Shown: in pieces, positions 1 through 64,000 of the stretch
How the letters are laid out: the number at the start of each line of letters is the position of its first letter
How positions within the stretch are numbered: the stretch's first letter is position 1
From: a virus
Strand: one strand, 5' to 3'
IMG/VR virus record: IMGVR_UViG_3300030098_004740
Location: 1-64,000 of that record
Length of the DNA: 64,000 bases
Program-made: the position numbers and the translations under genes
Notes under the pieces: model-generated
Seen by the model: only the letters and a program-made list of their open reading frames with translations
Told to the model about the DNA's origin: nothing
The model's database searches: none

Positions 1-1
1 T

Positions 2-523
2 GAGTTAGTTGGATATTTTATTGCAAGTTCTGGCGAGGCTTCCAATAAATTTACAGCCAATATGGATGATTTATTTTGCTTAGACTATTTATTAGGCTGT
101 TCTATCGGTAGGCTTATTTATCTTAAATATGATTATGAAGACATAGACAATGATTTATACGGGGCGGCTGGAGAACGGGTGGATTACGAACAAAAACTAC
201 CCACAATAACAGAGGTAGAAAATAAAGTGTCTTTGGTAGAAAACTGGGAATACAAAACAATAGAATACAAACAATTTATTGAAGATGAAGTTTATAGACA
301 TCAAACACTAACTGACATTGGTCTTAGTAATAACTTAAGCCAATTAGAAGTCGATAGTATAGTTGCTGAGTACAATGATGAGTTCATAGCTGATTTTGTC
401 CAGTCTATGTTTATAGATTCAGACCTCCCAGAGGTTCTAGAAAAGAAATGCGATGGCAGTGGATATAAAACATACGAAGACATGAGGGTTCCTTGCGATG
501 GCTGCCCAAACTGCCAAAATTAA
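2..523 (+). CDS. Hypothetical acidic protein, probably 5'-truncated by the window; C-terminal Cys cluster (possible Zn finger)
   Basis: Frame is open from base 2 (ELVGYFIASSG...) into the listed 62..523 ORF; ends in KKCDGSGY...VPCDGCPNC. Confidence 0.6.
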   Translation, partial: ELVGYFIASSGEASNKFTANMDDLFCLDYLLGCSIGRLIYLKYDYEDIDNDLYGAAGERVDYEQKLPTITEVENKVSLVENWEYKTIEYKQFIEDEVYRHQTLTDIGLSNNLSQLEVDSIVAEYNDEFIADFVQSMFIDSDLPEVLEKKCDGSGYKTYEDMRVPCDGCPNCQN

Positions 524-1301
524 TCTAGAGAGGTTAGAGGTACACGCTACGAATTCATGCAACTTGTCATGTCAAGGATGTAGCCATTACACAAACGTCT
601 TAAAAGGCGGAGCCATAACTCCTGAAAAATTAAAGCAAGATTTAACTCCTTGGTCTAAATACTTAGACATTACAAATTTTGCTATCTTAGGAGGAGAACC
701 TCTCCTCAATAAAAAACTGCCAGAGTTGCTAGACATATCTAGAAAGATACTGCCTCAGTCCAACCTTTCTATTACTACAAACGCTTTGCTTATAAACAAT
801 GTAGAACAAGAAAAGCTCTTGAATAGTTTATTAAAGAATAAAGTTCTTGTAAGAGTTTCTATACACTCAGTAAAAAAAGAATACATTTCAAAAATAGATC
901 CTTGCATAAAAACTCTAAAAAAATGGCAAGCTCTCGGTCTTAACTTGAGAATAGAAGACTATGTTAGCGATTGGTCTAGCAGATACATTGAAGGAGATTT
1001 GATAGAACCTTACGAAGATAACAACCCACAAGAAAGCTGGAACATATGCAGATCAAAGTTTTGCACGATACTTCTCGATGGGTATATACACAAGTGTGCA
1101 GCTATTGCTTTCCTACCCTTGATGAAAAAGGAAGGTAAAACATCACCAAAATTTGACGAATACCTAAAATACAAGCCTATTCATTATTCTGACAGTTTAG
1201 AAAATATGGCTAATTTTTTTCAAACAAACTCAAAGCCAGAATCAATTTGTAATATGTGTCCAAGCAAAATCATAAAAGTCAGGAATAAGTCAATTGGATA
1301 A
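498..1301 (+). CDS. Radical SAM protein with C-terminal Cys-containing (twitch/SPASM-like) region
   Basis: CNLSCQGC (CxxxCxxC), ILGGEPLL, ITTNA; later C...HKC...CNMC. Confidence 0.9.
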   Translation: MAAQTAKINLERLEVHATNSCNLSCQGCSHYTNVLKGGAITPEKLKQDLTPWSKYLDITNFAILGGEPLLNKKLPELLDISRKILPQSNLSITTNALLINNVEQEKLLNSLLKNKVLVRVSIHSVKKEYISKIDPCIKTLKKWQALGLNLRIEDYVSDWSSRYIEGDLIEPYEDNNPQESWNICRSKFCTILLDGYIHKCAAIAFLPLMKKEGKTSPKFDEYLKYKPIHYSDSLENMANFFQTNSKPESICNMCPSKIIKVRNKSIG

Positions 1302-1974
1302 AGTAGAAATTTCTAAGTTACTTAACGGGTTTTATGGCTATCCTAAAACATTTGTATGCACTTCGTTGCTCGCTTACAAAGAAGCACCATTAGAAGATAA
1401 ATACTACTTTATAAAAACACCCGAAGGCTCAAGGTCTAATACTATTTCCTTTTGCAAAGGGGAACAATTGCTTATAGACAGAGGAAGTCTTAGAAATTTT
1501 CCAGTAATAATACAAGAAGAAATTTCTCCTAAATTGGACGATGGGTATAAAGTTGATTACAGAGTTTGGTGTTTAGTAGTCAATAAAAAACCATATCTAT
1601 ATAAAAAATGCATGGTCAAAAAATGCGATTCTAAGTTTTCTAGGCAAGACCCAGAAGGATTATTTACCAATGGTCTTAAAAATGGCAGAACCACCACTTT
1701 AATTAATACACCAAAAGATTTTGACCCTTTAGTATTTGATTCTTTTAACTTGATAAAACATAAAGTCCCAAACCAATCAGTTCTTGGTTATGATATTATT
1801 TTTGACAAAGATGGTAAATGCTGGATATTAGAGATAGAAGTTAGAGGATTCGGTTCGTTTAATAGCATAGCTCTTAACAATAGGTTTGACGAAAATTTTG
1901 ATAAAAAAATAAACAGAGAATTACTAATGTTGTCGAAAGGACTATCATCTGATGAATTTCGTGATATTAGCTAG
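1294..1974 (+). CDS. ATP-grasp ligase, tubulin-tyrosine-ligase/YheCD-like
   Basis: FIKTPEGSRS, IIQEEI..DGYKVDYRVWCLV, LFTN, GYDIIFDKDGKCWILEIE resemble TTL-family ATP-grasp motifs; TTG start. Confidence 0.7.
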   Translation: MDKVEISKLLNGFYGYPKTFVCTSLLAYKEAPLEDKYYFIKTPEGSRSNTISFCKGEQLLIDRGSLRNFPVIIQEEISPKLDDGYKVDYRVWCLVVNKKPYLYKKCMVKKCDSKFSRQDPEGLFTNGLKNGRTTTLINTPKDFDPLVFDSFNLIKHKVPNQSVLGYDIIFDKDGKCWILEIEVRGFGSFNSIALNNRFDENFDKKINRELLMLSKGLSSDEFRDIS

Positions 1975-2659
1975 ACTCAAAACAGGCACAACATTTCTAG
2001 GAAGAGTATTGGATTGTGTTACAAAAGGTCAGTTCAAAAAAATAGACATGGACTACAAGGACTTTAAGAGGATATATATTAACAAGAAACATATTATATA
2101 CCTCTTTGCGCATCCAGCTATACCAGCGAATAAGCTTGGTAAGTTCGACAAGAAAATAGTATTTACCAGAGATGTAAGAGATATGCTTGTAAGCTATTAC
2201 TTTCATCTGAAATACAGAAGAGACATATCCAAAAGAACCCTACAGAAGATACCAGAAGGTATGACAATTGATGAGTTCTGCTTAAGGTATTTAAATGAAG
2301 TCATTGATGATTTTCATATTAAGCACGACTCTTGTTACGACCTCTTGATAAGATACGAGGATTTGTATAGCGGTGACATTCAAAAACTTATTGATTACCT
2401 GCCAATAGACTGTGATCGGGATAAAGTCAGTGATTGCATCCTACTAAATAATTTTGATAATATGAGAAATATAGAACTTGAGGGAAACGACAAGGGCGAG
2501 TTAAGAAAAGCCAACTCAAATCATAAGGAGTCTTTTAAAGTTCGGAGAGGAAAAATTGGCGGATTTGTAGATTACTTAAGTCAAGATACAGTAGAGAAAA
2601 TGAACAAAATAATAAAGGATAGGCAAAAAGAAACAAGCGTGCCTATAACATATAAATGA
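1952..2659 (+). CDS. PAPS-dependent sulfotransferase
   Basis: 5'-PSB loop LKTGTTFL, 3'-PB RDVRDMLVSYY, RYEDL, C-terminal RRGKIGGFVDYLS. Confidence 0.9.
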   Translation: MNFVILARLKTGTTFLGRVLDCVTKGQFKKIDMDYKDFKRIYINKKHIIYLFAHPAIPANKLGKFDKKIVFTRDVRDMLVSYYFHLKYRRDISKRTLQKIPEGMTIDEFCLRYLNEVIDDFHIKHDSCYDLLIRYEDLYSGDIQKLIDYLPIDCDRDKVSDCILLNNFDNMRNIELEGNDKGELRKANSNHKESFKVRRGKIGGFVDYLSQDTVEKMNKIIKDRQKETSVPITYK

Positions 2660-3435
2660 TAACACTAGGAGGAACAGTAAAAAACGAAGCTAAGTACATA
2701 AAAGAGTGGCTTACACATTATCACCTTTTAGGAGTTGACAGGTTTATCATTAATTTAGACAGATGTACTGATGATACTCATAAAAAGATATTAGACCTAC
2801 CGTTTAATGTAAAGATGATAACGCATAAAGATAAAGATTGTTCAGGGCAGTGTTTTCAAAATTCGATATACTATAAAATCTCTAGAATATGTACTACAGA
2901 ATGGCTAATCCTTCTAGATGTCGATGAGTTTCTATTATTGCCAAATCATACACTAAAAGAATTTTTGTCTTTGAAAAGGTTTTCTGATGTTGGAGCAATT
3001 TCTATTTGTCAGAACATATTTGGAAGCTCTGGTCATACTACATCCCCTAACGGTTTAGTAGTAGATAGCTACACGCTAAGAAACCCAGATGATATAAAAA
3101 TTGATAATATTTATCCTCTACATCAACATCCTTCAGACTTACTTAAAATGACAAAGCCTATATTTAGGAATGAATGCTTGCAGTCAATAAAAAATGCTCA
3201 CGATTTCAAATTTAGCAAGCCTACCGTGTATGAAGACGGCAAAATTTTTGCTAGGTATAAATGCAGAAGAACTACAAAAGATATTGTAATAAACCATTAC
3301 TTCACCAAGAGTTTGGAAGATTGGGAAGAAAAGACAGGCAGACCAAGAATAAGTGGATCTCCCAAATATAAAAAACAATGGTTTGATTATTTTAATTCAT
3401 TTAACTATTTCGACAGTAGACTAAAACATGAATGA
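2656..3435 (+). CDS. Glycosyltransferase, GT2/GT92-like (GT-A)
   Basis: VKNEAKYIKEWLTHY..LGVDRF, WLILLDVDEFL, INHYFTKSLEDW. Confidence 0.85.
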   Translation: MITLGGTVKNEAKYIKEWLTHYHLLGVDRFIINLDRCTDDTHKKILDLPFNVKMITHKDKDCSGQCFQNSIYYKISRICTTEWLILLDVDEFLLLPNHTLKEFLSLKRFSDVGAISICQNIFGSSGHTTSPNGLVVDSYTLRNPDDIKIDNIYPLHQHPSDLLKMTKPIFRNECLQSIKNAHDFKFSKPTVYEDGKIFARYKCRRTTKDIVINHYFTKSLEDWEEKTGRPRISGSPKYKKQWFDYFNSFNYFDSRLKHE

Positions 3436-4432
3436 TATACGAATAGCCGTTTCTCTGTCTGGAATGCCAAGAAACTTTGAGCAATGTTATCAAAATACTC
3501 TTGAGTTTTTTAATATAGATAATGCTCAGGTTGATTTTTTTATACACTGTTGGTCTAACCATTGGTATCCAAAAAGAACAGAGTCTAAACACAACAATTC
3601 AAAAACTGGTAAGTTATTAAAAGAAGAGACATTAAAAAAATCTCTAATAAAAATATACAAACCTAAACACATCACAGTAGAAAACCAGCTACTAAATATA
3701 GACCTTATCAATACCACTAAGTTTATTAGGGATAATTTGCTTAGAAAAACTTCTAAGTCTAGGTTAACAAAATGGATGATTAAAATTTTAGAGTCTAATG
3801 ATACTGATAAATTTCTTTCATCACCATTTCACTTAGCTCAAGTTTATTCAATTTCTAGAACAGCAAATATTATATCTAAATACGAACAAGACTATGACTT
3901 AGTAGTAAGGTACAGATTTGACAACTATATTGAATTAAGAGACAAACCATGGCGAACTAAAATGTTTCACGACATGGTGAATTTAATTAAGCATGCTGAA
4001 CATAGGAGCTTAAGGGCCAAAAAATTTCACAGGGATTATTTATTTGTTTCATGGCTTACGGCTATGGGTGAATGTGGCTTTGCGAGAAATACAACTTGGA
4101 TTGGAGATAAGATATTTGCTTGCAGTAAAAATAAATTTGCAGATTTTTCTAAGTATTTTCAATCTCAAATTAACAGAATAATAACGTATGACCGAGTTAG
4201 ATGCAAAAATGAAGATGCTACTTTTTTTATGCCAGAACAAACTTTGTATAGCATGTGTTTGAACAATTCATTTTTTGCTCATAGTAAAGGCTATTTAAAC
4301 AAACTTAGTTTATTGTCCTATAGAGATTACCATTTGGAATTAGAGCAAACTTTTGAAGCTTTACAGCAAGAGTATATAAAAAGAGAAAAAATGAACCATG
4401 ATTCGGCAGAGGGTATTGTGTTAGGTTTATGA
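3428..4432 (+). CDS. Hypothetical protein, probably glycosyltransferase-like
   Basis: RIAVSLSGMPR..VDFFIHCW and YDLVVRYRFD pattern seen in viral glycan clusters; context. Confidence 0.5.
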   Translation: MNDIRIAVSLSGMPRNFEQCYQNTLEFFNIDNAQVDFFIHCWSNHWYPKRTESKHNNSKTGKLLKEETLKKSLIKIYKPKHITVENQLLNIDLINTTKFIRDNLLRKTSKSRLTKWMIKILESNDTDKFLSSPFHLAQVYSISRTANIISKYEQDYDLVVRYRFDNYIELRDKPWRTKMFHDMVNLIKHAEHRSLRAKKFHRDYLFVSWLTAMGECGFARNTTWIGDKIFACSKNKFADFSKYFQSQINRIITYDRVRCKNEDATFFMPEQTLYSMCLNNSFFAHSKGYLNKLSLLSYRDYHLELEQTFEALQQEYIKREKMNHDSAEGIVLGL

Positions 4433-4863
4433 GTAAAAAAATATATATAGGCGGAACTTTTGATCTATTTCATTATGGACATGTCAATGTATTTAAGAGT
4501 TTGAAATATTATCTTAAAGGAGAAACTTCACAAGTAATAGTCGCAGTAAATAGCGACGAATTTGCTGAATCATACAAAAGAAAACCAGTGATGAATCAAT
4601 ACGAAAGACTGGCTGTAGTAAATTCATGCAAGTATGTAGACTATGGATTTATTATGGATATTTATGAAAATCAACCATTCTTCATTGAGGAAAACAATCC
4701 AGATTACATTGTTATGGGAACTGACTGGCAAGAAAGAGACTATCTTAGCCAATTGTGTATCGACCAAAAATTTTTAGAGAGAATATCAGCTGAAATATTA
4801 TTTGTTCCTTATACAGAAGATATTTCTACCACAAAGATAATTAAAAGGATAAAAGCTAGCTAG
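4429..4863 (+). CDS. Cytidylyltransferase (TagD/RfaE-like HxGH family)
   Basis: GGTFDLFHYGH, AVNSDEF, KRKPVM..ER, GTDW, ISTTKII. Confidence 0.92.
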   Translation: MSKKIYIGGTFDLFHYGHVNVFKSLKYYLKGETSQVIVAVNSDEFAESYKRKPVMNQYERLAVVNSCKYVDYGFIMDIYENQPFFIEENNPDYIVMGTDWQERDYLSQLCIDQKFLERISAEILFVPYTEDISTTKIIKRIKAS

Positions 4864-4869
4864 TATTTA

Positions 4870-4884
4870 GTGTATATATATTAT
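4870..4884 (+). promoter_or_regulatory. Putative phage late-promoter motif GTGTATA(T)ATA
   Basis: In the intergenic gap before the structural operon; similar to motifs at 12097 and 47731. Confidence 0.45.
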
Positions 4885-4931
4885 ATGGAAGGGTTGTCGG
4901 ATTAATTAAACGTTGTAAATAAGGTGGTGTT

Positions 4932-6287
4932 ATGCTTGGTTTTGGTGCCATAAGTGAGTTACCTCTCTCAACAATACCAGAGGTAAGTGCAGACACACAT
5001 CTTGGATCTTCCGCCCTAAGCGCAACTGGTTCTGTCTCTGGCTCTGCCGTAGTGCAGATATCTGGCAAATCTACACTTTCCGCTTCTGCTTCCACCACAG
5101 AAGTTGGACATCTTCAAATAGCAGCCGCTAGTTTAGTGACTAGCACAGGTTCTGCTCCTTCTACTGGTTTTGTTGAGATAGGAGGAGTTTCTTCTACAAG
5201 TAGTTCTGCCTCTGTTTCTTCAGACGCTTTTTTAGAAGGTTCTTGCGTATCTTCTCTATCTGGCAACTGTTCTGTCTCCTCTTCAGCTATAGTAACTAAG
5301 GCTGGAGTCTCTTCCTTGAGTAGCTCTGCTGCCTTGACCGCAGGAGCATTCATCAGTAAGTTAGGAAGCTCTACTCTTGCTAATACCGCATCTGTAAGTG
5401 CCAGCTCCGTTGCTGAAGTTGCTGCATTTAGTAGTTTATCTGCTTCTGGTAGCTTATCAGTAGCTCCATCATTAACACTCAAGGCTGTTTCTTTGCATTC
5501 TGGTCCGTCAGTAGTTTCTGCTGTTGGCCATATTGAGATAGGTGGTGTTTCCTCTATATCTTCTTCTGGTTCTACTCTTAACGTTGGCATAAACGTAATA
5601 GGAGGTAAAAGTTCTATTACCTCTTCTTCTACTACTAGTGGAACAGTAGTAGGAACATTTTCGCAATCTTCTACTCTTGCGTCGAGTGCTAGCAACCAAA
5701 GTAAAGGTTCATTACAGATACACTTTAGTTCCAGCCTATCTTCCTCAGCTACTTCTTCTCAGGTTGGAGAAGTAACTAAATTAGGACAGGCTCAAATTAG
5801 CACTGTTGGTGCTTTTACTCAAGCTTTCACTAAAGGTTTGACATCTGGCTCAAGCTTGGTAGGAAAACCATTTATAGCACAGAACCATTTAGAAGCCAAA
5901 GCAACAATAAATGCACACGCAGAAAATAACACTTTCAATCAAGCATCTCTGCACGCAAAAGCTACTTTTATAACCGAAGTATGCAGATTCCAAAGTACGG
6001 CATCTTTGACTGGAAATAGTGTATTATTACATGGGGGAGCTGCTAGTTTATTACCAAATGCGACAATTACACCTGTAATGTCGTCCGAGACTGAAAACCC
6101 AGATATTTTTAATATCATAGGTTATATAGATAAAACTAGAAGCTTTACACTCTATATAGACAGGCAAGTTCCTATAACCTCTTACATTGATAAAGAGTTA
6201 GCAATGTCTCTTTATATAGACAAAAGCAAGAATACAACCTCCTACATAGACAAGATAGTAGAAAAAACACTTGTTAGAGAAAGATAA
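4932..6287 (+). CDS. Ser-rich repetitive virion fibre/decoration protein
   Basis: About 13-14 tandem 20-aa Ser/Ala/Gly-rich repeats; five 10-aa YID(K/R) repeats at the C-terminus; first gene of the structural operon. Confidence 0.6.
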   Translation: MLGFGAISELPLSTIPEVSADTHLGSSALSATGSVSGSAVVQISGKSTLSASASTTEVGHLQIAAASLVTSTGSAPSTGFVEIGGVSSTSSSASVSSDAFLEGSCVSSLSGNCSVSSSAIVTKAGVSSLSSSAALTAGAFISKLGSSTLANTASVSASSVAEVAAFSSLSASGSLSVAPSLTLKAVSLHSGPSVVSAVGHIEIGGVSSISSSGSTLNVGINVIGGKSSITSSSTTSGTVVGTFSQSSTLASSASNQSKGSLQIHFSSSLSSSATSSQVGEVTKLGQAQISTVGAFTQAFTKGLTSGSSLVGKPFIAQNHLEAKATINAHAENNTFNQASLHAKATFITEVCRFQSTASLTGNSVLLHGGAASLLPNATITPVMSSETENPDIFNIIGYIDKTRSFTLYIDRQVPITSYIDKELAMSLYIDKSKNTTSYIDKIVEKTLVRER

Positions 6288-6289
6288 AA

Positions 6290-6598
6290 ATGGCAGCTAA
6301 TGAAATTCACGTAAATGACGTTGGAACTCAGTTTCTAGTTACTGTCACAGACGGTTCTAGTGCTGTTGATATATCTAGCGCAACAACAAAAGAATTAATA
6401 ATAAAAAAACCTTCTGGAACTAAATTAACCAAAGCTACAGCTTTTAGTACTGATGGAACAGACGGAAAAATGAAATACAACATAAGCTCAGACGATTTAG
6501 ACGAAGCAGGTAGTTATAAACTCCAAGGTAAGGTAGTGATATCAGATGGAACTTTTTATACGGATATACACACATTTAAAGTTCATAGAAACCTATAG
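6290..6598 (+). CDS. Small virion protein, BppU N-terminal-like beta domain
   Basis: NDVGTQFLVTV..VDISSAT..KKPSG..DG..Y..DLDEAGSY.LQ pattern. Confidence 0.6.
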   Translation: MAANEIHVNDVGTQFLVTVTDGSSAVDISSATTKELIIKKPSGTKLTKATAFSTDGTDGKMKYNISSDDLDEAGSYKLQGKVVISDGTFYTDIHTFKVHRNL

Positions 6599-6607
6599 GA
6601 GACGAAC

Positions 6608-7117
6608 ATGGCTTGGCAAAATGAAATGGCGTTAATCGTTCGTCATCTAGTTAATGATTTAGATTCCAGCAGTTATACTTTTACAGATTCCAGAATAGAA
6701 GAATCTGTTTTAGTTTCTGCACAGTTGGCAGCATTAGAAGTAGACTTTGAAAATACTTATGCTATTGAAGTAGATTCACTTAGTCTTTCTCCAGACCCAA
6801 CAGATTCAACTAATAAAGATGACTCTTTCATTAATATAGTTTGTTTGAAGACAGCTCAGATGTTATTAGGAAGTGAATTAAAAACACACTCTCTCAATGC
6901 TATTTCTTTAAGAGATGGGCCTTCAGCTCTTGATCTCAGAGGCATAGTCACTGGTCTGAAAATACTATTTGATGACACTAATAAAAAATACGAAGAAGCA
7001 AAAATGCAGTATAAGCTCAATGGAGTTGTTGGTCAGGCTATTCTTGGTCCTTATTCTCCGGGTAGTGACGCTGTTGCAAGAACTCACTTATCACAAAGAT
7101 CAGGATGGTTTGAATAA
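6608..7117 (+). CDS. Putative head-tail adaptor/connector
   Basis: VRHLVND..YTFTDSRI helical adaptor-like start; position in operon. Confidence 0.55.
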   Translation: MAWQNEMALIVRHLVNDLDSSSYTFTDSRIEESVLVSAQLAALEVDFENTYAIEVDSLSLSPDPTDSTNKDDSFINIVCLKTAQMLLGSELKTHSLNAISLRDGPSALDLRGIVTGLKILFDDTNKKYEEAKMQYKLNGVVGQAILGPYSPGSDAVARTHLSQRSGWFE

Positions 7118-9321
7118 TGGCAGAATATAAAAAGTCAGATCTAAGAACTAAGATAGAAACAGATCTAGCTGACAATGACAGAGGTTCGATAACAGCAAAA
7201 ACTATCAGAAACTCAATGCTTCACATCGTGGATTCTATTGAGCCTATTGTTGCTAGTGGAACCGATGCTTATTTTAGATATGCTTTAGATATAAAAGACA
7301 GTGGTGTTACCCTTGCAAACACCTCGTTAAATAAAATCAATTCTCATTGGGATGATGAAGTAGTATCTAGTATAGAGTTTGTTTCTGGTAACGACACGAC
7401 TTATAAAGAAGATGGTGGAATTGACTTTTATACTTCTAGCTCTGGTATTTCTCTTGCTGGTGTTGGAAGACAAAAAAGACTATCTATTAAGCCTGAAGGA
7501 CAATTACACGTTTATGCTAGCGGTGTTAATCCTCCATTAAGAATAGATAGAGCGCATCCTTCTTCTGGCGTAGCGATATTTACGCATAATACGCCAAATA
7601 ATCTGGCTTCTACTAGTGGAATAAGTATTGGTATTGGCCACTTTGACACTCGAACAAGGTATTTCCAAAAAAGAATAGTTGTTGATAAAGATGGAAATAC
7701 TGGACTTGGAATTGATGCACCTTTAGAGCCTATGCACATTAGGGCATCTGGCCACGCTCTCCGTCTGGACTTAGAACACGCTTCTAGCAACAGTGCGGAT
7801 ATTATTGTTTCTAAATATAAAGGTGCTGAGGCTAAAACGCAGGATAATCTATTGTCTAGTTTTGGTTTAGGTATTGATACAAACGCTAGTGGTGTTGGTA
7901 GATTTTTTGTTGGTTTTGATAGTAATCGAGATGGTGTAGTAAACTTCTCTGAAAATGTGTTTGTTGTAGCTAGTGGTGGAAACGCTTCTTTTGGTTCTTC
8001 TTATCCAAAAGAAAATCTTGTTGTTGGCGATGACATCGGAAAGCAAACATCTTCTGATGATGATACAGCTTTAGTTGTTGGTTCTCTTGGTGGCGACTCG
8101 AAGCTATTCATAGGTTCTGGTAACTCTACCGCAAACTTGTCTCCTTATGGAGTAGCCGCTTGGGACAAGACTAATAAACAGCTTTCTTTTGAAACTAGAT
8201 CTTCTCAGATAACTAGACAAAAACAGTTAGTTCTTGATTCTACTAATGGTTACGTTGGCTTTGCTGCTTCTGGAACAGCTCCAGACATCTGGAGACCATT
8301 GTTCAATGCTCATGTCTACGCAAGTGGCACTGCTAAAATTGGTATTGAAAACCCAATGACTAGTGAATCTGCTATTTATGTTGGTAGAGATACTGCTGGT
8401 AGTGGAGACTTTGCTATTGGAAATTGGTCTGCTTTTGGTTACAAGTCTGCTAGTAACATTCTTAAGATTAACAATGCTGGTAATTTGACTTCTAATCATT
8501 TGACAGTCGATACAAATGGTGTTGTCGGTATCAATACAGATAGTCCTTATAGTGGCTTCTCAAACGGCAACAATAAACTTCACGTTTATGGCAATGATTC
8601 TTCTTTGTTGGTTGGAGATCTTGCAACTTATTCAGCAATAAGATTACTTGGTTCTGTCAACGACAATACTAGTTATGTCCAAGCTGGAACTAGTGCTGCT
8701 GACACAGATGCAAAAATTGCAATATCCAGAATGGATACCGCGTCTACTAATGTTTCTGAATTTAAAGTCTATTCAGACAAGACGACTTATTACGGAAACA
8801 TTGCCCTTAATGATAAATGGGTGAGTAATGATGGTGGTGATGAAGGGATTAGAGTCACTGACGATGGAAAAGTAGGAATCAATGTAGCAGTTCCAACACA
8901 TGAATTGCAGCTTAGTAGCAACTCTGCTGGAAAACCAAGTAGTAGTTTGTGGTCTGTTGTTTCTGATGAAAGAGTCAAGAAAGATATTACTACTATTTCT
9001 GGAGCTTTGGATAAGATTGACTCTTTAAGACCAGTTAAATTTAAATATACTCAAGACTATGCAGATTGTCACCACTCTGGAAACATTGATAGCGAAACTG
9101 AATACTATAATTTTCTTGCTCAAGAAGTAGGAGATGTATTCCCCAATGCTGTAAGAGATACTGGTGTTGATGTTTGCGATATGATGACGGAAGAGATCTT
9201 AGTAGAAGATCTTAAAACTTTAGACTCACATATAATTAACGTTTACTTAGTTGCAGCAGTTCAGGAACTTAAAGCTGAGCTTGATGCGGCAAAAGCAAGA
9301 ATAACAGAATTAGAATCCTAA
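7117..9321 (+). CDS. Tail fibre with C-terminal peptidase S74 intramolecular chaperone
   Basis: Repeated G(N/K)VGI fibre motifs; SDERVKKDI..ALDKIDSLRPVKF..FLAQEV..LVAAVQEL plus coiled coil. Confidence 0.88.
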   Translation: MAEYKKSDLRTKIETDLADNDRGSITAKTIRNSMLHIVDSIEPIVASGTDAYFRYALDIKDSGVTLANTSLNKINSHWDDEVVSSIEFVSGNDTTYKEDGGIDFYTSSSGISLAGVGRQKRLSIKPEGQLHVYASGVNPPLRIDRAHPSSGVAIFTHNTPNNLASTSGISIGIGHFDTRTRYFQKRIVVDKDGNTGLGIDAPLEPMHIRASGHALRLDLEHASSNSADIIVSKYKGAEAKTQDNLLSSFGLGIDTNASGVGRFFVGFDSNRDGVVNFSENVFVVASGGNASFGSSYPKENLVVGDDIGKQTSSDDDTALVVGSLGGDSKLFIGSGNSTANLSPYGVAAWDKTNKQLSFETRSSQITRQKQLVLDSTNGYVGFAASGTAPDIWRPLFNAHVYASGTAKIGIENPMTSESAIYVGRDTAGSGDFAIGNWSAFGYKSASNILKINNAGNLTSNHLTVDTNGVVGINTDSPYSGFSNGNNKLHVYGNDSSLLVGDLATYSAIRLLGSVNDNTSYVQAGTSAADTDAKIAISRMDTASTNVSEFKVYSDKTTYYGNIALNDKWVSNDGGDEGIRVTDDGKVGINVAVPTHELQLSSNSAGKPSSSLWSVVSDERVKKDITTISGALDKIDSLRPVKFKYTQDYADCHHSGNIDSETEYYNFLAQEVGDVFPNAVRDTGVDVCDMMTEEILVEDLKTLDSHIINVYLVAAVQELKAELDAAKARITELES

Positions 9322-9335
9322 TAAGGAGATAAGAT

Positions 9336-9905
9336 ATGGCTGACGTAGCTACAAATATAAGAGGCACAACAGACGCGCATGAAAGAAACAACAGTGTTGT
9401 TGTTGGCGCGCCTAAAGCTGCTGGAACTGATGCTCTTGGTAATAACTATACAATTAGAGCTGGCGGAAATCGTGCCACAGCAACTATTACATTTACGGGA
9501 GCTGCCACAGCAGATGAGACTATTGTCATCATCGACGCTGAAGGCACTTCTAAAACTTACACTGCTAAAAATTCAACAACGGCAGCAAGTCTTCAATTTA
9601 TTAAGACTGATAAAGATGCCGCTGCTACAGCACTAAAGTCCTGCATTGAACATGCCAATGGTCACAATGGAACAATTGCTGTAGCCGATAATGGATCTGG
9701 AGTTTTGACTTTAACTCAGATTAGGTCTGGAGCTAAAGGCAACACAACAATTACTGAAGGTTTAAGCAACTGCACTGTTACTAGTTTTAGTGGCGGAACA
9801 TCTGAAGTTGGTATAAATAGCTCGCAAGATGTTGGAACTTTAGAAACCAAATATACAAATAGATTTGATGATCCTAGATATTACTCTGGTGATGCAACTA
9901 GTTAA
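9336..9905 (+). CDS. Putative virion structural protein
   Basis: Thr/Ala-rich ATATITFTG...VLTLTQ..G..GNTTIT..FSGG domain typical of phage structural proteins; RBS AAGGAG. Confidence 0.5.
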   Translation: MADVATNIRGTTDAHERNNSVVVGAPKAAGTDALGNNYTIRAGGNRATATITFTGAATADETIVIIDAEGTSKTYTAKNSTTAASLQFIKTDKDAAATALKSCIEHANGHNGTIAVADNGSGVLTLTQIRSGAKGNTTITEGLSNCTVTSFSGGTSEVGINSSQDVGTLETKYTNRFDDPRYYSGDATS

Positions 9906-9915
9906 GGTATAAACA

Positions 9916-10407
9916 ATGGCTCTTAATTTACCCTCAAGTGCATTTACCAAATTAAACGAAGCAATACTTCTGTTTAATCGTACATGCACTTTAGTTTATC
10001 CAGAAAAGAGGACTGATTGTCCAAACTGTGTAGTCAACACGTTTGGCGGAAGGGCTGTCAATGTATACAGCGCAGGAGGACCTATTCCTTTTAATAGAGG
10101 TGTAGAGTGTCCTTACTGTGGAGGTGAAGGGTTTAAGAATGAGGAAACCACTGAGTCTGTAGAGTTAAGAATATATTACAGAAGAAGAGACTTTATAGAT
10201 GTTGGTTTTGATGCTGATATTCCTAACAATGTTATTCAAACAGTAGGATATATGAGCGATTATGAAAAACTAACACAAGCAAAAGAGCTTTTAGTTGATG
10301 TTGGAAAATATAATAAAGGCAGATACAAAAGAATATCCGAACCTTACAACCAAGGTTTTAAGCAAAACCCTACTCAGTATATCGTCATATTCTGGGAGAG
10401 GGTTTAG
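9916..10407 (+). CDS. Putative head-closure/neck protein with Zn-binding CxxC pairs
   Basis: CPNC...CPYCGGEG; position; C-terminal beta strand ending FWERV. Confidence 0.5.
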   Translation: MALNLPSSAFTKLNEAILLFNRTCTLVYPEKRTDCPNCVVNTFGGRAVNVYSAGGPIPFNRGVECPYCGGEGFKNEETTESVELRIYYRRRDFIDVGFDADIPNNVIQTVGYMSDYEKLTQAKELLVDVGKYNKGRYKRISEPYNQGFKQNPTQYIVIFWERV

Positions 10408-11060
10408 TGTCCAACTTTATCCATATAGACCAAGCAGAGCTTGAAAGAAAACTGTTTAAAGAACTGAATAGACTGTTAAATCAGTCTATGAATAAAAGTG
10501 CTAAAGAGCTAACTCCTATTATACAAGAAATTGTAAAGAAGTCTTTACTAGAATCAGAAGAGCTTAAAGCTTTGTCTAGTGGAGATTTAATTGGAGAATT
10601 TGGCATAAGACCGTCTACTGCTTCAATTGTTGCAGAACAGATAGCTCTTAATGTCTCTCAAACTGTTGAAGTAAAACCTATGAGTGTTTCTTTGAAAACT
10701 AAAAGAGGAGGGCTTTCCTTAAAAGTTCAACCAAATGACTTACAGAATGTTTTGTCTATTCCCAATGGTAGTTATACATATTATTCAAGAAGATACAAAA
10801 AAGATGTAACTATAAATTGGTTAGATTGGTTTTTGACTAAAGGGGACGCAATCATAGTTGCAAAATTTTATTTTGAAGAGTCTGTCGGAGCTGGAAGAAG
10901 TGGTATGGGGTCAATGCAGAAAGGTAGCAGTTGGAGAGTTCGTCCTGAATACTCAGGAACGATAGATGACAATGCCATAACTAGAGCTTTGCAATCCGAA
11001 GAAACAAAAGCCAAAATGATTAAATCAATAGAAAACGTAATAAAGAAGAATTTATCATGA
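10407..11060 (+). CDS. Putative neck/tail-completion protein
   Basis: Position between head closure and tail terminator; WLDW..GRSG..GT.DDN.ITRAL; GTG start. Confidence 0.45.
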   Translation: MSNFIHIDQAELERKLFKELNRLLNQSMNKSAKELTPIIQEIVKKSLLESEELKALSSGDLIGEFGIRPSTASIVAEQIALNVSQTVEVKPMSVSLKTKRGGLSLKVQPNDLQNVLSIPNGSYTYYSRRYKKDVTINWLDWFLTKGDAIIVAKFYFEESVGAGRSGMGSMQKGSSWRVRPEYSGTIDDNAITRALQSEETKAKMIKSIENVIKKNLS

Positions 11061-12082
11061 GCAAGTATTTACACAAAGTAACTAACTATGGTGATAGCAC
11101 TATATCTTCTATTATTCAAGATAATTTGATTGAGTTTTTTGATTGGGCTATTATGGACATTGGAGGATTCAATAATGTCTCTATACCTCAAACAGATGTA
11201 TACGGAGGAGACAGGCACAAGCTTAGACTTGTTAACGATCCTAGATATACTTCTGGTCAAGTATGGGAAGCCTTTAGAGGTAACTGGGTTTGGCAAAGCG
11301 GTCTAGCTTCTACCGACCAACCTAACACACTTCTTAAATTAAAACCAGATGCAGCTACATATCCAAATGCTGCATATAAACCGGGCGTTTCTGGCGTATT
11401 CGTTGGAGGTACTTTTCAGCCGACTTCTGGAGTTGGTACTTACGCCCATCATATTGATTACCCAAATGGACGAGTGGTATTTGATACTGCTATCAGCACA
11501 ACAAGTGAAGTTACTGCTGAATTTAGTTACAAACAAGTAAAGATAGTTAGAGCTACCGATGACTTTTTTAGAGAAGTGCAATATAGGTCTGAACGCGCGG
11601 ATGAAGACTTTACACTTGCAGGTTCTGGTGATTGGTCTCAGCTTTCTGAAACTAGGTTGCAATTGCCTGTTATTGCTATTGAAGTTTTAAAAGGTAGAAA
11701 TAATCAGCCTTATGCTTTGGGAACTTCTTCTCATTTTGTTAATACTGAAGTATTATATCATGTATTAGCTGAAGAAGATTATGAGAGGGACAAATTGCTA
11801 GATATAATTTCTTTACAAGATGACAATGTTATTGAATTATTTGATAGTGATAAAATAGGTAGAGATGGAGTATTTCCTTTAGATCATAGAGGAATGACTA
11901 ATACTGGAGCTAAAATTTATCCAGATTTGGTAAAAAGTACTGCTGATGGAGGATTTCCTTATACCGCACTTAATGACACTGTAAACATGAGAATGTTAAA
12001 TTCTAGAGTCTCTGTATCAGAGTCGATAAACCCAAATTTACACCATGGTGTGGTAAGGATGACTAACGAGGTGATTATCTAA
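11057..12082 (+). CDS. Putative tail terminator/completion protein
   Basis: QLPVIAIEV...YHVLAE.DYERDKLLD pattern; immediately upstream of the tail tube gene. Confidence 0.5.
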   Translation: MSKYLHKVTNYGDSTISSIIQDNLIEFFDWAIMDIGGFNNVSIPQTDVYGGDRHKLRLVNDPRYTSGQVWEAFRGNWVWQSGLASTDQPNTLLKLKPDAATYPNAAYKPGVSGVFVGGTFQPTSGVGTYAHHIDYPNGRVVFDTAISTTSEVTAEFSYKQVKIVRATDDFFREVQYRSERADEDFTLAGSGDWSQLSETRLQLPVIAIEVLKGRNNQPYALGTSSHFVNTEVLYHVLAEEDYERDKLLDIISLQDDNVIELFDSDKIGRDGVFPLDHRGMTNTGAKIYPDLVKSTADGGFPYTALNDTVNMRMLNSRVSVSESINPNLHHGVVRMTNEVII

Positions 12083-12096
12083 TAAATTATCTCAAT

Positions 12097-12117
12097 TGGT
12101 GTATAATAACTTAGAAA
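12097..12117 (+). promoter_or_regulatory. Putative late promoter TGGTGTATAATAACTTAGAAA
   Basis: 19/21 identical to 47731-47751; upstream of RBS AGGAG and the tail tube gene. Confidence 0.6.
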
Positions 12118-12150
12118 CAATAAAAAATTTCCTTTTAGGAGAGCATAAAT

Positions 12151-13233
12151 ATGGCAAGTAAAAGAACATATTGGGCTATTACCGCGCTTGGTATTGGACC
12201 TGAAGGTACTGCTGATGGAGCTGGAGTAAAAACAGCCACATACCTTAAGGGTGTCCAAAGTGTTGGTATTAGTACCAATTTTAATCTAGAGCAAGTTTTC
12301 CAGCTTGGTCAATTAGAAATTTATCAAGACGTTGAAGAAGTGCCTGATATTGAAATCAGTATCGAAAAGGTGCTTGATGACAATCCGACTGCTTATCAAA
12401 AAGCTATTGGTCAACCCACTGTTGTAAGTGGAAGTACGACCACAGATCAGTCTAGTGGTGGAACAGTCCTTACTCTAACAGGCGTTCAAAATAACAAATG
12501 TGATGCATACCTTACTGTCCATCCTGACACAGCTGAAAATGCTGGTGATAGCGGATCAGGTAAAAATGTAGAAAGTTTTGTTTGGTGTTCTGGAATGTAT
12601 GTCTCAAGCGTTTCATTCAACTTCCCAGTTGATGGTAACTTCACTGAGTCTGTGACTTTAGTTGGTAATCACAAAAAATGGTATGCTGGTGGGGCTAGTT
12701 ACACATTGTCAGGTGCGCCTACTGCTGCGGCGCTTCAAACTGGCGACGTTATGAAACGTCACAACTTTGAGTTTGAAACCATTCCAGCTAGTATTCAGCC
12801 AGCAGGTTCAGATGATGGCTTTAAAGGCGATGCAGTTATTCAGAATGTAACTGTTAGCACAGACTTTGGTCGCGAAGCTATCAATGCGCTTGGTACTAAA
12901 CTTCCTTACCACAGATATGTAACATTCCCAGTTGAAGTTACTTGTGAAATTGAAGTTATTATTAATGATGCTAAGGCTCAAGATATTGATGCTTTGCCAC
13001 TTAAAGACAGCAACCTAAGTGAAGAATCTATTAAGATTAAAGTTTGGGATGAGCATCAAGATGACGCTGCTGGTATCCAAGGTGGAGCAAGCACTCTTAG
13101 ACACACTATTGACTTAGGTGATAAGAATAAGATTACTTCTATCACTTATGGTGGTGGTGATACTGGTGGTGGTAATGCTACTTATAGTTACTCATACCGT
13201 AACTTTAATAAGCTGAACTACAATTATGGATAA
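12151..13233 (+). CDS. Major tail tube protein (putative)
   Basis: GVQSVGISTNFNLEQVFQLGQLEIY and a second IQNVTVSTDFGREAI..LG half; own promoter-like motif, strong RBS, downstream terminator; upstream of the TMP. Confidence 0.7.
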   Translation: MASKRTYWAITALGIGPEGTADGAGVKTATYLKGVQSVGISTNFNLEQVFQLGQLEIYQDVEEVPDIEISIEKVLDDNPTAYQKAIGQPTVVSGSTTTDQSSGGTVLTLTGVQNNKCDAYLTVHPDTAENAGDSGSGKNVESFVWCSGMYVSSVSFNFPVDGNFTESVTLVGNHKKWYAGGASYTLSGAPTAAALQTGDVMKRHNFEFETIPASIQPAGSDDGFKGDAVIQNVTVSTDFGREAINALGTKLPYHRYVTFPVEVTCEIEVIINDAKAQDIDALPLKDSNLSEESIKIKVWDEHQDDAAGIQGGASTLRHTIDLGDKNKITSITYGGGDTGGGNATYSYSYRNFNKLNYNYG

Positions 13234-13259
13234 TTGAATTTTGACAAAAAAATGATTTT

Positions 13260-13288
13260 AGGGGGTTGGTCTAGGCTAACCCCCTTTT
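13260..13288 (+). terminator. Intrinsic terminator after the tail tube gene
   Basis: GGGGGTTGGT-CTAG-GCTAACCCCC followed by TTTT. Confidence 0.75.
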
Positions 13289-13362
13289 GTCAGTTCATAT
13301 AGCGATAGCCATAATATTAGGATAGGCGAGTGAATGAGCTGACTTCTTACATAGGATAGTTT

Positions 13363-14391
13363 ATGGAAACTCATGAAAGAGAGTACTTTGTGTCTCAGAT
13401 AATCTATGGCGCAAAGATAATGGACTTTAGAGACAAGACCTTGATTGTTCAACCTCCAACCATGGAGCAAAACTATCTTGCAAACAGAGTCTTTAAAAAA
13501 GTTTATGATGAAGCTCTTTTATCTGGTATTTATACCAGAAATGAAATGTTAGAAATAATGATTGAACAAGGCGTTTGGTCAAAAAAGGACGAAGATCAAA
13601 TAGCAAAAAACAAAAAAAGAATTGAAGATATAAAACTGCAAATATATAAGTCATTTTTTAATAACAAGAAAAAAGAGGAACTTAAACAAAAACTAGAAAG
13701 CGTAAAAAAACAACAGTATTCACTGCTAACTAAAAAACACGCAAATGACCAAAATGATTGTGAAGGTATAGCTACTTATGCAAGATGGAATTGGATAATA
13801 GAAAATACCACATACGATGAAGATGGCAATAAGTATGACTTTTCAGATGTTAGTGTTGCATTAGTTTTAAGAAGATATAATTCAGAAAGTTTAGAAGTAG
13901 AACAATTTAGAGAGCTAGCAAGAACAGATCCTTGGAGATCAATGTGGTCTACAAGCCAATCACCAGAAAGCCTTTTTAATAGAAGAACGTCGGAACTATC
14001 TCAAGACCAGTTAGGAATTATTTCATGGTCTAGACTTTATGATAGTGTGGCAGAATCTCATGAGTCACCACAAGACAAAATAGTAGAAGATGATGATGCG
14101 TTAGATGGCTGGTTAATAGAACAAAGAAGAAAACGAGAACAAGATCAAAACAAATTTAAGTTAGATGGCTACGATGATAAGCATCAAGGCGCGGATGAAG
14201 TTTATATCATGGCATCTAGCAAGGAAGAGGCGGCAGAAGTTTATGATATGAACGATGCCCAAGGAAGGATGAATGTAAGAAGTAGGGAAAAGACGGTTAG
14301 GGAAGCTGATGGTAAACTTGTAAACCATAGAGATTTCCGAGATATGAAAATTAAAGCATTGAATGAGGCAAATGCCAAATTCGGAAACTAA
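13363..14391 (+). CDS. Hypothetical protein (possible tail assembly chaperone)
   Basis: Charged helical 342-aa ORF between tail tube and TMP. Confidence 0.4.
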   Translation: METHEREYFVSQIIYGAKIMDFRDKTLIVQPPTMEQNYLANRVFKKVYDEALLSGIYTRNEMLEIMIEQGVWSKKDEDQIAKNKKRIEDIKLQIYKSFFNNKKKEELKQKLESVKKQQYSLLTKKHANDQNDCEGIATYARWNWIIENTTYDEDGNKYDFSDVSVALVLRRYNSESLEVEQFRELARTDPWRSMWSTSQSPESLFNRRTSELSQDQLGIISWSRLYDSVAESHESPQDKIVEDDDALDGWLIEQRRKREQDQNKFKLDGYDDKHQGADEVYIMASSKEEAAEVYDMNDAQGRMNVRSREKTVREADGKLVNHRDFRDMKIKALNEANAKFGN

Positions 14392-14399
14392 AGGAGGGT

Positions 14400-14801
14400 A
14401 TGATGGAAGACTCATATGCCGAACTTGTTAGGAAATCGGAAAAATACAAAACCGATAAAACTAATAAGTACAAAGAGGTCTCGAAAGATAGGCTTCTTAA
14501 AATATCAAAAAAGAAGATACAAACCACGATGATTGGTGCATTAAGTACTATTGAAAAACATTTTGGTTTTTTATGGGGTCACGAAAGTGGTGAAGCGTTA
14601 ACTCCCGAACAGGAGCATGTGAAACAACTTTTTGATGAAGTAAGGTCGGAGATACTTGATAGGGGTAATAATCAAGCTCGCAATTTAGAAGCCGAGTTTA
14701 ATCATTACGAAATTAATTGGTTAAGATACCAAATTACATTACCTGTTAAAGATATCGCAACTATAAAGGAAGAAGAAAATGGCGAAGAGCAAGAGAATTA
14801 A
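14400..14801 (+). CDS. Hypothetical protein
   Basis: 133-aa ORF with RBS AAGGAGG. Confidence 0.6.
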   Translation: MMEDSYAELVRKSEKYKTDKTNKYKEVSKDRLLKISKKKIQTTMIGALSTIEKHFGFLWGHESGEALTPEQEHVKQLFDEVRSEILDRGNNQARNLEAEFNHYEINWLRYQITLPVKDIATIKEEENGEEQEN

Positions 14802-15729
14802 GATTTCATCTACGGACTTGAATGGCGAAGAAAAAGAAGTATACATTCAACTTCCAAGCGCAGAAGAAAATAAACAAGCACAGCTTGCATATAATAGAGC
14901 TTTTAAAGAAGCACTTCAATCAGGAGCAATCTTGAGACAAAAGCTTCAAAAAGTGATGAATGAGCAAGGGATATGGGATGACGACAAAGAAAAGCAATAC
15001 CAAGCTATTCTAGAAGAAATCAATGAAGGTGAAAAGACTCTTAGCAGAGGTGGTATATCACTGACTGAAGCTAGGAGCATAGCTCTCCAAATGAGAAGAA
15101 AACGAGTTGAGTTCAGATCATTAATTGCCGAAAGAAGTTCGATGGACAGCAATAGTGCTGAAGGTCAAGCTGACAATGAAAGATTTTCTCATCTTGTATA
15201 CATTTGTTTAAGAAACGCAAACGGTAAAAATCTTTTCAAAACAAAAGAAGATTACGAAGAAAATGCTAATCAGCCATATGTTGTAGAAGCTGCTGGACAA
15301 CTAGCAGAAAAACTTTATGGATTAGATCCTGATTACGACAGAAATCTTCCTGAAAATAAATTCCTAGAAGCATACAAATTTAGTGATGAAGCTACTAGAT
15401 TGATTAATAAAGATGGTCATCTAATTGACATTGATAAAGATGGCAATGAAAGGCTTATTGATGAAAATGGTAGATATATTGCTTATGACGACGAAGGTGA
15501 ATCCTACTTCATTGACAAAGATGGTGAAAAATTAAACGAAGCTGGAGATTACGAAACTGAGTTTACTCCATTTTTAGATGATGCGGGGAAACCTGTAGAA
15601 GTCCCTTCTGAAAAAGAAGAAGAAGAAGAAGAAACTGCTGAGGAAGAAGCTGTAGAGGCAGAAGAGTCTAAGCCTACTACAAAAAGGAGAACGACCAAAA
15701 GGTCAACTACGAAAGCTAAAACCGAATAG
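14779..15729 (+). CDS. Hypothetical protein (possible tail assembly chaperone) with DxDG repeats and acidic then basic tail
   Basis: Directly upstream of the TMP; DKDG/DENG/DDEG repeats; EEEEEETAEEE then KRRTTKR. Confidence 0.45.
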   Translation: MAKSKRIKISSTDLNGEEKEVYIQLPSAEENKQAQLAYNRAFKEALQSGAILRQKLQKVMNEQGIWDDDKEKQYQAILEEINEGEKTLSRGGISLTEARSIALQMRRKRVEFRSLIAERSSMDSNSAEGQADNERFSHLVYICLRNANGKNLFKTKEDYEENANQPYVVEAAGQLAEKLYGLDPDYDRNLPENKFLEAYKFSDEATRLINKDGHLIDIDKDGNERLIDENGRYIAYDDEGESYFIDKDGEKLNEAGDYETEFTPFLDDAGKPVEVPSEKEEEEEETAEEEAVEAEESKPTTKRRTTKRSTTKAKTE

Positions 15730-15741
15730 TAAATATGGAAA

Positions 15742-15787
15742 GTGGGTGTATCGCTAGAGTCTGTCTATCGGTATGCCCATTTTTTTT
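15742..15787 (+). terminator. Terminator-like hairpin immediately upstream of the TMP RBS
   Basis: GTGGGTGTATCG pairs with CGGTATGCCCAT (with G-U), inner TAGA/TCTA, followed by a T-run. Confidence 0.6.
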
Positions 15788-15798
15788 GAGGTAACAAC

Positions 15799-18700
15799 AT
15801 GGCTGGCAATTTCAACATAACAGCACAGATACACCTGCAAGCGCCTAACGCAAAACAGTTTTCTAGAAATTTGCAAAAACAATTGCAAAATCCTAACATC
15901 AAGGTAAATTTGCAAGGCGCGCCTAAAACCGTAAAGGATCTTAACAATGTAGTTAAAGCTACTAAAGACGTTGAGAAAGCTAGCAGAAGTGCTGGTAAGG
16001 GTGCTGACTATATGGGTCGTCAGCTTGGAAGTGCTTTCAAGCAAATCATGAAATACGACATCGCTCGTCGTGTTTTTTCTCTTTTTGCAAACTCTATTGA
16101 ACAAGGCGTGAGAGATGCTATTGCTTTTGAACGAGCTATGGTAAAAGTTGCTCAAGTCAGCGGAGCAAGCGCGAGAGAAATGAAGGCGTTGACAAAAGAA
16201 ATCACTAACGTTTCTAAACAATTTGGAGTCAGTTCTCAAACTTTAGCTAGAACAAGTTTGATTCTTAAACAAACAGGTCTCTCTATGAGAGACACTAAGG
16301 TAGCGATGGAGGCTTTAGCTAAAACAGAATTAGCTCCTACGTTTGATAACATTGCTGATACAGCTGAAATGGCTGTTGCCGCGATGAGGCAGTTTGGATT
16401 GGAAGCTAGCAAACTTGAAGGTCTATTAGGTAAGATCAATACTGTCGCCGGAAACTTTGCTGTTGAGTCTTCTGATATTGGTGTCGCTATTAGGCGTACT
16501 GGTGGCGCGTTTAAAGCTGCCGGTGGTGAAATAGAAGAACTCATAGCCCTATTTACGTCTGTTCGTGCTACTACTCGTGAAACTGCTGAGACTATTGCTA
16601 CTGGTTTTAGAACTATTTTTACCAGACTGCAACGGCCAACAACTATTAAATTCTTGCGGCAATTTGGAATTGAACTTACAGACCTTGACGGTAAGTTTGT
16701 CGGCCCTTACAAAGCAGTCGAAAGACTTCATGGAGCATTAAAAAACCTAGACCCTCAAGACCTAAGATATTCAATGATCGTTGAACAACTTGGTGGGTTC
16801 CGTCAAGTCTCTAAGGTCATCCCGTTAATACAACAATTTGGCACTGCTCAAGCTGCGTTAAATGCACAACAAGCTGAAAGCGGAAGCTTAGCATCAGATG
16901 CTGCTAAAGCACAAGCGACTCTCGCTGTTCAAATGCAGAAACTAACTGAACAGGTAAAAGAACTGTTTCGTGAAATAGTTGGATCTGACTCTTTCCAAAT
17001 GATGGCAAAAGGAGCATTTGCTCTTGCTGAAGGCATTATCAAAGTAGGGAAGGCTCTTGCTCCAGTCATACCACTAATAACAGCCATGGCCGGTATGAAG
17101 ATGGCTGGCTGGGCTATGGGAAGTATGAAGATGTTTGGAGGCCGTGGACTAAACCAATCTCTTGGTACTATGGGAGGCACAGGCGGTCCGGGCTTTTACA
17201 ATCGTGGTGGTCGTGTACGTAGATTTAGTAGAGGTGGCTGGGTTCCGGGATCTGGTAATGGTGATACTGTACCTGCATTACTAGAGCCGGGAGAATTCGT
17301 ATTACGTAAATCTGCTGCTCAGGCTTTTGGCCCACAACTGGCTTCTGTTAATAGATATGGCAATGGCACTCGTGGTTCTTCAGGTGTAGACCCTGATGGT
17401 ATGTCAGCTTCTTCGTCTCCAGTATTATCAAGAGCTTTATTCCAAGGCGTACATGATGGTGATAGTTACCGAATACATGGAATACCTTCACAACAGAAAT
17501 GGAATACAACCACTAGACTTGACGGAGGGGTAGATGCTTATGAAATAAGAAATATGTCTTCTTCTGGTCCAGTGTGGGGTCCGAGAGAGAAGCAGTTGGG
17601 AGATTTAGCCAAGGCGATGGCAGAGAGTCACGCCTCAAAAATTAAAAAAGGTCAAGACATCATAGGAATGTTTGGGAATGTAGACCCAAAGAAGAAAGAA
17701 AAATATGGAAGACCTTTGATGACAGACCCTACCTTGGCCGATTCTTTGCTACAGGCTGGTCTTGGAGAAACTGACAAAGCTACAGGCACTCTAGAACAAA
17801 GAGTCATGAAATATGCTCAAGGAAGAACTAGAGCAGGAATAAATTCTGGTCCCGCTGGAAGTCTTTATCAACAATGGGTAGCTGAAGAAAGACAAAAACT
17901 TGAACAAGAAAACAAAATGGCTTCTGGAGGTTTGGTTCCTTCCCTTCTAACCCCCGGAGAATTCGTAGTTAACAAGAAGTCAGCTCAAAGATTTGGTTAT
18001 GGCAAGCTATCTAAGATGAATAGATATGCTGGCGGTGGAGCTGTTCGTAGATACGCTAATGGTACTGGTGGCGCTGGCGTTCTTCCTATGGGTATGGGCG
18101 GCGGAGGAATGTTCGGAGGAATGATGATGCAGCTGGGCATGATGGAAGGCATGTTCGGCAAAGTAGGTAAAGCTGGACTTGGAGCTTTTAATGGATTAAC
18201 CAACGTTGCTGCTGGAGCAACAATGGCCTATGCAAAATTTTCTATGGTAACCCAAAGTGTTGGCGCTGCTGCACAAATGTTTGGCCTTCAAAGCGAAGCT
18301 GTTACAGCCTTCATTGATAGACTCTCTATGGTTGGTGGAGTTATAAGTTCGCTTTCTTCTGTTGCTCAAAATCCAGCAACTCAAGCTGCATTTAGCCATG
18401 CTATTGACTGGGCTGTGAATGGTTTGATGCTCTTTGGCGGCAAGCTAAAAAACTTAGGAAAAGCCATGGGAGGAAAAATCGGCACCGCAGTTAGCAGTGC
18501 TGGTGGCAGGGTAAGTGGTTCGGCAGCACATGTTGCTAAGGGCGGACGCCATGCTAAAGAAATGTATCAAGGAATATTCCAAAGAGGCCAAACAAAAGCA
18601 TTTCGGGACAAGGTACTCAAAAGGCAAGAACATTACAAAGGCGTCGCAGCAAGTAAAACCAAAGCTGCTGGCCATGCAACAAGAAACATGGGAGAGTTGG

Positions 18701-21700
18701 GTCAAAAACTTTCTGCATCACAGGCTCAAGGCGCAAAAATAGATGCTGATATTCTAAAAAATAAACAAAGTATATTAAAAAGCACAGATGACATAGCTAA
18801 GGCAGAAAAAAGTTATACCGCTTTAGCTAATGCAAAAGCAAGAAATGAAGCCACAAGAATAGCTGCAAATAGGCGAGTTTCTGAGATAGGAGAAGGTTTC
18901 CCTAAGCTATTGAAAAAAGAAAAACATGCTTATGAAACTGGATTAAAAATACAAGAAAAACTTAATGCAGCGAGAACGCGCCTCAGTGAAAGTGGAGCTA
19001 AGTTTGCCGAGGGTCAAGCTGACTTTAAAGCTGGTAAATACATAAAAGATGGTGGAACTGCCGGTGAGTCCTCATTGAAAAGATCTGGCAAAGGCAAAAT
19101 GGAGTATTGGGGACGAAAAGCGGCTCTTGATCAAGCAGAAATTAAAAAGCTTGAGGAAGCGATGGCGGCTAATGCTAAGAGGCAAGCATCGTATACTAAG
19201 AGAATTGGCGATGCTGAAGCCACAGTAAACAAGTTGACAAATACACAACGCAGCATGATAAATAAAAATGCTGCACTAGATGGTGCGCTTGATTCTCAAA
19301 TGGCTGCTAGAAATGCGGCATCTAATACTTTAAATGCTCAACAAAAAGCTGCGAAAGAGCTTGCTGAAGAGTCAAGTAGAGCTGCTGCACAAAGCGCCAA
19401 GTATGCTGACAAAATGGATGGAGCAGCAAAAGCTGCTGCCAGTCTAGGCGACGACGCTGCAAAAGCTGGAACAAAAGCAGCCAAGCTTGGTAAAATAGCT
19501 ACAAAAAGTGGACAAATATTAGCAAAAGGTAGTAGAGCTATAGCAACCATGGGGATTTCCCTAGTTGTTGAAGAGACTATTGCTGCGGTTGGAAGATCTA
19601 TGACGGACGTTGCTATGACGCAGATCAAAGATGCTGGCGGTAGGATGTCAGAAGAAGATGCAGCAGTCGCAGAAGAAGATGCAGCTAGAGGTGGCTTGGT
19701 AAGCGGAGCAGCTACTGGTGCTGGTATTGGTTTTGCCATAGGTGCGCTTACAGGACCACTAGCTCCTATACTAGCTCCAGTATTTGGCGCAGTTGGAGCT
19801 GTAGTTGGTGGATTATGGGGTTGGTTTGCCGCTGCTGAAGAAGCTAGAGAAGCTATCGAACGTGCTAACTTTGATAGAGCATCAGCAGATATGACAGACG
19901 CCATGAAAAAATTTGGTGAAGGAACAGCAACTGCGTCCTTTGCAGTAGAGCAAATAGCAGAAATGCAGAGAGTTGAACAAGGAATCAAAGACTATGGTGT
20001 TAGTTTAGATGAAGTTTATGGTAGCCGAATTGAACAAAGAAAAAATGCTTCCACTATACTCAGCGCACAAGCTCAAAGCGCAATGTCTGAACAAGACTTT
20101 AAAAATGATCCTGCTATTAAAAGGCTTCAAGAATTAGGTCTAGTCACCCAAAAACAAGTCGATGAAGGCTTAAAAGTTGTTGAAGCAAACATGAAAGCCA
20201 GAGCAGCATTAGAAGCTGAATTAGAAGCTAGAAAAGCTTCAAATAGAGAGCTTAGAAAAGTAGCTGGTATTGTAGGCGCAATGGAAGAAGCATCTAATAG
20301 GCTTTCCACATTTGGCGCTTCAATAGAAAACATTGCAACTCCGGGAAGTGGAGGAATAGGAAAAACTGCTGATCTGTTCAAAAATGCAGGATCCAGTAAA
20401 CAAGGTACTGCAAACTTTAACAGTGCTATAGATATGTTTTCAAACATTGCTGGTGGAAATACGCTAGAAGGCTTTGGTAAAAAAGCAAAAGACGCACAAT
20501 TTGTAAATGCAAATATAGAAGATATATTGACTAGATCTGGTATGTCTGGTGGATTAGACCCAGAAAATATGCAGTCAATTATAATGGATGATTTGAAAAG
20601 AACTGCTAAAGAAGAAGGTGCGGCTCTAGGACCTTACATGGAAAAAAGAATGAAAAATATGATAGACAGCATAAGTGAAGATGACTTAGCTGATCTAGAA
20701 AATAAAGCACCAGAAATAGCAGCAAAATTTAAAGAAGATCAAGATAGATTTTTAGCAGTATTTCAAAAAGGAGCAGAACTCCTAGATCAATATACATCAG
20801 AATTGGAAGCTGCTTATAATGCTCAATTAAAACTTGAGCAAGAATACGTTAAGAGACAGCAGTCTTTGATGAACGCTAGATTTTCTTCTGACGAAAAGTT
20901 TCGTCAAAATCTAAGCGCTAGTGCTTTTTCAGGCACAAGCAATGCTGACATTCAAGCAAACTTCTTAGCTAACCAACAAATGCTTGTTAGCGGATCTGGC
21001 GGGATTGGCGGAATGAGCGCTGCTAGGCAAGCCTCTCTTAACGCAGCTGGTGGTGTTGGGAATGTTAATGCGGTAGGTGCGACGTTCAAACAAATTAGTG
21101 AAGATCTCAGAGCAAACCAACAGCAATTGATAAGTCAAGGTTTAGACCCAGCAGCCTTGGAACAGACAGGAGCAGCTGGCGGCTTAGCTGACGAACAACA
21201 AAAACTTATAGAAAAGAACAAAGAGCTTAGGGGAGAGTACGAGGCAGCGAAACAGGTTCTTGAAAACTACGCAAACTCTCAAGAAAGACTGACTGCTCTT
21301 AATAGAGAATTAGAACAAGCCCAACAAAAACGCAAGTCTCTTAAAGATCTTGCTGTGCAAGCTAGGTATGGAACTGCCGAAGAAAAAGATCAAGCTGCTC
21401 GTTTGATTAACGCTATCACTATTGCCTCTCAGCAAGGCATTGATGCTGTAGCTCCAGAACTTCAAAGGCAGGTTGTTGGATACCTTCCACAACTTATGGG
21501 CGCTCAAGGTGAGTCCATAGTTAACCAAGGCATAAACGATGCCTTTGGTGGTGGTCAAGGGATAGCTGGAATTACAGAAGTGAGCGCAGAAGAAAGGCGA
21601 CTCGCTACGGAAATAAAAGCTATAGAAGACGCAGGTATAACCGCTGGAGAGCATCTCGCAGAAGAAGTTGGTGACAGAATTGGAGAAATGGCCGACAAAA

Positions 21701-23367
21701 TTGCTGAGCTTAATAAAAACTTTGTCATAGATTTAAGAACTCTGTTCTTAGAGGAAGAATCAAAACAAGCAAAAGCAGATCAAAGAACCGCAGAAGCAAA
21801 AATAGCAGGAGCTGACAAAACAAGAGAGAAATTAAAAGAGTTTGGAATAGAAGGTACTGTTGATGCACAGGGAAATCTTTCTTATAGCGAAGAAGATCAA
21901 GTCGCTCTCAACAATTTAAGAATGTTGGGTGATCTAGCTATGGAAATGGAAAAACAAGAAAAAGCCACCTCTGCTTTGGGAGGCGTTGATCTTAAAGCAG
22001 AACAGGCAAAACTAGAAGGTTCAGGCTGGGTTATGGATCATCTTGCTTCAGGGACAAGTTCTAATATCTACAAAGCTCTAGGCATTACAAAAGACGAGTT
22101 TCTAGCTGGCATGGGCGGAAATGTTGGTGGTGACAACTGGAATGTAGAAAACTACGACGATGCCGATATGGACGCCATGAAAGTCGTGATTGATAAAATG
22201 GGTGTTAAGTTCGCTGAAATGGGCGGCGATATTAACATGTTTGAATCAGAAGCGATGCGTTTGATTAAACATGCGGCAGAGAATGATCTAGAAGGCCAAG
22301 ACGTACTTCAACCTTTATTCCAAATGTTAGCTGACAGGCAGTCATCAGCTAAGATACAGGGCGATGCCAGAATGAAAGAGTTAGAAGGAAAAGTTTCTCC
22401 AGAAGTTCTTGAAAAGATGAAAAGCATGACTGCCGAAGAAAGAACAGAGTACGCAAGAAAAGCAGGAGTAGCGGCTGAGGTTGGAGATTTGGACACGTTT
22501 GCTAGTGAAAGAAATCAATCCTATAAAGACTTAGCAGATGCTAAAGAATCTTTGAAGACAGTCAAAGATAAGCAAACAAAACTAACGGATGAAGCAACTA
22601 AGAGAGGTAGTATCTTTACTCATGATATTTATCTAGAAAGAATACTTCTGAATATTCTTACGGTTCTTGAAGGCGAAGGAAGAAGTGTAGATTTGCTTCC
22701 TACCAACCTAAATCCTTTAGCGGCTGCTGGTGGTGGTGGTGGTGGTAAAGGAGCTGTTCCGGGCTTCATGAAGAAGTTTGGAGGCAGTAGCTTAACAGAC
22801 TTTGCTAACATGGGCGACGAAGAGAAGCAAAAAATGCTCTCCATGTTAAGTAAAGATAGCTCAATATCAAGCGCAATGAAAGCAGAAATCACAGGAGCAG
22901 CTGGTGGACTACCTTCAATGTTTGCTGCTGACAAAATGCTTTCAAGCCCATTGACTGATGGAAGTCTTGAGGGAATAGACATGGCTAGCACAATGAAAAA
23001 AGCTATAGACAGTTTAAGCGAAGGAACGGCGGCAGCAGCTGTGACCAAAGTAGCACAAGATGCTCTTGCTGAAATGGGCGTTAATGAAACCGCAGAGCTA
23101 TTCTCGAAACATATAGAAGAGTTTTCATCAGCTATGGGTAACCCATTAAGCATTGAAGTGGGCGGAAGTATAGAAGTTAATGTTAATATGAATGGGGCAG
23201 ACTTCTTGAAGAATGCAGAAGGTGCATTAGCAGAAATTGCAGGAAGTGAAGCCTCTAAAGCAATAAATAACTTTATTCAACAAATGAATAAGAGTAGTAA
23301 TGTAAAACCAAATCCTCAAGGCTGGCATCAGTCAGGCCAACCTAAACCTTTGACAGGAAACGGATAA
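15799..23367 (+). CDS. Tail tape measure protein (TP901-like N-terminal domain) with embedded SNase-like domain
   Basis: FERAMVKVAQVSG..INTVAGNFAVESSD..ETIATGFRTIFTRL TMP core; Ala/Gly/Lys-rich coiled coil; hydrophobic GxxxG segments; 2522 aa. Confidence 0.92.
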   Translation: MAGNFNITAQIHLQAPNAKQFSRNLQKQLQNPNIKVNLQGAPKTVKDLNNVVKATKDVEKASRSAGKGADYMGRQLGSAFKQIMKYDIARRVFSLFANSIEQGVRDAIAFERAMVKVAQVSGASAREMKALTKEITNVSKQFGVSSQTLARTSLILKQTGLSMRDTKVAMEALAKTELAPTFDNIADTAEMAVAAMRQFGLEASKLEGLLGKINTVAGNFAVESSDIGVAIRRTGGAFKAAGGEIEELIALFTSVRATTRETAETIATGFRTIFTRLQRPTTIKFLRQFGIELTDLDGKFVGPYKAVERLHGALKNLDPQDLRYSMIVEQLGGFRQVSKVIPLIQQFGTAQAALNAQQAESGSLASDAAKAQATLAVQMQKLTEQVKELFREIVGSDSFQMMAKGAFALAEGIIKVGKALAPVIPLITAMAGMKMAGWAMGSMKMFGGRGLNQSLGTMGGTGGPGFYNRGGRVRRFSRGGWVPGSGNGDTVPALLEPGEFVLRKSAAQAFGPQLASVNRYGNGTRGSSGVDPDGMSASSSPVLSRALFQGVHDGDSYRIHGIPSQQKWNTTTRLDGGVDAYEIRNMSSSGPVWGPREKQLGDLAKAMAESHASKIKKGQDIIGMFGNVDPKKKEKYGRPLMTDPTLADSLLQAGLGETDKATGTLEQRVMKYAQGRTRAGINSGPAGSLYQQWVAEERQKLEQENKMASGGLVPSLLTPGEFVVNKKSAQRFGYGKLSKMNRYAGGGAVRRYANGTGGAGVLPMGMGGGGMFGGMMMQLGMMEGMFGKVGKAGLGAFNGLTNVAAGATMAYAKFSMVTQSVGAAAQMFGLQSEAVTAFIDRLSMVGGVISSLSSVAQNPATQAAFSHAIDWAVNGLMLFGGKLKNLGKAMGGKIGTAVSSAGGRVSGSAAHVAKGGRHAKEMYQGIFQRGQTKAFRDKVLKRQEHYKGVAASKTKAAGHATRNMGELGQKLSASQAQGAKIDADILKNKQSILKSTDDIAKAEKSYTALANAKARNEATRIAANRRVSEIGEGFPKLLKKEKHAYETGLKIQEKLNAARTRLSESGAKFAEGQADFKAGKYIKDGGTAGESSLKRSGKGKMEYWGRKAALDQAEIKKLEEAMAANAKRQASYTKRIGDAEATVNKLTNTQRSMINKNAALDGALDSQMAARNAASNTLNAQQKAAKELAEESSRAAAQSAKYADKMDGAAKAAASLGDDAAKAGTKAAKLGKIATKSGQILAKGSRAIATMGISLVVEETIAAVGRSMTDVAMTQIKDAGGRMSEEDAAVAEEDAARGGLVSGAATGAGIGFAIGALTGPLAPILAPVFGAVGAVVGGLWGWFAAAEEAREAIERANFDRASADMTDAMKKFGEGTATASFAVEQIAEMQRVEQGIKDYGVSLDEVYGSRIEQRKNASTILSAQAQSAMSEQDFKNDPAIKRLQELGLVTQKQVDEGLKVVEANMKARAALEAELEARKASNRELRKVAGIVGAMEEASNRLSTFGASIENIATPGSGGIGKTADLFKNAGSSKQGTANFNSAIDMFSNIAGGNTLEGFGKKAKDAQFVNANIEDILTRSGMSGGLDPENMQSIIMDDLKRTAKEEGAALGPYMEKRMKNMIDSISEDDLADLENKAPEIAAKFKEDQDRFLAVFQKGAELLDQYTSELEAAYNAQLKLEQEYVKRQQSLMNARFSSDEKFRQNLSASAFSGTSNADIQANFLANQQMLVSGSGGIGGMSAARQASLNAAGGVGNVNAVGATFKQISEDLRANQQQLISQGLDPAALEQTGAAGGLADEQQKLIEKNKELRGEYEAAKQVLENYANSQERLTALNRELEQAQQKRKSLKDLAVQARYGTAEEKDQAARLINAITIASQQGIDAVAPELQRQVVGYLPQLMGAQGESIVNQGINDAFGGGQGIAGITEVSAEERRLATEIKAIEDAGITAGEHLAEEVGDRIGEMADKIAELNKNFVIDLRTLFLEEESKQAKADQRTAEAKIAGADKTREKLKEFGIEGTVDAQGNLSYSEEDQVALNNLRMLGDLAMEMEKQEKATSALGGVDLKAEQAKLEGSGWVMDHLASGTSSNIYKALGITKDEFLAGMGGNVGGDNWNVENYDDADMDAMKVVIDKMGVKFAEMGGDINMFESEAMRLIKHAAENDLEGQDVLQPLFQMLADRQSSAKIQGDARMKELEGKVSPEVLEKMKSMTAEERTEYARKAGVAAEVGDLDTFASERNQSYKDLADAKESLKTVKDKQTKLTDEATKRGSIFTHDIYLERILLNILTVLEGEGRSVDLLPTNLNPLAAAGGGGGGKGAVPGFMKKFGGSSLTDFANMGDEEKQKMLSMLSKDSSISSAMKAEITGAAGGLPSMFAADKMLSSPLTDGSLEGIDMASTMKKAIDSLSEGTAAAAVTKVAQDALAEMGVNETAELFSKHIEEFSSAMGNPLSIEVGGSIEVNVNMNGADFLKNAEGALAEIAGSEASKAINNFIQQMNKSSNVKPNPQGWHQSGQPKPLTGNG
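17431..17775 (+). other. Staphylococcal nuclease (thermonuclease)-like domain within the TMP
   Basis: VHDGDSYRI..TRLDGGVDAYE..GDLAK..EKYGRPL..LLQAGLG. Confidence 0.75.
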
Positions 23368-23376
23368 GAGTAAAAG

Positions 23377-26259
23377 ATGGCGACTTATACTGGAGAAAGT
23401 ACAGTCCAAGCATCCTCATCATTGCAGGCATACTTGGCTGGGCCAATGCGGGTATCTAATGCCCTGAATGCCTCTTCTACAGTGCAGGGGTATTTGGCAG
23501 GGCCTATGCGTATATCGCAAGCTTTAAATACTTCTAGTACTACCAAAGGCTTTCTAGTCATTGCATCCCATCCTGCTGAAGCCTTAGTAGCATCTTCTGG
23601 CGCATTATACCCTTCAGAAGTTATGACTAATCGTGCTACTTCTACTTTGTCAAGCACGGTCAGAGTTCGCTCAACACTACACCAAGATGGCGGAACTAAC
23701 GATATTGGTCTAGTTATACTTGGTTCAGCAGAACTTGCTCCACAAAGAAGCATAGCTACAAGTGGTACTAACAGAGAATATGGTTACTGGCGTGGTAGTT
23801 ATGCCACAGCTTCTATAGCTAGTTTTGACCAAATGTATGTTCCTCTTGAAGGTTCTGGTGTTGACGGAACTGGTAAGCCTGTCATTTCTTTGGTCACTGA
23901 CCAAGGAAAAACTGTTGGAGGAGCTACTGATCACCCTGATTGTTTAGCTAGTAGTAAGAGTTTTAGTTGGGTAGATGCTGGCATGGGAGCAGGTTACTGG
24001 GTAGCAGGAGGCGATGGGACTTGTCTAACCGGATGTGACGATCCTGAAGCTCCAAGTTTTGATGGAACAACAGATGGGCAAATTGAGTATGTAGCTTGTA
24101 AAGGAACTCCTTACGACTACTACACTGGTGCTGATAGCGAAACTCCAGATGGAATAGGTGATTTTATTGGTTCTGCAAGATGGGAAAAAGCTGGATCTTT
24201 ACTTTCTCAACTTGGAAACGAAGCACCTAGACAGAGATGTCTATTTATGTCTAAGAGGTCATTTGTTAATCTTGGAAGTGGTATAGATCTTAACAAAAAC
24301 TCAGGTGCTTATACGGCTTATGCCAAGATTGTTCCTAGTGGTGATGTTTCTGGTAGTGTCATCATGGCTCAGCATAGAGAAAACCCAGCTCAATTTATAC
24401 TAGGTTGTGATTATGACGGAAAATATTACATACGTTCTGATTATACGCAAAAAGATGATAACCATTCTGTACAAGTCAATAGTTCAGGCAACTACGAAAG
24501 CTATAAATACCCAACTCAAATTATAGGCACATATGACCAAACAGATTCAACACTTAAGCTTTATGTAAATGGAAGATTACAAGGAGTATCAGATCCATTT
24601 ACCAGATCTGTAAAGAGGTCTGAAGTAACAAATGTAGCTTTAGGCAAAAGAGAATATGCACTTGCCGAAAAAGGATTTACCGGATGGATTGATGAAGTAG
24701 GACTTTCTTCTTCCGCTATGGAGCAGAAAGAAATAACAAGATTTTATCAAAGCACTTTTGAAATAAGTAAAATACTCTTTAATACAAAGGCTAGACCTAC
24801 TGGCGATAGTTCTTTTGCAGAAGACGAGTTTGGGGACGAAGGTTTAGGTATCAACAACGACAGTTATGTTGAGCTTGTTTTAGAATCTGGAATCGCAAGT
24901 GTCACTAATCCAGAAGGAGCTAGAGGCGGAGCTTTCGATAAAACAATGTGGGGAACTCGCAACACAGGTGGAAATCTGGTAGGAGCTTCCTCAGTGCTTA
25001 CATTTGACTTAATGGAGATTGCTCCTAGATTTCATCAGCTTACAGATCTTTCCGTAGATATGTGGGTTGAGAATACAAACAACCATCCAACCACACCAAA
25101 CGTCACTGTCTCTGCGAGAGTCCTGCACAAAGATCGTGCTTCAAACAGCAAAAACTTAAATTGGTATTCTACTGCTGTTGCAGTACCTACGGGCGATAAA
25201 CAGCTTATAACCTTAACCAAAGACATAGGTCATGATGCTTACTATCAAGGTGGGCATAAGTCCTTTAAGCAAGACTTAGATGATCATCAATTAGAAATTG
25301 TAGTTGTTCATGGTGTAACTAATGATAGTTCTGGATTTGATGCCAACTTTAAAATATATAACACAAAGATAAACTACACTGGTTTTGATAGCCTAGCTAC
25401 TTACAATACTCAAACTGGTTTAACCGAAGCAGGAGTAGTAAAAGGTCATGGTTTACTTGATGTAGATGGAAACTACACAGCTTTTGCTAGTGGTGACCAA
25501 AGTCTTACTATGATATCTATTGGTGGGGTCGGAGTGCCAGCAAGCGGTACATGTACTTTGTTTGTAGATTCTGACACCGCAGACCAAGCGATGACGTTGG
25601 TTATCAACCATAACAAAGCAACTGACATGGGAAATTCGGGCTACGGATATGTAGTTGCTAATGGCGCTGTTGAGATGAATGGCGTTGAAATGAACTTGTT
25701 CACTTCTGGTGGACAAATAAATACAGACATGATCCTGTTCCTAAAACAGAACGATCCTGTATTTGCAGTTAGCCCAACGATGACATTATCAACTGCTGGA
25801 GCCTTGCTTTCATTCCCTAGAGAAGAAGCAAATACATCCCTATACCTATTAGCAGACCTTGGGTTTGGGAGTCCTTCTGGCGTTATGAACTTAACAATGC
25901 CAAACGTAAAGTCTGGCACTTTCTTTGACAAGAGACTTCTATATATAGAAGGGAAGCAACCTACAGGAGAAATACCTTTATATGTACAAGTTAATGAATC
26001 TGGTGTAAATACAATTCCTCTTTACACCGTAGGACCTGACTTCTATTCCCCAAGTGGTGTAATGAATATGTTTATTAAGCAAAAAGATCTATATGGTCAA
26101 GCTACTATTACACCAGTTCCTACTATTGGTAGGAATAATAACACGACCCTTATGACAAAGGGTTATGGTTATCCTAGTGGAATTATGGAAATGTCAGTTC
26201 CTAACGTATTTGGGTCTGGTACAAACTCATTGACATTATCTACGAGAGGTTCTAACTAA
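23377..26259 (+). CDS. Tail-associated protein with LamG/concanavalin-A-like domain
   Basis: YTAYAKI..GTYD..LKLYVNG..GFTGWIDEVGL; N-terminal 20-aa repeats; C-terminal xSG repeats. Confidence 0.75.
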   Translation: MATYTGESTVQASSSLQAYLAGPMRVSNALNASSTVQGYLAGPMRISQALNTSSTTKGFLVIASHPAEALVASSGALYPSEVMTNRATSTLSSTVRVRSTLHQDGGTNDIGLVILGSAELAPQRSIATSGTNREYGYWRGSYATASIASFDQMYVPLEGSGVDGTGKPVISLVTDQGKTVGGATDHPDCLASSKSFSWVDAGMGAGYWVAGGDGTCLTGCDDPEAPSFDGTTDGQIEYVACKGTPYDYYTGADSETPDGIGDFIGSARWEKAGSLLSQLGNEAPRQRCLFMSKRSFVNLGSGIDLNKNSGAYTAYAKIVPSGDVSGSVIMAQHRENPAQFILGCDYDGKYYIRSDYTQKDDNHSVQVNSSGNYESYKYPTQIIGTYDQTDSTLKLYVNGRLQGVSDPFTRSVKRSEVTNVALGKREYALAEKGFTGWIDEVGLSSSAMEQKEITRFYQSTFEISKILFNTKARPTGDSSFAEDEFGDEGLGINNDSYVELVLESGIASVTNPEGARGGAFDKTMWGTRNTGGNLVGASSVLTFDLMEIAPRFHQLTDLSVDMWVENTNNHPTTPNVTVSARVLHKDRASNSKNLNWYSTAVAVPTGDKQLITLTKDIGHDAYYQGGHKSFKQDLDDHQLEIVVVHGVTNDSSGFDANFKIYNTKINYTGFDSLATYNTQTGLTEAGVVKGHGLLDVDGNYTAFASGDQSLTMISIGGVGVPASGTCTLFVDSDTADQAMTLVINHNKATDMGNSGYGYVVANGAVEMNGVEMNLFTSGGQINTDMILFLKQNDPVFAVSPTMTLSTAGALLSFPREEANTSLYLLADLGFGSPSGVMNLTMPNVKSGTFFDKRLLYIEGKQPTGEIPLYVQVNESGVNTIPLYTVGPDFYSPSGVMNMFIKQKDLYGQATITPVPTIGRNNNTTLMTKGYGYPSGIMEMSVPNVFGSGTNSLTLSTRGSN

Positions 26260-28538
26260 TGCCTGTTTCATTTACTAACGCAACTGACGCTGATCCTCAG
26301 TTTCTTACACCAGCCCCTTTTATTAATATAAACAAAGATTTTGATAAACAGGGTGATGGAGAAATATTAGGAGCGAGATATAGTATAACCCTAACTGGAA
26401 AAATGATAGCTGATAGAGGCTCTCCTATTGGTATATCTGCCACAACTGCTAATGAGGGTAAGTTTTTAACTACTGCTGCTGACGCTTTGCAACAATTATC
26501 TAGTGGAGATCCTATACCCGACACTCGCTGGTACGAATCATTACAGATAAAACAAAAAGCTTTAAGTAATTTAATTAGCAAGCTACATGAAGGTGCTTAT
26601 CTTGAGGTTACAAGCCCCGGAGATGTAGGTGGAGGTTTTAAAGCCTTTGTCAAATTTGAAAGCTTAGACTTACCCGGACATGCTCCCGGTCAACCCTACT
26701 TGTCAGATTATACTATCAATTTAACTGCTGATTATCTCATAGGCCCAGATGGTAACATAGCTGAAGATGATTTTGAGAATCAAGGATTATGGCTTGTTTC
26801 TTCTGCTAGTGAAAATTGGGACATATCAGAAATAGACAAAAAAGTTTACGATTGGCAAAATGCAAGAAGTAGTGGAGCTGAAGCGCTTTACAAACCTTTG
26901 AGTAATAGAACTCTTTATCAGTTAACTAGAACTGTTAATGCCACTGGTAAGTCTAAGTTTATAAGAAATAATACAAAAGCTGATGGTCTTACTACAAACG
27001 ATCTTGGAGGAACTAATGATCCATCAAGCGACACTAGAAAGTTTAACCAAAAATATGCACCAAATGGAAAAGCTTGGCAACAAGCTAGAGGTTTTGTTTA
27101 TGACGTAATCAAGTATGGTGACGACTTCATTACTGGAAAAGACGGAACTGCTTATAACGCTACAGAAGGTGATGACCCTGCTTGTTATGACAGAGTGGGA
27201 AATCGTCTCTATAATGCTGGAGGGGAAGGTCGCGTTCCTGAAACATCTGCCCATACCTCTGGAACATGCGCTGAAGCTGGAGGTATTTGGAGAACAAAAC
27301 AAAAACCCGTAAAGCCCACTGGCAATTCGTCAAGTGCTGTAGATGCTGATGATCCACATCTGTTTGGAATGAATCTTCCAAACCCCATTACTCATAGTGC
27401 TGATCATCAGTATGTTGGTTTTGATTATAAAAGAACACAATCTGTTGATGTCAGAGGTGGTACTTTTTCTGTTACTGAAACTTGGATTTTAGCACCTGCT
27501 GATTCTCAAGCTACTGAGTCTATATCGTTCGACTTTGCAGAAGATGAGCAAGGTGTTGTTTCTTGTACAGTAAATGGAACTATCGAAGGTCTTTATAGAA
27601 CTCAGGGTAGAGACAGTTCAGTAACAGACCCTCCTCCATTAGGAATGAATTACAGCGTTGGTACAATTAGCGGAACGTATAATGGTCCAGAAGGTTCTGA
27701 CAATAGCAAACTAATAGCGGCTGAAGTTAGATATAATTCTATACAAGCTTTAATGTATCAAACTGTATACAACGAAATGTCTAGAATGATAGACCTTTCA
27801 GGTTTAAGTGTAAATCCACAACCAGTTTCAAAGAGTGTTGCCAAACAGCCAGATACTGGCATTATTACTTACAGTATGACTTTTAATACAAGGACTATAA
27901 ATTTTATACCCTTTGTAAAGAATGAAGATATTAGTCTTAATGATACGTATCCGGGTTATGTTGCTGCACAACATCAAGTATTAGGAAGACGTACTGGTCC
28001 AGTACTACAGTCTATAGGAACTCAAACAGAGTGGAGAAGAGACTTGACTATAAGTTGTACTGTTGATACTCATAGGACTCATTTGTGCGTAGATAGTCAA
28101 GGTGAAGTTCACCCAATAACAGATCAAGCAGCATGTGGTAATACTCCTGATCCATATTCAGGATATTTGCAATGGATACCAAATCCAAATTCAATTGTAA
28201 ACTTTGCTGGAAGCAACAGATATATGTCGCAAACTAGACCTTCTGCTGGTATAGACACTTATGGTACTAATTTCCCCGCTGGATTAAATGGTTCTCAAAG
28301 AGCCGCTATAGTAACACTAATCAACTCCTTTAATCCGGGAAACATGGGACTCTTTGGAGTCAAAAAATATTTTACAGAAGCACCAACAGAAAGTTGGAAT
28401 CCAAAGACTGGACAATGGTCTTATAGCGTAAGTTGGGTTTATGAAATGAAAGACCCATACGCTTTCCCAACGACAGATTACATGAATGGTGCATTCAATG
28501 ACAACCTTGCTGGCCCTTATCCCGGAATGATGATCTAA
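26259..28538 (+). CDS. Putative tail-tip/distal tail protein
   Basis: Downstream of the TMP; LTPAP..YSITLTG, GTFSVTETW, ESWNPKTG.WSYSVSW beta-rich patterns. Confidence 0.5.
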   Translation: MPVSFTNATDADPQFLTPAPFININKDFDKQGDGEILGARYSITLTGKMIADRGSPIGISATTANEGKFLTTAADALQQLSSGDPIPDTRWYESLQIKQKALSNLISKLHEGAYLEVTSPGDVGGGFKAFVKFESLDLPGHAPGQPYLSDYTINLTADYLIGPDGNIAEDDFENQGLWLVSSASENWDISEIDKKVYDWQNARSSGAEALYKPLSNRTLYQLTRTVNATGKSKFIRNNTKADGLTTNDLGGTNDPSSDTRKFNQKYAPNGKAWQQARGFVYDVIKYGDDFITGKDGTAYNATEGDDPACYDRVGNRLYNAGGEGRVPETSAHTSGTCAEAGGIWRTKQKPVKPTGNSSSAVDADDPHLFGMNLPNPITHSADHQYVGFDYKRTQSVDVRGGTFSVTETWILAPADSQATESISFDFAEDEQGVVSCTVNGTIEGLYRTQGRDSSVTDPPPLGMNYSVGTISGTYNGPEGSDNSKLIAAEVRYNSIQALMYQTVYNEMSRMIDLSGLSVNPQPVSKSVAKQPDTGIITYSMTFNTRTINFIPFVKNEDISLNDTYPGYVAAQHQVLGRRTGPVLQSIGTQTEWRRDLTISCTVDTHRTHLCVDSQGEVHPITDQAACGNTPDPYSGYLQWIPNPNSIVNFAGSNRYMSQTRPSAGIDTYGTNFPAGLNGSQRAAIVTLINSFNPGNMGLFGVKKYFTEAPTESWNPKTGQWSYSVSWVYEMKDPYAFPTTDYMNGAFNDNLAGPYPGMMI

Positions 28539-31500
28539 TGCCTTTTACTGGACTAATGTCAGATGAAGTCTTTCAACAATCCTTTATGGGTTTGTCGATT
28601 ATGGACTTTACAGTTAATGCTGGACTAAACAGTTCACAAAGTACCTTGTCACTCAACTTAGTTGCAGATGATGGGTATTTCGATGCGTATCATACTTTAG
28701 ACACACTACCAATGACTTATCCCACAGTTAGTTGGGGAGGATCGTCAGGCCCTTTTGGTACTGGATTTGGCGGTGGATTCTTTATGGGAACAACCACTGT
28801 AAATGTTGGTATTAGAGACGCTGTAACGGAAGGCTACCACCCTTGGGATCCTAATGCTTTTCCCGCAACATTAATACAAAAATATGGCGGAGTGACTGGA
28901 GTTAAACAAAATTATGCTATGAATGGAGATGTAGCATGGCTTCCTCCTCCGGGATCTCCTGTATATTTTAAATATTATGGAACTGGAAATTTAAATAATG
29001 CATGTGTTAAGGATAGAAATTGCACACCCGTATTTCACTTTAATGGAATATTAGGAAACTATGAAAAAAGTTTTAGCACTGGTGGGTTGACTTATTCTGT
29101 AACATTATCAGACCCTAGAAAGATTTTAGAAAATACTCTTGTTATATTAGATGGAGAAACTGGAAGAGTAGCCGCCGCAGATGAGCATTACCTAAAAGGC
29201 ACAGCAAACGTAACCAATAAAAGAAAATACGAACATGGTTGGAATGGCTACTATAACATTATAAATGTCTTTGGTTATTACGAATCGCATGGCTTTAATA
29301 AATCCCGAAAAAATGACCAAGGAATAGCTTGGTTTGAGGCCAAAAATGGGAAGCAATTTACAAACCACTATGGTATTAATCATCATTTTGGAGTTTTGCC
29401 TGCTATAGATTTTATAGCTAGTGGAACTAATGATGAATATATTAAGAAACTTGAACCCTATGGAGGTCCCGCATATTACGGTGTAGATGATAGAAACCTT
29501 GCAACATATGCTCCTTTTTCAGAGCAGTTAAACGGAGATGGTGTCTACAGATATGCAATAGATCTTTCAGCCCTTTATGATTTGAGCAAGTACTATAATC
29601 CTAATCCTCCAGCAAAAGGTGTTATAGATGACAACTTTAGAATAAATGGAGAAAATATATCTCTACTCCAGTTGATAGAAAAGGTTTGCGAAGCTGCTGG
29701 CGCTGATTTTATGGTAGAAATGTACGCTCCAAGGTTAGGAGAACCATTCTACGCAACGCATAAAGACTATGCTGGGATAATAAGAATAATTCCTATCCCT
29801 AGAAATATTGAAGTAGAACTAGGCGTATTAGAAAAAGCTATTGATCTTTCGCAACAGACTCCATCCGTAGGGCCTTTCGTAGATTCAGAACAGCACTCAA
29901 TCTTAATAGACTCTAGTGTTGGATATGAATTCACAGATCCTGTACAAGGCAAAATCCTATTTGGAGCGCCAAGAACAAGAGTAGTTGGAGTTACCCCTCT
30001 CGGTGATAGAAAAACTAGAGATGAATTATTTTATAATGCTACAACAAAAAAGTATATAGACGGAAATCCAACTGAAGGTACGGATGATATCCTTCGAGAG
30101 TATATGCCTTCTATTGAACTAGATGGTGTCACTTTACATACGCAAGCTTTGCCTGCGGATTCATTTCAAGATAGATCTGAATATGGTTGGAATCCTGAAA
30201 CAGATCTTTTAAGAGAAGGTGGCAAAGATGTCTTGCCAGACTTTGAACAAAACCTTCCTATGGTTTCAAATGATGATTTCTTACCCTATCATTTTGCTGA
30301 AGATGTATCTGGTAGAAACTATGATGAAGCTGATCCGTACCAATTTGGAAGAGCTAACTCAAAATTTTATGAAACCGGCTCACAGTGTTTCATAACTCCT
30401 CCTGCTACAGAGGGGTCACCTTTTGTAATAAGCAATTACTGTACTGAAGAGTACGATGCAACTCAGGCTGCTGGCGGTAGAGCTGCTGAACCTCATGGAA
30501 ATCCAAAACAAATATGCACAAATGAAAGCACATGCACAGCCGCTGATTATTGTGATGGTGAATGGAAGACAATAGAGGATGCGCAGGGATGTACAGACGC
30601 TGGCGTTATGTATTTCTTTTTTTATGGTGATCCTAGTCTTTCTTCTCAGAATGTTGGTCAATATAAAAAGGTAGATTCAGGACTTGGTTCTGGATATTTA
30701 GACATGTTTCCATGTTGGGGATTCCACAAGACAGAGTATAACTCTGCTAGCTCTTTGTTAAAAGATGATATCAATAAGTCAATCAAAGGACAGCCAATTA
30801 AGGGAATGTTCTGGGATGATGATCCATATAGAGATTTTCATCCCATTGATGGAATATTTGGTGTATTTGATTGGATTAATCCGGGTCTTGGAAAATGTAG
30901 GTCAGTAGAAGACTTCGTAGATCCTGCCACTGGTCAGACAAATCCGAATACTGCAAAAGGCAAAATATTACCTGCTCTTGAAAATATGCCACTTCTTTGT
31001 GAGTGTGATTATATGACAGCCGCTATTGATGATGACTGTTATACATTTAGAAACAGTATAGGCGTAAAAGCTAGAGGTAAGTTTGAACCAGCTTGTGAAC
31101 CACGTAAAAGATGTGAAGCTCAACCTTCAGGAGATGAAGTAACTGATTTACACGCTGGAACAGCAGGGGTGGAAAATAACTTACATAAAATAAAATTCAG
31201 TTGTGAAAATGCTTGCTTCTTAGCAGACGCAAACGGCAATCCTACTGGAAACGCTGTAGTTGCGTACTATACAGAAGATGTAGGAACTAAAACAAAAGGA
31301 CAAGCAGCTAACGTAAATGATAATGAATGGATGACCAACCCTCCGGGAACAAAAGGTTCTAAGATTAAATTGATATCAGATAAAGAAGATTGTGAAATTG
31401 AATCTGTATCTGGAACACAAACTAAAAGAGTTGTAGGAAACATAAAGTCTGATGGATCTCTAACAACGGGAGCCGACCAAAATAAATTTATCGCAGAAGG

Positions 31501-33997
31501 GGGTCTATATAGCAAAGAGTGCATAGGAATAAGTCACAAATATCCTCATAGTACTCATTGTGAAGCAATAGCTGGTTTCACTGATCCGGCTACGGGTACT
31601 AAATATCGTGTAGGAGACTGGCTTCCATCTACTACAGCTGATGGCTGTAGAGACAGATTTGGCATAATGTTTGTCAAATGGGTAAACGCTATGACACAGT
31701 TTCCAACAAACCCAATTGATGATAAATTCTATGGACAAACTATTCCTGTAGACAAGATACCTGCACCGGGATATGTAAATACTAGATTTAGATATACAGG
31801 AGTCTGCAAGACTCATTTTAGAAATCAGCCAGTCACTAACCTTCTTACTCAAAAAAATATAACTGATAAGTTTGATTGTCTTAATGGGACTGGAGGATTA
31901 CATTATTTTGACGAAGACGATGTAGATAGTATTCCTGTAATGGCTAAGTCTGCAACTATTCCTATTGATTTAGGATCTATAGGATATGACCAAGGTCCTC
32001 TTGGATCGAACAATATTCCCGGAGGTGCTACAAATTGGTATTACGCTACTATTACTGAGTTAAGACACGCTGCTGTAAGCAAAGACTCTTGGACTGCTTA
32101 TCTGAGAAACTTGGGACAAAAACTTCCTTGTTCCATGTGGGCTATAAATCCAGTTCCACAAAATGCTTGGTCTGACTTCTGCAAGAAAGCAGATGAAGTA
32201 ATGTTCAAAGGAGGCACTAGCAAAGCCCATTTAGCAATTGCAAATAACCTAAATTATTTTGCATCTGGAGGTGCTTCAGGTTCGCCAACAATAAATAGCG
32301 ATGTCATAAACCATGCTGGTAATCCAAGCGAAGCTAATGCAAAGTCTGCTACTGGACATCCCTGCGGAGACGCAGAAAGAAATGCTCTTAGTTTGGGTGA
32401 AAGAACTCAAATGGAAGTAGACATTGCTTATCAAAAAGTTCAAGAGGCTGCTACTCAATTTTATGGAAGACGGTACTTAGTGCCATTACCCTTCAATCCA
32501 CCAACTTCACACACTTGTAGCAATCTTGTATACAAAAATCGAGCAGACTGCACAGACAATGGGTATGATTGGGGTCCTCATGGAATGCTAAGCGAATGGT
32601 TCCAAAAGATGGGCGTTGGACAATGCTCAGATGGAGTAAGCGCTGACAAGTTTACTTGTGAAGTAACTAATAATTCTTTTTGGATAGAACCTATTAAACA
32701 CATAAACAAATGGGATATAAATACTTCAGGATGGCCGGGAGGTTCTATAGATTACCAATGGGACGAAACAAAGAACACAGGCTACCCACAGAATATAAAT
32801 TTCTGGACTGAAGACGGGAATTTGGAACCATTTGTTGTATTTCCTTCACACGAAAGAAAAAGATTCAGCGCAGATGCTTCAAGATTAGATTTTAGAAATT
32901 ATGACCCAGAAACAATTCATGAATCAAAGTCTAATGTCGGCCCTATTGCTGGTTGGGGAACTAAAGTCTTTGTTAAAGCCAATGTAGATCCAGAAACTCA
33001 CTGGATACCAGAAAGAGCTGCGTGGGAAATACAAAACGAAAAACAGTTTGCAATGTTTAGAGATGGAGATCCAGATGGCGGAACCGATCGACAAAAAAGA
33101 CTAAACCAGCCAGCGAATCATTTAGCGATTGGAACGCTTGATAATTCAAAATTCCTAACAGAAAGAGAAGTCTATGTAAGAGAAGTAGACCAAAACTCTG
33201 CTGATTATTTTAAGGAAACAGCGGCTTATAAACCTTATGCATTAATCACATTACCAAATCAAGTTCTTTATGGAGATATGGACCAAACAACAAAATTCCA
33301 TCCTGATATTGGAGAAGGTAAAGATATGTGCATACCTTTGATAAAAGCTAAAAACTCTAACGCTTTAATGAGCGCTTGGTTGCAAGGCATGGACAGAGGA
33401 GGAATTGTTGGTCAGCAATTAGTGGCTATGGCAGGCAACTTAAGAAATGCTCCAGTTGTGTCTCCCGATATGGGGAGAGGCTCTTTACAAGCTGCTGCTT
33501 ATAAGCCTTGGCACGCAGCTATACCTCAACAAAGTAAGCATTTTAAATGGGGTCCTTGGGCTTTAGGAACGGGTTTTGGAAAAACTGACTATCAAGTAGA
33601 CACAAGCATACAACCATCAGCATTTGGTGGAGAAAAGGCCATGGCTAATTATGCTATGTCTGGCATAAAAACTACACTTCAAAATGTAACCCCTTATATT
33701 GAGACTGGAAGCGTGACATTAGCTGGCTTACCAGCACACGCGTTTGCAACTCAAATAGTTTTGCCAATTAATGGAGTAAATTTGTTAGGTCCATTTATAA
33801 CAGATATATCTGTAGCAATGGGTGCTAGTGGACTTACTACTACATACAACTTTACAACACAAGAAAAATTTGCTGATATCGACTCTATCAACAGACAAAG
33901 GATCAGAAAAAATCAAGAGGATATGTTGAAGATGCTTAAACATACAGAAGAGCAAATTGCAAAAACAAAAAGAGACATATCAAAGTATATTAAATAA
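28538..33997 (+). CDS. Large tail hub/tip protein with Cys-rich insertions
   Basis: N-terminal SFMGLSI.DF..STLSLNLV, YSVTLSDPR; C-terminal ETGSVTLAG..ITDISV..GLTTTYNF hub-like; many Cys modules. Confidence 0.55.
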   Translation: MPFTGLMSDEVFQQSFMGLSIMDFTVNAGLNSSQSTLSLNLVADDGYFDAYHTLDTLPMTYPTVSWGGSSGPFGTGFGGGFFMGTTTVNVGIRDAVTEGYHPWDPNAFPATLIQKYGGVTGVKQNYAMNGDVAWLPPPGSPVYFKYYGTGNLNNACVKDRNCTPVFHFNGILGNYEKSFSTGGLTYSVTLSDPRKILENTLVILDGETGRVAAADEHYLKGTANVTNKRKYEHGWNGYYNIINVFGYYESHGFNKSRKNDQGIAWFEAKNGKQFTNHYGINHHFGVLPAIDFIASGTNDEYIKKLEPYGGPAYYGVDDRNLATYAPFSEQLNGDGVYRYAIDLSALYDLSKYYNPNPPAKGVIDDNFRINGENISLLQLIEKVCEAAGADFMVEMYAPRLGEPFYATHKDYAGIIRIIPIPRNIEVELGVLEKAIDLSQQTPSVGPFVDSEQHSILIDSSVGYEFTDPVQGKILFGAPRTRVVGVTPLGDRKTRDELFYNATTKKYIDGNPTEGTDDILREYMPSIELDGVTLHTQALPADSFQDRSEYGWNPETDLLREGGKDVLPDFEQNLPMVSNDDFLPYHFAEDVSGRNYDEADPYQFGRANSKFYETGSQCFITPPATEGSPFVISNYCTEEYDATQAAGGRAAEPHGNPKQICTNESTCTAADYCDGEWKTIEDAQGCTDAGVMYFFFYGDPSLSSQNVGQYKKVDSGLGSGYLDMFPCWGFHKTEYNSASSLLKDDINKSIKGQPIKGMFWDDDPYRDFHPIDGIFGVFDWINPGLGKCRSVEDFVDPATGQTNPNTAKGKILPALENMPLLCECDYMTAAIDDDCYTFRNSIGVKARGKFEPACEPRKRCEAQPSGDEVTDLHAGTAGVENNLHKIKFSCENACFLADANGNPTGNAVVAYYTEDVGTKTKGQAANVNDNEWMTNPPGTKGSKIKLISDKEDCEIESVSGTQTKRVVGNIKSDGSLTTGADQNKFIAEGGLYSKECIGISHKYPHSTHCEAIAGFTDPATGTKYRVGDWLPSTTADGCRDRFGIMFVKWVNAMTQFPTNPIDDKFYGQTIPVDKIPAPGYVNTRFRYTGVCKTHFRNQPVTNLLTQKNITDKFDCLNGTGGLHYFDEDDVDSIPVMAKSATIPIDLGSIGYDQGPLGSNNIPGGATNWYYATITELRHAAVSKDSWTAYLRNLGQKLPCSMWAINPVPQNAWSDFCKKADEVMFKGGTSKAHLAIANNLNYFASGGASGSPTINSDVINHAGNPSEANAKSATGHPCGDAERNALSLGERTQMEVDIAYQKVQEAATQFYGRRYLVPLPFNPPTSHTCSNLVYKNRADCTDNGYDWGPHGMLSEWFQKMGVGQCSDGVSADKFTCEVTNNSFWIEPIKHINKWDINTSGWPGGSIDYQWDETKNTGYPQNINFWTEDGNLEPFVVFPSHERKRFSADASRLDFRNYDPETIHESKSNVGPIAGWGTKVFVKANVDPETHWIPERAAWEIQNEKQFAMFRDGDPDGGTDRQKRLNQPANHLAIGTLDNSKFLTEREVYVREVDQNSADYFKETAAYKPYALITLPNQVLYGDMDQTTKFHPDIGEGKDMCIPLIKAKNSNALMSAWLQGMDRGGIVGQQLVAMAGNLRNAPVVSPDMGRGSLQAAAYKPWHAAIPQQSKHFKWGPWALGTGFGKTDYQVDTSIQPSAFGGEKAMANYAMSGIKTTLQNVTPYIETGSVTLAGLPAHAFATQIVLPINGVNLLGPFITDISVAMGASGLTTTYNFTTQEKFADIDSINRQRIRKNQEDMLKMLKHTEEQIAKTKRDISKYIK

Positions 33998-34014
33998 CGC
34001 TATGGAATAATAAG

Positions 34015-35805
34015 ATGGCCACAGATAAACAACCTGTAAACGACCAAAGGTCTGAAACAGATAAAAATGACTATAGTCACTTGATGCTAACTAGTGCTAG
34101 TTATCCAGAGCAAGACATACCTATTAGAGATGCCGCTAATAATGTTTTGTTTTGGGATAATCATCCTGACTATGCGGGAAAGCCTATAAACGCTTTTAAT
34201 GCATCTACTACTACAGCCACTGGACCAGTTGCATCTTTTATGGATCAGTTTCCAAGCGATAAGGCTTGGCATAATGCTGGAGGTATGTCTATTGATGGCT
34301 TGTTTGTTCCTTATGCCACAAACTTTGCCGTAGTTAGCACAGGTGGGGAAAGAAAAAATCTGAACAAAGCTCCAGACACTTCTTCAATGCCTACTTTTGA
34401 AAGGCCATATAGTGTTGAAAAAGGAGGCGAACCATCAGACCAAGTTGATTTTGTAAACTACAATACAAAACTAGGGGCTGCTGCACCATCTCCCGCCACA
34501 ATAGACTCCGCTTCTCTTAATCCATTTGCTTCCGGCCACTATATACAAATGGTTAACAAGGAAAGTAAACAGGTTAGTCCCAACACAGACGTTTCAGGGT
34601 ATTCTAAGCATTCTTCTCCTTTAGGAAAACCCAATGTTAAATCTACTGAAACAGAAAGACCAATAGGTCTTAGAGGTCCGATTGTTATTGCTGGATGGGG
34701 TTATGATGCTATTACTTCGCATCCAGTTCCTAACTTAAGATACGACTCTGATTATAGACATAATGAACCAAAGAGCGCGAATTATGGTAGGCAAAGGTAT
34801 GCTCCTGAGACCATGAAGGCTAGGACTGCTAGCGGTATGCAGCAAGACCATAAGCATTTTACTCCTTTTCATATGAGAAGACCTGACAAATGGAAAGCTG
34901 GCCCTGTTGACTTAAGATGGGATCACAATAGAAAAGTTTGGGTTGGTGGAAAGCACAATGGAATATTTTTATCAAAAGCTACAAAGTGTATACTTCCAAA
35001 ATCTGGTATAGATGGTAATAACTCTTTTAACTTTGGCGTTGGTGGTAATATTAATGCTCCCGGAAGATTATATAGAAACCCATGCCCAACGCATAACTGT
35101 AATTATCATTCATACTTTCCAACAAGTATCTATTATCCCGATATAGAAATATATGACCCAGAAGATCACAACTGGTGTGGTAGATGTAGAACTATAGGGA
35201 CACAAACAGCATGTGGAGACTTCAAGGATGGATGTTCTCCTTTTTATGATGCAATTATTTTAAGAGCTGTAGATGAACAAGTAGGGAAAAATAACGAGCT
35301 TATTGAATGTACTGACAAGTTTAGAAAAGTGCAAGGCGGTACTCCTCAAGCAAGAAGAGCTGGAAACCCTTGTCATGGATGGGGTTCTAGTAAATTTGGA
35401 ACTGGTGAGTTTATTAATGAAAAAATAGGAGATGACGAAGTTTGGACAGAATATGCTAAAGCTTTGTTGTATCAAAAAATATTCGTAGAAAACCCTCTAG
35501 GTCAAGGGTTAATGGTAGGGGATGCATTTTTTAGTTATGATACTGGTAGGAGAATAGTGTATGAATATGAAAGAACAGATACCGCAGCTTGTGGAAAAGG
35601 TGTTGGTACAAAAGTAAAAGTAAAGGAATCTATTCCTGTACATGTAATTTTACAGGGCGAATTTTATGGAATGGAAGTAATTTCACACGCAGGTTGTGAT
35701 AGAGGTGAAATGGGTTCTTGTTCTAGAAAATTCTTTGCTCAAGGCTTTGCAACTGGAGAAGATTGTGGGCCAGATGATGACTATCCACAAACAGCAGGAT
35801 CATAA
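34015..35805 (+). CDS. Putative tail protein with Cys-rich C-terminus
   Basis: LRGPIVIAGWGYD..WKAGPVDLRWD..VW; operon context. Confidence 0.5.
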   Translation: MATDKQPVNDQRSETDKNDYSHLMLTSASYPEQDIPIRDAANNVLFWDNHPDYAGKPINAFNASTTTATGPVASFMDQFPSDKAWHNAGGMSIDGLFVPYATNFAVVSTGGERKNLNKAPDTSSMPTFERPYSVEKGGEPSDQVDFVNYNTKLGAAAPSPATIDSASLNPFASGHYIQMVNKESKQVSPNTDVSGYSKHSSPLGKPNVKSTETERPIGLRGPIVIAGWGYDAITSHPVPNLRYDSDYRHNEPKSANYGRQRYAPETMKARTASGMQQDHKHFTPFHMRRPDKWKAGPVDLRWDHNRKVWVGGKHNGIFLSKATKCILPKSGIDGNNSFNFGVGGNINAPGRLYRNPCPTHNCNYHSYFPTSIYYPDIEIYDPEDHNWCGRCRTIGTQTACGDFKDGCSPFYDAIILRAVDEQVGKNNELIECTDKFRKVQGGTPQARRAGNPCHGWGSSKFGTGEFINEKIGDDEVWTEYAKALLYQKIFVENPLGQGLMVGDAFFSYDTGRRIVYEYERTDTAACGKGVGTKVKVKESIPVHVILQGEFYGMEVISHAGCDRGEMGSCSRKFFAQGFATGEDCGPDDDYPQTAGS

Positions 35806-38800
35806 TGGCAATAGGTGACTTCTGGGATACTTCTTATAATCCCATTTATGAATACGGGTCAAACCCGTTGAAGAATGACAGAACAGGAAAATACCAATGG
35901 GGTCCTGACTATTCTGATATTGTTCCTCAAACATCAGTAGGATCACTCAAACGCCGACAAAAAGGTCGGTTTTGCAGTGAAGGATGTGGCTGCGTAAACA
36001 CTTATTGCGACAGTATGCTTCTTCCTGAAGGTCAATATGGATGTCATCTCCCTCCTGAATTGTCTATAACAGTTGTTAGAAATCCAAACGGCAGGTACGA
36101 AGCAAAAGGGGAAATTGAAGGAGGCGGTGGTGAAACTATACATCTCAAGTATTCCAAAGGATCTTGGAGAGGAAGAAGATGTTGTACTAGTAACGCTTAT
36201 GGGCAATTAGAATATGCTTGCGACCCATGTAAAGTGACTACTCTTCCAAATGGCAAACCTTCTGAGTGCCATCCCGCTAATAACAAATTCAAAGATTTTG
36301 GTAAAAACAGTCATATATCTCAAAAGTCTGATAACTTTACAATCAGAGATGATTTTGATTATGACGAAGCTCTAAAAGGTGGAAGTAATTGGCCGAGGTT
36401 AGGAGAAAATGCTTGGTTAAAACTTTCTGTCTATAACGTAACAGCGCCTACAACAGGCACAGATATGCTTAGAGACACCACTTTTGACGGATTTGCTTCG
36501 TTGTGTTTTGATGCTAGCGGATTGCCTGTTAAAGGCATAGGAAACGAGGGTGATTGCTTAAAAAACAGTGGATATCATTGGAGTGAAAAAACGCCTGTTT
36601 GGATTAACAATGATATTAATGACGAAGACGATGTAGCAGGTAATGGTGGTCACATACAGCTAATAGGAACAGAAGAAGTTCCTACAAAATTTAGCATAGA
36701 TGTAAAAGCTGACGAAGTTGTAACAAATATAAAGTCCAGAGAAAAGACTATAAAAGTAACAAAAGATGGATATTTAGATAATTATAGTATAAACAATGGG
36801 GCTGATCCCAACGATAGAGTTTCTACAACAAAACTCAATTATTATGATCCAACATCAGAAGACAGAGGCTGTTTAGTTGATGGGTCAATGCCTCTAAAAA
36901 AACGTCCTTACTGTAGAAATGCAATAACAGGAAAAAGAATACAGCAGCAATGCGAAGAAGTAACAGGTGTTAATGCTGGCTTTGGTTCAGGTTTTTCTAT
37001 AACAAAAGAAAAAGAAGACTGTGAGGCCACTTCGTCTAGCATAAATGGTTACTGTAGTATAAGTGATCCTGTAACACAACAACCTTATCCAGATGAAGCC
37101 TCTTGCAATTTTGCATCAGGAACATGGGTATGGGAAGACAACAAATGGTTATACGACGATCAAACAACATGCGAAGACGCTGGTTCTTGTCTTGCTCCAA
37201 AAACCGATAAGTTTCAAAGTCAAGAAGATAGAATTGTAGGAGCTTACTGTCTTGATATAGTTTCTGGAACAAAAGATCCTGTCCCGCAAAACAAAGCTGA
37301 ATGCGAGGCTCAAGGTCATGGCATATGGAAGCTTGGAGATAGTTCCTCATGCACAGCTTCTTACAAAGAAGGCTCTCCTGTATGTAACGATATTGATGGC
37401 AAAGATTCTGGACATGCTGATGAGGATTCTTGTTTAGCAGCTGGAAATACATGGATGAAAAATGAATGGTTCTCAAATCAATGGGTTGATTGGGAATATG
37501 AAAAGCTATCCTGCTGTGGTGAAACTCTTTTAGATCATAATTACCCATCAAGAACTCCTCAAATATCTGGATCAACACTAAGTGCTAGAAAAAATCCATC
37601 TTGCACTACCCCCTACCATGAAGTGATTTTAAGTCCGTATCAAGCCGGTCAAAATATTAATACTGAGTCATATCATAGCTGTATAGCCGCAGTCAATCAG
37701 TGGCAAAGAGATGACAATACAGACACAGAATTTTTCATGAATACAATCTCCTATTGGACTTTAGTGATAAGGCCATGTAATTTTCATGGAGGTTGTCAGG
37801 ATGAAAATGTCAAAAGACCTGATCCACAAGACCTAATAGATAATAAGCTAGACAATTACTATGACACTACATGCGGTGAAGAAATAGTACTCTATTTAAG
37901 TACAGACCAATTAGTAAATTGCTCTAACCTTAATCTAACAATAGAAAACGAAAATCAGATACGTTCGGGTTGGAAAGAAGCCCAACCTATGTGGCACAAA
38001 AGCATTGGAGATACAAAGGGTAATCCTGCAAATTTGCAATTTTTAATGCCGGGTGCTGATTCTAGTATGATTTCTGGATCTAGCTCTTATGAGTTTTCGT
38101 ATCCCGGTGATGCGATGTACAAAAACCAGTATAAGCATTGGTGTAATAATCCTGATGTAAATGTTGATGGTATTGGTGATGGTGGTGTTTGTTCGCAATA
38201 TCATTACTGGAATTCAGGGTTTCCAAAAGTTCAATTAGCAAACCCTAAAGGAATTGATGCTTTTTATGGTTTCAACTTGCAGCCGCAACCTTTTAAAGCA
38301 ACTGAAGAAAAACAAAATAGAGCAAAGCTTCTTTATACTGCGGCAGTAGATCATAATACATGGCAAGCTTGTGCTGGTCATATATTAGGAGATGCTAATG
38401 GTGGCGGTCATTGGTTCTGGAATTATGGCCCAGACTATTTCATGTATTTTGATTTCCTTGCTTATGACGAAATTCATTCTTTTAATCCTGTAGCGATCAA
38501 AAATGATAGCCCAAAATGTACAGCTGTTGCTACAAAAGCCAAAGAGTATGTAGATAGTCATGTAGGATTTTTACGCAGGGGTGATTGTGGATATGGAAAT
38601 GGGCCTCTTTGGGTTGGTTGGATCCCAGATTATGATAGCTGGACAAACAATAAAATATGTCCCGATTGTGGGAGTAAAGGAAAGAACAATTGTGAATCAG
38701 AAGGTGGGTGCTTAAACGCAGATGGCTCGTTTGAAACTGACCAAACTGATTGCTCTGAAAAAGGGCAATGCAACAGTCCTGTTGGAACCAAAACTACACA

Positions 38801-41800
38801 TACTACAGAGGATGAATGTGACGAAGCTGGAGGCAGCTGGAGTCCTGCTAAGTTTGTACCATGTTGTGAATGGTTTGAAGAATGTAGCGAAAGGATAGTG
38901 ACAAATCATCAAGATGCGGGTGAATTTGGAATGGGAGCAGAACCAAAGTATCGAGATGCTGTAGACAAAGCTGAGTGTGAAAAACACCCAGATCAAGGCG
39001 GTGCTGGAGGTGTTTGGAGTGGAGGTTGTACTCCCGGTGTTGGACAAAGACAACAAAATCAGCTATGCGGTGAAGTACAAAACCCTCCAGAAGACTTCGT
39101 TGATATTGTTCTAGGCGAACAGTTTGGAACTTGCGTTTTACATAAAGATGGTCAAAATGCAAACATAACCGATATGTCAAAATCTGACTGCGGTGAAGAG
39201 TCAATGAAGCATGAATGTAGAATCATTCTTACTGGCATAGTAGTTAATACTTCACAGGATGCTTGTGAGCTTAATCCATTAACTGAATGGGTTCCAGTGT
39301 ATGACCAAGATCCTGCTCCTAAATTTGAACCAGACATGATTGGCCACTTCGATAGTAAATATCCAAGACGAGAAGGACCACTAACTAAATTAAGGGAGGC
39401 TGGTCCTTTAACTGGCTCGCTTGCAGATGTAAGCCAAATGAAAGGGGGATTCATTGAGCGACAGCCGGGAGTTAGTGTGGACTTCCCCTCTGGAACAGCA
39501 AAAGAAAATCCTCTTAACTACTGGCATAGGACTGGTTTATACCCAAGAGGAGAAACCGCTAGCTATGTTAGTGATGGTTGTGTTGGTGTAAGTCATAGTG
39601 GGAGAATTGAACATGCTTCAAATACTACCCCAATCAAGATTACTTCTAGAAGTCATGGATTAAGAAACGGCGATCTTATAATGACTCAAGATGTTCTTGG
39701 AAACTTTGCTGCAAATGTATTTTTGTCACAAAGAGACGTAAAAGAGATTCAATGGGAAGATAAGCTTGCTGGATCTTGTACTGGAGACAATTGTGATGAT
39801 CAAGCTTACCCAGCATCTGAATGTTTGTTTGAAGGAAAGTGTCTTGATTCCAGCGGAAACGACACTGGCGAAAAAGATAAGTCTAAGTGCAACTCAGCTG
39901 CGGGAAATACTTGGGAAGAAGTATGTCCCTCTGAATATTTAGCTTGTTATGGCTTTAGAGTCCCCGGAAATATGGAGCCACAATACGCTCCTTTTGCAGT
40001 AGTGCAAAATGCAACAGCTGATACTTTTGATTTGTATACGTGTGATAATTTGCCACTTAAAGGCACTTTAAGTACGGGCGCAATAAAAAATCTACCTGAA
40101 TCTGTAGACACACATGGACAAGTCATAGAATGTGAAGGAGTTGGAAATGCAAGTGTTTGCTTTTGGGGTTATTTTGCACAATTCACAGGGTATTTTGGAG
40201 GGGAAATAAATCCTATCAATCCTCCTCCTTTGACATTAGGTACGGAAGTCACTGATGATCCTACTGTAAATGCTGGAAAACCCACAATTGGAAAGTGGGC
40301 AGCTAGATGTATTGCCTACGATAGCGGAAAGGTTATAAACCAAGCAGATGACGCTAGGTCTGAATACAAGTTTAATCCTTTCGCAGTATTAACCGGCGCC
40401 CCTATTAATGAAAACTACACCTGTGGTGGAACAATAGCTGATGGAGGGCATTGGTGTGGTGCAAGCGATTGTGATAGTCGTTTTGGAAAATGGATGACTG
40501 AACAAGAGATGGCGGATAACGTTCTTACGAAGTCAAAAATAGAGGGTTCTAAAGAAGTATGTGAGTCTTATGGTATATGTAATATTATAAAAAATGCTCA
40601 AGAAAAAGCGCCTAAGTCAGTAATGACAAAAAGTGATTGCAAGAAACTATCTAAAGTTTATCATACTTTGGATTTGGATGCTGGATACCATGACGATTCG
40701 CAAATTTATGTTGAAAGATGTCAAGACGCAGATGGGAATATAGATAACAGTCCAGAAATTCAAGACGCTCTTGATATAAAAAAGGCTTGTGAAGAAAGAG
40801 GTTCTTGTTCTGAAGCCTTTTTTGGTAACAAAAAAGATTGTGAAGGAAATGGCTTTATATGGAATGGTGGAACATATATCAAAAAAGCCAATAACTGCGT
40901 AGGCGACGAAATGGAGGGGCAAGATAATGATCTTTGCTGGACACCAAATGTCTTTGGTACAGAAATAGACCTTAGTAGTACCAGTGGTGGAGGTCTTGGA
41001 AATGACCGACCACTTCCAAACTATCCGGTGTGTCCCTATACAGGAACTTGGGAAATATTCCATCAAGACTTGGGAATAGCAGCTGGATATTTCACTGAAA
41101 ATCAGTTTGATTCTATTTATAGATTTGGATGGGGTGGATTAACAAGAAGATGGGAAGAAAGAGCTAACGATTATTACATTCAAATAGAGCAAAAAGGTAT
41201 ATGTCCTGTTTGTTGTGATCATTTTCTACCAGAAACACTAACTGCCACTATTAGTGATACAGGCAGTAGTCTCCAAGACATTGTTGGCGGATGTCCAATA
41301 GATCCATGTGAGGCTGGCGATTTTATATTTGATGATGATGCTACAGCTAGAGGTACAAGATCAGGATGGAAAAAAACAAGTGGGAAATTTAGCGGTTCGT
41401 TTGATGGATATTGTTGCAGTGATTTTTATCACCCTTGCTCGATACCAGAAGATGAATTAACAAAATGCATTGCTGACCCTACCCAGTTTGGCCATTGTTA
41501 TAGAGTGAGTAATGCAAGTGGTCAAGAACCCGGACTTTTAGCTGGTGCGTATACAAAAGATGAATGCGCAAAAAGAGGTTCTGGCGCAGGAGGTTGTAGT
41601 AAAAGCGGAATTTGTACAGTAAATCCTCAAGGAAATCAAACTCCAGCAGATTGCGAAGCTGCCGGAGGAACTTGGAGTCCTGTCACTGATCAGACAGGAT
41701 GTACAAGCGCAGGAGGTACTTGGACTCCTAGAGATGGTCATACTAAATTCTATCCATTGCCAGCTGGTAGTTGTGAATTTCCTCATCCATTTGTAGATGC

Positions 41801-44800
41801 TGATGGCAATGTATTAGAAACAATACCAGATGATGCACAAACCGATAAAGCTTCATGCGAAAGAGAATATTGTTCTTTTGATCAAATTGATAATCAACAA
41901 GATTGCGAAAACGCCACTGATGATCAAGGAAATCCAGCAGGTTATAAATGGATGCTAGGAAGTTGGTCTGAAAACACTAAGGAAGAATCTGCTTATATCT
42001 GTGAAGATTTTCTAAGAAAAAGACCAACACAAGCTTATGATGATAGGTATCCAGAGACAGCAAGAAATTGTAGAAAATGTTCTAACCTATACAGTGACCA
42101 AAATAAAGCTCCTATTAAAAAAGAATTTGCAGGGTGTGGTTGTGATTGTCTTGTAAATCATGTTGACGCGCTTGCTTTTGAAAGGTATCCTACCTGCCGA
42201 GAGGCTATAGGTGGTTTACTACCAGATTGCACTCCAGAAATCTTAGGTCAACAACATACACTTGGCACAGCAGGCGCGTTGTTAGCTGTTTGTACGGCGG
42301 GTACTGGATCTCCGGCGGGAACAGGAACTGGCACTGAGGTATATTATTATTGGTCATTTGATCCTTGTCAATGCTTCCCTCAAAATGTTCCTCATAAGTG
42401 CATCGGTGATCATATACCTTTAGAATATGGAAACAGTTGTGAAGATGATGGAGTTGTTTTACCGTCCAATAATGTCGGAGGTTGTTATAATTCAAGTAAT
42501 GCTCTTATCTTAACCAAAACTGTTGAGCATGGAGCCAGTTGTAAAGATGGTATTGGTAGCATTGTTGCTGGTGTAACTACTAGAGATGAATGTATTTCTA
42601 TAGCTGGTCGAGTTTGGAATACAACAGCTTTAGATTGCGACACAAATGCTGGTGAGTACTTCAAAGCTGGTAACAAATTGGAATGTGGTGTAGTCGAAGT
42701 ATCAACAGATGGTTATTCGGCTCCATATTCTCTACCAAACTCTGCGCAGCCTCAATATGAAACATGTCCCGGTTTAGGAGCAATTGATGTTTCATTGAAA
42801 TATGATGGTTCTGTTTGGCGTTCTGATTGGACTCAAATGGGAGCAGTTGGGACAAAACAATGCAAGATGGGTCAACATAGATTCGTCTTCTCTCCCAACT
42901 GTAAGAGTACCGGACAGAGTCCATCAACCGCACCGAAAGGTTATGCTTTCCGTTCTTCGTCTGATCTAGTTGCAATAAACGCAGATTGTGGAAATTGCGA
43001 TGCAGCACAATATTCTTATCAAGGCGTTAGGGTTTTTGGTCATGACCCACTAAACTATACGTACAGAGGACATGAATTCCCTACAGATGTAAAAGACAGT
43101 CATTATATTAGACTTGTCATGGGTTGTGGAAATAGCGTATCAAGCATAACACCAGAAGACGCAATGGTAAAACAAGGAGGTTTTGGAGGAGGTAGGCACA
43201 CTTATAGAGACAATGGAATAGAAATTTATGCACAAATAGCCAACTGTACTTTCTATGACTTTGACGCGAGCGAAGGTTTAAGGTTTGGAAGAGTTAATGA
43301 GGGTACTAGCGGACAACCTCCATGCCATGGCAGCAATTGTATAAGCAAAGCTAAAACTTTTGGAGATTGGACGGAAACTGGCAAACCGACGATTAGTGAA
43401 AGAATATTCAGTTTTGCTGGAAGATGCATAGATGGACGAGCTAATTGTGGAAATCAAGGGCCTTGCGCAAAAATTGCAAGTTGTTGTGTATATACAGGAA
43501 GAGACGTACCTTTACAGACTGGCTTGGATGGTCAATCATTTCCGTTATGGAGTGGTGGAGTAGCCTGCACTACAGGAGGTGACATTGAACACAGATGTAG
43601 TGCTTGGGGTTACGATCCGTTTCCGAAAAAACCAGCAGAAGTATTCACTGTTTATTATGTAAAAGAAATACATGATGATGGAAGTGCAACCCTTGTTGTC
43701 AACAAGGGTATGGGGTGTTCTTGGCCCAAAGGTACTGTTGTAGGCATTGGTCACGCTGAATTACTAGACGCTGAAAATGATGACTTTGGTAGCACAACAA
43801 GAAACAACATGCCCAGAAATCCTTTTTTGCCAGCAGGAGCTACTCATCTATTAGGAAGTAGAGTATTTAACTACGATCAAAAAAGTTCTGGCGCTCCTAT
43901 GGTGCTGTCAGATAGATGGGAAGTTTATGGAGAGTTTGATAATAAGACATTTGCTACCGAATATCCAATAGATGTAGAAGACCCTGCAATTCCTGATGGT
44001 AGAGGCAATCAGTTCACTCTTGGTCGTCCAGAACGTGGAAATACTGGTTTTATGGAAATAACAGTCGCAAGTATTGAGCCTCTCATAAGTAAAAACCCCA
44101 GACAAAATAGGCACTTAAAAATTTATGATAGAAGTGGAATATTAGATGCTAATGGAACATTCGATCCTAAAGACGCAGACATGCTTCCAAATCGTGATTA
44201 TGCACATCCATTTGGATTAAATCCATGGCCTGTAGGAGTTCAAAATCATTCTTCAACTGGTAGAACGCAAGACATGTGGCCTAAAGGTGTTCCCATGGGA
44301 TGGGAAAACACTGAGCATTTGAGAAAAGATCCTGTCGCTGCTCATACAGCTTTAGGAAGAGTTGGACTAAAGCCAACGGCTGAAAATTTAAACATGCTAT
44401 CTGTTTATAATGAGGTATCACAAGGAAATACGACAACTCCGATCCCATTAATCATGCCAGTAACAACAGTCATGATTAATTCGATTGATAACGTTTATGC
44501 AACAGATGACGAAGATGGAACTTGTGTAGGAAAAGTAGCATACACAAAACAACAATGTCAATCTGGAGGAGCAAGCGCAGGAAGATGGATTCCTAGATTC
44601 CTTTATACAAAAGCTACAACTGGACAACCGCACGACATAAGTGATGGCGAAAAAATAATTGTCAGCGGATCTGTCGCCTATCCAGCTACTTGTAGAGGGA
44701 CTAGGCTTGGTTATTGCCATGGAGATGTCTCGTTAACCATTAACGAATGCATGAAAGGTGTTTGCAAGGACGTTCAACATCCAAATGGTTTTGGCATAAC

Positions 44801-47087
44801 CGGATCAATAAAAAAATATCATATTGATCCAGACACAAACAAACCTTGGGATACAGAACATGACTGCTCAATAGCGAGTGAGCAGAAAAGACAAGATTTA
44901 ACTTCAAACGGCTGGGATCCAGATGGCACTTTTACTAAAGATCTAGTTTTCACTCCTAATGGACAATGGGTTCAAGTATATGAGGATCACGAAGCTGACG
45001 AACAAATATGCGAAGCTTTTGGTGGCGGATGGGTAGTTGGAAAAACCAATAATAAACAAGACAATAAAGGGCTATACGAGGATCCAACAAATGATTTTCC
45101 TGATGATTTAGATAACAAAGAAAAAGATTTTGTTCAAGGTTGTCCAGTAAATTGTCAAATTAATGGATTTATGATTCAAGATGCTTGTACTTCGCATTAT
45201 GATTATGGTCAATGTTATGAGTGTCTCTTGCTAACAATAAAAGATGATCAAGGAAACGAAACTGAAGAATCCAGATGTCCTAGAGCTGAGCATGATGGAA
45301 TGTACATAGCAAGGACGAATCCTGAAAGATACTGTCAAAATACTAATTATGATCCTGACTTTTCTAGCACTACAAATGGAAATCAAAGAAAACAAGCAAT
45401 AGCCAATGCAAAGATAGAATGCATCAGAGCTGGTTTTGACTGGTATGGAGATGTACCACTTTCGTTAAAAGCAGATTCTAATGGAAATGAGCATTCATTT
45501 GAAATAGCTCTTCATGGCGAATTTAATATGGATTTTGTTGATGGGGCAAAAATCTATGGAAGCGAAAGAGTGCCTCTTAGAGCAATGACTAAAGGTAGAA
45601 ATGTTAAGAGTGATTGGCAATTAGATGTTGAAGTCCACGAAGGAATTATTGTTGATCCTTTGGGTGACTTTAAAGATGATGCTAACTACACAGTACCAAT
45701 AACAAAAGAAGAGTGCTTAACAGTAAGAGAACATGTGTGGATAGACACAACACCTGCTCGTCCACCTTCACCGTTTGGAAACACACAAACAAAAGGCACT
45801 GCAAATCAAACTCCTCTAGTGTCTTCTGCGTTTACTTCTGGATTTGGATATAAAACATATGGACAAGCAGGAACTAGTCCAACAGGAAACGTAGCAAACG
45901 GAACTGTAGGAGAATGTGTTTACATCAGAAAAATAAGACGGTTCATGGAAAATTGGATTCCCCGTACAAACAATACTGGCGTTTCCTTAATACAAACTAA
46001 TGAGTTCCTTGAGGAAGATGTTGACGGAAATGCTGCCAAGATAGTATCTTCTCTTCAAGACGCCTGCGTAAGATCAGACAATTGTATATTAAATAAGAAG
46101 TTTGGTTGGTGTATGGATCTTACTGAGAATACACTTGGAACTTGTTATGAATATCTTCAAAACGGCGGAACTTGGAGAGAATCAAATCAACCAGCCAATA
46201 AATGTACTGATATATTTGTAGGACAACAACAAGTTATAGGCTCTAGCACGTTAACCACATCTTTGAGCGAAAGAGAAGCATGTGCAACAAAAGGTATGCA
46301 GGCTTATGGTGGAGGGATTGGAACTACGGTAAGCTCTACTGCTGTTGTAGATGATTTTGAATGTATGGATCCTCAAGTGCCTGCTTATCAGTCAACTTTT
46401 TCTTGTACAGTTAGTGATCCAGTCACTCAACAGCCTTATACAGATGAGTTTTCTTGTATCGTTGGTGGAGGTCAATGGATTGAGACACCTCCAGCAAAAC
46501 CAATAAGAGGTGCTGGAATGACTGAAAGGGTTTGTAGAGAAGTAGCATTAGGACATCCAGTCTACAAGAATAATCAAGGAGAAGTTATATCGCCTGCTCC
46601 AGAATATGGGCCAAGTACAATGAACAAAGCCTTCCTTGATTTACAAGCATTGTCTTCAAAAGAGGCCATTGCTATGGGTCATGAGACTGGTATAGGAGAG
46701 ACTCAAAGAGTTTACAAAGGTGTAATATACGCTCCTAATATTGAGAAAAATCAATTTATGGGTGGTAAGGAAATAGAAACCTATACTAAATATGGAGTTC
46801 AAGAAAATGAAAGAGCTGTATGGAGCAGACATGGCGGATCTTTCGATATAATTGTAGGGTATCCACCACCGGAAAATAATTGTAGAGACGCTAATTCAAC
46901 CGGACCTGTAAATCTAGATTGGCATTTAGGGTTTGATCAAATATGTTGCAATGTTAGAGGTCCTTTGAAATTTTATCAATGTGCAGACAGATGTTATCAT
47001 AATTACGAAGGTCCTTTAATTACAGATTTAGAGCAGGATTTTAAAACAACTGGAGTGTCACATCTGATTGTAAATGTTCATGATTGA
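35805..47087 (+). CDS. Giant (3760-aa) Cys-rich virion/adhesin-like protein
   Basis: Uninterrupted 11.3-kb ORF coupled by TAATG; many CxxxGGxW modules; ITSRSHGLRNGD-type phage beta domain. Confidence 0.65.
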   Translation: MAIGDFWDTSYNPIYEYGSNPLKNDRTGKYQWGPDYSDIVPQTSVGSLKRRQKGRFCSEGCGCVNTYCDSMLLPEGQYGCHLPPELSITVVRNPNGRYEAKGEIEGGGGETIHLKYSKGSWRGRRCCTSNAYGQLEYACDPCKVTTLPNGKPSECHPANNKFKDFGKNSHISQKSDNFTIRDDFDYDEALKGGSNWPRLGENAWLKLSVYNVTAPTTGTDMLRDTTFDGFASLCFDASGLPVKGIGNEGDCLKNSGYHWSEKTPVWINNDINDEDDVAGNGGHIQLIGTEEVPTKFSIDVKADEVVTNIKSREKTIKVTKDGYLDNYSINNGADPNDRVSTTKLNYYDPTSEDRGCLVDGSMPLKKRPYCRNAITGKRIQQQCEEVTGVNAGFGSGFSITKEKEDCEATSSSINGYCSISDPVTQQPYPDEASCNFASGTWVWEDNKWLYDDQTTCEDAGSCLAPKTDKFQSQEDRIVGAYCLDIVSGTKDPVPQNKAECEAQGHGIWKLGDSSSCTASYKEGSPVCNDIDGKDSGHADEDSCLAAGNTWMKNEWFSNQWVDWEYEKLSCCGETLLDHNYPSRTPQISGSTLSARKNPSCTTPYHEVILSPYQAGQNINTESYHSCIAAVNQWQRDDNTDTEFFMNTISYWTLVIRPCNFHGGCQDENVKRPDPQDLIDNKLDNYYDTTCGEEIVLYLSTDQLVNCSNLNLTIENENQIRSGWKEAQPMWHKSIGDTKGNPANLQFLMPGADSSMISGSSSYEFSYPGDAMYKNQYKHWCNNPDVNVDGIGDGGVCSQYHYWNSGFPKVQLANPKGIDAFYGFNLQPQPFKATEEKQNRAKLLYTAAVDHNTWQACAGHILGDANGGGHWFWNYGPDYFMYFDFLAYDEIHSFNPVAIKNDSPKCTAVATKAKEYVDSHVGFLRRGDCGYGNGPLWVGWIPDYDSWTNNKICPDCGSKGKNNCESEGGCLNADGSFETDQTDCSEKGQCNSPVGTKTTHTTEDECDEAGGSWSPAKFVPCCEWFEECSERIVTNHQDAGEFGMGAEPKYRDAVDKAECEKHPDQGGAGGVWSGGCTPGVGQRQQNQLCGEVQNPPEDFVDIVLGEQFGTCVLHKDGQNANITDMSKSDCGEESMKHECRIILTGIVVNTSQDACELNPLTEWVPVYDQDPAPKFEPDMIGHFDSKYPRREGPLTKLREAGPLTGSLADVSQMKGGFIERQPGVSVDFPSGTAKENPLNYWHRTGLYPRGETASYVSDGCVGVSHSGRIEHASNTTPIKITSRSHGLRNGDLIMTQDVLGNFAANVFLSQRDVKEIQWEDKLAGSCTGDNCDDQAYPASECLFEGKCLDSSGNDTGEKDKSKCNSAAGNTWEEVCPSEYLACYGFRVPGNMEPQYAPFAVVQNATADTFDLYTCDNLPLKGTLSTGAIKNLPESVDTHGQVIECEGVGNASVCFWGYFAQFTGYFGGEINPINPPPLTLGTEVTDDPTVNAGKPTIGKWAARCIAYDSGKVINQADDARSEYKFNPFAVLTGAPINENYTCGGTIADGGHWCGASDCDSRFGKWMTEQEMADNVLTKSKIEGSKEVCESYGICNIIKNAQEKAPKSVMTKSDCKKLSKVYHTLDLDAGYHDDSQIYVERCQDADGNIDNSPEIQDALDIKKACEERGSCSEAFFGNKKDCEGNGFIWNGGTYIKKANNCVGDEMEGQDNDLCWTPNVFGTEIDLSSTSGGGLGNDRPLPNYPVCPYTGTWEIFHQDLGIAAGYFTENQFDSIYRFGWGGLTRRWEERANDYYIQIEQKGICPVCCDHFLPETLTATISDTGSSLQDIVGGCPIDPCEAGDFIFDDDATARGTRSGWKKTSGKFSGSFDGYCCSDFYHPCSIPEDELTKCIADPTQFGHCYRVSNASGQEPGLLAGAYTKDECAKRGSGAGGCSKSGICTVNPQGNQTPADCEAAGGTWSPVTDQTGCTSAGGTWTPRDGHTKFYPLPAGSCEFPHPFVDADGNVLETIPDDAQTDKASCEREYCSFDQIDNQQDCENATDDQGNPAGYKWMLGSWSENTKEESAYICEDFLRKRPTQAYDDRYPETARNCRKCSNLYSDQNKAPIKKEFAGCGCDCLVNHVDALAFERYPTCREAIGGLLPDCTPEILGQQHTLGTAGALLAVCTAGTGSPAGTGTGTEVYYYWSFDPCQCFPQNVPHKCIGDHIPLEYGNSCEDDGVVLPSNNVGGCYNSSNALILTKTVEHGASCKDGIGSIVAGVTTRDECISIAGRVWNTTALDCDTNAGEYFKAGNKLECGVVEVSTDGYSAPYSLPNSAQPQYETCPGLGAIDVSLKYDGSVWRSDWTQMGAVGTKQCKMGQHRFVFSPNCKSTGQSPSTAPKGYAFRSSSDLVAINADCGNCDAAQYSYQGVRVFGHDPLNYTYRGHEFPTDVKDSHYIRLVMGCGNSVSSITPEDAMVKQGGFGGGRHTYRDNGIEIYAQIANCTFYDFDASEGLRFGRVNEGTSGQPPCHGSNCISKAKTFGDWTETGKPTISERIFSFAGRCIDGRANCGNQGPCAKIASCCVYTGRDVPLQTGLDGQSFPLWSGGVACTTGGDIEHRCSAWGYDPFPKKPAEVFTVYYVKEIHDDGSATLVVNKGMGCSWPKGTVVGIGHAELLDAENDDFGSTTRNNMPRNPFLPAGATHLLGSRVFNYDQKSSGAPMVLSDRWEVYGEFDNKTFATEYPIDVEDPAIPDGRGNQFTLGRPERGNTGFMEITVASIEPLISKNPRQNRHLKIYDRSGILDANGTFDPKDADMLPNRDYAHPFGLNPWPVGVQNHSSTGRTQDMWPKGVPMGWENTEHLRKDPVAAHTALGRVGLKPTAENLNMLSVYNEVSQGNTTTPIPLIMPVTTVMINSIDNVYATDDEDGTCVGKVAYTKQQCQSGGASAGRWIPRFLYTKATTGQPHDISDGEKIIVSGSVAYPATCRGTRLGYCHGDVSLTINECMKGVCKDVQHPNGFGITGSIKKYHIDPDTNKPWDTEHDCSIASEQKRQDLTSNGWDPDGTFTKDLVFTPNGQWVQVYEDHEADEQICEAFGGGWVVGKTNNKQDNKGLYEDPTNDFPDDLDNKEKDFVQGCPVNCQINGFMIQDACTSHYDYGQCYECLLLTIKDDQGNETEESRCPRAEHDGMYIARTNPERYCQNTNYDPDFSSTTNGNQRKQAIANAKIECIRAGFDWYGDVPLSLKADSNGNEHSFEIALHGEFNMDFVDGAKIYGSERVPLRAMTKGRNVKSDWQLDVEVHEGIIVDPLGDFKDDANYTVPITKEECLTVREHVWIDTTPARPPSPFGNTQTKGTANQTPLVSSAFTSGFGYKTYGQAGTSPTGNVANGTVGECVYIRKIRRFMENWIPRTNNTGVSLIQTNEFLEEDVDGNAAKIVSSLQDACVRSDNCILNKKFGWCMDLTENTLGTCYEYLQNGGTWRESNQPANKCTDIFVGQQQVIGSSTLTTSLSEREACATKGMQAYGGGIGTTVSSTAVVDDFECMDPQVPAYQSTFSCTVSDPVTQQPYTDEFSCIVGGGQWIETPPAKPIRGAGMTERVCREVALGHPVYKNNQGEVISPAPEYGPSTMNKAFLDLQALSSKEAIAMGHETGIGETQRVYKGVIYAPNIEKNQFMGGKEIETYTKYGVQENERAVWSRHGGSFDIIVGYPPPENNCRDANSTGPVNLDWHLGFDQICCNVRGPLKFYQCADRCYHNYEGPLITDLEQDFKTTGVSHLIVNVHD

Positions 47088-47112
47088 TATTACATAGATA
47101 AGAGGGATTAAG

Positions 47113-47730
47113 ATGAAAGGTTTTTTTGAAGATACTGAAGATGATTTTATAGAACAGGTTTACAAACCAGTTCAAAAGAGACAGCCTAAAGTATTTGAAA
47201 ACGTTAGGAACATTCCAACTCAAATGGGGTTTGATGAAAAATCTGGAAATTTATTAGTAACCCCTTGTCAGTGTGAGTTCAGGGATAGTCCAAATGGAAT
47301 TTTTTGTGACAGGCATAAATGCTTAAAATCAAAATCTTTACATACGTTATGTCAAACTAGGCAGGATTACTTCCAACTATGGGAAGACGGGGTTGGTCCA
47401 ATGCAAAACGCATTCAACAACGAAATGAAAAAAAGAGGATACAAACAAATAGAAATAACAGAAGAAGAGGAAGTAATAATAGACAAAAAGAAGGAAGAAG
47501 AAGAAAAATTCTTCATGAATGACCCTAGAATACCTGCTAAGTCTAGAGGTTTAGGAGACACAATAGCAAAGGTAACAAAAGCAACAGGCATTAAAAAAGC
47601 TGTAGATACTGTATTCGGAGTGATTAATAAGGATTGTGGATGCACTGAAAGACAAGCTAAGTTGAATAGAATGTTTCCTTATGGAAAAGGTAAGGAACCT
47701 CCTAAGAAAACAAAAGGCTTTTTTGAGTAA
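47113..47730 (+). CDS. Hypothetical protein with SRGLGDT..DCGC..RQ..LN..FPY domain
   Basis: 205-aa ORF; Cys/His cluster CQC..FCDRH.C..LC; KGFFE at both termini. Confidence 0.6.
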   Translation: MKGFFEDTEDDFIEQVYKPVQKRQPKVFENVRNIPTQMGFDEKSGNLLVTPCQCEFRDSPNGIFCDRHKCLKSKSLHTLCQTRQDYFQLWEDGVGPMQNAFNNEMKKRGYKQIEITEEEEVIIDKKKEEEEKFFMNDPRIPAKSRGLGDTIAKVTKATGIKKAVDTVFGVINKDCGCTERQAKLNRMFPYGKGKEPPKKTKGFFE

Positions 47731-47751
47731 TGGTGTATAATATATTAGAAA
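47731..47751 (+). promoter_or_regulatory. Putative late promoter TGGTGTATAATATATTAGAAA
   Basis: Near-identical to 12097-12117; followed by RBS AAGGAG. Confidence 0.6.
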
Positions 47752-47774
47752 ATAAGCTCTAAGGAGATTTAAAT

Positions 47775-48485
47775 ATGGCCGAAATTAGTTTTTTGGCTGG
47801 CTCCACTACTGTTAATCACCTAGCTGGTTCTGGCTTGGGTTTTTTCGGTGGTTCTTTTGGCCAGTCAGTACAGATCAATCAGTTTCAAGACACTACATTT
47901 ATTACCGATGGTGCTGGAACTACCCAAAAAGGCTCTGCTAATAACGTTAAGTACTCTACTGATACCACAGCTTTTGCTAATGGTATTGTTGAAGCAACTG
48001 GCTTGAAGTACATTCCAAACGAAAAAGCCACACTAAATATTAGATTTACAAACGACAGCGCTGTTAGAACGCAAAACTGTAAGTTACGAATATTTGATAG
48101 AGTCAACAAAGATCATCCTGCTAGTGGAGTAATCACCAGAGTCGCTGAGATTATTCATCCCAATACTTCCTACTCAGTTTTAGGCTCTGGAGATGACACT
48201 TGGTACGGAAGTACTTCCCATAGTGGCACTGATGCTCAAGGCACTTATAACGCTTCTACTAATCCAAGCGACAGGCTTCCAGATGGAACTCTTACAGTTG
48301 GTGGTAGTGGAATTTTTGTACCTCTTGCTCAATCCCCCGGAGCATTAGGAGAATTTGCTGGCAATGGCTCCGCTAACACTGGTCAGTACACTCAACATGA
48401 CTGGTATGTAGCAATCACAGCCTCGCCTGACAGTATCGGTAGCAAGACCCAATATGGTCTATACGTAGAGTTAGAGTATCTCTAA
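47775..48485 (+). CDS. Putative abundant virion structural protein
   Basis: Gly/Ser/Thr-rich beta protein; own promoter-like motif, strong RBS, downstream terminator. Confidence 0.5.
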   Translation: MAEISFLAGSTTVNHLAGSGLGFFGGSFGQSVQINQFQDTTFITDGAGTTQKGSANNVKYSTDTTAFANGIVEATGLKYIPNEKATLNIRFTNDSAVRTQNCKLRIFDRVNKDHPASGVITRVAEIIHPNTSYSVLGSGDDTWYGSTSHSGTDAQGTYNASTNPSDRLPDGTLTVGGSGIFVPLAQSPGALGEFAGNGSANTGQYTQHDWYVAITASPDSIGSKTQYGLYVELEYL

Positions 48486-48507
48486 AGACTACCTTTTTGT
48501 AAGCACC

Positions 48508-48539
48508 AAAAAACCCCGCCAGCAATGACGGGGTTTTTT
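48508..48539. terminator. Bidirectional intrinsic terminator between convergent transcription units
   Basis: AAAAAACCCCG-CCA-GCAA-TGA-CGGGGTTTTTT. Confidence 0.88.
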
Positions 48540-48542
48540 ATT

Positions 48543-48872
48543 TTACTCTTCCTTCTGGGTTTTGGAATTCCATTTAACCCATCCATTATCAGGTAGCCAA
48601 TTACCTTCTTTATCCTTGCGTTTGGGAAATAGTCTTCCACCCTTTTTCATGACTCCAAATGCTAGCTTAGCACCGCAATCAGAGCATCTAAGTTCATAGT
48701 ATAGGTTGTCGTCTACATTCCTAACTTGAAACTTGATGTTGTCGCTTCCGCATTTTCCGCAAGTTGTTTCTTCAAAAATCTCTTGAAAGTTAGATAACTT
48801 TTGAAATAGTTCAATCTGTGTTTCAAATTCAATTTCAACACTGATTTTCCCGCTAGTGTAAGTTGCTTTCAT
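48543..48872 (-). CDS. Zn-ribbon protein
   Basis: CGKC..CSDC; coupled to the annealase gene. Confidence 0.65.
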   Translation of the reverse strand: MKATYTSGKISVEIEFETQIELFQKLSNFQEIFEETTCGKCGSDNIKFQVRNVDDNLYYELRCSDCGAKLAFGVMKKGGRLFPKRKDKEGNWLPDNGWVKWNSKTQKEE

Positions 48873-49792
48873 TATAACCTCCAGTTAGCCTTATAACCTT
48901 TTATCGAATCTTGAATGGGTTCGCCATTCTGATACCCATTTAAAAACTTAATCATTTTCTTTGCACTGTCTCTTGTGACTTGGCCAATATTGGCGTAATC
49001 ACCACTTCCTATATTAATAAACGACATAACGTCAATGTCGAGTTGTTTACACTTAGTATCTATAAATTGAACTTGTTGAGTGCTGATACTTTGATCAACT
49101 TCGTATTCTCCAGATGTTGGAGTCTTCTTTACAGATTCTTGTACGATACTAACAATATCTTTCTTCGCTAATTCTTCAGCGGCAAGACATCTTAGCTTTA
49201 AAGCTTTCCTCAAAGCTCTCCCTTCAGCCCTCGTGCTAGCAGTAGCGACAGGATGAGCGCAGAACAAATCATCAGTATTACCATGCCATACATCTGCTAC
49301 CTCTTTATACACCCTATGCTGTCCACTGTTCATCCAGTTAAAGACAACTTTGAATACTACTGTTGCCCTATCAGGAGATGACCCATCCATAGCAGGAAAT
49401 ACTTGCTCTGGACCAGACTCTATAATGTCACCCAATAGAAACTCAGCGACTCTTCTAAGACCTGCACATATTGGATTACCATCAATAAGTTCATTTCTAT
49501 GAAAATGAGCCATGACAAAATCATTCCACTCATCACTAAACATAGACGGACGGCCTTCTTCTCCAACGGATTCTTCAACTACTACTTCTTTGGCTTCTTC
49601 TTCCGTGTTGTCAAATAGTTCATCAAACATATCATCAGGGTTTTCAACTTGCATCGTTACAAAATCTTCATCTTTAGCCATGATAGCCTCCACTAATTCA
49701 ACTAAGTCTTTTTTCTTTGCACCATTAGGTATGGCGCAATTATGATCATCCAAAATTTGTTTTAATTCATTTATTGTTTTTTTACTATACAT
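48872..49792 (-). CDS. Rad52/Sak-like single-strand annealing protein with N-terminal HeH/SAP-like module
   Basis: ATVVFKV..VATASTRAEGRALRKAL; N-terminal KTINELKQIL..IPNGAKKKDLVEL. Confidence 0.6.
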   Translation of the reverse strand: MYSKKTINELKQILDDHNCAIPNGAKKKDLVELVEAIMAKDEDFVTMQVENPDDMFDELFDNTEEEAKEVVVEESVGEEGRPSMFSDEWNDFVMAHFHRNELIDGNPICAGLRRVAEFLLGDIIESGPEQVFPAMDGSSPDRATVVFKVVFNWMNSGQHRVYKEVADVWHGNTDDLFCAHPVATASTRAEGRALRKALKLRCLAAEELAKKDIVSIVQESVKKTPTSGEYEVDQSISTQQVQFIDTKCKQLDIDVMSFINIGSGDYANIGQVTRDSAKKMIKFLNGYQNGEPIQDSIKGYKANWRL

Positions 49793-50580
49793 TATGTCTC
49801 TACTTCAATAAGCCTCTTTGTTGCTGGAGGAAATTTGGCTTCAATCTTTCCAACTTCTTCTAGTACAAGAGCTAAGGCTTCTCTCATATTTTTATTTGAG
49901 AGGTTGCGAATAATGTTCTTCACACGAAGAACTACAAATCCCCTATTAATTAATAAACCAGCTTTTTGAGCATCTGCTCGAATATGACGCTCAAGACTCT
50001 GCTGCCCCCAAATCGGTAAGAAATGAGCAGGGCCATCAATTTCAATGGCTGTTTTTAACGCAGGAATGAAGAGGTCAATTTCAAGATTTTCATTTTCCAC
50101 TAATCCTCGCTTATGAAATATAACATCATATCCAGCATCGGTCAATCCCTCATAGATGAATTTCTCAATTTTTGAGCCTTCTTTTGAAGCTTTTCTTACA
50201 GCTTCAGCAGCTAGCTTTCTCAGGTTAGCTTTGTCTTCGTCAGACATTTCCGCCCATTGTTTTTTGGAAAGTTCTGAACGCCTTTTTCGTTCATCTTCTT
50301 CCATTTCTTCCCAATAACTAGCCATACCATTACTGATTGCAACTTTTTCAGCTTCTGTTCTTTTCTTTCCTCTTGTTGGATGCTCATGCCTGCCATTTTC
50401 TATTGCTACAGTTTGAGCCGAGCTTTTGTCACGAAGATTAATCCCAAGAGTATTCAATGCTCTCCTGATTTTGTTCGGATAAGTTTTAAGCTCTTGAGCT
50501 ATTTCATATGTACTTTTCTTTTCATTGACGTATTGTTCAATGATATATTCCTTGTACTTGTTTATAAACGCACTACTCAT
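49792..50580 (-). CDS. Vsr/DUF559-like endonuclease with HTH and NUMOD3-like motifs (possible homing endonuclease)
   Basis: STYEIAQEL..IRRAL HTH; RGKKRTEAEKVAIS; SKIEK..EIDLFIP..AIEIDGPAH. Confidence 0.75.
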   Translation of the reverse strand: MSSAFINKYKEYIIEQYVNEKKSTYEIAQELKTYPNKIRRALNTLGINLRDKSSAQTVAIENGRHEHPTRGKKRTEAEKVAISNGMASYWEEMEEDERKRRSELSKKQWAEMSDEDKANLRKLAAEAVRKASKEGSKIEKFIYEGLTDAGYDVIFHKRGLVENENLEIDLFIPALKTAIEIDGPAHFLPIWGQQSLERHIRADAQKAGLLINRGFVVLRVKNIIRNLSNKNMREALALVLEEVGKIEAKFPPATKRLIEVET

Positions 50581-51049
50581 TTGTTATCCTCACTATTTCT
50601 TTTATGTTAGTATTTTCTATTATATAGTCAACTTTTCTATTTGAATAGTTTTCTATTGCTTTTGCGTGGTCTTTACTTCTGGCTATAAGCTTCGTTTCTT
50701 TAGGTATAAAAGCTTGTATTGTTTTTTCATATTCTCGTCCATGATTTCTAATCCACTCAAGGTCCCAAATATAAAAATACTTTGATTTTGGTGCAAAGCA
50801 CTTATTCATTGAAAGCGAAGTAGAAACATTTGTTGAGATAAGATTTCCACTAAAGTTCCATATTTCGCTCATAGACATAGTAGCGAAGTTAGGCTCGATA
50901 ATATTTGCTGAAGAATTTTCAAAAAATATTAAAAAGTCTTCTTTTCCTCCATCGTCAATGTAATCATTAATTCCTTTTATTAATGAAAACGATAATTCGC
51001 TAGCTGTAGTATCAGTTACTACAAAACCTATCTGATTATTTTTTTGCAT
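50573..51049 (-). CDS. Hypothetical protein (possible GT-B-like fragment)
   Basis: KYFYIWDLEW..LIARS; end of the glycan cluster. Confidence 0.45.
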   Translation of the reverse strand: MQKNNQIGFVVTDTTASELSFSLIKGINDYIDDGGKEDFLIFFENSSANIIEPNFATMSMSEIWNFSGNLISTNVSTSLSMNKCFAPKSKYFYIWDLEWIRNHGREYEKTIQAFIPKETKLIARSKDHAKAIENYSNRKVDYIIENTNIKEIVRITNE

Positions 51050-51989
51050 TAGCTTCTTCCTTGTTTAAGGAATACCATTCTACAGTTTTTGCAATGCCTT
51101 CTTTTACGTCAGTGGTTTCAATATCTATGTATTTTTTCATTTTTTCTACTGAAAGAAGCTTTTTCATTTGGCCATCAGGTTTTTCAGTATTCCAGAATAT
51201 CTCTCCTTCATAACCTACAGCCTCATTAATATATTCTACTAACTGCTTAATGCTTATGTCGCTTCCTGTTCCTATATTAAGTGGGGTTGTGTTGTCTTCA
51301 TATTTCTGCAAAGCTTGAACTATTGCTTCAGCTGCATCATCTACATACATAAACTCTCTCATGGGAGATCCAGTTCCCCAACACTCAACCTGCTCCTCTT
51401 CTTTATGTTTTGCCTCTACGAACTTTCTAATCAAAGCTCCGACAACCTTTGTTCTGACTAAATTGAAGGTATCATTTGGCCCATAAAGATTTGTTACGCA
51501 AACAGAAACTGAATTGAATTCATACTGCTTGCTATAAGCTTCAGAAGCAGCCTGCAAGACTCTCTTTGCTATCCCATGAGCGCGAATAGTCTCGTTTGGT
51601 AAGCCATTCCAAAACTGATCTTCTTCTAAAATTTCCATTCCCGTGTCTGGGTAAGCACAAGAAGTCATTATTGAAATAAGTTTTTTTACTCCTGCCCATT
51701 CGCAAGCGTGATGCAGGTTTAGTCCCATTACAGCATTTGAAAATAAAATATCTGCTGGATACATCCTATTAAACTCTATCCCTCCATTGTATCCTGCTGC
51801 GTGAATGCAATAGTCTGGTTTCACAGAATTTAAGTAGTGTATGAGTGTTTGCAAGTCATTGAGGTTTACATCCCCATGACGAAGAGCGATAGGTTTGGCT
51901 CCTTTTTCTATAAGGTTATCAACGATAGCCCTTCCAAGAAAACCTTCTCCACCAGTGACTAAAACTATTTTGTCTTTAATATCTATCAT
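51036..51989 (-). CDS. fcl: GDP-L-fucose synthase-like epimerase/reductase (non-canonical active site)
   Basis: TGGEGFLG, GGIEFN..YPAD, TSCAYP, NLYGPND, WGTGSPMREFMYVDD, KPDGQMKK. Confidence 0.8.
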   Translation of the reverse strand: MIDIKDKIVLVTGGEGFLGRAIVDNLIEKGAKPIALRHGDVNLNDLQTLIHYLNSVKPDYCIHAAGYNGGIEFNRMYPADILFSNAVMGLNLHHACEWAGVKKLISIMTSCAYPDTGMEILEEDQFWNGLPNETIRAHGIAKRVLQAASEAYSKQYEFNSVSVCVTNLYGPNDTFNLVRTKVVGALIRKFVEAKHKEEEQVECWGTGSPMREFMYVDDAAEAIVQALQKYEDNTTPLNIGTGSDISIKQLVEYINEAVGYEGEIFWNTEKPDGQMKKLLSVEKMKKYIDIETTDVKEGIAKTVEWYSLNKEEANAKK

Positions 51990-52921
51990 GCGTATTGATG
52001 TCTTATTTGTAATAAAGGTGCTACTTTGATTAGTTCTTGTATGCCAGTTTTCATATCTACTTCACATTGAAAACCTTCATCACTTAATTTATCGTAACTT
52101 ACTTCATAGTCTCTTTGGTCTGCGTCTGTTCCTATTTCTTCATAGTGAACAAAACAACCAGTATTCTCTTTAACATACTCTGCTAGTTCTCTTTTTGTCC
52201 AGTTAAGATGATTAGCTCCACAATTATATACCTTGTGTTTCCAATTACCCATATTCTCTACACCCATAGTAAAAGCTCTAGCCATATCTCTTACATGAAT
52301 AAAGGTTCTACGAAAGTCTGCTTGAAAAATAGTTAGTATTTTGTTTGTAATAGCTTGGTAAACAAAGTCGTTTACAAGCAAATTCACCCGCATACATGGG
52401 CTAACACCAAACCCAGTTGCGAACCTAAATGAGACAGTGTTGTCTTGTGTACCCACCATCTCCTCTGCAACGCGCTTATTTACGCCGTAAAGCGACACGG
52501 CGTTTAATGGTGACTCCTCTACGCATGTGCCTTCTACTTTGCCGTAGACGCTTCCTGTGGACGCATAAACGAAAGGCATTTTTGGGTTATAAGCCTCTCT
52601 TGCGAAGAGCATATTTCTAGTGCCTTCTACGTTGACCGCCGTGGCCAACGCAGGTTGGGATTTGCAAGCCGGAAAGCCAACAATAGCAGCAAGATGAATA
52701 ATAGCGTCACACCCATGAACAGCCTCCTTCATTTGTTCTAAGACAGTAACATCACCATATTCAAACTCAAAGTTTGGATTTGTAGCTAGTGGAATTATTG
52801 CATCACATTGACCTTTGTGAAAGTTGTCAACGCATTTTACCTTGTAGCCCTTACCTAGTAGATGTCGGCATAGGACATTTCCTACATAACCACCACCGCC
52901 AGTAACTAGAATTTTAGTCAT
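51986..52921 (-). CDS. NAD-dependent NDP-sugar epimerase/dehydratase
   Basis: TGGGGYVG, HLAAIVG, ASTGSVYG, YGVNK; start taken at MTKIL behind a GGAG RBS. Confidence 0.9.
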   Translation of the reverse strand: MTKILVTGGGGYVGNVLCRHLLGKGYKVKCVDNFHKGQCDAIIPLATNPNFEFEYGDVTVLEQMKEAVHGCDAIIHLAAIVGFPACKSQPALATAVNVEGTRNMLFAREAYNPKMPFVYASTGSVYGKVEGTCVEESPLNAVSLYGVNKRVAEEMVGTQDNTVSFRFATGFGVSPCMRVNLLVNDFVYQAITNKILTIFQADFRRTFIHVRDMARAFTMGVENMGNWKHKVYNCGANHLNWTKRELAEYVKENTGCFVHYEEIGTDADQRDYEVSYDKLSDEGFQCEVDMKTGIQELIKVAPLLQIRHQYA

Positions 52922-53285
52922 CGTATACTCCACCAGAATCAAATCTGATTATGTCATTTCTTTCTATTGGGTCTATCCAATATATTTCTAAAGCTTTAGT
53001 ATCTTCTATTGCTTCAAATCTATGTTGAACATTAGGAGGAACATCCGAGAACATACCTTCATAAAGAATCGTCTCATCCTCACTATCCTGCTGATATATA
53101 ATAACCTTTAAAGCTCCTTCTAGCACAATAAATCTGTTCCATTTATTTGCGTGCTTATGTTTGGAACAAAAGCCATCCTTATCAGCTTCAATATAATGGA
53201 CTTCGCAAGAAGAGTTTTCAAAGAAGCAACTAGTTTGGCCCCATATTTTGCCCTGAGTTGCTCCGGTTAAAGTTTTATGCGACAT
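52914..53285 (-). CDS. Cupin protein (sugar isomerase-like)
   Basis: KIWG..CSKHKH..F.VLEG..VPPNVQHRFEA..LEIY. Confidence 0.75.
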   Translation of the reverse strand: MSHKTLTGATQGKIWGQTSCFFENSSCEVHYIEADKDGFCSKHKHANKWNRFIVLEGALKVIIYQQDSEDETILYEGMFSDVPPNVQHRFEAIEDTKALEIYWIDPIERNDIIRFDSGGVYDD

Positions 53286-53295
53286 ATTAAAACCT

Positions 53296-54201
53296 TTAAA
53301 TTAAAATTCCCAAATGTTTAAAAGGTAAACCCTCTTCTATTTCTTTCAAATTCCATTGAGTATAAGCTAGGTTATTAAGCCATTGTTCTCTATCAAAAAT
53401 TTTCGGATTGTTTATTTCTGATAAATCATGGCTTGTTACATCCCAAGCTACAGATTTTTTACTAGTGACAAAAGACGGTATTCCTTCTATCACTGACTCT
53501 ACACAAGAATTTGAGCTATGAGTAACGACAGTTGCTGCCAAAGCAAAATCTTGTTCAATAGTTCTTCCAGTAGACAACCTAATTCCTTCTGGCAACGTAG
53601 GTCCTCTCAATTCAAGAGGATGACCTCTATAGATTATTTTTCGATCTGATTTTTCTAATAGAAACTCAAGAGTTTTTGTTAACCATTTTTGGTAGTCATC
53701 AAGGTCATTTACATTTGCATCATTATAGGTTTGACCACAAAACAAAACGTATTTTCTTTTTTTGTCTGGTTCCTTCCAAGGCTTAAGTTCTACATTAAGG
53801 TCTTTAGCTCTATCACCGGGCATTTCTTCATTTTTAAAGTCTGCCTCATTGTTAATTTCATGTGCATAGTTTGTAAGACCGATAGAGTAATAGTTATCTC
53901 TTTTTATATAGCCACGTTCTCCTAGTATAGTTTTGAAGCCATTTTCTCTTTGTCTATCTGAAAGTTCTCTTCTTGGAAGATAGACGTTTGCAAAAATTTT
54001 CTTTTCTGCCCCCCAAACCATAACATTTTTAGAAGGTTTGTAATCTTCTATGTTCAACATTTTGACGCCATAATTTGCAACAGCTTCCTCAAATCTTCTA
54101 AGCGATTTTTCAGGTCTTTTTAATGCTTTATTATCTTTAGAAGCCCTTACTTCAGGAAGCGTATTCGCAAGATACCTGTAATATAAAATAGGCTCATTCA
54201 T
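53296..54201 (-). CDS. Capsule-synthesis (KpsC/S-like) GT-B protein
   Basis: ERGYI..GQTYNDAN..YRGHP..VVTHSSNSCVESVIEGIP..LAYTQW. Confidence 0.65.
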   Translation of the reverse strand: MNEPILYYRYLANTLPEVRASKDNKALKRPEKSLRRFEEAVANYGVKMLNIEDYKPSKNVMVWGAEKKIFANVYLPRRELSDRQRENGFKTILGERGYIKRDNYYSIGLTNYAHEINNEADFKNEEMPGDRAKDLNVELKPWKEPDKKRKYVLFCGQTYNDANVNDLDDYQKWLTKTLEFLLEKSDRKIIYRGHPLELRGPTLPEGIRLSTGRTIEQDFALAATVVTHSSNSCVESVIEGIPSFVTSKKSVAWDVTSHDLSEINNPKIFDREQWLNNLAYTQWNLKEIEEGLPFKHLGILI

Positions 54202-55135
54202 TTGGGGTATCCTCTATCGCTTTTATTATGGCTTGTTTGGAGGTGTATTTTGGATTCCATCCAATAGACTTCATTTTACTATTTGATACAGAAATTATTC
54301 TATTATCCCCCTTCCAATTAGCAGATTCTCCAAGCCATTCAATTTCTTTGTAAACTTCTAGTCCACTCATAACAGCTTTTGCAACCTCTTCAATATTTAT
54401 TTGGTCGTCTGGGCATATATTATATTCCCCAGAAACACTTTTCATAGCAAGCAAAAGAAGCGCTTCTGTTACGTCGTTTATATGACAATATGGTTTTGTA
54501 GAACCGGGTTTATCGCCAAGAGCTTCTAGGATTGGGTTATTTAAAATTTTATGCATAAAATCATAAACAACTCCGTGGGTAAGACCACGCCCAACAGTCG
54601 CACACATACGAGCCGAAACGCCTCTTATCTGTCCCGTACTGGTATAGTATTTGAGGATACTTTCCGAAGCTCTTTTAGTCATACCATAAATAGAAGTTGG
54701 ATCTGTTTTATCCTCTTCGCCATAAGGTCTAAAAGTTTCTTCTTGAAACATCCAATCGCCATAGTTGATTACAGACGATGCCAGTATCACCCTAGCGCCT
54801 TTCGGCGCCCATTGACAGACTTTTTGAGTGCTTAATATGTTACTGTTTAGTATCTCAAAAGGTTCGTTTCCTTGCATCTTAACAGTAGCTTTTGAAGCCA
54901 GATGAAAAATGTAATCAAAGTCATACTTTCGCATTATTGTTTTAAGCGTATAAAATTCAGGCTCGCTTTGGTCTGGATATCCTAAATCGCATGTATAATG
55001 CCTATCAACAAAAGGCGATGCGAAAGATTGTCTGCCAACAGTGACAATAGGGCCAAATATGTTTTTATAGGAGTGGAGTCTATGTATTAGATGACGGCCT
55101 ATAAACCCACGACCACCAGTTACAAGCACGCTCAT
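54194..55135 (-). CDS. NAD-dependent epimerase (UDP-glucose 4-epimerase-like)
   Basis: TGGRGFIG, HLAS, ASS, YGMTK, HGVVYDF, WKGD. Confidence 0.85.
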   Translation of the reverse strand: MSVLVTGGRGFIGRHLIHRLHSYKNIFGPIVTVGRQSFASPFVDRHYTCDLGYPDQSEPEFYTLKTIMRKYDFDYIFHLASKATVKMQGNEPFEILNSNILSTQKVCQWAPKGARVILASSVINYGDWMFQEETFRPYGEEDKTDPTSIYGMTKRASESILKYYTSTGQIRGVSARMCATVGRGLTHGVVYDFMHKILNNPILEALGDKPGSTKPYCHINDVTEALLLLAMKSVSGEYNICPDDQINIEEVAKAVMSGLEVYKEIEWLGESANWKGDNRIISVSNSKMKSIGWNPKYTSKQAIIKAIEDTPNE

Positions 55136-56184
55136 TCTTCGACTCCAAAAAGGGACATCTTTACATTAATACACTTTGCAGCTTCTTCTGGAAGATTAAG
55201 TTCCGTAAGTATCGAAGCGACTCTATCAAAATAAGTATGGTTTTCTACGACAGATTCATAACCAGCTTTCATATGTTTGATTCGTTCATCTGGATTTTTT
55301 ATATAGAAGTCTATTAGCTTCTTGAATTCTTCTGGAGTCTTTGCAAAAACAATTTCGTTATTTGTGAAAACATCATTTGCCATTGATTCTACATAGTCAG
55401 AAATACAAAAACCTCCACTCATAAGAACCTTAAAAGGTCTTTCGATGATGTCGTATCCAAAATCTTGAGAATGTGGCTCACTAATATTTGGCGAGACAGT
55501 AGCAGAGGCAAATAAAGATCCGACATTTTCAGAAGCTATACTCCCCATATATTGAACTACAGGCCAGTTTCTATTTCCAAATATCTTTATGTTGTAATCA
55601 CCGACAGGGTGACATAGTTTGATCAAATACTTGTCCAAGCATTTTGCTTTGTAAGGCCAATATCCGCCAACAAATCCAATGTCACATTTGAGAACGTCCA
55701 CTGGCGGTCTCAATCCAAACTCAAATACATCAGCGCCATGTATTAAGGAAAAAGGCTTAATGCCAATGTCTTCCCATTTGTTATGCGTGTGCTTAATCCA
55801 GTTTTCGTGATAGTGGTTATGCACGAAGTCTGGTTTTCCCGTTTCTTTCTTTAGTCGTTCTAATAGTTTCTTTTCTTCTTTTGACGCTACTAAGATAGGA
55901 TACTTATCAAGATCTATATCTTTTTGAATATCTCCCCAGTCTGAGCCACGCAGAACAACTTTCATATGAGGTCTGTGTTGGATGCATTTGAAAAGAGCTT
56001 CATCCAAGTGGTAACTTTGACCCATAAAGATGTCTGGCTCAAACTCATCAAAAGCGTCAAATGCCGGAGTTTCATCCTTTTGCCATATACGGACTTCGTA
56101 GCCCATAGACGAAAAAACTTTTGACCAAGATACTCTGATATAGTGATGGGCATTAAGTCCATCGCTACTTATTAGAACTTTCAT
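55132..56184 (-). CDS. CgeB-like glycosyltransferase
   Basis: DIGFVGG..NISEPH..ERPFKV..GGFCISD..HTYFDR. Confidence 0.8.
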   Translation of the reverse strand: MKVLISSDGLNAHHYIRVSWSKVFSSMGYEVRIWQKDETPAFDAFDEFEPDIFMGQSYHLDEALFKCIQHRPHMKVVLRGSDWGDIQKDIDLDKYPILVASKEEKKLLERLKKETGKPDFVHNHYHENWIKHTHNKWEDIGIKPFSLIHGADVFEFGLRPPVDVLKCDIGFVGGYWPYKAKCLDKYLIKLCHPVGDYNIKIFGNRNWPVVQYMGSIASENVGSLFASATVSPNISEPHSQDFGYDIIERPFKVLMSGGFCISDYVESMANDVFTNNEIVFAKTPEEFKKLIDFYIKNPDERIKHMKAGYESVVENHTYFDRVASILTELNLPEEAAKCINVKMSLFGVEE

Positions 56185-56314
56185 ACTTTTCTGCCGCTTC
56201 TTGTGCTTCTTCTATAGTGTGAAAAGGTCCAAGTTTAACCTTAACTTTGTTTTCCACATATTTCCAAGCATACCATTCATAGTTGTTTTTAATCCAACCC
56301 CAGTAGTTTCCCAT
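56165..56314 (-). CDS. 49-aa small protein, AP2-domain-like; absent from the ORF track
   Basis: Hand translation: MGNYWGWIKNNYEWYAWKYVENKVKVKLGPFHTIEEAQEAAEKYESSNK*; fills the operon gap. Confidence 0.6.
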   Translation of the reverse strand: MGNYWGWIKNNYEWYAWKYVENKVKVKLGPFHTIEEAQEAAEKYESSNK

Positions 56315-56316
56315 TA

Positions 56317-57021
56317 TTATAAGTCCTTTAAAGAATCTATTTCTCTTATTGTCATGCCTTTTGGCTCTTTAGCTCTTATTGTAAAACCGTTTTCTATTAT
56401 AATATTAAATAATTCAAAAAGATAAAGTTTGTTTTTTCTCTTATCGGTACAAAGACTTTTTAACATCTTAAATGCTCCATCTTCAATATAGGCTATTTGC
56501 GACCATTTACTTGGCAACCCATAAGCAAATGTAGTTACTTTGTTTTCTACGACAGTTAAGCCTACTTCTTCTTCTTTGAATCTATTTTTTGAATCGAAAA
56601 CAACGCAAGTTCCAGATGAGGTTATTTCTCTTATGGAATAAACATTAAATATTAAGTCTCCATATATAATCAATGCGTTATCGTGAGCAGAGGCATTTAT
56701 TCCTATTCTTAAGCTTTCTACAATATTGGTTTTTTCGTAGTTTTGATTTTCTACTATTCTGACAAAACTAGGAAGGCTCTTTATAACCTTGTCAGCTTCA
56801 AACCCAACTACGACTATTATGTCGGAATATGGATATTCTCTTTTTATATTGGATACTGTTTTTTCTAGAATCGTTTCTTTTTGATTAGCTTTGAGCAAAC
56901 ACTTTGGTCCATACGACTTCATCCTGTGACCCATTCCTGCCACAGGTATGATTACTGTTAAAGGTTGGTCTGCTGATAAGCCGACACCTTTATCTTTTAT
57001 TTTTGTCGTATGTCTGTTCAT
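56317..57021 (-). CDS. Nucleotidyltransferase (LicC/NTP_transferase-like)
   Basis: IIPVAGMGHRMKSYGPKCLL, VVGFEAD, IIYGDLIF, EIDSLKDL. Confidence 0.85.
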   Translation of the reverse strand: MNRHTTKIKDKGVGLSADQPLTVIIPVAGMGHRMKSYGPKCLLKANQKETILEKTVSNIKREYPYSDIIVVVGFEADKVIKSLPSFVRIVENQNYEKTNIVESLRIGINASAHDNALIIYGDLIFNVYSIREITSSGTCVVFDSKNRFKEEEVGLTVVENKVTTFAYGLPSKWSQIAYIEDGAFKMLKSLCTDKRKNKLYLFELFNIIIENGFTIRAKEPKGMTIREIDSLKDL

Positions 57022-57782
57022 TGAGTTCTAGATTGCATTTTTTCCATTACTCTTAGCCAGTTTTTACGCCAAACTTCTTGATTGACAATAAACGAAGAGT
57101 TGTCCCCTGTAACCCTAACTTTGGTTAAAGATTCTGGCACATGAGCAATTATATATTTCTCACTTATTCTCATCCAAAGATCATAATCTTCACAAGTTCT
57201 CATGGTTTTATCGTAATAACCAGTCTCTTCCAAAACAGATTCAAGCGCTTCTTTTAGTATCAAAGATCCGCTATGCACAATGCATTCTTGAACAAGTCTT
57301 TTCCTGCTATAAGGCTCTTTAAATTCTCTAATGGTTCTATTGCTATTAACATGAAACGTATCATAGTCTCCATACACAACACCAACCATTCCTTCTCCAC
57401 GAGCAAACACTGAAACACATTTGCTCACTTTACTTTCATACATTTCATCATCTGAATCAAGTATTGCGTAAATATCTGTATCTTCTAAGGTTTGTTTTAT
57501 TCCTACGTTTCTAGCTTCACTTGGTCCAGAGTTTATATTTTTTATTGCAATAAAATTTGTATGTCCAAATCTTCCAGCACTTTTCTTTGTAAGAATATCT
57601 CCATCTTTGTTATCAAAGTATGAGCTTATAATTTCCCAAGATTCATCTTCTGACCCGTCGTCAACTATACATATAGTTAAAGGGCCGGGATAATCTTGAT
57701 TGACTGCGCTTTCTATAGCGTTGTCAATATACTCTTCATCGTTGTAATTTGCTATTAAGATTGTGACTCTTGGTAAAGACAT
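57018..57782 (-). CDS. GT2 glycosyltransferase
   Basis: ILIANYN, VDDGSED, GPSEARNVG, ILDSDD, EDYDLW. Confidence 0.93.
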   Translation of the reverse strand: MSLPRVTILIANYNDEEYIDNAIESAVNQDYPGPLTICIVDDGSEDESWEIISSYFDNKDGDILTKKSAGRFGHTNFIAIKNINSGPSEARNVGIKQTLEDTDIYAILDSDDEMYESKVSKCVSVFARGEGMVGVVYGDYDTFHVNSNRTIREFKEPYSRKRLVQECIVHSGSLILKEALESVLEETGYYDKTMRTCEDYDLWMRISEKYIIAHVPESLTKVRVTGDNSSFIVNQEVWRKNWLRVMEKMQSRTQ

Positions 57783-58567
57783 CTTAGTTTATCCCAGTCT
57801 GTTATTAAAGAATTAGATTCTAGTGTTTGGTCGAACTCTTCACCTTCTATAAGCTTGGTTTCAAACAGCGCTCCTCTATACCCATAGAGATATTTGTAAA
57901 GAACTGCTTGATGAAGTGTTCCACTCAAATTGTCTCCGTTCTTGACAAGAGCGACACTCTTTAGCTTTTTGTTCAAGGCGTAATGAAGCAAATCAGACGC
58001 ATCTTCTGGAACTTCATCTCCGCACTTTAATCCCATGTAAAAACCATTCGCTGATAATCTAAATGAATCGTCTAGAATGGCTTCAAAAGACATATCTTCA
58101 CCAACACAATGAACTCTAAAGTCTGAGCCATACAAATCTTCTAGCTCTGCTTTTACATGTTGAAGTATTGGCATATAATCTTCAGGAGAAGTGCAAGTTA
58201 CCAAGACTCGTTTTGGTGGATATTTTTGTCTTTTAATTGATTCAAGAGTTTTTTGAAAATTATCCTTATCGAGGCTATCCATTACAATGCAGTAATTTAT
58301 TTTAGGATATGTCTCTTGGTTTAGTTGCTCTATGAGGTTTTTGTCTGAATGAGCGGTCTTCCACAACTCTTCTCTATAAGTGGAACACCAAGCCTTGACA
58401 ACAAAAAATTCTTTATCTTCGTCATCAAAAGCTTCGATAATTGGTGTTTTTCGTTCTTTGTATAATTTTATTTTTCCAAGATCGCAACCAATCTGAGTGT
58501 CTTCTTCCCAAGTGGCAAAAATGCAATCTTTGCAAGAGGTGTTTATTTCTTGTAATAATTCTTTCAT
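57755..58567 (-). CDS. Hypothetical protein, degenerate GT2-like with N-terminal Cys motif
   Basis: TSCKDCIFA..QIGC; KTLESIKRQKYPP. Confidence 0.45.
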   Translation of the reverse strand: MKELLQEINTSCKDCIFATWEEDTQIGCDLGKIKLYKERKTPIIEAFDDEDKEFFVVKAWCSTYREELWKTAHSDKNLIEQLNQETYPKINYCIVMDSLDKDNFQKTLESIKRQKYPPKRVLVTCTSPEDYMPILQHVKAELEDLYGSDFRVHCVGEDMSFEAILDDSFRLSANGFYMGLKCGDEVPEDASDLLHYALNKKLKSVALVKNGDNLSGTLHQAVLYKYLYGYRGALFETKLIEGEEFDQTLESNSLITDWDKLRCLYQESQS

Positions 58568-59028
58568 GGTCTAGTTGCCTCTAATATAGCTCTGATTCCT
58601 GAAATTCTCTTTTTAGTAACAACCAATCCTAAAGATGTCAAAAAATCAGCAAGTTCTTCTACACTGCTATGGCTAAGCCTTACATCCCAAGGAGCTTGAA
58701 AAGTTCCATGTATTATTTTATTGAATTGGTCTATGTTTATTTCTTTATCTAAGAAAGATTTGCAAACTTGATGAGTGTCAACAGAAGTTATTACTATTTT
58801 TCCTTTGTGTCTAATCTTTTTTACCCAATGCTTAAGGACTGTAAAAGATTCTTCTCTGTGCAAAAAGTCGATAACATCTTCGCAGATTATTTCAGTGCAT
58901 TCTGCATCAGAGGCTATTGGGTCTATATTTCTGATGTCTACCGCAATGTCATCAAACTTGCTTATAGGATCTATATTTATGTAGCCATTGAGCTTTTCTC
59001 TTTGGCCAACGGATATTCTTATTTTCAT
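58564..59028 (-). CDS. Class I methyltransferase-like protein
   Basis: GYINID..DIRNI..EIICEDVIDF..W.KKIRHKGKIVI..D; SAM-binding motif is degenerate. Confidence 0.6.
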   Translation of the reverse strand: MKIRISVGQREKLNGYINIDPISKFDDIAVDIRNIDPIASDAECTEIICEDVIDFLHREESFTVLKHWVKKIRHKGKIVITSVDTHQVCKSFLDKEINIDQFNKIIHGTFQAPWDVRLSHSSVEELADFLTSLGLVVTKKRISGIRAILEATRP

Positions 59029-59029
59029 C

Positions 59030-60052
59030 TTAGCCTCTATAAATGAATTGCGAAGATATTTCTAAAGTCCGATTCCAACTGTCAACAAATTTTGAAGTAG
59101 AATACTTTTCTGTAATTGTATTTCTTGCATTACTTCCTATTTTTTTTGCTAAGTCTTCGTTATTTAGAAGATCTACCAAATATTGTTTTAGCTCTTCTGG
59201 ATCATTACTAATAAACCCATTGACTCCGTTCTCTATTATTTCCGGTATCATGCATGTTGCAGTGGTGACTACCGCACATCCACAAGACATAGCTTCCATA
59301 AGTGCTGTTGGAACTGGAGATATTGTTGAGGTATTAAGAAATATCCTACTGTTTTGGTAGGTGGCGACAAGCTCTTCAATTGAAGCAGCTGGTTTAGATA
59401 GACCCGGAGTATCGCCAACCACCTTGTGTGGTAAACCCTTTATTACATCTTGCCATAAACTAAATCCACAACACCAGTCTCTATTTACCCAATCATTTAC
59501 AACAGATAGAATTTCGTCGCTTCTATCTCCTTCTAAAGGGCAAAAAAGTTCAGTGTCTATGCCGTGAGTTATAACTTGTGTATCATCTTCAAGGTCGCGA
59601 TTATCCCAACCCCAAGCATTGATGCTGTAGTCTGATATAAAAACATTTACATGACCTCTCATTTCCCTTAGTTGATAAAGCATAGATTCACCCCAAGCAG
59701 GCATTGGCAATGTATGCTCTAGACTTACCAAAGGAAGGTGAAACTTAGTCGCAAGTTCTTTTGCAATTTGGAATTGACCAAACTTGTTCTGAGAAAGAAT
59801 TAAATCAAAATCCACATAGTCGGGTATTTGAGCTTCTCCTAAAGCCGGATCTAACAAAATATAGTTACTGGGAAGTTTAGCGTATGTTTCGTTCCAGTCT
59901 TTTATTCCCTCTGCTCTATAAGAATAGAAATTATGACCAGTCTTACACAGCATAGTTTCATATCGTTCATGAGTTGGGAACGTTAATATATTCAATTTTT
60001 CTACCGGAGTTCTTGTAGCTCCTCTAATAATGGAAGACATCTTAGTTGGCAT
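59030..60052 (-). CDS. GT4 glycosyltransferase
   Basis: HGIDTELF, PTALMEAMSCGCAVV, ENGVNGF. Confidence 0.9.
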   Translation of the reverse strand: MPTKMSSIIRGATRTPVEKLNILTFPTHERYETMLCKTGHNFYSYRAEGIKDWNETYAKLPSNYILLDPALGEAQIPDYVDFDLILSQNKFGQFQIAKELATKFHLPLVSLEHTLPMPAWGESMLYQLREMRGHVNVFISDYSINAWGWDNRDLEDDTQVITHGIDTELFCPLEGDRSDEILSVVNDWVNRDWCCGFSLWQDVIKGLPHKVVGDTPGLSKPAASIEELVATYQNSRIFLNTSTISPVPTALMEAMSCGCAVVTTATCMIPEIIENGVNGFISNDPEELKQYLVDLLNNEDLAKKIGSNARNTITEKYSTSKFVDSWNRTLEISSQFIYRG

Positions 60053-61157
60053 CTAACAACTCCTTGATAAGATTTCCAATGTTCAAGTGAGAGTAGCTAT
60101 AAGCCTGAGTTAGTCCTTCTGATTTCATATTGCTGAGACTGTCTTGATTCTCATAAACATGCCTCATGCTTTCCATCAAACCTCTGATGCTAACAGAACA
60201 CCAATCTTCATTGCATGTAAACAGCTTTTTGAAAGTTCTTGTCATGCCAAAGACAGGCTCCATAGTTCCCTCAACTAAAAAGCCACCATTCTTAATAAAA
60301 TCTTTCATGCCTCCTATGTTTGTACAAATAGGAGTTTTTCCAAAACCCATTGCATCAAATGCAGGAATACACCAAGCTTCTCCATAGCTTGGCATTACAA
60401 AACAATCTCCTGTTGCATGAAGCCTGCACATGTCTTCAGGACTTAGGTAGTCCGTAATCATCAAGTCTTCTTTGTATTCTTGAATGGTGCTGAATTTTTT
60501 TAATCCAGCCTTTATTGCGTTTGAAACATCCTTTAACTTGTTCGCAACTTCATCAGGTTTTAGACCATATTGACTCGTTTTTATAAGTAAAGAAACTGGC
60601 TCGCTTGGTTCAAATTCCATATGAAAAGCTTTAATTAAAGCTTCCAAATTTTTTCTTCTGTTTAGATCAGCTACTGTGTAGAAAACAAAAGAATCTTGCA
60701 GGTTGGGAATATGTATTTTTTCATAGGATCTTTCAAATTTTGAAAAATCTGTTGCATGAGGAACTACCTTTATTGGTATCGTTACTCCACTATCCCTCGA
60801 AGCTTTTACCATTTGGTCATTTATAACCCAAGCTTCATCCATCATATTGATTTTTCTAGCCCAGCCTGAGTCCTTGAAATTACTAGTCTCAGTAGCATAA
60901 AGAGCTATATTTTTCTTAAACTTTGGACTGTATTCCATTAAGTGAGGAAGGACATGCTGTATGCAGACATCTGCTCCGTATCCGCTATGTTCTTCTAGCT
61001 CTTCGATTCTTTCTGGAACATACCCGCTTGTATTGTCTAACCTTAATGGCCTTGGGACGACTTCTATGCCAGCTTTGTCCATTGAAAGCATATAGTCTAT
61101 AGCGGCATTGCCCCAACCTGTGCCATCTCGGTAACAACCTACATATAAAACTTTCAT
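60042..61157 (-). CDS. GT4 glycosyltransferase
   Basis: RKNLEALIKAF, FVMPSYGEAWCIPAFDAMGFG; start taken at MKVLY (TAATG coupling). Confidence 0.9.
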   Translation of the reverse strand: MKVLYVGCYRDGTGWGNAAIDYMLSMDKAGIEVVPRPLRLDNTSGYVPERIEELEEHSGYGADVCIQHVLPHLMEYSPKFKKNIALYATETSNFKDSGWARKINMMDEAWVINDQMVKASRDSGVTIPIKVVPHATDFSKFERSYEKIHIPNLQDSFVFYTVADLNRRKNLEALIKAFHMEFEPSEPVSLLIKTSQYGLKPDEVANKLKDVSNAIKAGLKKFSTIQEYKEDLMITDYLSPEDMCRLHATGDCFVMPSYGEAWCIPAFDAMGFGKTPICTNIGGMKDFIKNGGFLVEGTMEPVFGMTRTFKKLFTCNEDWCSVSIRGLMESMRHVYENQDSLSNMKSEGLTQAYSYSHLNIGNLIKELLDAN

Positions 61158-62788
61158 TATTTTATGTGCTGCTTTCTGAGCTTTTCCCAATCATTTCTTC
61201 TATTACAAAGACCTAGCATCATATTATACGCCTCGTCTTTTCCGAAAGGCTCGAATATAGGTCTAACAAATTTATATGAGTCTTCGTTTAGGTACATTTC
61301 GCCTGTACCATTTATATACATTCCGTAATTTAAGTCTCGAATCAATCTAGACTCAAAATAGGTGTTTAGTTTTTCAGGCTCACCTAGAACATTTACTATT
61401 AACCATCTAGCATATTCAGAAGATGACATCTCTGTTTTTGTCTGTGGTTGTGGTTGATGAAGCCGAGGAGAAGAACCCCAAGTTTGCTCAAAAGGTTTTA
61501 TATCAACTGAGTCAAAGTAGTCTTCCCATTTTTTTGCCGTCTTATCCCATTGATAATATTTTTCAAAGTTAAGGCGCGTATTTTTAGAAAGAGTATTTAT
61601 TTCTTGTTCTGATTTATTAAAGAACTCTTTCATTTTTTCAGCTGTGTAATCATTGTCTGGAACAGCTCTGTCACAACCAGTTTCTAATTCGCTATAAAGG
61701 GTTTTTACTTTTAAAGGTGTTCCTCCTAAATTTCTCACAACGCTAGACATGGCTGAGTAATCTATGCTCATCACAGGGACTCCACAAGCAGCTGCCTCAA
61801 CTTGCGGTAGTCCAAAACCTTCGCTATTAGCATATTGTATATATAAATCAAACATATTCATTATATTTGAGAGATATTCATACGAAGCTCCTTTTTGCAC
61901 GCTAGACAATCCAGCATTTGAACTTCCGCATATTTTGCACTTTCTCTGTGCGTCAGAGAAGAATGCAGGAAAGCTTTGATTACAAGTGTTACAAGTATAT
62001 GTAAAAAGAGTTTTACTAGCTATTTTGTATTTGTTAAGAAGTTTTGGTATATCCCAGCCTAAATCTGGGTAACTAGTGTGGCAATATAGATAAACATCTT
62101 TTCTTCCACTTATATCCAAAAACTTTCTGTAGGACTCAAAGAGGTCTGGAAATAGTTTCCTTCTTTGGTTTCTCATCACGGTTCCGACAAACTTAATATC
62201 GGAAGAAAACCCCATGTTTACCTTATGTTGACCTTTGTCTTGTACTGGTTGATAAGCTGCATCAGCAGATGGAGGAGCAGAGCCTAAACATTTGATATTA
62301 CCGTTAGACTCTTTTTCTAATACTTCATGACCCCATTGAGAGTAGTTAAAAACACCGTCTGCGTTACAAAATGTGGATAACCATTGTTCATTTTGAGGAG
62401 CAGCGTCTACGGTAGGCATTATCGCCCAATTAAAATATGGCCTAAAGGCAGACCTGTCTTGGTATTCAAACATCCAAAAGTCACGAATGTCACAGACGAT
62501 ATCTGGAAGAAAGTCAAGTAAAACCGACTCAAATTTCCATTCACCAAATTGGTTAGTGGGTATCTCGTCGTACTGTTGCTGTTGGCTGTCTTTTGTTGGT
62601 AGGTTTCCATAAAATTTCCAAGGAATGTCTACTCCTCGTGGATCTCCATCTTTTCCATAGCTTGCAAATTCTGCCATCTCATATTTTTGAGTAGCGTAGA
62701 GAACCTTCATTACTTCTCTTAGATACGTAGCGTATCCAGTGTTTAAATATGTGGCTTCCCCGCAAAAAAGTATTCTCTTTTTTCTCAT
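61157..62788 (-). CDS. GT4 glycosyltransferase with CxxC..CxxC insertion
   Basis: RNQRRK, SEGFGLPQVEAAACGVP; CNTC..CKIC. Confidence 0.9.
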   Translation of the reverse strand: MRKKRILFCGEATYLNTGYATYLREVMKVLYATQKYEMAEFASYGKDGDPRGVDIPWKFYGNLPTKDSQQQQYDEIPTNQFGEWKFESVLLDFLPDIVCDIRDFWMFEYQDRSAFRPYFNWAIMPTVDAAPQNEQWLSTFCNADGVFNYSQWGHEVLEKESNGNIKCLGSAPPSADAAYQPVQDKGQHKVNMGFSSDIKFVGTVMRNQRRKLFPDLFESYRKFLDISGRKDVYLYCHTSYPDLGWDIPKLLNKYKIASKTLFTYTCNTCNQSFPAFFSDAQRKCKICGSSNAGLSSVQKGASYEYLSNIMNMFDLYIQYANSEGFGLPQVEAAACGVPVMSIDYSAMSSVVRNLGGTPLKVKTLYSELETGCDRAVPDNDYTAEKMKEFFNKSEQEINTLSKNTRLNFEKYYQWDKTAKKWEDYFDSVDIKPFEQTWGSSPRLHQPQPQTKTEMSSSEYARWLIVNVLGEPEKLNTYFESRLIRDLNYGMYINGTGEMYLNEDSYKFVRPIFEPFGKDEAYNMMLGLCNRRNDWEKLRKQHIK

Positions 62789-63342
62789 AGATTTGTTTCT
62801 CTCAAAGACTTTATGATCACATCAATCTGTTTGATGACTTCTTGCTTTGTTATAGACATCAAATCAGCAATTTCAGCATTTGTATAATTTTGAGATTTTA
62901 GCTTAATTAAGAATACCTGCTTTTCAGTTAAAGAATCTGGCAGGCAATCTGATATTTTTTCTGAGATATTATAAGACTCTTCTACAACTTTTGCATATTC
63001 AAACGTTATAGAATCTTTTTTTTCATCTTTTTCTTTTAGGTTGTTTATAGCATTTCTTATACACACCGTGGCAAAAGTGCTAAACTTAGACCTCTCTGGA
63101 TCATGCTCTCTTATTGCTTTAAGAAGTCCTATCAATCCAACTTGTATATAGTCATCAAAATTTGAGTCGTTCAAAAAATAAAGAGCTTGAGATACAACTA
63201 ATCCATAATGATCATGAACCAGTTCTTCTTCAAGCTCTTTGTTTGTAATCGTCTTGTTTTTATATAAATTGCTCTTTTGGTTTTGAGTTAAAGAGCTTGA
63301 ATTCTTTAACTCTGAACTTTGTTGCGAACCTTTTGTTTCCAT
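62785..63342 (-). CDS. Phage-encoded sigma-70-family factor (FliA/SigF-like region 2 plus region 4 HTH); start uncertain
   Basis: DDYIQVGLIGLLKAI..DPERSKFSTFATVCIRNAI; LTEKQ..YTNAEIADLM. Confidence 0.85.
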   Translation of the reverse strand: METKGSQQSSELKNSSSLTQNQKSNLYKNKTITNKELEEELVHDHYGLVVSQALYFLNDSNFDDYIQVGLIGLLKAIREHDPERSKFSTFATVCIRNAINNLKEKDEKKDSITFEYAKVVEESYNISEKISDCLPDSLTEKQVFLIKLKSQNYTNAEIADLMSITKQEVIKQIDVIIKSLRETNL

Positions 63343-63610
63343 TTTTGTCAGTCCAAGAATTGTTTCTAGCAGAGGCCACTAGATCAATTATATCGCCTTT
63401 AGAGCAATGTTTGCCAATTGCATCACCCCCAGAGTCCCAAGCCTCAAAATCAAAGAAGTTAGTTGTCTTCTTTTTTTCGCCGCTTTTTTCTCTTCTATAT
63501 TCAGTTATAGCTAAAGTAAAGGTCCAAAGTCTGGTATTGTCAAATTCAACCATTTTTGGATCTTCTGTAAGTCTTCCAATAAATCGGCAGTAGTTTGAAA
63601 TAGTATTCAT
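63260..63610 (-). CDS. ssb: Single-stranded DNA-binding protein
   Basis: IGRLTEDP, FTLA, FFDFEAW, KGD, SWTDKNGNKR; start taken at MNTIS. Confidence 0.88.
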   Translation of the reverse strand: MNTISNYCRFIGRLTEDPKMVEFDNTRLWTFTLAITEYRREKSGEKKKTTNFFDFEAWDSGGDAIGKHCSKGDIIDLVASARNNSWTDKNGNKRFATKFRVKEFKLFNSKPKEQFI

Positions 63611-63656
63611 ATTTTTCCCTATCAGGTGTGGTGTCTTAACTATTTTAAGCGTTGGG

Positions 63657-63998
63657 TTAAGATAATTCAATAACGTCTTCTACTATGAATCCGTCGTCTA
63701 TTTGATTTCTTATATTTCTGGAATCTTGACCTTTTAATATCACGTTGTTGCCCTCATAAAGAACATTTTTAAACTTTTGCCAATTATCTGCAAATACGGT
63801 TATAGTATCTATAGTTCCAGTGTGATCTTCTGCACAAATGAAAGCCATCTCTACGCCTTTCATCTTTCCTCTTTTTGTCACATATTTTTTGACATCAGAT
63901 ATTGTCACAGCCATCTTGACATTCTTCCTCTTGCCAGAGGAAAATTCTTTGATTGTAGTGTTGGCTAGACTAGTGTTATAAGACTCAATTCTAGAATG
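63657..63998 (-). CDS. dnaE: C-terminal OB-fold of DNA polymerase III alpha (DnaE-like); gene runs off the window
   Basis: TKRG..G.EMAFI..ED.TG.ID.ITVF..W; frame is open to the window end. Confidence 0.7.
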   Translation of the reverse strand, partial: HSRIESYNTSLANTTIKEFSSGKRKNVKMAVTISDVKKYVTKRGKMKGVEMAFICAEDHTGTIDTITVFADNWQKFKNVLYEGNNVILKGQDSRNIRNQIDDGFIVEDVIELS

Positions 63999-64000
63999 AC

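Follow-up and report, generated by a model that had tools for sequence, protein, structure and literature searches.

A staphylococcal nuclease-family domain within the tape measure protein of an uncultivated phage

Tape measure proteins (TMPs), a few stretched-out copies of which occupy the phage tail tube, are ejected before the DNA and can bear envelope-acting enzymes; they are known to bring cell-wall-cutting enzymes (peptidoglycan hydrolases) into the envelope. The locus described here raises the question of whether a TMP can carry a nuclease instead and, if so, what such a nuclease would do during infection. The window, that is, the whole stretch of 64,000 nucleotides that we analysed, comes from an IMG/VR virus record of 92.6 kb, estimated to be 61% complete. 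A first-pass annotation of this stretch had described a staphylococcal nuclease (SNase)-like domain inside the TMP.

The tape measure protein and its nuclease-family domain

The TMP gene and the segments of the protein that matter for the following analysis are located as follows:

15799..23367 (+ strand): tail TMP, 2522 aa, a single unbroken ORF according to the ORF list and translation
17014..17124 (+ strand): hydrophobic segment, aa 406-442, preceding the cargo region (Kyte-Doolittle, 19-residue window, peak 1.63)
17236..17358 (+ strand): cassette 1, aa 480-520, GWVPG...DTVPALLEPGEFVLRK...N-Y, nearly all positions invariant among 17 TMP relatives
17413..17832 (+ strand): SNase-family domain, aa 539-678, with an alignable core at aa 541-660 (17419-17778)
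17911..18048 (+ strand): cassette 2, aa 705-750, GGLVPSLLTPGEFVVNKK...MNRY, an invariant block across relatives
19690..19842 (+ strand): strongly hydrophobic Gly/Ala-rich segment, aa 1298-1348 (Kyte-Doolittle peak 1.99)

The product of 15799-23367 is the tail TMP of a long-tailed phage, as evidenced by its family domain, length, helical character and location within the tail block. Its N-terminal part matches the Pfam family PhageMin_Tail (PF10145) at aa 133-330 with a score of 99 bits (cut-off 33.2), hits to six tape measure families of PHROG fall within the first 450 residues (E-values down to 1e-26), and the N-terminal 500 aa are similar to the TMP YomI of SPbeta. The neighbouring genes include an upstream gene with tail-fibre similarity as well as LamG-like and J-like tail-tip genes downstream. 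Pfam searches detected no peptidoglycan hydrolase domain in the window TMP. The segment at aa 1298-1348 is a candidate for insertion into a membrane.

The sequence strings from which the SNase-like domain had been recognized (VHDGDSYRI, TRLDGGVDAYE, LGDLAKAMAE, KEKYGRPL and LLQAGLG) are found exactly in the translation of 17431-17775 (+ strand) and span aa 545-659 of the 2522-aa ORF. We set the limits of the domain wider, at aa 539-678, which adds a C-terminal helix aligning with helix 3 of SNase.

Searches with single sequences were largely uninformative. A Pfam SNase HMM search had been suggested as a check, and it failed to recover the domain: the model gave no hit at E <= 10 on the window sequence, including the whole TMP as well as its 115-aa and 167-aa stretches, so that the gathering score was not reached, and a scan of the phage genome with PF00565 produced no match. 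Two of the 17 related TMP domains reach an E-value of 0.002 with the same model. Querying the PDB with the single domain sequence using phmmer returned only noise, and the same sequence obtained just a weak endonuclease match among the PHROGs (E 0.17). A profile of the whole TMP yielded coiled-coil noise only when compared with the PDB, and a domain-only profile was required. We therefore relied on a domain-only alignment of 17 sequences (hereafter A3), the identity of which to the window domain ranges from 17 to 62%. The A3 profile matched S. aureus thermonuclease in the PDB with an E-value of 1.3e-9 and, when aligned by hhalign to 15 stand-alone SNases, gave a probability of 99.5% (E 9.3e-23); all 10 of the short proteins from this set that were scanned pass the Pfam SNase cut-off. 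In the hhalign alignment, the motifs DGDS, TRL, DAYE, KYGR and GLG of the TMP domain are paired with DGDT, RL, DTPE, KYGR and GLA of the SNases, respectively.

The fold was checked with a predicted model and a fold search, and an OB-type beta-barrel packed against three helices was found, as in SNase. The model is of moderate confidence (mean pLDDT 73.6) and renders barrel strands 4 and 5 in shortened or helical form, with pLDDT dropping to ~59 near model residues 110-120. Profile searching, profile-profile alignment, the match at the level of fold and six conserved active-site residues (see below) all bear out the SNase-like domain noted in the first-pass annotation. We are nearly certain that the domain is an SNase homologue: judging by its profile, predicted fold and active site, it is a divergent member of the SNase superfamily that falls below the single-sequence threshold of Pfam. 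The silence of the Pfam model on the single sequence is what could be taken to indicate a chance resemblance of motifs in the absence of an SNase domain, an explanation that is virtually impossible and is excluded by the PDB profile match, the homologues that pass the Pfam cut-off and the hhalign result.

The catalytic residues proposed for the domain could be placed in the alignments: D553 and D555 correspond to SNase D19 and D21, R573 to R35, D579 to D40, E582 to E43 and R638 to R87. They lie in four short segments:

17455..17463 (+ strand): D553-G554-D555, equivalent to SNase D19-G20-D21, invariant in alignments A1, A2 and A3
17515..17517 (+ strand): R573, equivalent to SNase R35, invariant, aligned in the PDB profile match and by hhalign
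17533..17544 (+ strand): D579-A-Y-E582, equivalent to SNase D40-T41-P42-E43, with D and E invariant
17701..17712 (+ strand): K635-Y636-G637-R638, equivalent to SNase K84-Y85-G86-R87, EKYGR being paired with DKYGR by hhalign

In SNase, D21 and D40 are Ca2+ ligands and E43 is the general base, with R35 and R87 binding the phosphate. The positions corresponding to the Ca2+ ligands, with D19 included (D553, D555 and D579), are invariant and aligned, and E582, R573 and R638 occupy those of the general base and the two phosphate-binding arginines. The full D-D-R-D-E-R set is present in 40 of the 49 matches to the domain in long, TMP-like proteins (800 residues or more); among the other nine, six are partial alignments, protein P0043 has K in place of R87, and P0079 (with three partial matches) has Q in place of E43. 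Across the region alignment of TMP relatives, DGDS, one Arg, D-A-x-E, a later Arg and one Leu are all invariant. Within the KYGR motif, the 17 close TMP relatives all share the R and almost all the G; the window protein has K635 and Y636 at the positions of the nucleotide-contacting K84 and Y85, and both positions vary among the relatives. The base-stacking residues Y113 and Y115 of SNase have no clear equivalents after GLG in the window protein, and some of the relatives contain Tyr there. Compared with canonical SNases, the TMP domain has a longer loop after E43 and four residues fewer after YGR in the hhalign alignment. We consider it probable that the domain is catalytically active.

Flanking cassettes, relatives and an alternative insert

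The SNase domain is located about one fifth along the TMP, between two copies of a conserved "VPxLLxPGEFV" cassette. Each copy comprises ~40 residues, with the core DTVPALLEPGEFVLRK in cassette 1 and LVPSLLTPGEFVVNKK in cassette 2. The cassette is also found in TMPs of cultured phages of Gordonia, Streptomyces, Nodularia, Shewanella and Nitrincola, and in a virion protein of the cyanophage (Synechococcus phage) S-SCSM1 it precedes a glucosaminidase domain by ~50 residues. Judging from these sequence comparisons, the cassette is common in the TMPs of cultured actinophages and cyanophages and represents a widespread component of ejected tail proteins, located next to enzymatic cargo. A cassette site lies at L160:4001-4111.

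A comparison of residues 500-720 with a protein database retrieved 17 related TMPs with 30-90% identity over that stretch, and a metagenome scan with alignment A2 recovered 79 related TMP loci. The SNase insert is present between the cassettes in 16 of these 79 metagenomic TMPs and lacking from the remaining 63. In a search of 1.84 billion representative proteins with A3, 1701 proteins matched at E <= 1e-3. Many of the top ~30 matches are proteins of 880-5500 aa, in which the domain is positioned near residues 500-900 where the N-terminus is intact; the lower-ranked matches are mostly proteins of 110-270 aa. A freshwater-metagenome TMP carries two tandem SNase-type domains, each with DGD and D-x-x-E (L020:3151-3966). 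Furthermore, seven proteins of 4900-6400 aa (P0021, P0028, P0035, P0039, P0042, P0058 and P0097) contain an SNase-type domain near residues 500-800; if these giant proteins are TMPs, extremely long tails or fused proteins would be implied.

Searches of the viral contig collection and of the INPHARED phages with the window domain detected no relatives. We also used a more canonical TMP-borne domain, from locus L028, as a query; neither of the two domains matched inside the TMP of a cultured phage in INPHARED, and the sole match of the L028 domain was the stand-alone thermonuclease of Sulfurimonas phage SNW-1. Among bacterial genome contigs, 80 related loci were found, mostly on binned contigs or prophages of Burkholderiales and other Proteobacteria. 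Because none of these 80 loci carries the SNase insert, we assign no host to the phage.

To characterize what else occupies the stretch between the cassettes, we built a profile from 36 alternative inserts. This profile identified an insert unrelated to SNase between the PGEFV cassettes in 48 of the 79 related TMPs (E <= 1e-5), with 20 of the 48 matches lying outside the set used for building. The SNase domain and the alternative insert do not co-occur in any of the 79 loci. Carriers of the alternative insert include L006, L014, L024 (L024:3118-3678), L034 and L065. The insert displays an invariant Asp as well as a near-invariant Gly and Glu, with the consensus G-x-x-F-E … D-F … E-A-K, a motif series like that of PD-(D/E)xK nucleases. 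An AlphaFold2 model (pLDDT 75.9) places E93 within a helix, D117 immediately ahead of a strand and E126-x-K128 on the strand that follows, a predicted layout that fits the core of the restriction-endonuclease-like PD-(D/E)xK fold. Five of the six listed language-model neighbours carry families of the PD-(D/E)xK type (PDDEXK_14, Tox-REase-7, AHJR-like, Mrr_cat and Flu_PA), with a score of just 0.78. Pfam and PDB profile searches with the alternative insert were negative, stand-alone homologues were not found, Foldseek and VIA-wide gave no clear fold, and a second Atlas query came back empty. We treat the motif and the modelled layout as a lead: the alternative insert is possibly a PD-(D/E)xK nuclease.

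If so, the stretch between the cassettes might be an exchangeable bay for nucleases of unrelated folds in different lineages (SNase in 16 and a PD-(D/E)xK-like domain in 48 of the 79 loci), which would be injected with the genome. We propose this generalization tentatively and regard it as rather doubtful. Should it be true, pre-made nucleases would be widespread phage-delivered effectors that serve to take over the host or to destroy rival DNA where it enters. More generally, if the alternative insert is also a nuclease, the cassettes would flag a modular site for effectors, open to mining in metagenomic data and perhaps usable for other tail cargo.

Proposed role of the domain and competing explanations

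The most likely role of the SNase domain, and one that we favour with some reserve, is that of a nuclease effector delivered by the TMP. An effector role is favoured by the retention of the catalytic residues across TMPs with only ~20-30% identity, by the location of the domain in a cargo-like slot and by the possibility that relatives hold a second kind of nuclease in the same slot. The uses suggested for such delivery in the first-pass annotation, namely, attack on the host, anti-defence or exclusion of competitors, are plausible.

SNase refolds unaided and requires millimolar Ca2+. A TMP-borne domain with these properties would ride unfolded or extended in the tail tube, exit with the TMP during DNA ejection, and then refold and cut nucleic acid. 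Because of the requirement for millimolar Ca2+, it would show almost no activity in the cytoplasm, the site of TMP synthesis, and would be switched on in a Ca2+-rich setting (for example, periplasm, envelope or seawater). The high-Ca2+ dependence would thus offer a simple account of safe synthesis in the cytoplasm and activation outside of it. Possible substrates would be host DNA or RNA, the incoming DNA of a competitor, or cell-surface DNA. A non-specific nuclease entering alongside the phage DNA would endanger that genome, which weighs against a simple attack on the host chromosome, and we found no mechanism that would spare the phage genome from a co-entering nuclease of this kind. In lambda, T5 and TP901-1, the N-terminal part of the TMP is head-proximal and exits last. 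By analogy with these phages, the domain, being in the N-terminal quarter, would be the last to leave and, owing to this head-proximal position, may never reach the cytoplasm, a second point against a simple attack on the host chromosome.

The position of the domain is also what makes an alternative worth weighing, in which it acts on the phage's own DNA by holding or processing the end of the packaged genome that leads the way, whereby the DNA would be pulled in behind the departing TMP. Indeed, the domain lies at aa 539-678 of 2522, within the N-terminal quarter, occupies a similar position (roughly residues 500-900) in long relatives, and the SNase fold is an OB-type nucleic-acid-binding fold. 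However, mere binding needs neither the Ca2+ ligands nor E43, and yet all six residues are found in 40 of the 49 matches; the absence of the domain from 63 of the 79 related TMPs implies that it is not core to DNA delivery, and the tandem duplication in L020 suits cargo more than a fixed holder of the DNA end. We consider such an own-DNA role unlikely. Retention of the six residues bears as well on the notion of a folded spacer or a module with a structural function, in which SNase-like residues would serve stability or metal binding and cleavage has been lost. Many eukaryotic SN domains are non-catalytic, and the window domain does show shortened strands 4 and 5 relative to canonical SNases, the four-residue deletion after YGR, low model confidence in this region and no equivalents of Y113 and Y115. 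Nevertheless, non-catalytic SN domains typically lose the catalytic set, whereas here it is complete at identities of 17-62%, and a purely structural function seems quite improbable to us.

Finally, the insert could be a selfish or mobile nuclease cassette that spreads among TMP genes through recombination between the flanking repeats and brings little benefit to infection. Two similar cassettes flank the slot, the contents of which differ among related TMPs, and nuclease genes are reported to lie at the boundaries of genetic exchange between phages (bioRxiv 10.1101/2023.03.23.533998), which is in line with this scenario. Conversely, SNase is not sequence-specific, the insert is in frame, inspection of the cassette sequences by eye revealed nothing intein-like, and the domain is retained at the same site in TMPs down to ~30% identity, with its catalytic residues constrained. 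These features render a selfish element very unlikely, and the delivered effector remains our preferred explanation of the domain.

Precedents and other features of the window

Enzyme-bearing TMPs provide the closest architectural parallels among phages. YomI of SPbeta, which the window TMP resembles N-terminally, carries lytic transglycosylase/peptidase cargo, T5 pb2 has a peptidase, and the TMP of mycobacteriophage TM4 has an Rpf-like motif. As in these proteins, a TMP scaffold with a globular enzyme domain would be expelled at infection; unlike in them, the predicted cargo of the window TMP is a nuclease rather than a cell-wall hydrolase. S. aureus thermonuclease (micrococcal nuclease) and other stand-alone PF00565 proteins, including the small thermonucleases of phages, are secreted or stand-alone proteins of ~150 aa, whereas the domain described here forms an internal part of a virion protein of 2522 aa.

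Our literature searches turned up no phage TMP equipped with a nuclease domain, whether of the SNase or of another type. The nearest precedent is the TMP-related effector Tme, from the contractile injection system of Streptomyces davawensis, the nuclease of which is active in vitro (PMC11126660). Tme is likewise very long and TMP-like, bears a nuclease domain and is packed into a tube resembling a phage tail; however, its nuclease is C-terminal and EndA-like, with DRGH and H-N-N motifs, and belongs to a bacterial system (PMC11126660). The domain in the window TMP is internal, adopts a predicted SNase fold and belongs to a phage. The second case is the baseplate hub of the BtI1 phage-like element of Bacillus thuringiensis, for which an N-terminal SNase-related domain of unexplained role was noted in 2007 (PMC2147016). 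There, too, an SNase-type domain resides on a tail-tip or ejection protein, and relatives have cell-wall hydrolases in this place; the protein is, however, the hub of a myovirus-like element and not a TMP (PMC2147016).

A conserved nuclease with an intact active site in a TMP would add a new class of virion-delivered activity. The presence of the domain with all of its catalytic residues suggests that some phages may bring a ready-made nuclease into the cell envelope along with their DNA, which raises the questions of what the nuclease cuts, in which place, and by what means the phage protects its own DNA.

Several other features of the window accompany the TMP gene. Immediately upstream, two ORFs on the + strand, 14400-14801 and 14779-15729, overlap by 23 bases in an arrangement reminiscent of the tail assembly chaperone pair produced by frameshifting; both lack PHROG matches. 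The tail region also includes very large ORFs, one of 3760 aa (35805-47087, + strand) and another of 1819 aa (28538-33997, + strand), the latter with no Pfam match. Further downstream, the region 48872-62788 on the - strand contains three genes for NAD-dependent epimerases/dehydratases and at least four glycosyltransferase genes, a block that suggests a phage-encoded sugar pathway. One of these glycosyltransferases shows a weak match, below the cut-off of Pfam, to a GT4 'conflict systems' family.

Follow-up and report, generated by a model that had tools for sequence, protein, structure and literature searches.

A fenced, exchangeable nuclease-like cassette in the tape measure protein of an uncultured marine phage

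Tape measure proteins (TMPs) are usually viewed as rulers and channel formers, at most equipped with a cell-wall hydrolase. The stretch of DNA analysed here (64,000 nucleotides, positions 1 to 64,000 of IMG/VR record IMGVR_UViG_3300030098_004740; hereafter the window) comes from an uncultured marine phage whose relatives are uncultured metagenomic contigs, mostly marine, and it encodes a giant TMP in which two copies of a short motif bracket an enzyme-like domain. Is this domain a fixed part of the protein or the present occupant of an exchangeable slot, and what would a phage tail do with it? The original prediction took the duplicated motif for a processing signal and/or recombination anchor around swappable cargo, in the manner of a polymorphic toxin. 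The features concerned are as follows.

15799..23367, + strand: TMP gene, 2522 aa (PF10145 PhageMin_Tail and PHROG tape-measure families)
17011..17121, + strand: hydrophobic stretch (aa 405-441, by Kyte-Doolittle), followed by a Gly-rich linker to copy 1
17212..17376, + strand: motif copy 1 (aa 472-526, by motif HMM), with YNRGG and FSRGG boxes, GWVPGSGNGDTVPALLEPGEFV core, helix and NRYGNG box
17377..17904, + strand: variable cassette (aa 527-702, 176 aa) of the SNase-like family F1, delimited by the drop in identity to relatives
17422..17862, + strand: predicted staphylococcal-nuclease (SNase)-like fold (aa 542-688, by AlphaFold2 and VIA-align), with DGD, R..D.E and YGR
17905..18060, + strand: motif copy 2 (aa 703-754, by motif HMM), with MASGG box, LVPSLLTPGEFV core, helix, and YAGGG and YANG boxes
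18052..18144, + strand: uncharged Gly/Met-rich stretch after copy 2 (aa 752-782, by residue composition)

The carrier is recognizable as a TMP by several lines of evidence. PF10145 (PhageMin_Tail) matches aa 133-330 with E 4e-28 and 99 bits, against a Pfam gathering cut-off of 33.2 (105 bits in the search of the protein's own record), six PHROG tape-measure families match it, and its homologues bear the source-given name "TP901 family phage tail tape measure protein". In most 100-aa blocks 30-58% of the residues are A, E, K, Q or L, and two overlapping ORFs directly 5' of the gene (14400-14801 and 14779-15729) form a candidate chaperone pair. Hydrophobic stretches lie at aa 405-441 (Kyte-Doolittle mean up to 1.63 over 19 aa) and 1298-1347, while aa 752-782 comprise 31 consecutive residues without D, E, K or R. 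Neither Pfam nor PHROGs places a peptidase family in the protein. The phage GenBank collection contains no close relative of this TMP; only the module is matched there, in the T4-like cyanophages S-SM2, P-TIM68 and Bellamy and in Gordonia phage Clawz.

The repeated element is a module of about 55 aa, in which aromatic-x-x-G-G boxes stand on either side of a ..VPA.L.PGEFV.. core that is followed by a short helix. Both copies predicted from the letters are present in the TMP frame, with small shifts of their ends: copy 1 (FSRGGWVPGSGNGDTVPALLEPGEFVLRKSAAQAFG..VNRYGNG) spans aa 476-526 (17224-17376), the end given earlier (17365) being about 11 nt short, and copy 2 (MASGGLVPSLLTPGEFVVNKKSAQRFG..MNRYAGGG) spans aa 703-747 (17905-18039), the earlier start (17917) being 12 nt late. 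The motif HMM finds them with E 1.7e-21 and 1.8e-18, and a profile built from 73 copies of other phages (A3) with E 6e-20 and 7e-17; the 73-copy profile detects no third copy in the six frames of the window. BLASTP aligns the two copies directly, with 51% identity over 39 aa (E 4e-11), and the additional (F/Y)xxGG units that had been proposed to flank them are real, a second HSP pairing YNRGGRVRRFSRG with YAGGGAVRRYANG (E 0.028). The longest exact DNA match between the copies is 12 nt, and the copy 1 and copy 2 positions differ in length across relatives. The duplication is therefore old, and a recent one is ruled out, with merely 12 identical nucleotides in a row. In the monomer AlphaFold2 model the copies fold at low confidence (pLDDT below 50-60), and the module is not represented by a Pfam family.

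This module is general and not particular to the window phage, being present in 1-11 copies in hundreds of giant TMPs. It is matched in 4085 representative proteins at E<=1e-3, with 2-10 matched stretches per protein among the best 150 module matches, and merging gives 1-10 copies in 307 of the 349 sampled proteins. The statement that single copies are common in TMPs thus holds, but multiple copies, up to 11, are common as well. Among TMP chains of solved tails, the module profile finds Douge gp16 twice (E 7e-19) and JBD30 (E 0.015); Douge and Gordonia phage Clawz TMPs have two copies each. The region is not resolved in the solved tails (PMC13033339; PMC12617516). Phage lambda gpH contains one copy at aa 732-784 (HFATGGF..GIVHRGEFVFTKEATSRIG..GYATGGYV; E 0.0025 in the PDB search, 1e-7 in a direct scan).

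Between the two copies in the window lies a domain that is SNase-like by fold and active-site pattern, and for which nuclease activity is predicted. The single-sequence AlphaFold2 model was unusable (pLDDT 41), and a model from an alignment of 31 relatives, with domain pLDDT of about 90, was used instead. Its Foldseek match to staphylococcal nuclease has E 7e-5, and the top 50 matches are all SNase; VIA-align superposes 113 of 135 residues on SNase residues 8-141 (Z 9.6, rmsd 3.4 A, 20-23% identity). In the alignment of the 31 relatives (A1, down to ~35% identity), D89, G90, D91, R109, D115 and E118 are invariant and R174 is nearly so. By motif order (DGDT / RLxxxDxPE / YGR) we take these to correspond to SNase D21, R35, D40, E43 and R87. 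The proposal that a nuclease sits between the copies is thus borne out by fold and active-site pattern, without a family match at the sequence level: Pfam gives no match to the cassette even at E up to 10, SNase PF00565 included, a PHROG endonuclease family reaches only E 0.12, and phmmer against the PDB returns only chance matches to fatty acid synthase. The SNase-like family occurs in 46 of the 349 sampled proteins, in 44 of them directly after copy 1, and in the remaining two starting ~50-65 residues past it.

When the domains between the PGEFV repeats of homologous TMPs are catalogued, as had been suggested, the content is variable and enzyme-like. ADP-ribosyltransferase domains (PF03496) are found between copies 2 and 3 of P0207, in addition to the first cassette of that protein, and in P0094, where the domain ends at copy 2. 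At least two further groups show an E..D..(D/E)xK pattern with conserved E, D and K, a conservation that is complete or almost complete in the largest non-SNase cassette family; family F4 has DAA in place of (D/E)xK, so the lysine is missing. A loose regular expression for the pattern matches 117 of 182 cassettes, compared with 63 +/- 6 in shuffles. These cassettes may be restriction-endonuclease-like, which we treat as a lead only, suggested by the residue pattern and by Atlas language-model neighbours (Tox-REase-7, -9, -3, -5 and -2) with values of 0.81-0.87, below 0.9. The F0 cassette has only an unnamed viral cluster as Atlas neighbour (0.75), and searches of relatives' cassettes with Pfam, PHROGs and the PDB profiles A2 and A4 gave no usable match. 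The window TMP has one cassette, and two kinds are present in P0207 and in P0007/L004, the latter combining an SNase-like domain with an E..D..DxK domain in the same protein.

Exchange of this content is directly visible among close relatives. The P0004 protein is 90% identical to the window TMP over aa 8-523, has no similarity to it in the insert, and is 46% identical beyond. In six relatives from a metagenome scan whose N-termini are 81-94% identical (L081-L086), the cassettes belong to F4, F8, F2, F2, F8 and F1, i.e. to four families. At the DNA level, identity to these relatives is ~85-94% until the last residues of copy 1 and ~26-51% across the insert, about that of unrelated sequence, and similarity restarts at the GG that opens copy 2; to the codon, the exchange junctions are ..NRY of copy 1 and GGLVPS of copy 2, both in the aromatic-x-x-G-G boxes. 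Cassette families were defined by clustering with 50% mutual coverage and by hhalign, in which F1 scores at most 0.3% against every other family and is unrelated to them (single-linkage clustering of the first intervals, which placed 221 of 307 in one cluster, was rejected as a chaining artefact). On a tree of the N-terminal part, the 13 cassette families need 31 changes (minimum 12, shuffled ~71), with F1, F8, F4 and F2 interleaved among the 15 tips nearest the window. None of 282 first intervals is shorter than 80 aa, i.e. the first slot is never empty. Close relatives therefore swap unrelated cassettes exactly at the motif boundaries, and the swappable-slot reading is largely supported. Recombination anchoring by the motif copies would look the same as functional conservation on either side of a variable segment, and the 1.4-kb N-terminal part is as good a homology arm as the motif copies.

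No cassette-linked immunity-like or inhibitor ORF adjoins the TMP gene in the window, L084 or L085. The next gene begins immediately past the TMP stop codon, and on both sides of the TMP the neighbouring genes keep a collinear order between the window (F1), L084 (F2) and L085 (F8); this constancy despite the different cassettes rules out an adjacent immunity gene. A shared-word search, covering the SNase-like cassette, found no stand-alone donors of 96-308 aa.

The reading we favour, with confidence somewhat above even, is that the TMP contains a fenced, hypervariable enzyme cassette that is carried to the host as an early effector, the module being a conserved TMP junction module of which the window has two old, diverged versions; that the TMP is also cut at the modules is a weaker part of this reading. 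The tail thus probably brings a rapidly changing enzyme into the host. Three to six cassette copies would sit, as a portion of the TMP, in the fifth of the tail lumen nearest the head, leave the tail with the TMP just before the DNA, and target nucleic acid in the envelope or cytoplasm of the host, in early take-over or counter-defence; conflict with the host would then drive cassette replacement through recombination between co-infecting relatives. By analogy with lambda gpH and T5 pb2, the TMP might in addition be cut beside the modules during tail assembly, which would make the cassette a separate piece. We note two points against the effector reading: a folded domain of 17-20 kDa, in three to six copies, must fit a lumen of ~4 nm, and an active nuclease beside replicating phage DNA needs restraint, with no inhibitor gene adjoining the TMP. 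A more sweeping proposal takes the module for a signal that marks junctions and processing sites in TMPs generally; those of this large uncultured group would be polyproteins cut at each module in the course of tail assembly, much as gpH of lambda is cut shortly ahead of its one copy, and the cassettes would be freed as pre-made effectors that precede the DNA into the host. This proposal appears doubtful but worth keeping in mind.

Among the other explanations, one that we consider rather unlikely, though it deserves attention, leaves the cassette unreleased, as a membrane-anchored loop: the flanking stretches (aa 405-441 and 752-869) would enter the inner membrane, the modules would be hinges or turns, and the nuclease would be shown on one face of the DNA conduit, for example to clear competing nucleic acid at the periplasm or channel mouth. 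Hydrophobic or uncharged stretches do lie on either side of the copy 1 - cassette - copy 2 unit, and in lambda gpH, too, a hydrophobic/Gly-rich stretch precedes the module. Staphylococcal nuclease requires millimolar Ca2+, a need that suits a site in the periplasm or exposed to seawater and would silence the domain in the producing cell. TMPs are also thought to form a trans-envelope channel (PMC12617516), and the RNA polymerase of Thermus phage P23-45 gp96 is active while fused to the full-length TMP (PMC10770324). Restriction-endonuclease-like and ADP-ribosyltransferase cassettes, however, would normally act in the cytoplasm, and lambda and T5 cut their TMPs beside comparable elements.

Two further explanations give the cassette no effector role. 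It might bind DNA without cutting it, holding the leading genome end so that the ejected TMP pulls the DNA in, with the modules as structural nodes of the TMP bundle. The position of the cassette (aa 527-702 of 2522) would be head-proximal if the C-terminus occupies the tip, the arrangement of Douge, lambda and T5. In lambda the leading genome end extends into the tail tube, contact between TMP and DNA inside the tail has been discussed for lambda and DT57C (PMC13033339), and the DAA of F4, which lacks the (D/E)xK lysine, is compatible with binding-only versions. Yet 31 sequences, down to ~35% identity, keep the SNase catalytic set unchanged or almost unchanged, as the largest other family does its E, D and K, ADP-ribosyltransferases in equivalent slots have no reason to bind a DNA end, and a conserved task would hardly be expected to drive swaps of unrelated folds among near-identical backbones, all of which makes DNA holding improbable. 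Least credible, in our judgement, are selfish insertions resembling homing endonucleases, which would spread by cutting cassette-free TMP genes, with the motif copies as their duplicated or conserved target, and be tolerated cargo of no use in infection. The majority of cassettes look nuclease-like, the same two places show sharp junctions again and again, and nuclease genes are reportedly found at boundaries of genetic exchange between phages. A homing element, however, needs empty sites and would leave some, and copy 1 adjoins copy 2 in none of the 282 TMPs; moreover, the cassettes are translated in frame with the rest of an essential structural protein and involve neither an intein nor an ORF of their own, ADP-ribosyltransferase cassettes occupy slots of this kind too, both motif copies are old (protein conserved, DNA diverged), and lambda has the module without any cassette.

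These results suggest a more active role for TMPs than the usual view allows: in a large, mostly marine and uncultured group of them, near-identical phages exchange the content of a defined slot that is never empty. If the cassettes are delivered, as in the favoured effector reading, ready-made enzymes for take-over or counter-defence would have a second way into the host, through the tail lumen in addition to the head, and the slot would be a record of phage-host conflict. If the module is a processing signal, the system would be the tail-lumen counterpart of polymorphic toxins and polyvalent proteins, and would hint at where and how lambda gpH is processed, a question that dates from the 1970s-80s. 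The fence is homologous to an element at the gpH*/gpHC boundary of lambda, which makes its relation to gpH cutting testable in a tractable model. The module is also a bioinformatic landmark for cargo in TMPs that are blank in Pfam.

Comparison with lambda is the closest at the level of the module. Like the window TMP, gpH has a hydrophobic/Gly-rich stretch (aa 685-731) followed by the module, and it is processed to gpH* and gpHC, through a cut assigned to about aa 690-730, within the Gly-rich region (PMC12617516); the module starts just past this cut region, at the start of the C-terminal fragment gpHC. The single lambda copy is near the C-terminus and is associated with no cassette, whereas in the window TMP the C-terminal copy is missing and two internal ones enclose an enzyme domain. 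No cleavage rule can be transferred from lambda, because its cleavage site and protease are not known. T5 pb2, a TMP with an embedded metallopeptidase, is cut after R1127, at a point that separates a hydrophobic stretch from the enzyme domain (PMC10038345). No copy of the module is detectable in pb2, and the parallel is one of architecture only; the segment AEGGMMYPG..GEHGTEVV just past the mapped pb2 cleavage site is a look-alike by eye only.

Other TMPs also carry globular enzymes in the tail lumen, including T5 pb2, mycobacteriophage TM4, whose TMP has a peptidoglycan-hydrolase motif (PMC1796659), and Clawz, with an SLT domain. These enzymes attack the cell wall and lie near the C-terminal (tip) end, while the window cargo is nuclease-like, N-proximal and replaced among relatives; the Clawz SLT domain (1531-1617) follows both module copies, in contrast to the window cassette between them. 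A nearer functional likeness is P23-45 gp96, an N-proximal enzyme of a giant TMP, whose N-terminal RNA polymerase works on phage DNA in the infected cell (PMC10770324). Because this polymerase works inside the cell, an enzyme domain can pass through the tail. Nevertheless gp96 carries a different enzyme and is full-length in virions, and fencing motifs or cassette exchange have not been reported for it.

The proposed likeness to polymorphic toxins holds in part. As in MuF toxins (PMC5576092) and in CdiA, whose pre-toxin motif is VENN (Zhang et al. 2012, PMC3482391), a conserved carrier has a short conserved motif before a variable enzymatic module, and modules are exchanged at the motif among close relatives, in the present case four cassette families at the module boxes of backbones that are 81-94% identical. 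In polymorphic toxins, however, the variable module is C-terminal, an immunity gene is adjacent and a competitor is the target, whereas the window cassette is internal and fenced on both sides, no immunity-like ORF accompanies it, and it is presumed to act on the host of the phage itself. The TMP group may also resemble the polyvalent proteins described by Iyer et al. (2017, PMC5512222) in a study that makes no mention of TMPs: large proteins, delivered with the DNA, in which nucleases, ADP-ribosyltransferases and other conflict domains occur in variable combinations. Polyvalent proteins are described as head-packaged or delivered by conjugation, and as cut by an embedded MPTase, in contrast to the window TMP, in which Pfam and PHROGs detect no peptidase and the cassette would travel in the tail.

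Translation of 17191-18065 places both of the repeated 'PGEFV' cassettes claimed in the original prediction in frame within the tape measure protein (TMP). The features of this protein and the coordinates of its gene in the window are as follows.

15799-23367, + strand: TMP gene, one 7.6-kb ORF encoding 2522 aa
TMP aa 405-441: hydrophobic part of a hydrophobic stretch and Gly-rich linker that precede copy 1
17212-17376 (aa 472-526), + strand: motif copy 1
17422-17862 (aa 542-688), + strand: staphylococcal nuclease (SNase)-like domain, by predicted fold
17905-18060 (aa 703-754), + strand: motif copy 2
TMP aa 752-782: uncharged Gly/Met-rich stretch after copy 2
19690-19839 (aa 1298-1347): uncharged glycine-zipper-like hydrophobic segment of 49 residues

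The last of these is the strongest membrane-type stretch in the protein, and weak Pfam Gly-zipper matches lie at a comparable position in P0207, a relative TMP. The window TMP carries PF10145 (PhageMin_Tail, aa 133-330, 99 bits against a Pfam cut-off of 33.2), its N-terminal 400-1000 residues are matched by six PHROG tape-measure families, and the source name of many homologues is 'TP901 family phage tail tape measure protein'. Two overlapping ORFs directly 5' of the gene (14400-14801 and 14779-15729) are placed like the G/GT tail assembly chaperone pair, which is produced by programmed frameshifting; PHROGs match neither ORF. The virion genes neighbouring the TMP have no PHROG families except for one tail fibre. 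The parent IMG/VR record is 92.6 kb long, with the window as its first 64 kb and a CheckV completeness of 61%. TARA and other marine metagenomes are the source of many relatives. The phage lineage is poorly known and uncultured.

The two copies share 51% identity over 39 residues (BLASTP, E 4e-11), and a second alignment pairs YNRGGRVRRFSRG with the YAGGGAVRRYANG unit (E 0.028). Scored with a profile built from 73 copies of other phages, they reach E 6e-20 and 7e-17, while no third copy is found by this profile in any frame of the window. The module begins with an aromatic-A-x-G-G-x-V box, continues through (G.G..D)-VPA-x-L-x-PGEFV into a short K/A/Q-rich helix ending G...L..xN, and closes with a second aromatic-A-x-G-G-x-V box. 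The longest exact DNA match between the copies is just 12 nt, and their lengths are consistently unequal across relatives, so the module duplication is old.

When 1.84 billion representative proteins were scanned in full with the 291-aa region spanning both copies, 4085 matched at E<=1e-3; the best 150 of these range from TMP-sized to giant (1026-7872 aa) and have 1-10 matched stretches each. A motif HMM finds module copies in 307 of 349 proteins (IMG/VR loci included), and 2-11 copies per protein (median 4) among the best scan matches; this sample of ~350 is the top of a far larger match list and over-represents proteins related to the query. Protein length correlates with copy number (r 0.77), and module spacing is bimodal, at ~100-300 aa and ~1000-1200 aa. 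In most relatives and in lambda gpH, the last copy lies ~70-130 aa before the C-terminus (~100-130 aa in most relatives); no such C-terminal copy was found in the window TMP (C-terminal part, 20893-23367), which extends 1768 aa beyond its last copy. Solved TMP chains matched by the module profile are mycobacteriophage Douge gp16 (twice, 964-1027 and 1411-1461, E 7e-19), lambda gpH (732-784, E 0.0025) and the JBD30 TMP (1018-1070, E 0.015), and the module region is not resolved in any of the published structures. Gordonia phage Clawz gp56 has two copies. The module has no Pfam family and is a general, often multi-copy TMP element.

It also occurs in T4-like cyanomyophages (GU071095.1 7695-7826, S-SM2; KM359505.1 7771-7902, P-TIM68; MF351863.1 7801-7938, Bellamy), in proteins annotated as 'bacteriophage-related transmembrane protein' or hypothetical protein, and is therefore not confined to long non-contractile tails. 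The giant TMPs P0043 and P0046 (7794-7872 aa) carry 9-11 copies, and would give tails of ~1 micrometre if fully extended as a ruler; more likely, cargo makes up much of their length, or the protein is processed into fragments.

The 176-aa insert between the copies receives no name from sequence methods. Alignment of the 291-aa region with 30 TMPs sharing the insert shows invariant D89, G90, D91, R109, D115 and E118, and nearly invariant A116 and R174. An AlphaFold2 model based on this alignment, used here to predict the fold of the SNase-like cassette, has pLDDT ~90 for residues 80-245 of the region, and below 50-60 for both motif copies. The top 50 Foldseek matches of the insert model are all SNase (best E 7e-5), and VIA-align superposes it on SNase residues 8-141 with Z 9.6 and rmsd 3.4 A (113 aligned residues, 20-23% identity). 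The conserved DGD, R..(G)xDAxE and YGR follow the known order of SNase D19/D21, R35/D40/E43 and R87. By predicted fold, the insert is thus an SNase-like domain with its catalytic set intact.

The content of the corresponding slot, the first interval between module copies, was surveyed in 282 distinct TMPs that have two or more copies and whose N-terminus is intact. The slot is never empty (shortest interval 89 aa); it measures 80-340 aa in 188 of the TMPs, and BLAST groups the 182 distinct short intervals into 45 families. Of the 349 proteins, 46 contain the SNase-like family F1, directly after copy 1 in 44 and ~50-65 residues later in two. Copy 2 follows immediately in F1 carriers of 2-2.7 kaa, and the next copy is >1000 aa away in those of 3.4-6.4 kaa. 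The largest family, F0 (72 members, HMM matches in 120 proteins), ends exactly at copy 2; in its pattern G..FE / FDFP / DAK, E and D are invariant and K is nearly so. Families F2, F4, F6, F8 and F11 are interlinked by hhalign (85-96% probability) and share the pattern W-E / P-x-D / (D/E)-A-(K/R); F1 is unrelated to every other family (at most 0.3%). The E..D..(D/E)xK order in F0 and in this linked group suggests putative nucleases of the restriction-endonuclease fold; these cassettes have no match in Pfam, PHROGs or PDB profile searches. Language-model features place an F2 cassette nearest the Tox-REase-7, -9, -3, -5 and -2 clusters (0.81-0.87), which serves as a lead only.

Other relatives carry PF03496 ADP-ribosyltransferase domains, at 923-1135 of P0207 between copies at 813-872 and 1142-1201, and at 1278-1442 of P0094, ending at a copy at 1451. 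In P0207 this is the second fenced slot, the first holding a different cassette. P0202 has a PF03496 exoenzyme domain at aa 1067-1276. In some giant relatives (L004 / P0007), an SNase-like domain right after copy 1 (aa 657-800) and an E..D..DxK domain before copy 2 (about 1568-1720) share one long first interval.

Exchange of the cassette is evident among close relatives. Over aa 8-523, P0004 and the window TMP share 90% identity; their inserts show no detectable similarity, and identity beyond the insert is 46%. Scanning metagenomes with the N-terminal 526 aa gave six contigs, 81-94% identical there, from which the DNA-level junctions derive: L081 carries F4, L082 and L085 carry F8, L083 and L084 carry F2, and L086 carries a diverged F1. 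Codon-by-codon nucleotide identity to L081-L085, the five closer relatives, is ~85-94% through the copy 1 core, ~26-51% over aa 527-702, near the level of unrelated sequence, and 61-86% in copy 2. Resolved to single codons, the left junction follows ..QLASVNRY, within the distal aromatic-x-x-G-G box of copy 1, and similarity restarts with the GG of copy 2's proximal box, ..GGLVPSLLTPGEFV. Over its first half, copy 2 has 71-89% amino-acid identity but only 25-57% third-position identity; this half is therefore kept by protein-level selection and not by recent common descent. On a FastTree tree of the 460-aa region N-terminal of copy 1, 31 changes are required for the 13 cassette families with at least three members (minimum 12, shuffled labels ~71), and F1, F8, F4 and F2 are interleaved among the 15 tips nearest the window; thus cassette type is partly inherited and often replaced. 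The slot is conserved, never empty, fenced by two old module copies, and its content is exchanged at the module boxes. Further downstream in L081, nucleotide identity alternates between 85-90% and ~60%; the remainder of the TMP is also mosaic, and exchange is not confined to the slot.

The relatives are all metagenomic, their TMPs and cassettes being known from sequence. The frequent replacement of cassettes points to conflict with host functions. The SNase-like domain, being part of the TMP, probably rides in the lumen of the tail, and would exit with the TMP ahead of the DNA and act on host nucleic acid; in P23-45, the gp96 RNA polymerase, an N-proximal TMP domain, reaches and works inside the cell (PMC10770324). 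In lambda gpH, a hydrophobic/Gly-rich stretch (685-731) is followed by the module, in the same order as at copy 1 of the window, and gpH is cut into gpH* and gpHC in the Gly-rich region just before the module (PMC12617516), so the module start is the gpHC start. In T5 pb2, the cut lies after R1127 and separates a hydrophobic stretch from the metallopeptidase (PMC10038345); no module is detected in this protein by profile. The AEGGMMYPGVSYQMGEHGTEVV that follows this cut (L091, the T5 pb2 locus, aa 1124-1150) resembles by eye the GG..PG...GE..V layout, below profile detection. By analogy with gpH and pb2, cleavage beside each module is plausible. The same anatomy fits a cassette that stays uncleaved as a loop anchored in the membrane by an inserted segment on each side, as the unit is flanked by the hydrophobic stretch at aa 405-441 and the uncharged Gly/Met-rich stretch at aa 752-782.

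The polymorphic-toxin-like system of the original prediction is borne out in the cassette exchange at module boxes among close relatives, and not in the immunity gene that marks polymorphic toxins: no cassette-linked immunity gene was found, as relatives carrying other cassettes are collinear with the window in their flanks, and the next gene begins right after the TMP stop. No description of module-fenced nuclease or ADP-ribosyltransferase cassettes in TMPs was found in the searchable literature, and the polyvalent-protein paper makes no mention of TMPs (PMC5512222). Related systems already described include cell-wall hydrolases embedded in TMPs (PMC1796659, PMC10038345), an RNA polymerase fused to one TMP (PMC10770324), polyvalent proteins (PMC5512222) and phage MuF polymorphic toxins (PMC5576092).

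What the first reader, a model, noticed from the sequence alone, without database searches (positions are those of the whole stretch)
27170..46480. A small CxxxGGxW cysteine module has spread through several tail-tip proteins
Seen: CAEAGGIW (ORF 26259); CTDNGYDW and CEVTNNSFW (ORF 28538); and in the 3760-aa ORF CNFASGTW, CEAQGHGIW, CLAAGNTW, CDEAGGSW, CNSAAGNTW, CEGNGFIW, CEAAGGTW, CTSAGGTW, CISIAGRVW, CEAFGGGW, CIRAGFDW, CIVGGGQW. Most are preceded by another Cys about 8-16 aa earlier. Established: cytoplasmically assembled phage virion proteins are usually Cys-poor. No signal peptides are evident here. Inference: a disulfide- or metal-stapled mini-domain used as a repeated adhesion or armour unit. 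Similar motifs are familiar to me from Planctomycetota-type extracellular proteins, a weak host hint.
Basis: partly seen in the sequence, partly recalled or inferred. Interest (0 to 1): 0.72.

Follow-up and report, generated by a model that had tools for sequence, protein, structure and literature searches.

The report
Two-cysteine staple module in tail proteins
The CxxxGGxW motif is real: it is half of a small two-cysteine module, not in Pfam, NCBIfam or PHROGs, that occurs in many phage particle proteins and secreted microbial proteins, and about 11 copies sit in a 3760-residue, 167-cysteine tail-tip protein of an uncultured marine phage that is probably held together by about 80 disulfide bonds.

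Summary
C-x5-7-W occurs 21 times against 7.4 expected, and a profile finds 11 solid copies. Protein D has one solid copy and protein C only a marginal half-motif.

The full unit is C1-x10-17-[T/N/D][K/Q/E]xxC2-xxxGG-x-W. AlphaFold predicts strand, loop, short helix carrying C2, GG turn, then a strand starting at Trp.

F belongs to a collinear family of at least 29 giant marine-metagenome proteins with 3.7-5.3 % Cys. Cysteine is their best conserved residue, and cysteines are gained and lost in pairs. CxxC is not enriched. This favours disulfides over metal sites.

The module is not special to this phage. A profile search finds it in 117 protein clusters, including J-like tail fibres, baseplate wedge proteins, prohead proteases, pilin-like proteins and lipoproteins. 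The best solved match is T4 gp8 residues 140-162, which is weak (E 0.21). No Pfam, NCBIfam or PHROG model covers the motif.

The Planctomycetota host hint is not supported; the host is unknown. Module loops are not hypervariable, so I read the module as a structural staple rather than an adhesin.

This scan noted similar Cys-rich giant tail proteins before on other DNA (e1-5903780, e1-5884230).

The parts
15799..23367 (+). Tape measure protein (2522 aa, 0 Cys). Anchors the tail module upstream of the Cys-rich genes.
   Evidence: PF10145 and tape-measure PHROGs. Cys count.
23377..26259 (+). Protein B, 960 aa, 0.73 % Cys. Sits where a distal tail protein (Dit) usually lies and carries a Laminin_G_3 insert.
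   Evidence: Pfam PF13385, E 3.9e-11. The Dit role is inferred from position only.
26259..28538 (+). Protein C, 759 aa, 6 Cys. Start codon overlaps the stop of B. Tail-tip position.
   Evidence: Weak match to Ig_J_second (E 0.006). Synteny is conserved in the loci.
27264..27296 (+). C aa 336-346, CAEAGGIW. Marginal half-motif with no partner Cys.
   Evidence: 2.8 bits with the independent profile A3.
28538..33997 (+). Protein D, 1819 aa, 32 Cys (1.76 %). Conserved neighbour of E and F.
32495..32584 (+). D aa 1320-1349, one solid module (C-x10-C, then TDNGYDW).
   Evidence: 28.7 bits. Recurs in D homologues in L003-L006 and L012 and in P0071.
34015..35805 (+). Protein E, 596 aa, 13 Cys. No module.
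   Evidence: E homologues carry 13 or 14 Cys in 28 of 30 loci.
35805..47087 (+). Protein F, 3760 aa, 167 Cys (4.44 %). Last and largest gene of the tail-tip operon. Member of a collinear family of giant Cys-rich proteins from marine metagenomes.
36480..36596 (+). F module, aa 226-264.
   Evidence: 33.7 bits. Predicted strand 226-235, helix 248-252, strand 258-268.
37026..37139 (+). F module, aa 408-445. Appears to be inserted inside an older helix-to-Trp unit.
   Evidence: 45.6 bits. Alignment A6. pLDDT 69-79.
37221..37340 (+). F module, aa 473-512. C482 and C500 are lost together in 8 homologues.
   Evidence: Predicted strand 481-484, helix 497-502, strand 506-509.
37356..37469 (+). F module, aa 518-555. 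C543 is invariant.
   Evidence: Predicted strand 526-528, helix 540-545, strand 549-551, with pLDDT 83-91.
38742..38855 (+). F module, aa 980-1017. C983 and C989 are lost together in 16 homologues.
39813..39923 (+). F module, aa 1337-1373.
   Evidence: 33.0 bits.
40782..40874 (+). F module, aa 1660-1690.
   Evidence: 25.4 bits.
41586..41729 (+). F modules, aa 1928-1961 plus a half copy at 1961-1975. Cys 1931, 1937, 1950 and 1966 are absent together in 24 of 28 homologues, so this is a clade-specific insertion.
42519..42626 (+). F module, aa 2239-2274.
   Evidence: 18.9 bits.
44931..45044 (+). F module, aa 3043-3080. It lacks C1. C3069, G3074 and W3076 are nearly invariant across the family.
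46389..46493 (+). F module, aa 3529-3563. A duplicate of the module at 408-445, present only in close relatives.
   Evidence: About 80 % DNA identity in the core. Loss pattern.
47113..47730 (+). Protein G, 205 aa, 7 Cys (3.4 %), directly downstream of F. Function unknown.

Best explanation
CxxxGGxW is the C-terminal half of an independently folding mini-module of about 22-38 residues: C1, then 10-17 residues, then [T/N/D][K/Q/E]xxC2, then xxxGG-x-W.

Predicted fold: a strand carrying C1, a variable loop, a short capped helix with C2 at its centre, a tight Gly-Gly turn, and a return strand that starts with the Trp. I infer that C1 and C2 form a disulfide pinning the helix to the hairpin, with the Trp packing on it. 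In a minority of copies the partner Cys lies 13-15 residues downstream instead.

Because the unit is small and closes on itself, it tolerates insertion into surface loops. In this marine long-tailed phage lineage (siphovirus type) it has been inserted repeatedly into F, by intragenic duplication and possibly inside older copies. It is fixed once in D.

F as a whole is a globular, beta-rich distal tail protein cross-braced by roughly 80 disulfides. The modules account for only about 30 of its 167 Cys.

Function (inferred): covalent stapling that keeps an exposed 3760-residue tail-tip protein folded and protease-resistant in oxygenated seawater. Specific receptor recognition seems less likely.

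Timing (inferred): since there is no export signal, the bonds must form late in infection or after lysis by oxidation. Help from a phage thioredoxin-fold protein with a DsbA-like CPHC site is speculative.
For: What is shown:
- The motif is enriched and the Cys-to-Trp distance is sharply peaked.
- The profile finds 11 copies.
- The AlphaFold model of F 1-760 has pLDDT 70-91 across residues 400-570 and repeats the pattern strand, helix (with C2), strand (with W) in four modules. The same secondary structure appears in the isolated fragment.
- Cysteine is 96 % conserved among close homologues, the highest of any residue. 88 of the 167 Cys are kept in at least 27 of 29 family members.
- Cysteines are lost together in exact pairs: 482/500, 983/989, 1110/1129, 1325/1330, 2115/2199, 2987/3021, 3177/3206, and the long-range pairs 68/626 and 80/706.
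- Between invariant Cys anchors, blocks whose Cys count ranges from 3 to 47, 2 to 18 or 1 to 13 keep their parity in 28-29 of 29 sequences.
- Homologues of F 395-575 carry 6, 8, 10, 12, 22 or 26 Cys in 27 of 29 slices; two short slices had 5 and 7.
- Whole modules appear as indels, and there is duplication at the DNA level.
- CxxC is not enriched; the enriched Cys spacings are 6, 11 and 16.
- Outside phages the module lies in exported proteins. One Methyloceanibacter peptide is only about 24 residues after its signal peptide and has exactly two Cys.
- 91 % of 243 instances have the upstream partner, most often as C-x10-C.

Evidence that these are virion proteins:
- The operon runs tape measure, B, C, D, E, F with overlapping or adjacent genes.
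- The same gene order is kept in about 40 loci.
- Four F homologues carry an M23 peptidase domain.
- Cys content rises along the operon: 0 % (tape measure), 0.7, 0.8, 1.8, 2.2, then 4.4 %.

There is precedent for disulfide networks in phage tails in phage Milano (PMC10811340).
Against: - There is no direct chemistry. I had no model coordinates, so no S-S distances were measured.
- Overall AlphaFold confidence is only 58-60.
- The virion is assembled in a reducing cytoplasm, and the held 61 % of the genome has no Erv1 or DsbA.
- The module also occurs in prohead protease/scaffold fusions that act inside the cell, where a disulfide is not expected.
- A few copies lack C1: F 3043-3080 and the His-rich ZnuA/EF-hand proteins.
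- D and E do not show clean Cys parity.
- The total Cys count is odd in 23 of 29 family members, so at least one Cys is unpaired or plays another role.
Confidence: 0.62

Rival explanations
1. Metal-binding module. The two Cys of a module, together with a His or Tyr in the loop or with Cys from neighbouring modules or subunits, bind Zn or Fe. This would stabilise the protein in the reducing cytoplasm without any oxidation.
For: - Assembly is cytoplasmic and there is no signal peptide.
- The position 5-6 residues after C1 is often His in phage copies.
- Some hosts of the module are His-rich ZnuA-like or EF-hand proteins.
- F has knuckle-like clusters outside the modules: C57-x3-C-x-C-x4-C, CPVCC and CPVNC.
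- The module occurs in intracellular prohead proteases.
Against: - Cysteines are gained and lost strictly in twos, not in threes or fours.
- CxxC is not enriched (6 observed against 6.7 expected).
- The aromatic position is Y, H or F interchangeably, so it is not a conserved ligand.
- The minimal secreted peptide has two Cys and no His.
- Bacterial copies lie in exported proteins, where disulfides are the rule.
Confidence: 0.15
2. Adhesion module. The variable C1-C2 loop is a ligand-binding surface for glycan or Ca2+, and multiplying the module raises avidity for the host envelope.
For: - The loops are rich in D, S, T, G and N, and some resemble DxDG-type Ca2+ loops.
- The host proteins are distal tail proteins, fibres and pilin-like proteins.
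- Copy number differs between clades.
Against: - Among close relatives (72-87 % identity) the modules are as conserved as the rest of F, 0.765 against 0.794. There is no hypervariability.
- The same module occurs in prohead proteases and tiny secreted peptides that have no adhesin context.
- No lectin or carbohydrate-binding family matches.
Confidence: 0.13
3. Redox trigger. As in phage Milano, the disulfides lock the tail tip and must be reduced at the host surface before DNA ejection.
For: In Milano, sheath and baseplate disulfides must be reduced before contraction (PMC10811340). The Cys-rich proteins here are the most distal ones.
Against: Most inferred pairs are within one chain and local, which is typical of fold stabilisation. 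There is no evidence for bonds between subunits. Reducing about 80 bonds seems an implausible trigger.
Confidence: 0.05
4. There is no real module. The motif is a by-product of a Cys-, Gly- and Trp-rich composition.
For: - By count, D and C are not above chance.
- No fold match was found in PDB or BFVD.
- The match to T4 gp8 is not significant on its own (E 0.21).
Against: - No shuffle in 2000 reached the counts observed in F.
- 117 proteins reach E <= 1e-3 in a library of 1.84 billion, and many of these unrelated proteins carry 2-11 copies.
- 122 of 126 viral CEAAGGTW sites have the partner Cys at a fixed distance.
Confidence: 0.03

Closest known systems
T4 baseplate wedge protein gp8 (PDB 1N7Z, 5IV5; Pfam PF09215), residues 140-162
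   Same: It carries one copy of the motif, C142-x10-C153 followed by LKLGGKW, in a phage baseplate protein. It is the best PDB hit of the module profile. A second T4-like gp8 (9F4A) and a gp8-family protein in the global search also match. T4 gp10 has a half-motif.
   Different: E is 0.21, so this is a lead and not a demonstrated relationship. F has no gp8 domain. gp8 has one copy and F has 11. I could not check whether C142 and C153 are bonded in the structure.
Cyanophage P-SS2 ORF084 (2612 aa by the GenBank CDS, 2613 in the paper's Table 2; Sullivan et al. 2009, PMC2784084)
   Same: It is a giant, extremely Cys-rich protein (282 Cys, 10.8 %) in the tail module of a large marine siphovirus, downstream of the tape measure. 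Mass spectrometry detected it in virions, with 43 in the peptide column of the paper's Table 2. This shows that such proteins are true virion components.
   Different: It has no detectable homology to F, D or C and no CxxxGGxW modules. The paper does not discuss its cysteines (0 occurrences of 'cysteine').
Disulfide network of Agrobacterium phage Milano (PMC10811340)
   Same: Disulfides that stabilise a phage tail and baseplate have been shown experimentally.
   Different: Milano uses a few inter-subunit bonds in the sheath and baseplate of a contractile tail. Here there are about 80 mostly intrachain pairs in one giant protein, and a repeated module.
Lambda-J-like central tail fibre proteins (PHROG 31, PF09327 Phage_Tail_Tip)
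   Same: Many uncultured J-like fibres (743-2120 aa) carry one canonical copy, GYC-x14-CEAAGGTW, just before a conserved ATAVKQVS segment.
   Different: They have a single copy and are otherwise Cys-poor (2-5 Cys). They are not homologous to F.

Membership tests
Two-Cys 'C-x10-17-C-xxxGG-x-W' mini-module (no curated family; defined here by profile A3) | Match to the profile with C2, the GG turn and Trp in register | tested here: met
   11 copies in F at 19-46 bits and one in D. 117 proteins reach E <= 1e-3 in the 1.84-billion-protein library.
Two-Cys 'C-x10-17-C-xxxGG-x-W' mini-module | A partner Cys at a fixed distance that is gained and lost together with C2 | tested here: met
   122 of 126 viral sites have the partner.
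Two-Cys 'C-x10-17-C-xxxGG-x-W' mini-module | The C1-C2 disulfide is actually formed | not testable with these tools
   No coordinates or chemistry were available. The bond is inferred from evolutionary pairing only.
T4 gp8 family (PF09215) | Homology across the whole domain | tested here: not met
   Pfam scans of B to H give no PF09215 match. Only the 23-residue motif aligns.
Zinc ribbon / zinc knuckle | Paired CxxC or CxxH ligand motifs | tested here: not met
   Six CxxC observed against 6.7 expected. Each module has two Cys 10-17 residues apart.
Cystine-knot, cysteine-stabilised alpha-beta (CS-alpha-beta) or EGF-like small disulfide domains | At least three disulfides with the characteristic spacing (CxxxC...CxC, or six-Cys EGF) | tested here: inconclusive
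   No Pfam match. Fold searches give nothing significant. The module has only two Cys, which argues against membership.
Sec- or Tat-exported phage fibres | N-terminal signal peptide | tested here: not met
   No hydrophobic N-terminal segment in B to H.
   102 genome stretches spread over many phyla. The one Phycisphaerae hit lacks the module context.

The most novel reading that the evidence does not exclude
The C-x10-17-C-xxxGG-x-W unit is an ancient mini-domain that no curated family covers, and one of the most widely shared building blocks of phage particle proteins (J-like fibres, gp8- and gp10-type wedge proteins, prohead protease/scaffold fusions) and of exported proteins in many bacterial and archaeal phyla.

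In this marine siphophage lineage it proliferated inside a tail-tip protein of about 170 Cys. The roughly 80 disulfides of that protein cannot form in a normal cytoplasm. This implies an obligatory oxidative maturation step for the virion, either after lysis or catalysed in the cell by a phage thioredoxin-fold protein with a DsbA-like CPHC site.
Probability: 0.3. Interest if true: 0.75.

Novelty: new variant of a known kind. Interest (0 to 1): 0.55.

Why it matters
Tailed phages build their particles in a reducing cytoplasm, and textbook virion proteins are Cys-poor. In this genome the 2522-residue tape measure has no Cys at all. A conserved family of 3000-4200-residue tail-tip proteins with 130-215 paired cysteines raises a concrete question that can be tested: when and how do about 80 disulfides form? 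It suggests that marine virions may mature oxidatively outside the cell.

Separately, the module is a compact fold element that tolerates insertion and recurs across phage fibres, baseplates and secreted microbial proteins, yet no Pfam, NCBIfam or PHROG model covers it. A curated model would label a recurring motif in many proteins now listed as hypothetical. It could also serve as a small stabilising insert in protein engineering.

Tried and rejected
- Pfam and PHROGs on proteins B to H: only Laminin_G_3 in B and a weak Ig_J_second in C. Nothing for D, E or F.
- Pfam at E <= 10 on module-rich pieces: only chance-level matches to PMR5N, BORA_N and DUF4789.
- PDB sequence search with F and with D: nothing.
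- Self-BLAST of F: no long internal repeats.
- GenBank phages: no DNA match for F and no protein match for F, D or C.
- IMG/VR search with F: none.
- GTDB genomes with the F-family alignment: none.
- ESM Atlas with F 400-570: no usable hit.
- Foldseek against PDB and BFVD, and VIA-wide, on both models: no match above noise.
- Literature search for 'CEAAGG': no paper.
- Host inference from the phage epimerase: only marine-metagenome relatives, no named host.
- Erv1 and DsbA families in the genome: absent, but only about 61 % of the genome is held.
- One align_proteins run on 95 proteins failed. The module alignment was too loose for the search for related loci.
- Cys parity in D and E: not clean, so I did not use it as evidence.
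Full report
**Context.** The window is the first 64 kb of a single 92.6-kb contig, an IMG/VR virus record that CheckV rates about 61 % complete. It has about 37 % G+C and no tRNA genes. A + strand virion operon holds an S74-chaperone tail fibre (7117-9321) and a 2522-residue tape measure (15799-23367; PF10145 and tape-measure PHROGs). Six tightly packed genes follow: B (960 aa, Laminin_G_3), C (759 aa), D (1819 aa), E (596 aa), F (3760 aa) and G (205 aa). Cys content rises along this series: 0 %, 0.73, 0.79, 1.76, 2.18, 4.44 and 3.41 %. The upstream virion genes from 4932 to the tape measure are mostly 0-1 % Cys (one 163-aa ORF has 3.1 %), and the genome outside D to G averages 1.26 %. None of B to H has a hydrophobic N-terminus.

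**The observation.** In F:
- C-x5-7-W occurs 21 times against 7.4 +/- 2.4 in shuffles.
- The strict form occurs 9 times against 0.65.
- The Cys-to-Trp distance histogram has a sharp peak at +7 and +8.

Aligning the sites shows a longer unit whose consensus is close to C-S-x-x-G-x-C-S-D-x-G-x-x-x-x-x-Y-T-D-E-x-x-C-E-A-A-G-G-T-W. A profile (A3) built from 46 instances in this phage and its relatives finds 11 solid copies in F, one half copy, one solid copy in D, and only marginal scores for CAEAGGIW in C and CEVTNNSFW in D. The modules hold roughly 30 of F's 167 cysteines, so F is Cys-rich throughout and not only in the modules.

**The F family.**
- F has 29 homologue clusters of 3004-4216 aa. 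All have 3.7-5.3 % Cys and are collinear over the whole length, with variable segments around aa 1925-2066 and 3300-3600.
- Four homologues carry an M23 peptidase domain.
- 43 metagenome loci, from Tara Oceans and marine JGI samples, keep the gene order C-D-E-F.
- There are no relatives in GenBank phages, IMG/VR or GTDB genomes. This is an uncultured marine lineage and its host is unknown.

**Disulfide or metal?**
- Cysteine is the best conserved residue: 96 % among the seven full-length homologues (53-87 % identical to F), ahead of Trp at 90 %.
- Where cysteines are lost, they are lost in exact pairs. Local pairs are 482/500, 983/989, 1110/1129, 1325/1330, 2115/2199, 2987/3021 and 3177/3206. 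Long-range pairs are 68/626 and 80/706.
- The long-range pairs fit the model, in which N-terminal strands (85-126) and strands at 604-699 are the parts that structural aligners match to small beta-barrels. That makes residues 225-570 a large insertion.
- I counted Cys between the 63 invariant Cys columns. Blocks whose count varies widely keep their parity: 3 to 47 is odd in 28 of 29 sequences, 1 to 13 is odd in 29 of 29, 2 to 18 is even in 29 of 29, and 0 to 12 and 0 to 24 are always even.
- Homologous slices of F 395-575 carry 6, 8, 10, 12, 22 or 26 Cys in 27 of 29 cases; two short slices had 5 and 7. The alignment shows whole modules, each with both cysteines, inserted or deleted.
- CxxC is not enriched (6 against 6.7 expected). 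Spacings of 6, 11 and 16 are enriched.

Gain and loss strictly in twos is what disulfide partners predict. Three- or four-ligand metal sites would not behave this way. I therefore favour disulfides at about 0.6-0.65. The caveats are that no chemistry or coordinates were available, and that the total Cys count is odd in 23 of 29 proteins, so one Cys is probably free or has another role.

**Predicted structure.** AlphaFold2 on F 1-760 with a 30-sequence alignment gives a mean pLDDT of only 58.5, but 70-91 across residues 400-570. In four modules the pattern repeats: a strand with C1, a loop, a 5-6-residue helix with C2 at its centre, the GG turn, and a strand starting at Trp. The isolated fragment 395-575 folds with lower confidence but the same secondary structure. 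Neither model matches anything in PDB or BFVD above noise.

**How the copies arose.** Modules 408-445 and 3529-3563 share about 80 % DNA identity over their 50-nt core, and the second exists only in close relatives. This indicates intragenic duplication. In alignment A6 the module at 408-445 sits between an older capped helix (KEDC406) and its closing Trp (W448). This is compatible with the 'nested insertion' reading noted by another first-stage reader for this same stretch. Among relatives 72-87 % identical, the modules are as conserved as the rest of F (0.765 against 0.794). I see no sign of the hypervariability typical of receptor-binding loops.

**Distribution.**
- Profile A3 against 1.84 billion representative proteins gives 117 proteins at E <= 1e-3. 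Most are unrelated in length (49-7030 aa), and many carry 2-11 copies.
- The general consensus is C-S-x-P-x-[YHF]-T-[TN]-[QKE]-x-x-C-E-A-A-G-G-T-W.
- Of 40 hits examined, contexts include Phage_Tail_Tip, Gp10_D3, Phage-Gp8, Mtd_N, baseplate wedge, tail fibre, distal tail protein, central fibre J, and ClpP-like prohead protease/capsid fusions. Cellular contexts include prepilin N-terminal methylation domains, ZnuA-like binding proteins, EF-hands and multihaem cytochromes. Several have signal peptides or lipoprotein signals.
- Named members come from Methylococcaceae, Halobacteriovoraceae, Acidobacteriia and even Symbiodinium.
- 122 of 126 viral sites have a Cys upstream within 9-19 residues (printed examples: 10-14). 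Cellular sites with the helix-cap context mostly have the partner 13-15 residues downstream. One example is a Methyloceanibacter peptide that is only about 24 residues after its signal peptide and has two Cys.
- Only one hit is from Planctomycetota, and it lacks the module context.
- No Pfam, NCBIfam or PHROG model covers the motif, and the string CEAAGG appears in no indexed paper.

**Closest solved example.** The best PDB sequence hit of the profile is T4 baseplate wedge protein gp8, residues 140-162 (C142-x10-C153, then LKLGGKW), at E 0.21. A second T4-like gp8 follows at E 3, and T4 gp10 has a half-motif. This is a lead and not a proven relationship. Whether C142 and C153 are bonded in 1N7Z is the cheapest decisive check.

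**Precedents.** Phage Milano shows that disulfide networks can stabilise tails (PMC10811340). Cyanophage P-SS2 ORF084 (2612 aa by the GenBank CDS; 282 Cys by my count) is a virion protein verified by mass spectrometry in a marine siphovirus tail module. It is not homologous to F and lacks this module. Other windows of this scan have noted similar giant Cys-rich tail proteins.

**Thiol enzymes.** The genome has two adjacent thioredoxin-fold genes outside the window (G000 85525-86086, minus strand). One has the classical WCGPC site. The other has WCPHC, which is the DsbA active-site motif (my knowledge), and no signal peptide. According to earlier first-stage notes that I did not check, ribonucleotide reductase genes lie a few kb away, so the pair may simply serve that enzyme. 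A role in oxidising F is speculation. Erv1 and DsbA families are absent from the held part of the genome.

**Verdict.** The motif is real and is the visible half of a two-cysteine staple module that has multiplied in F. The disulfide reading is well supported by evolutionary pairing but remains unproven. The module is common in phage virion proteins and exported microbial proteins, yet no curated family describes it. The Planctomycetota hint fails. A structural cross-bracing role is more likely than specific adhesion.

Noticed in passing
G000:C1:85525-86086 (minus strand, outside the window; locus L044 1158-1740): Two adjacent thioredoxin-fold genes. The 93-aa protein has WCGPC. The 98-aa protein has WCPHC, the DsbA-type active site, and no signal peptide. 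They may serve the phage ribonucleotide reductase, or might act on the Cys-rich tail proteins.
   Followed up: partly
window 47113-47730: Protein G (205 aa, 7 Cys) lies directly after F. It has a C-x-C...C-x3-H-x-C cluster and a C-terminal CGC, and its only family match is an unknown-function PHROG (32048). It could be an assembly factor for F.
   Followed up: no
window 35973-36011 (F aa 57-68): The cluster C-x3-C-x-C-x4-C. The first three Cys are invariant across the family and C68 is lost in 11 homologues together with C626. It looks more like a metal knuckle than a module. Similar clusters are CPVCC (aa 1800-1804) and CPVNC (aa 3113-3117).
   Followed up: partly
L044 2312-2950 (G000 about 86664-87302, minus strand): A 212-aa protein with a duplicated unit of about 45 aa: TGACWEGY-x-RVPNTKKGEPGSC.
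   Followed up: no
Loci L016, L017 and L020, homologues of F 395-575: In these relatives the same region is 309-333 aa with 22-26 Cys, against 181 aa and 12 Cys here. Several extra modules have been inserted at one hotspot.
   Followed up: partly
Cellular loci L052, L064, L065, L117 (Methyloceanibacter / Hyphomicrobiaceae): A tiny secreted peptide consisting of a signal peptide followed by GPDNQADCEAAGGTWNAESNTCTQ. It appears to be the minimal free-standing form of the motif, with a downstream partner Cys.
   Followed up: partly
IMG/VR loci such as L182, L198, L207, L221: ClpP-like prohead protease/scaffold fusion proteins of about 420 aa carry two canonical copies of the module. This is unexpected for proteins that act inside the cell.
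   Followed up: no
window 15799-23367 versus 35805-47087: The tape measure has no Cys in 2522 residues, while F has 167 in 3760. Cys content rises steadily from the proximal to the distal tail genes.
   Followed up: yes
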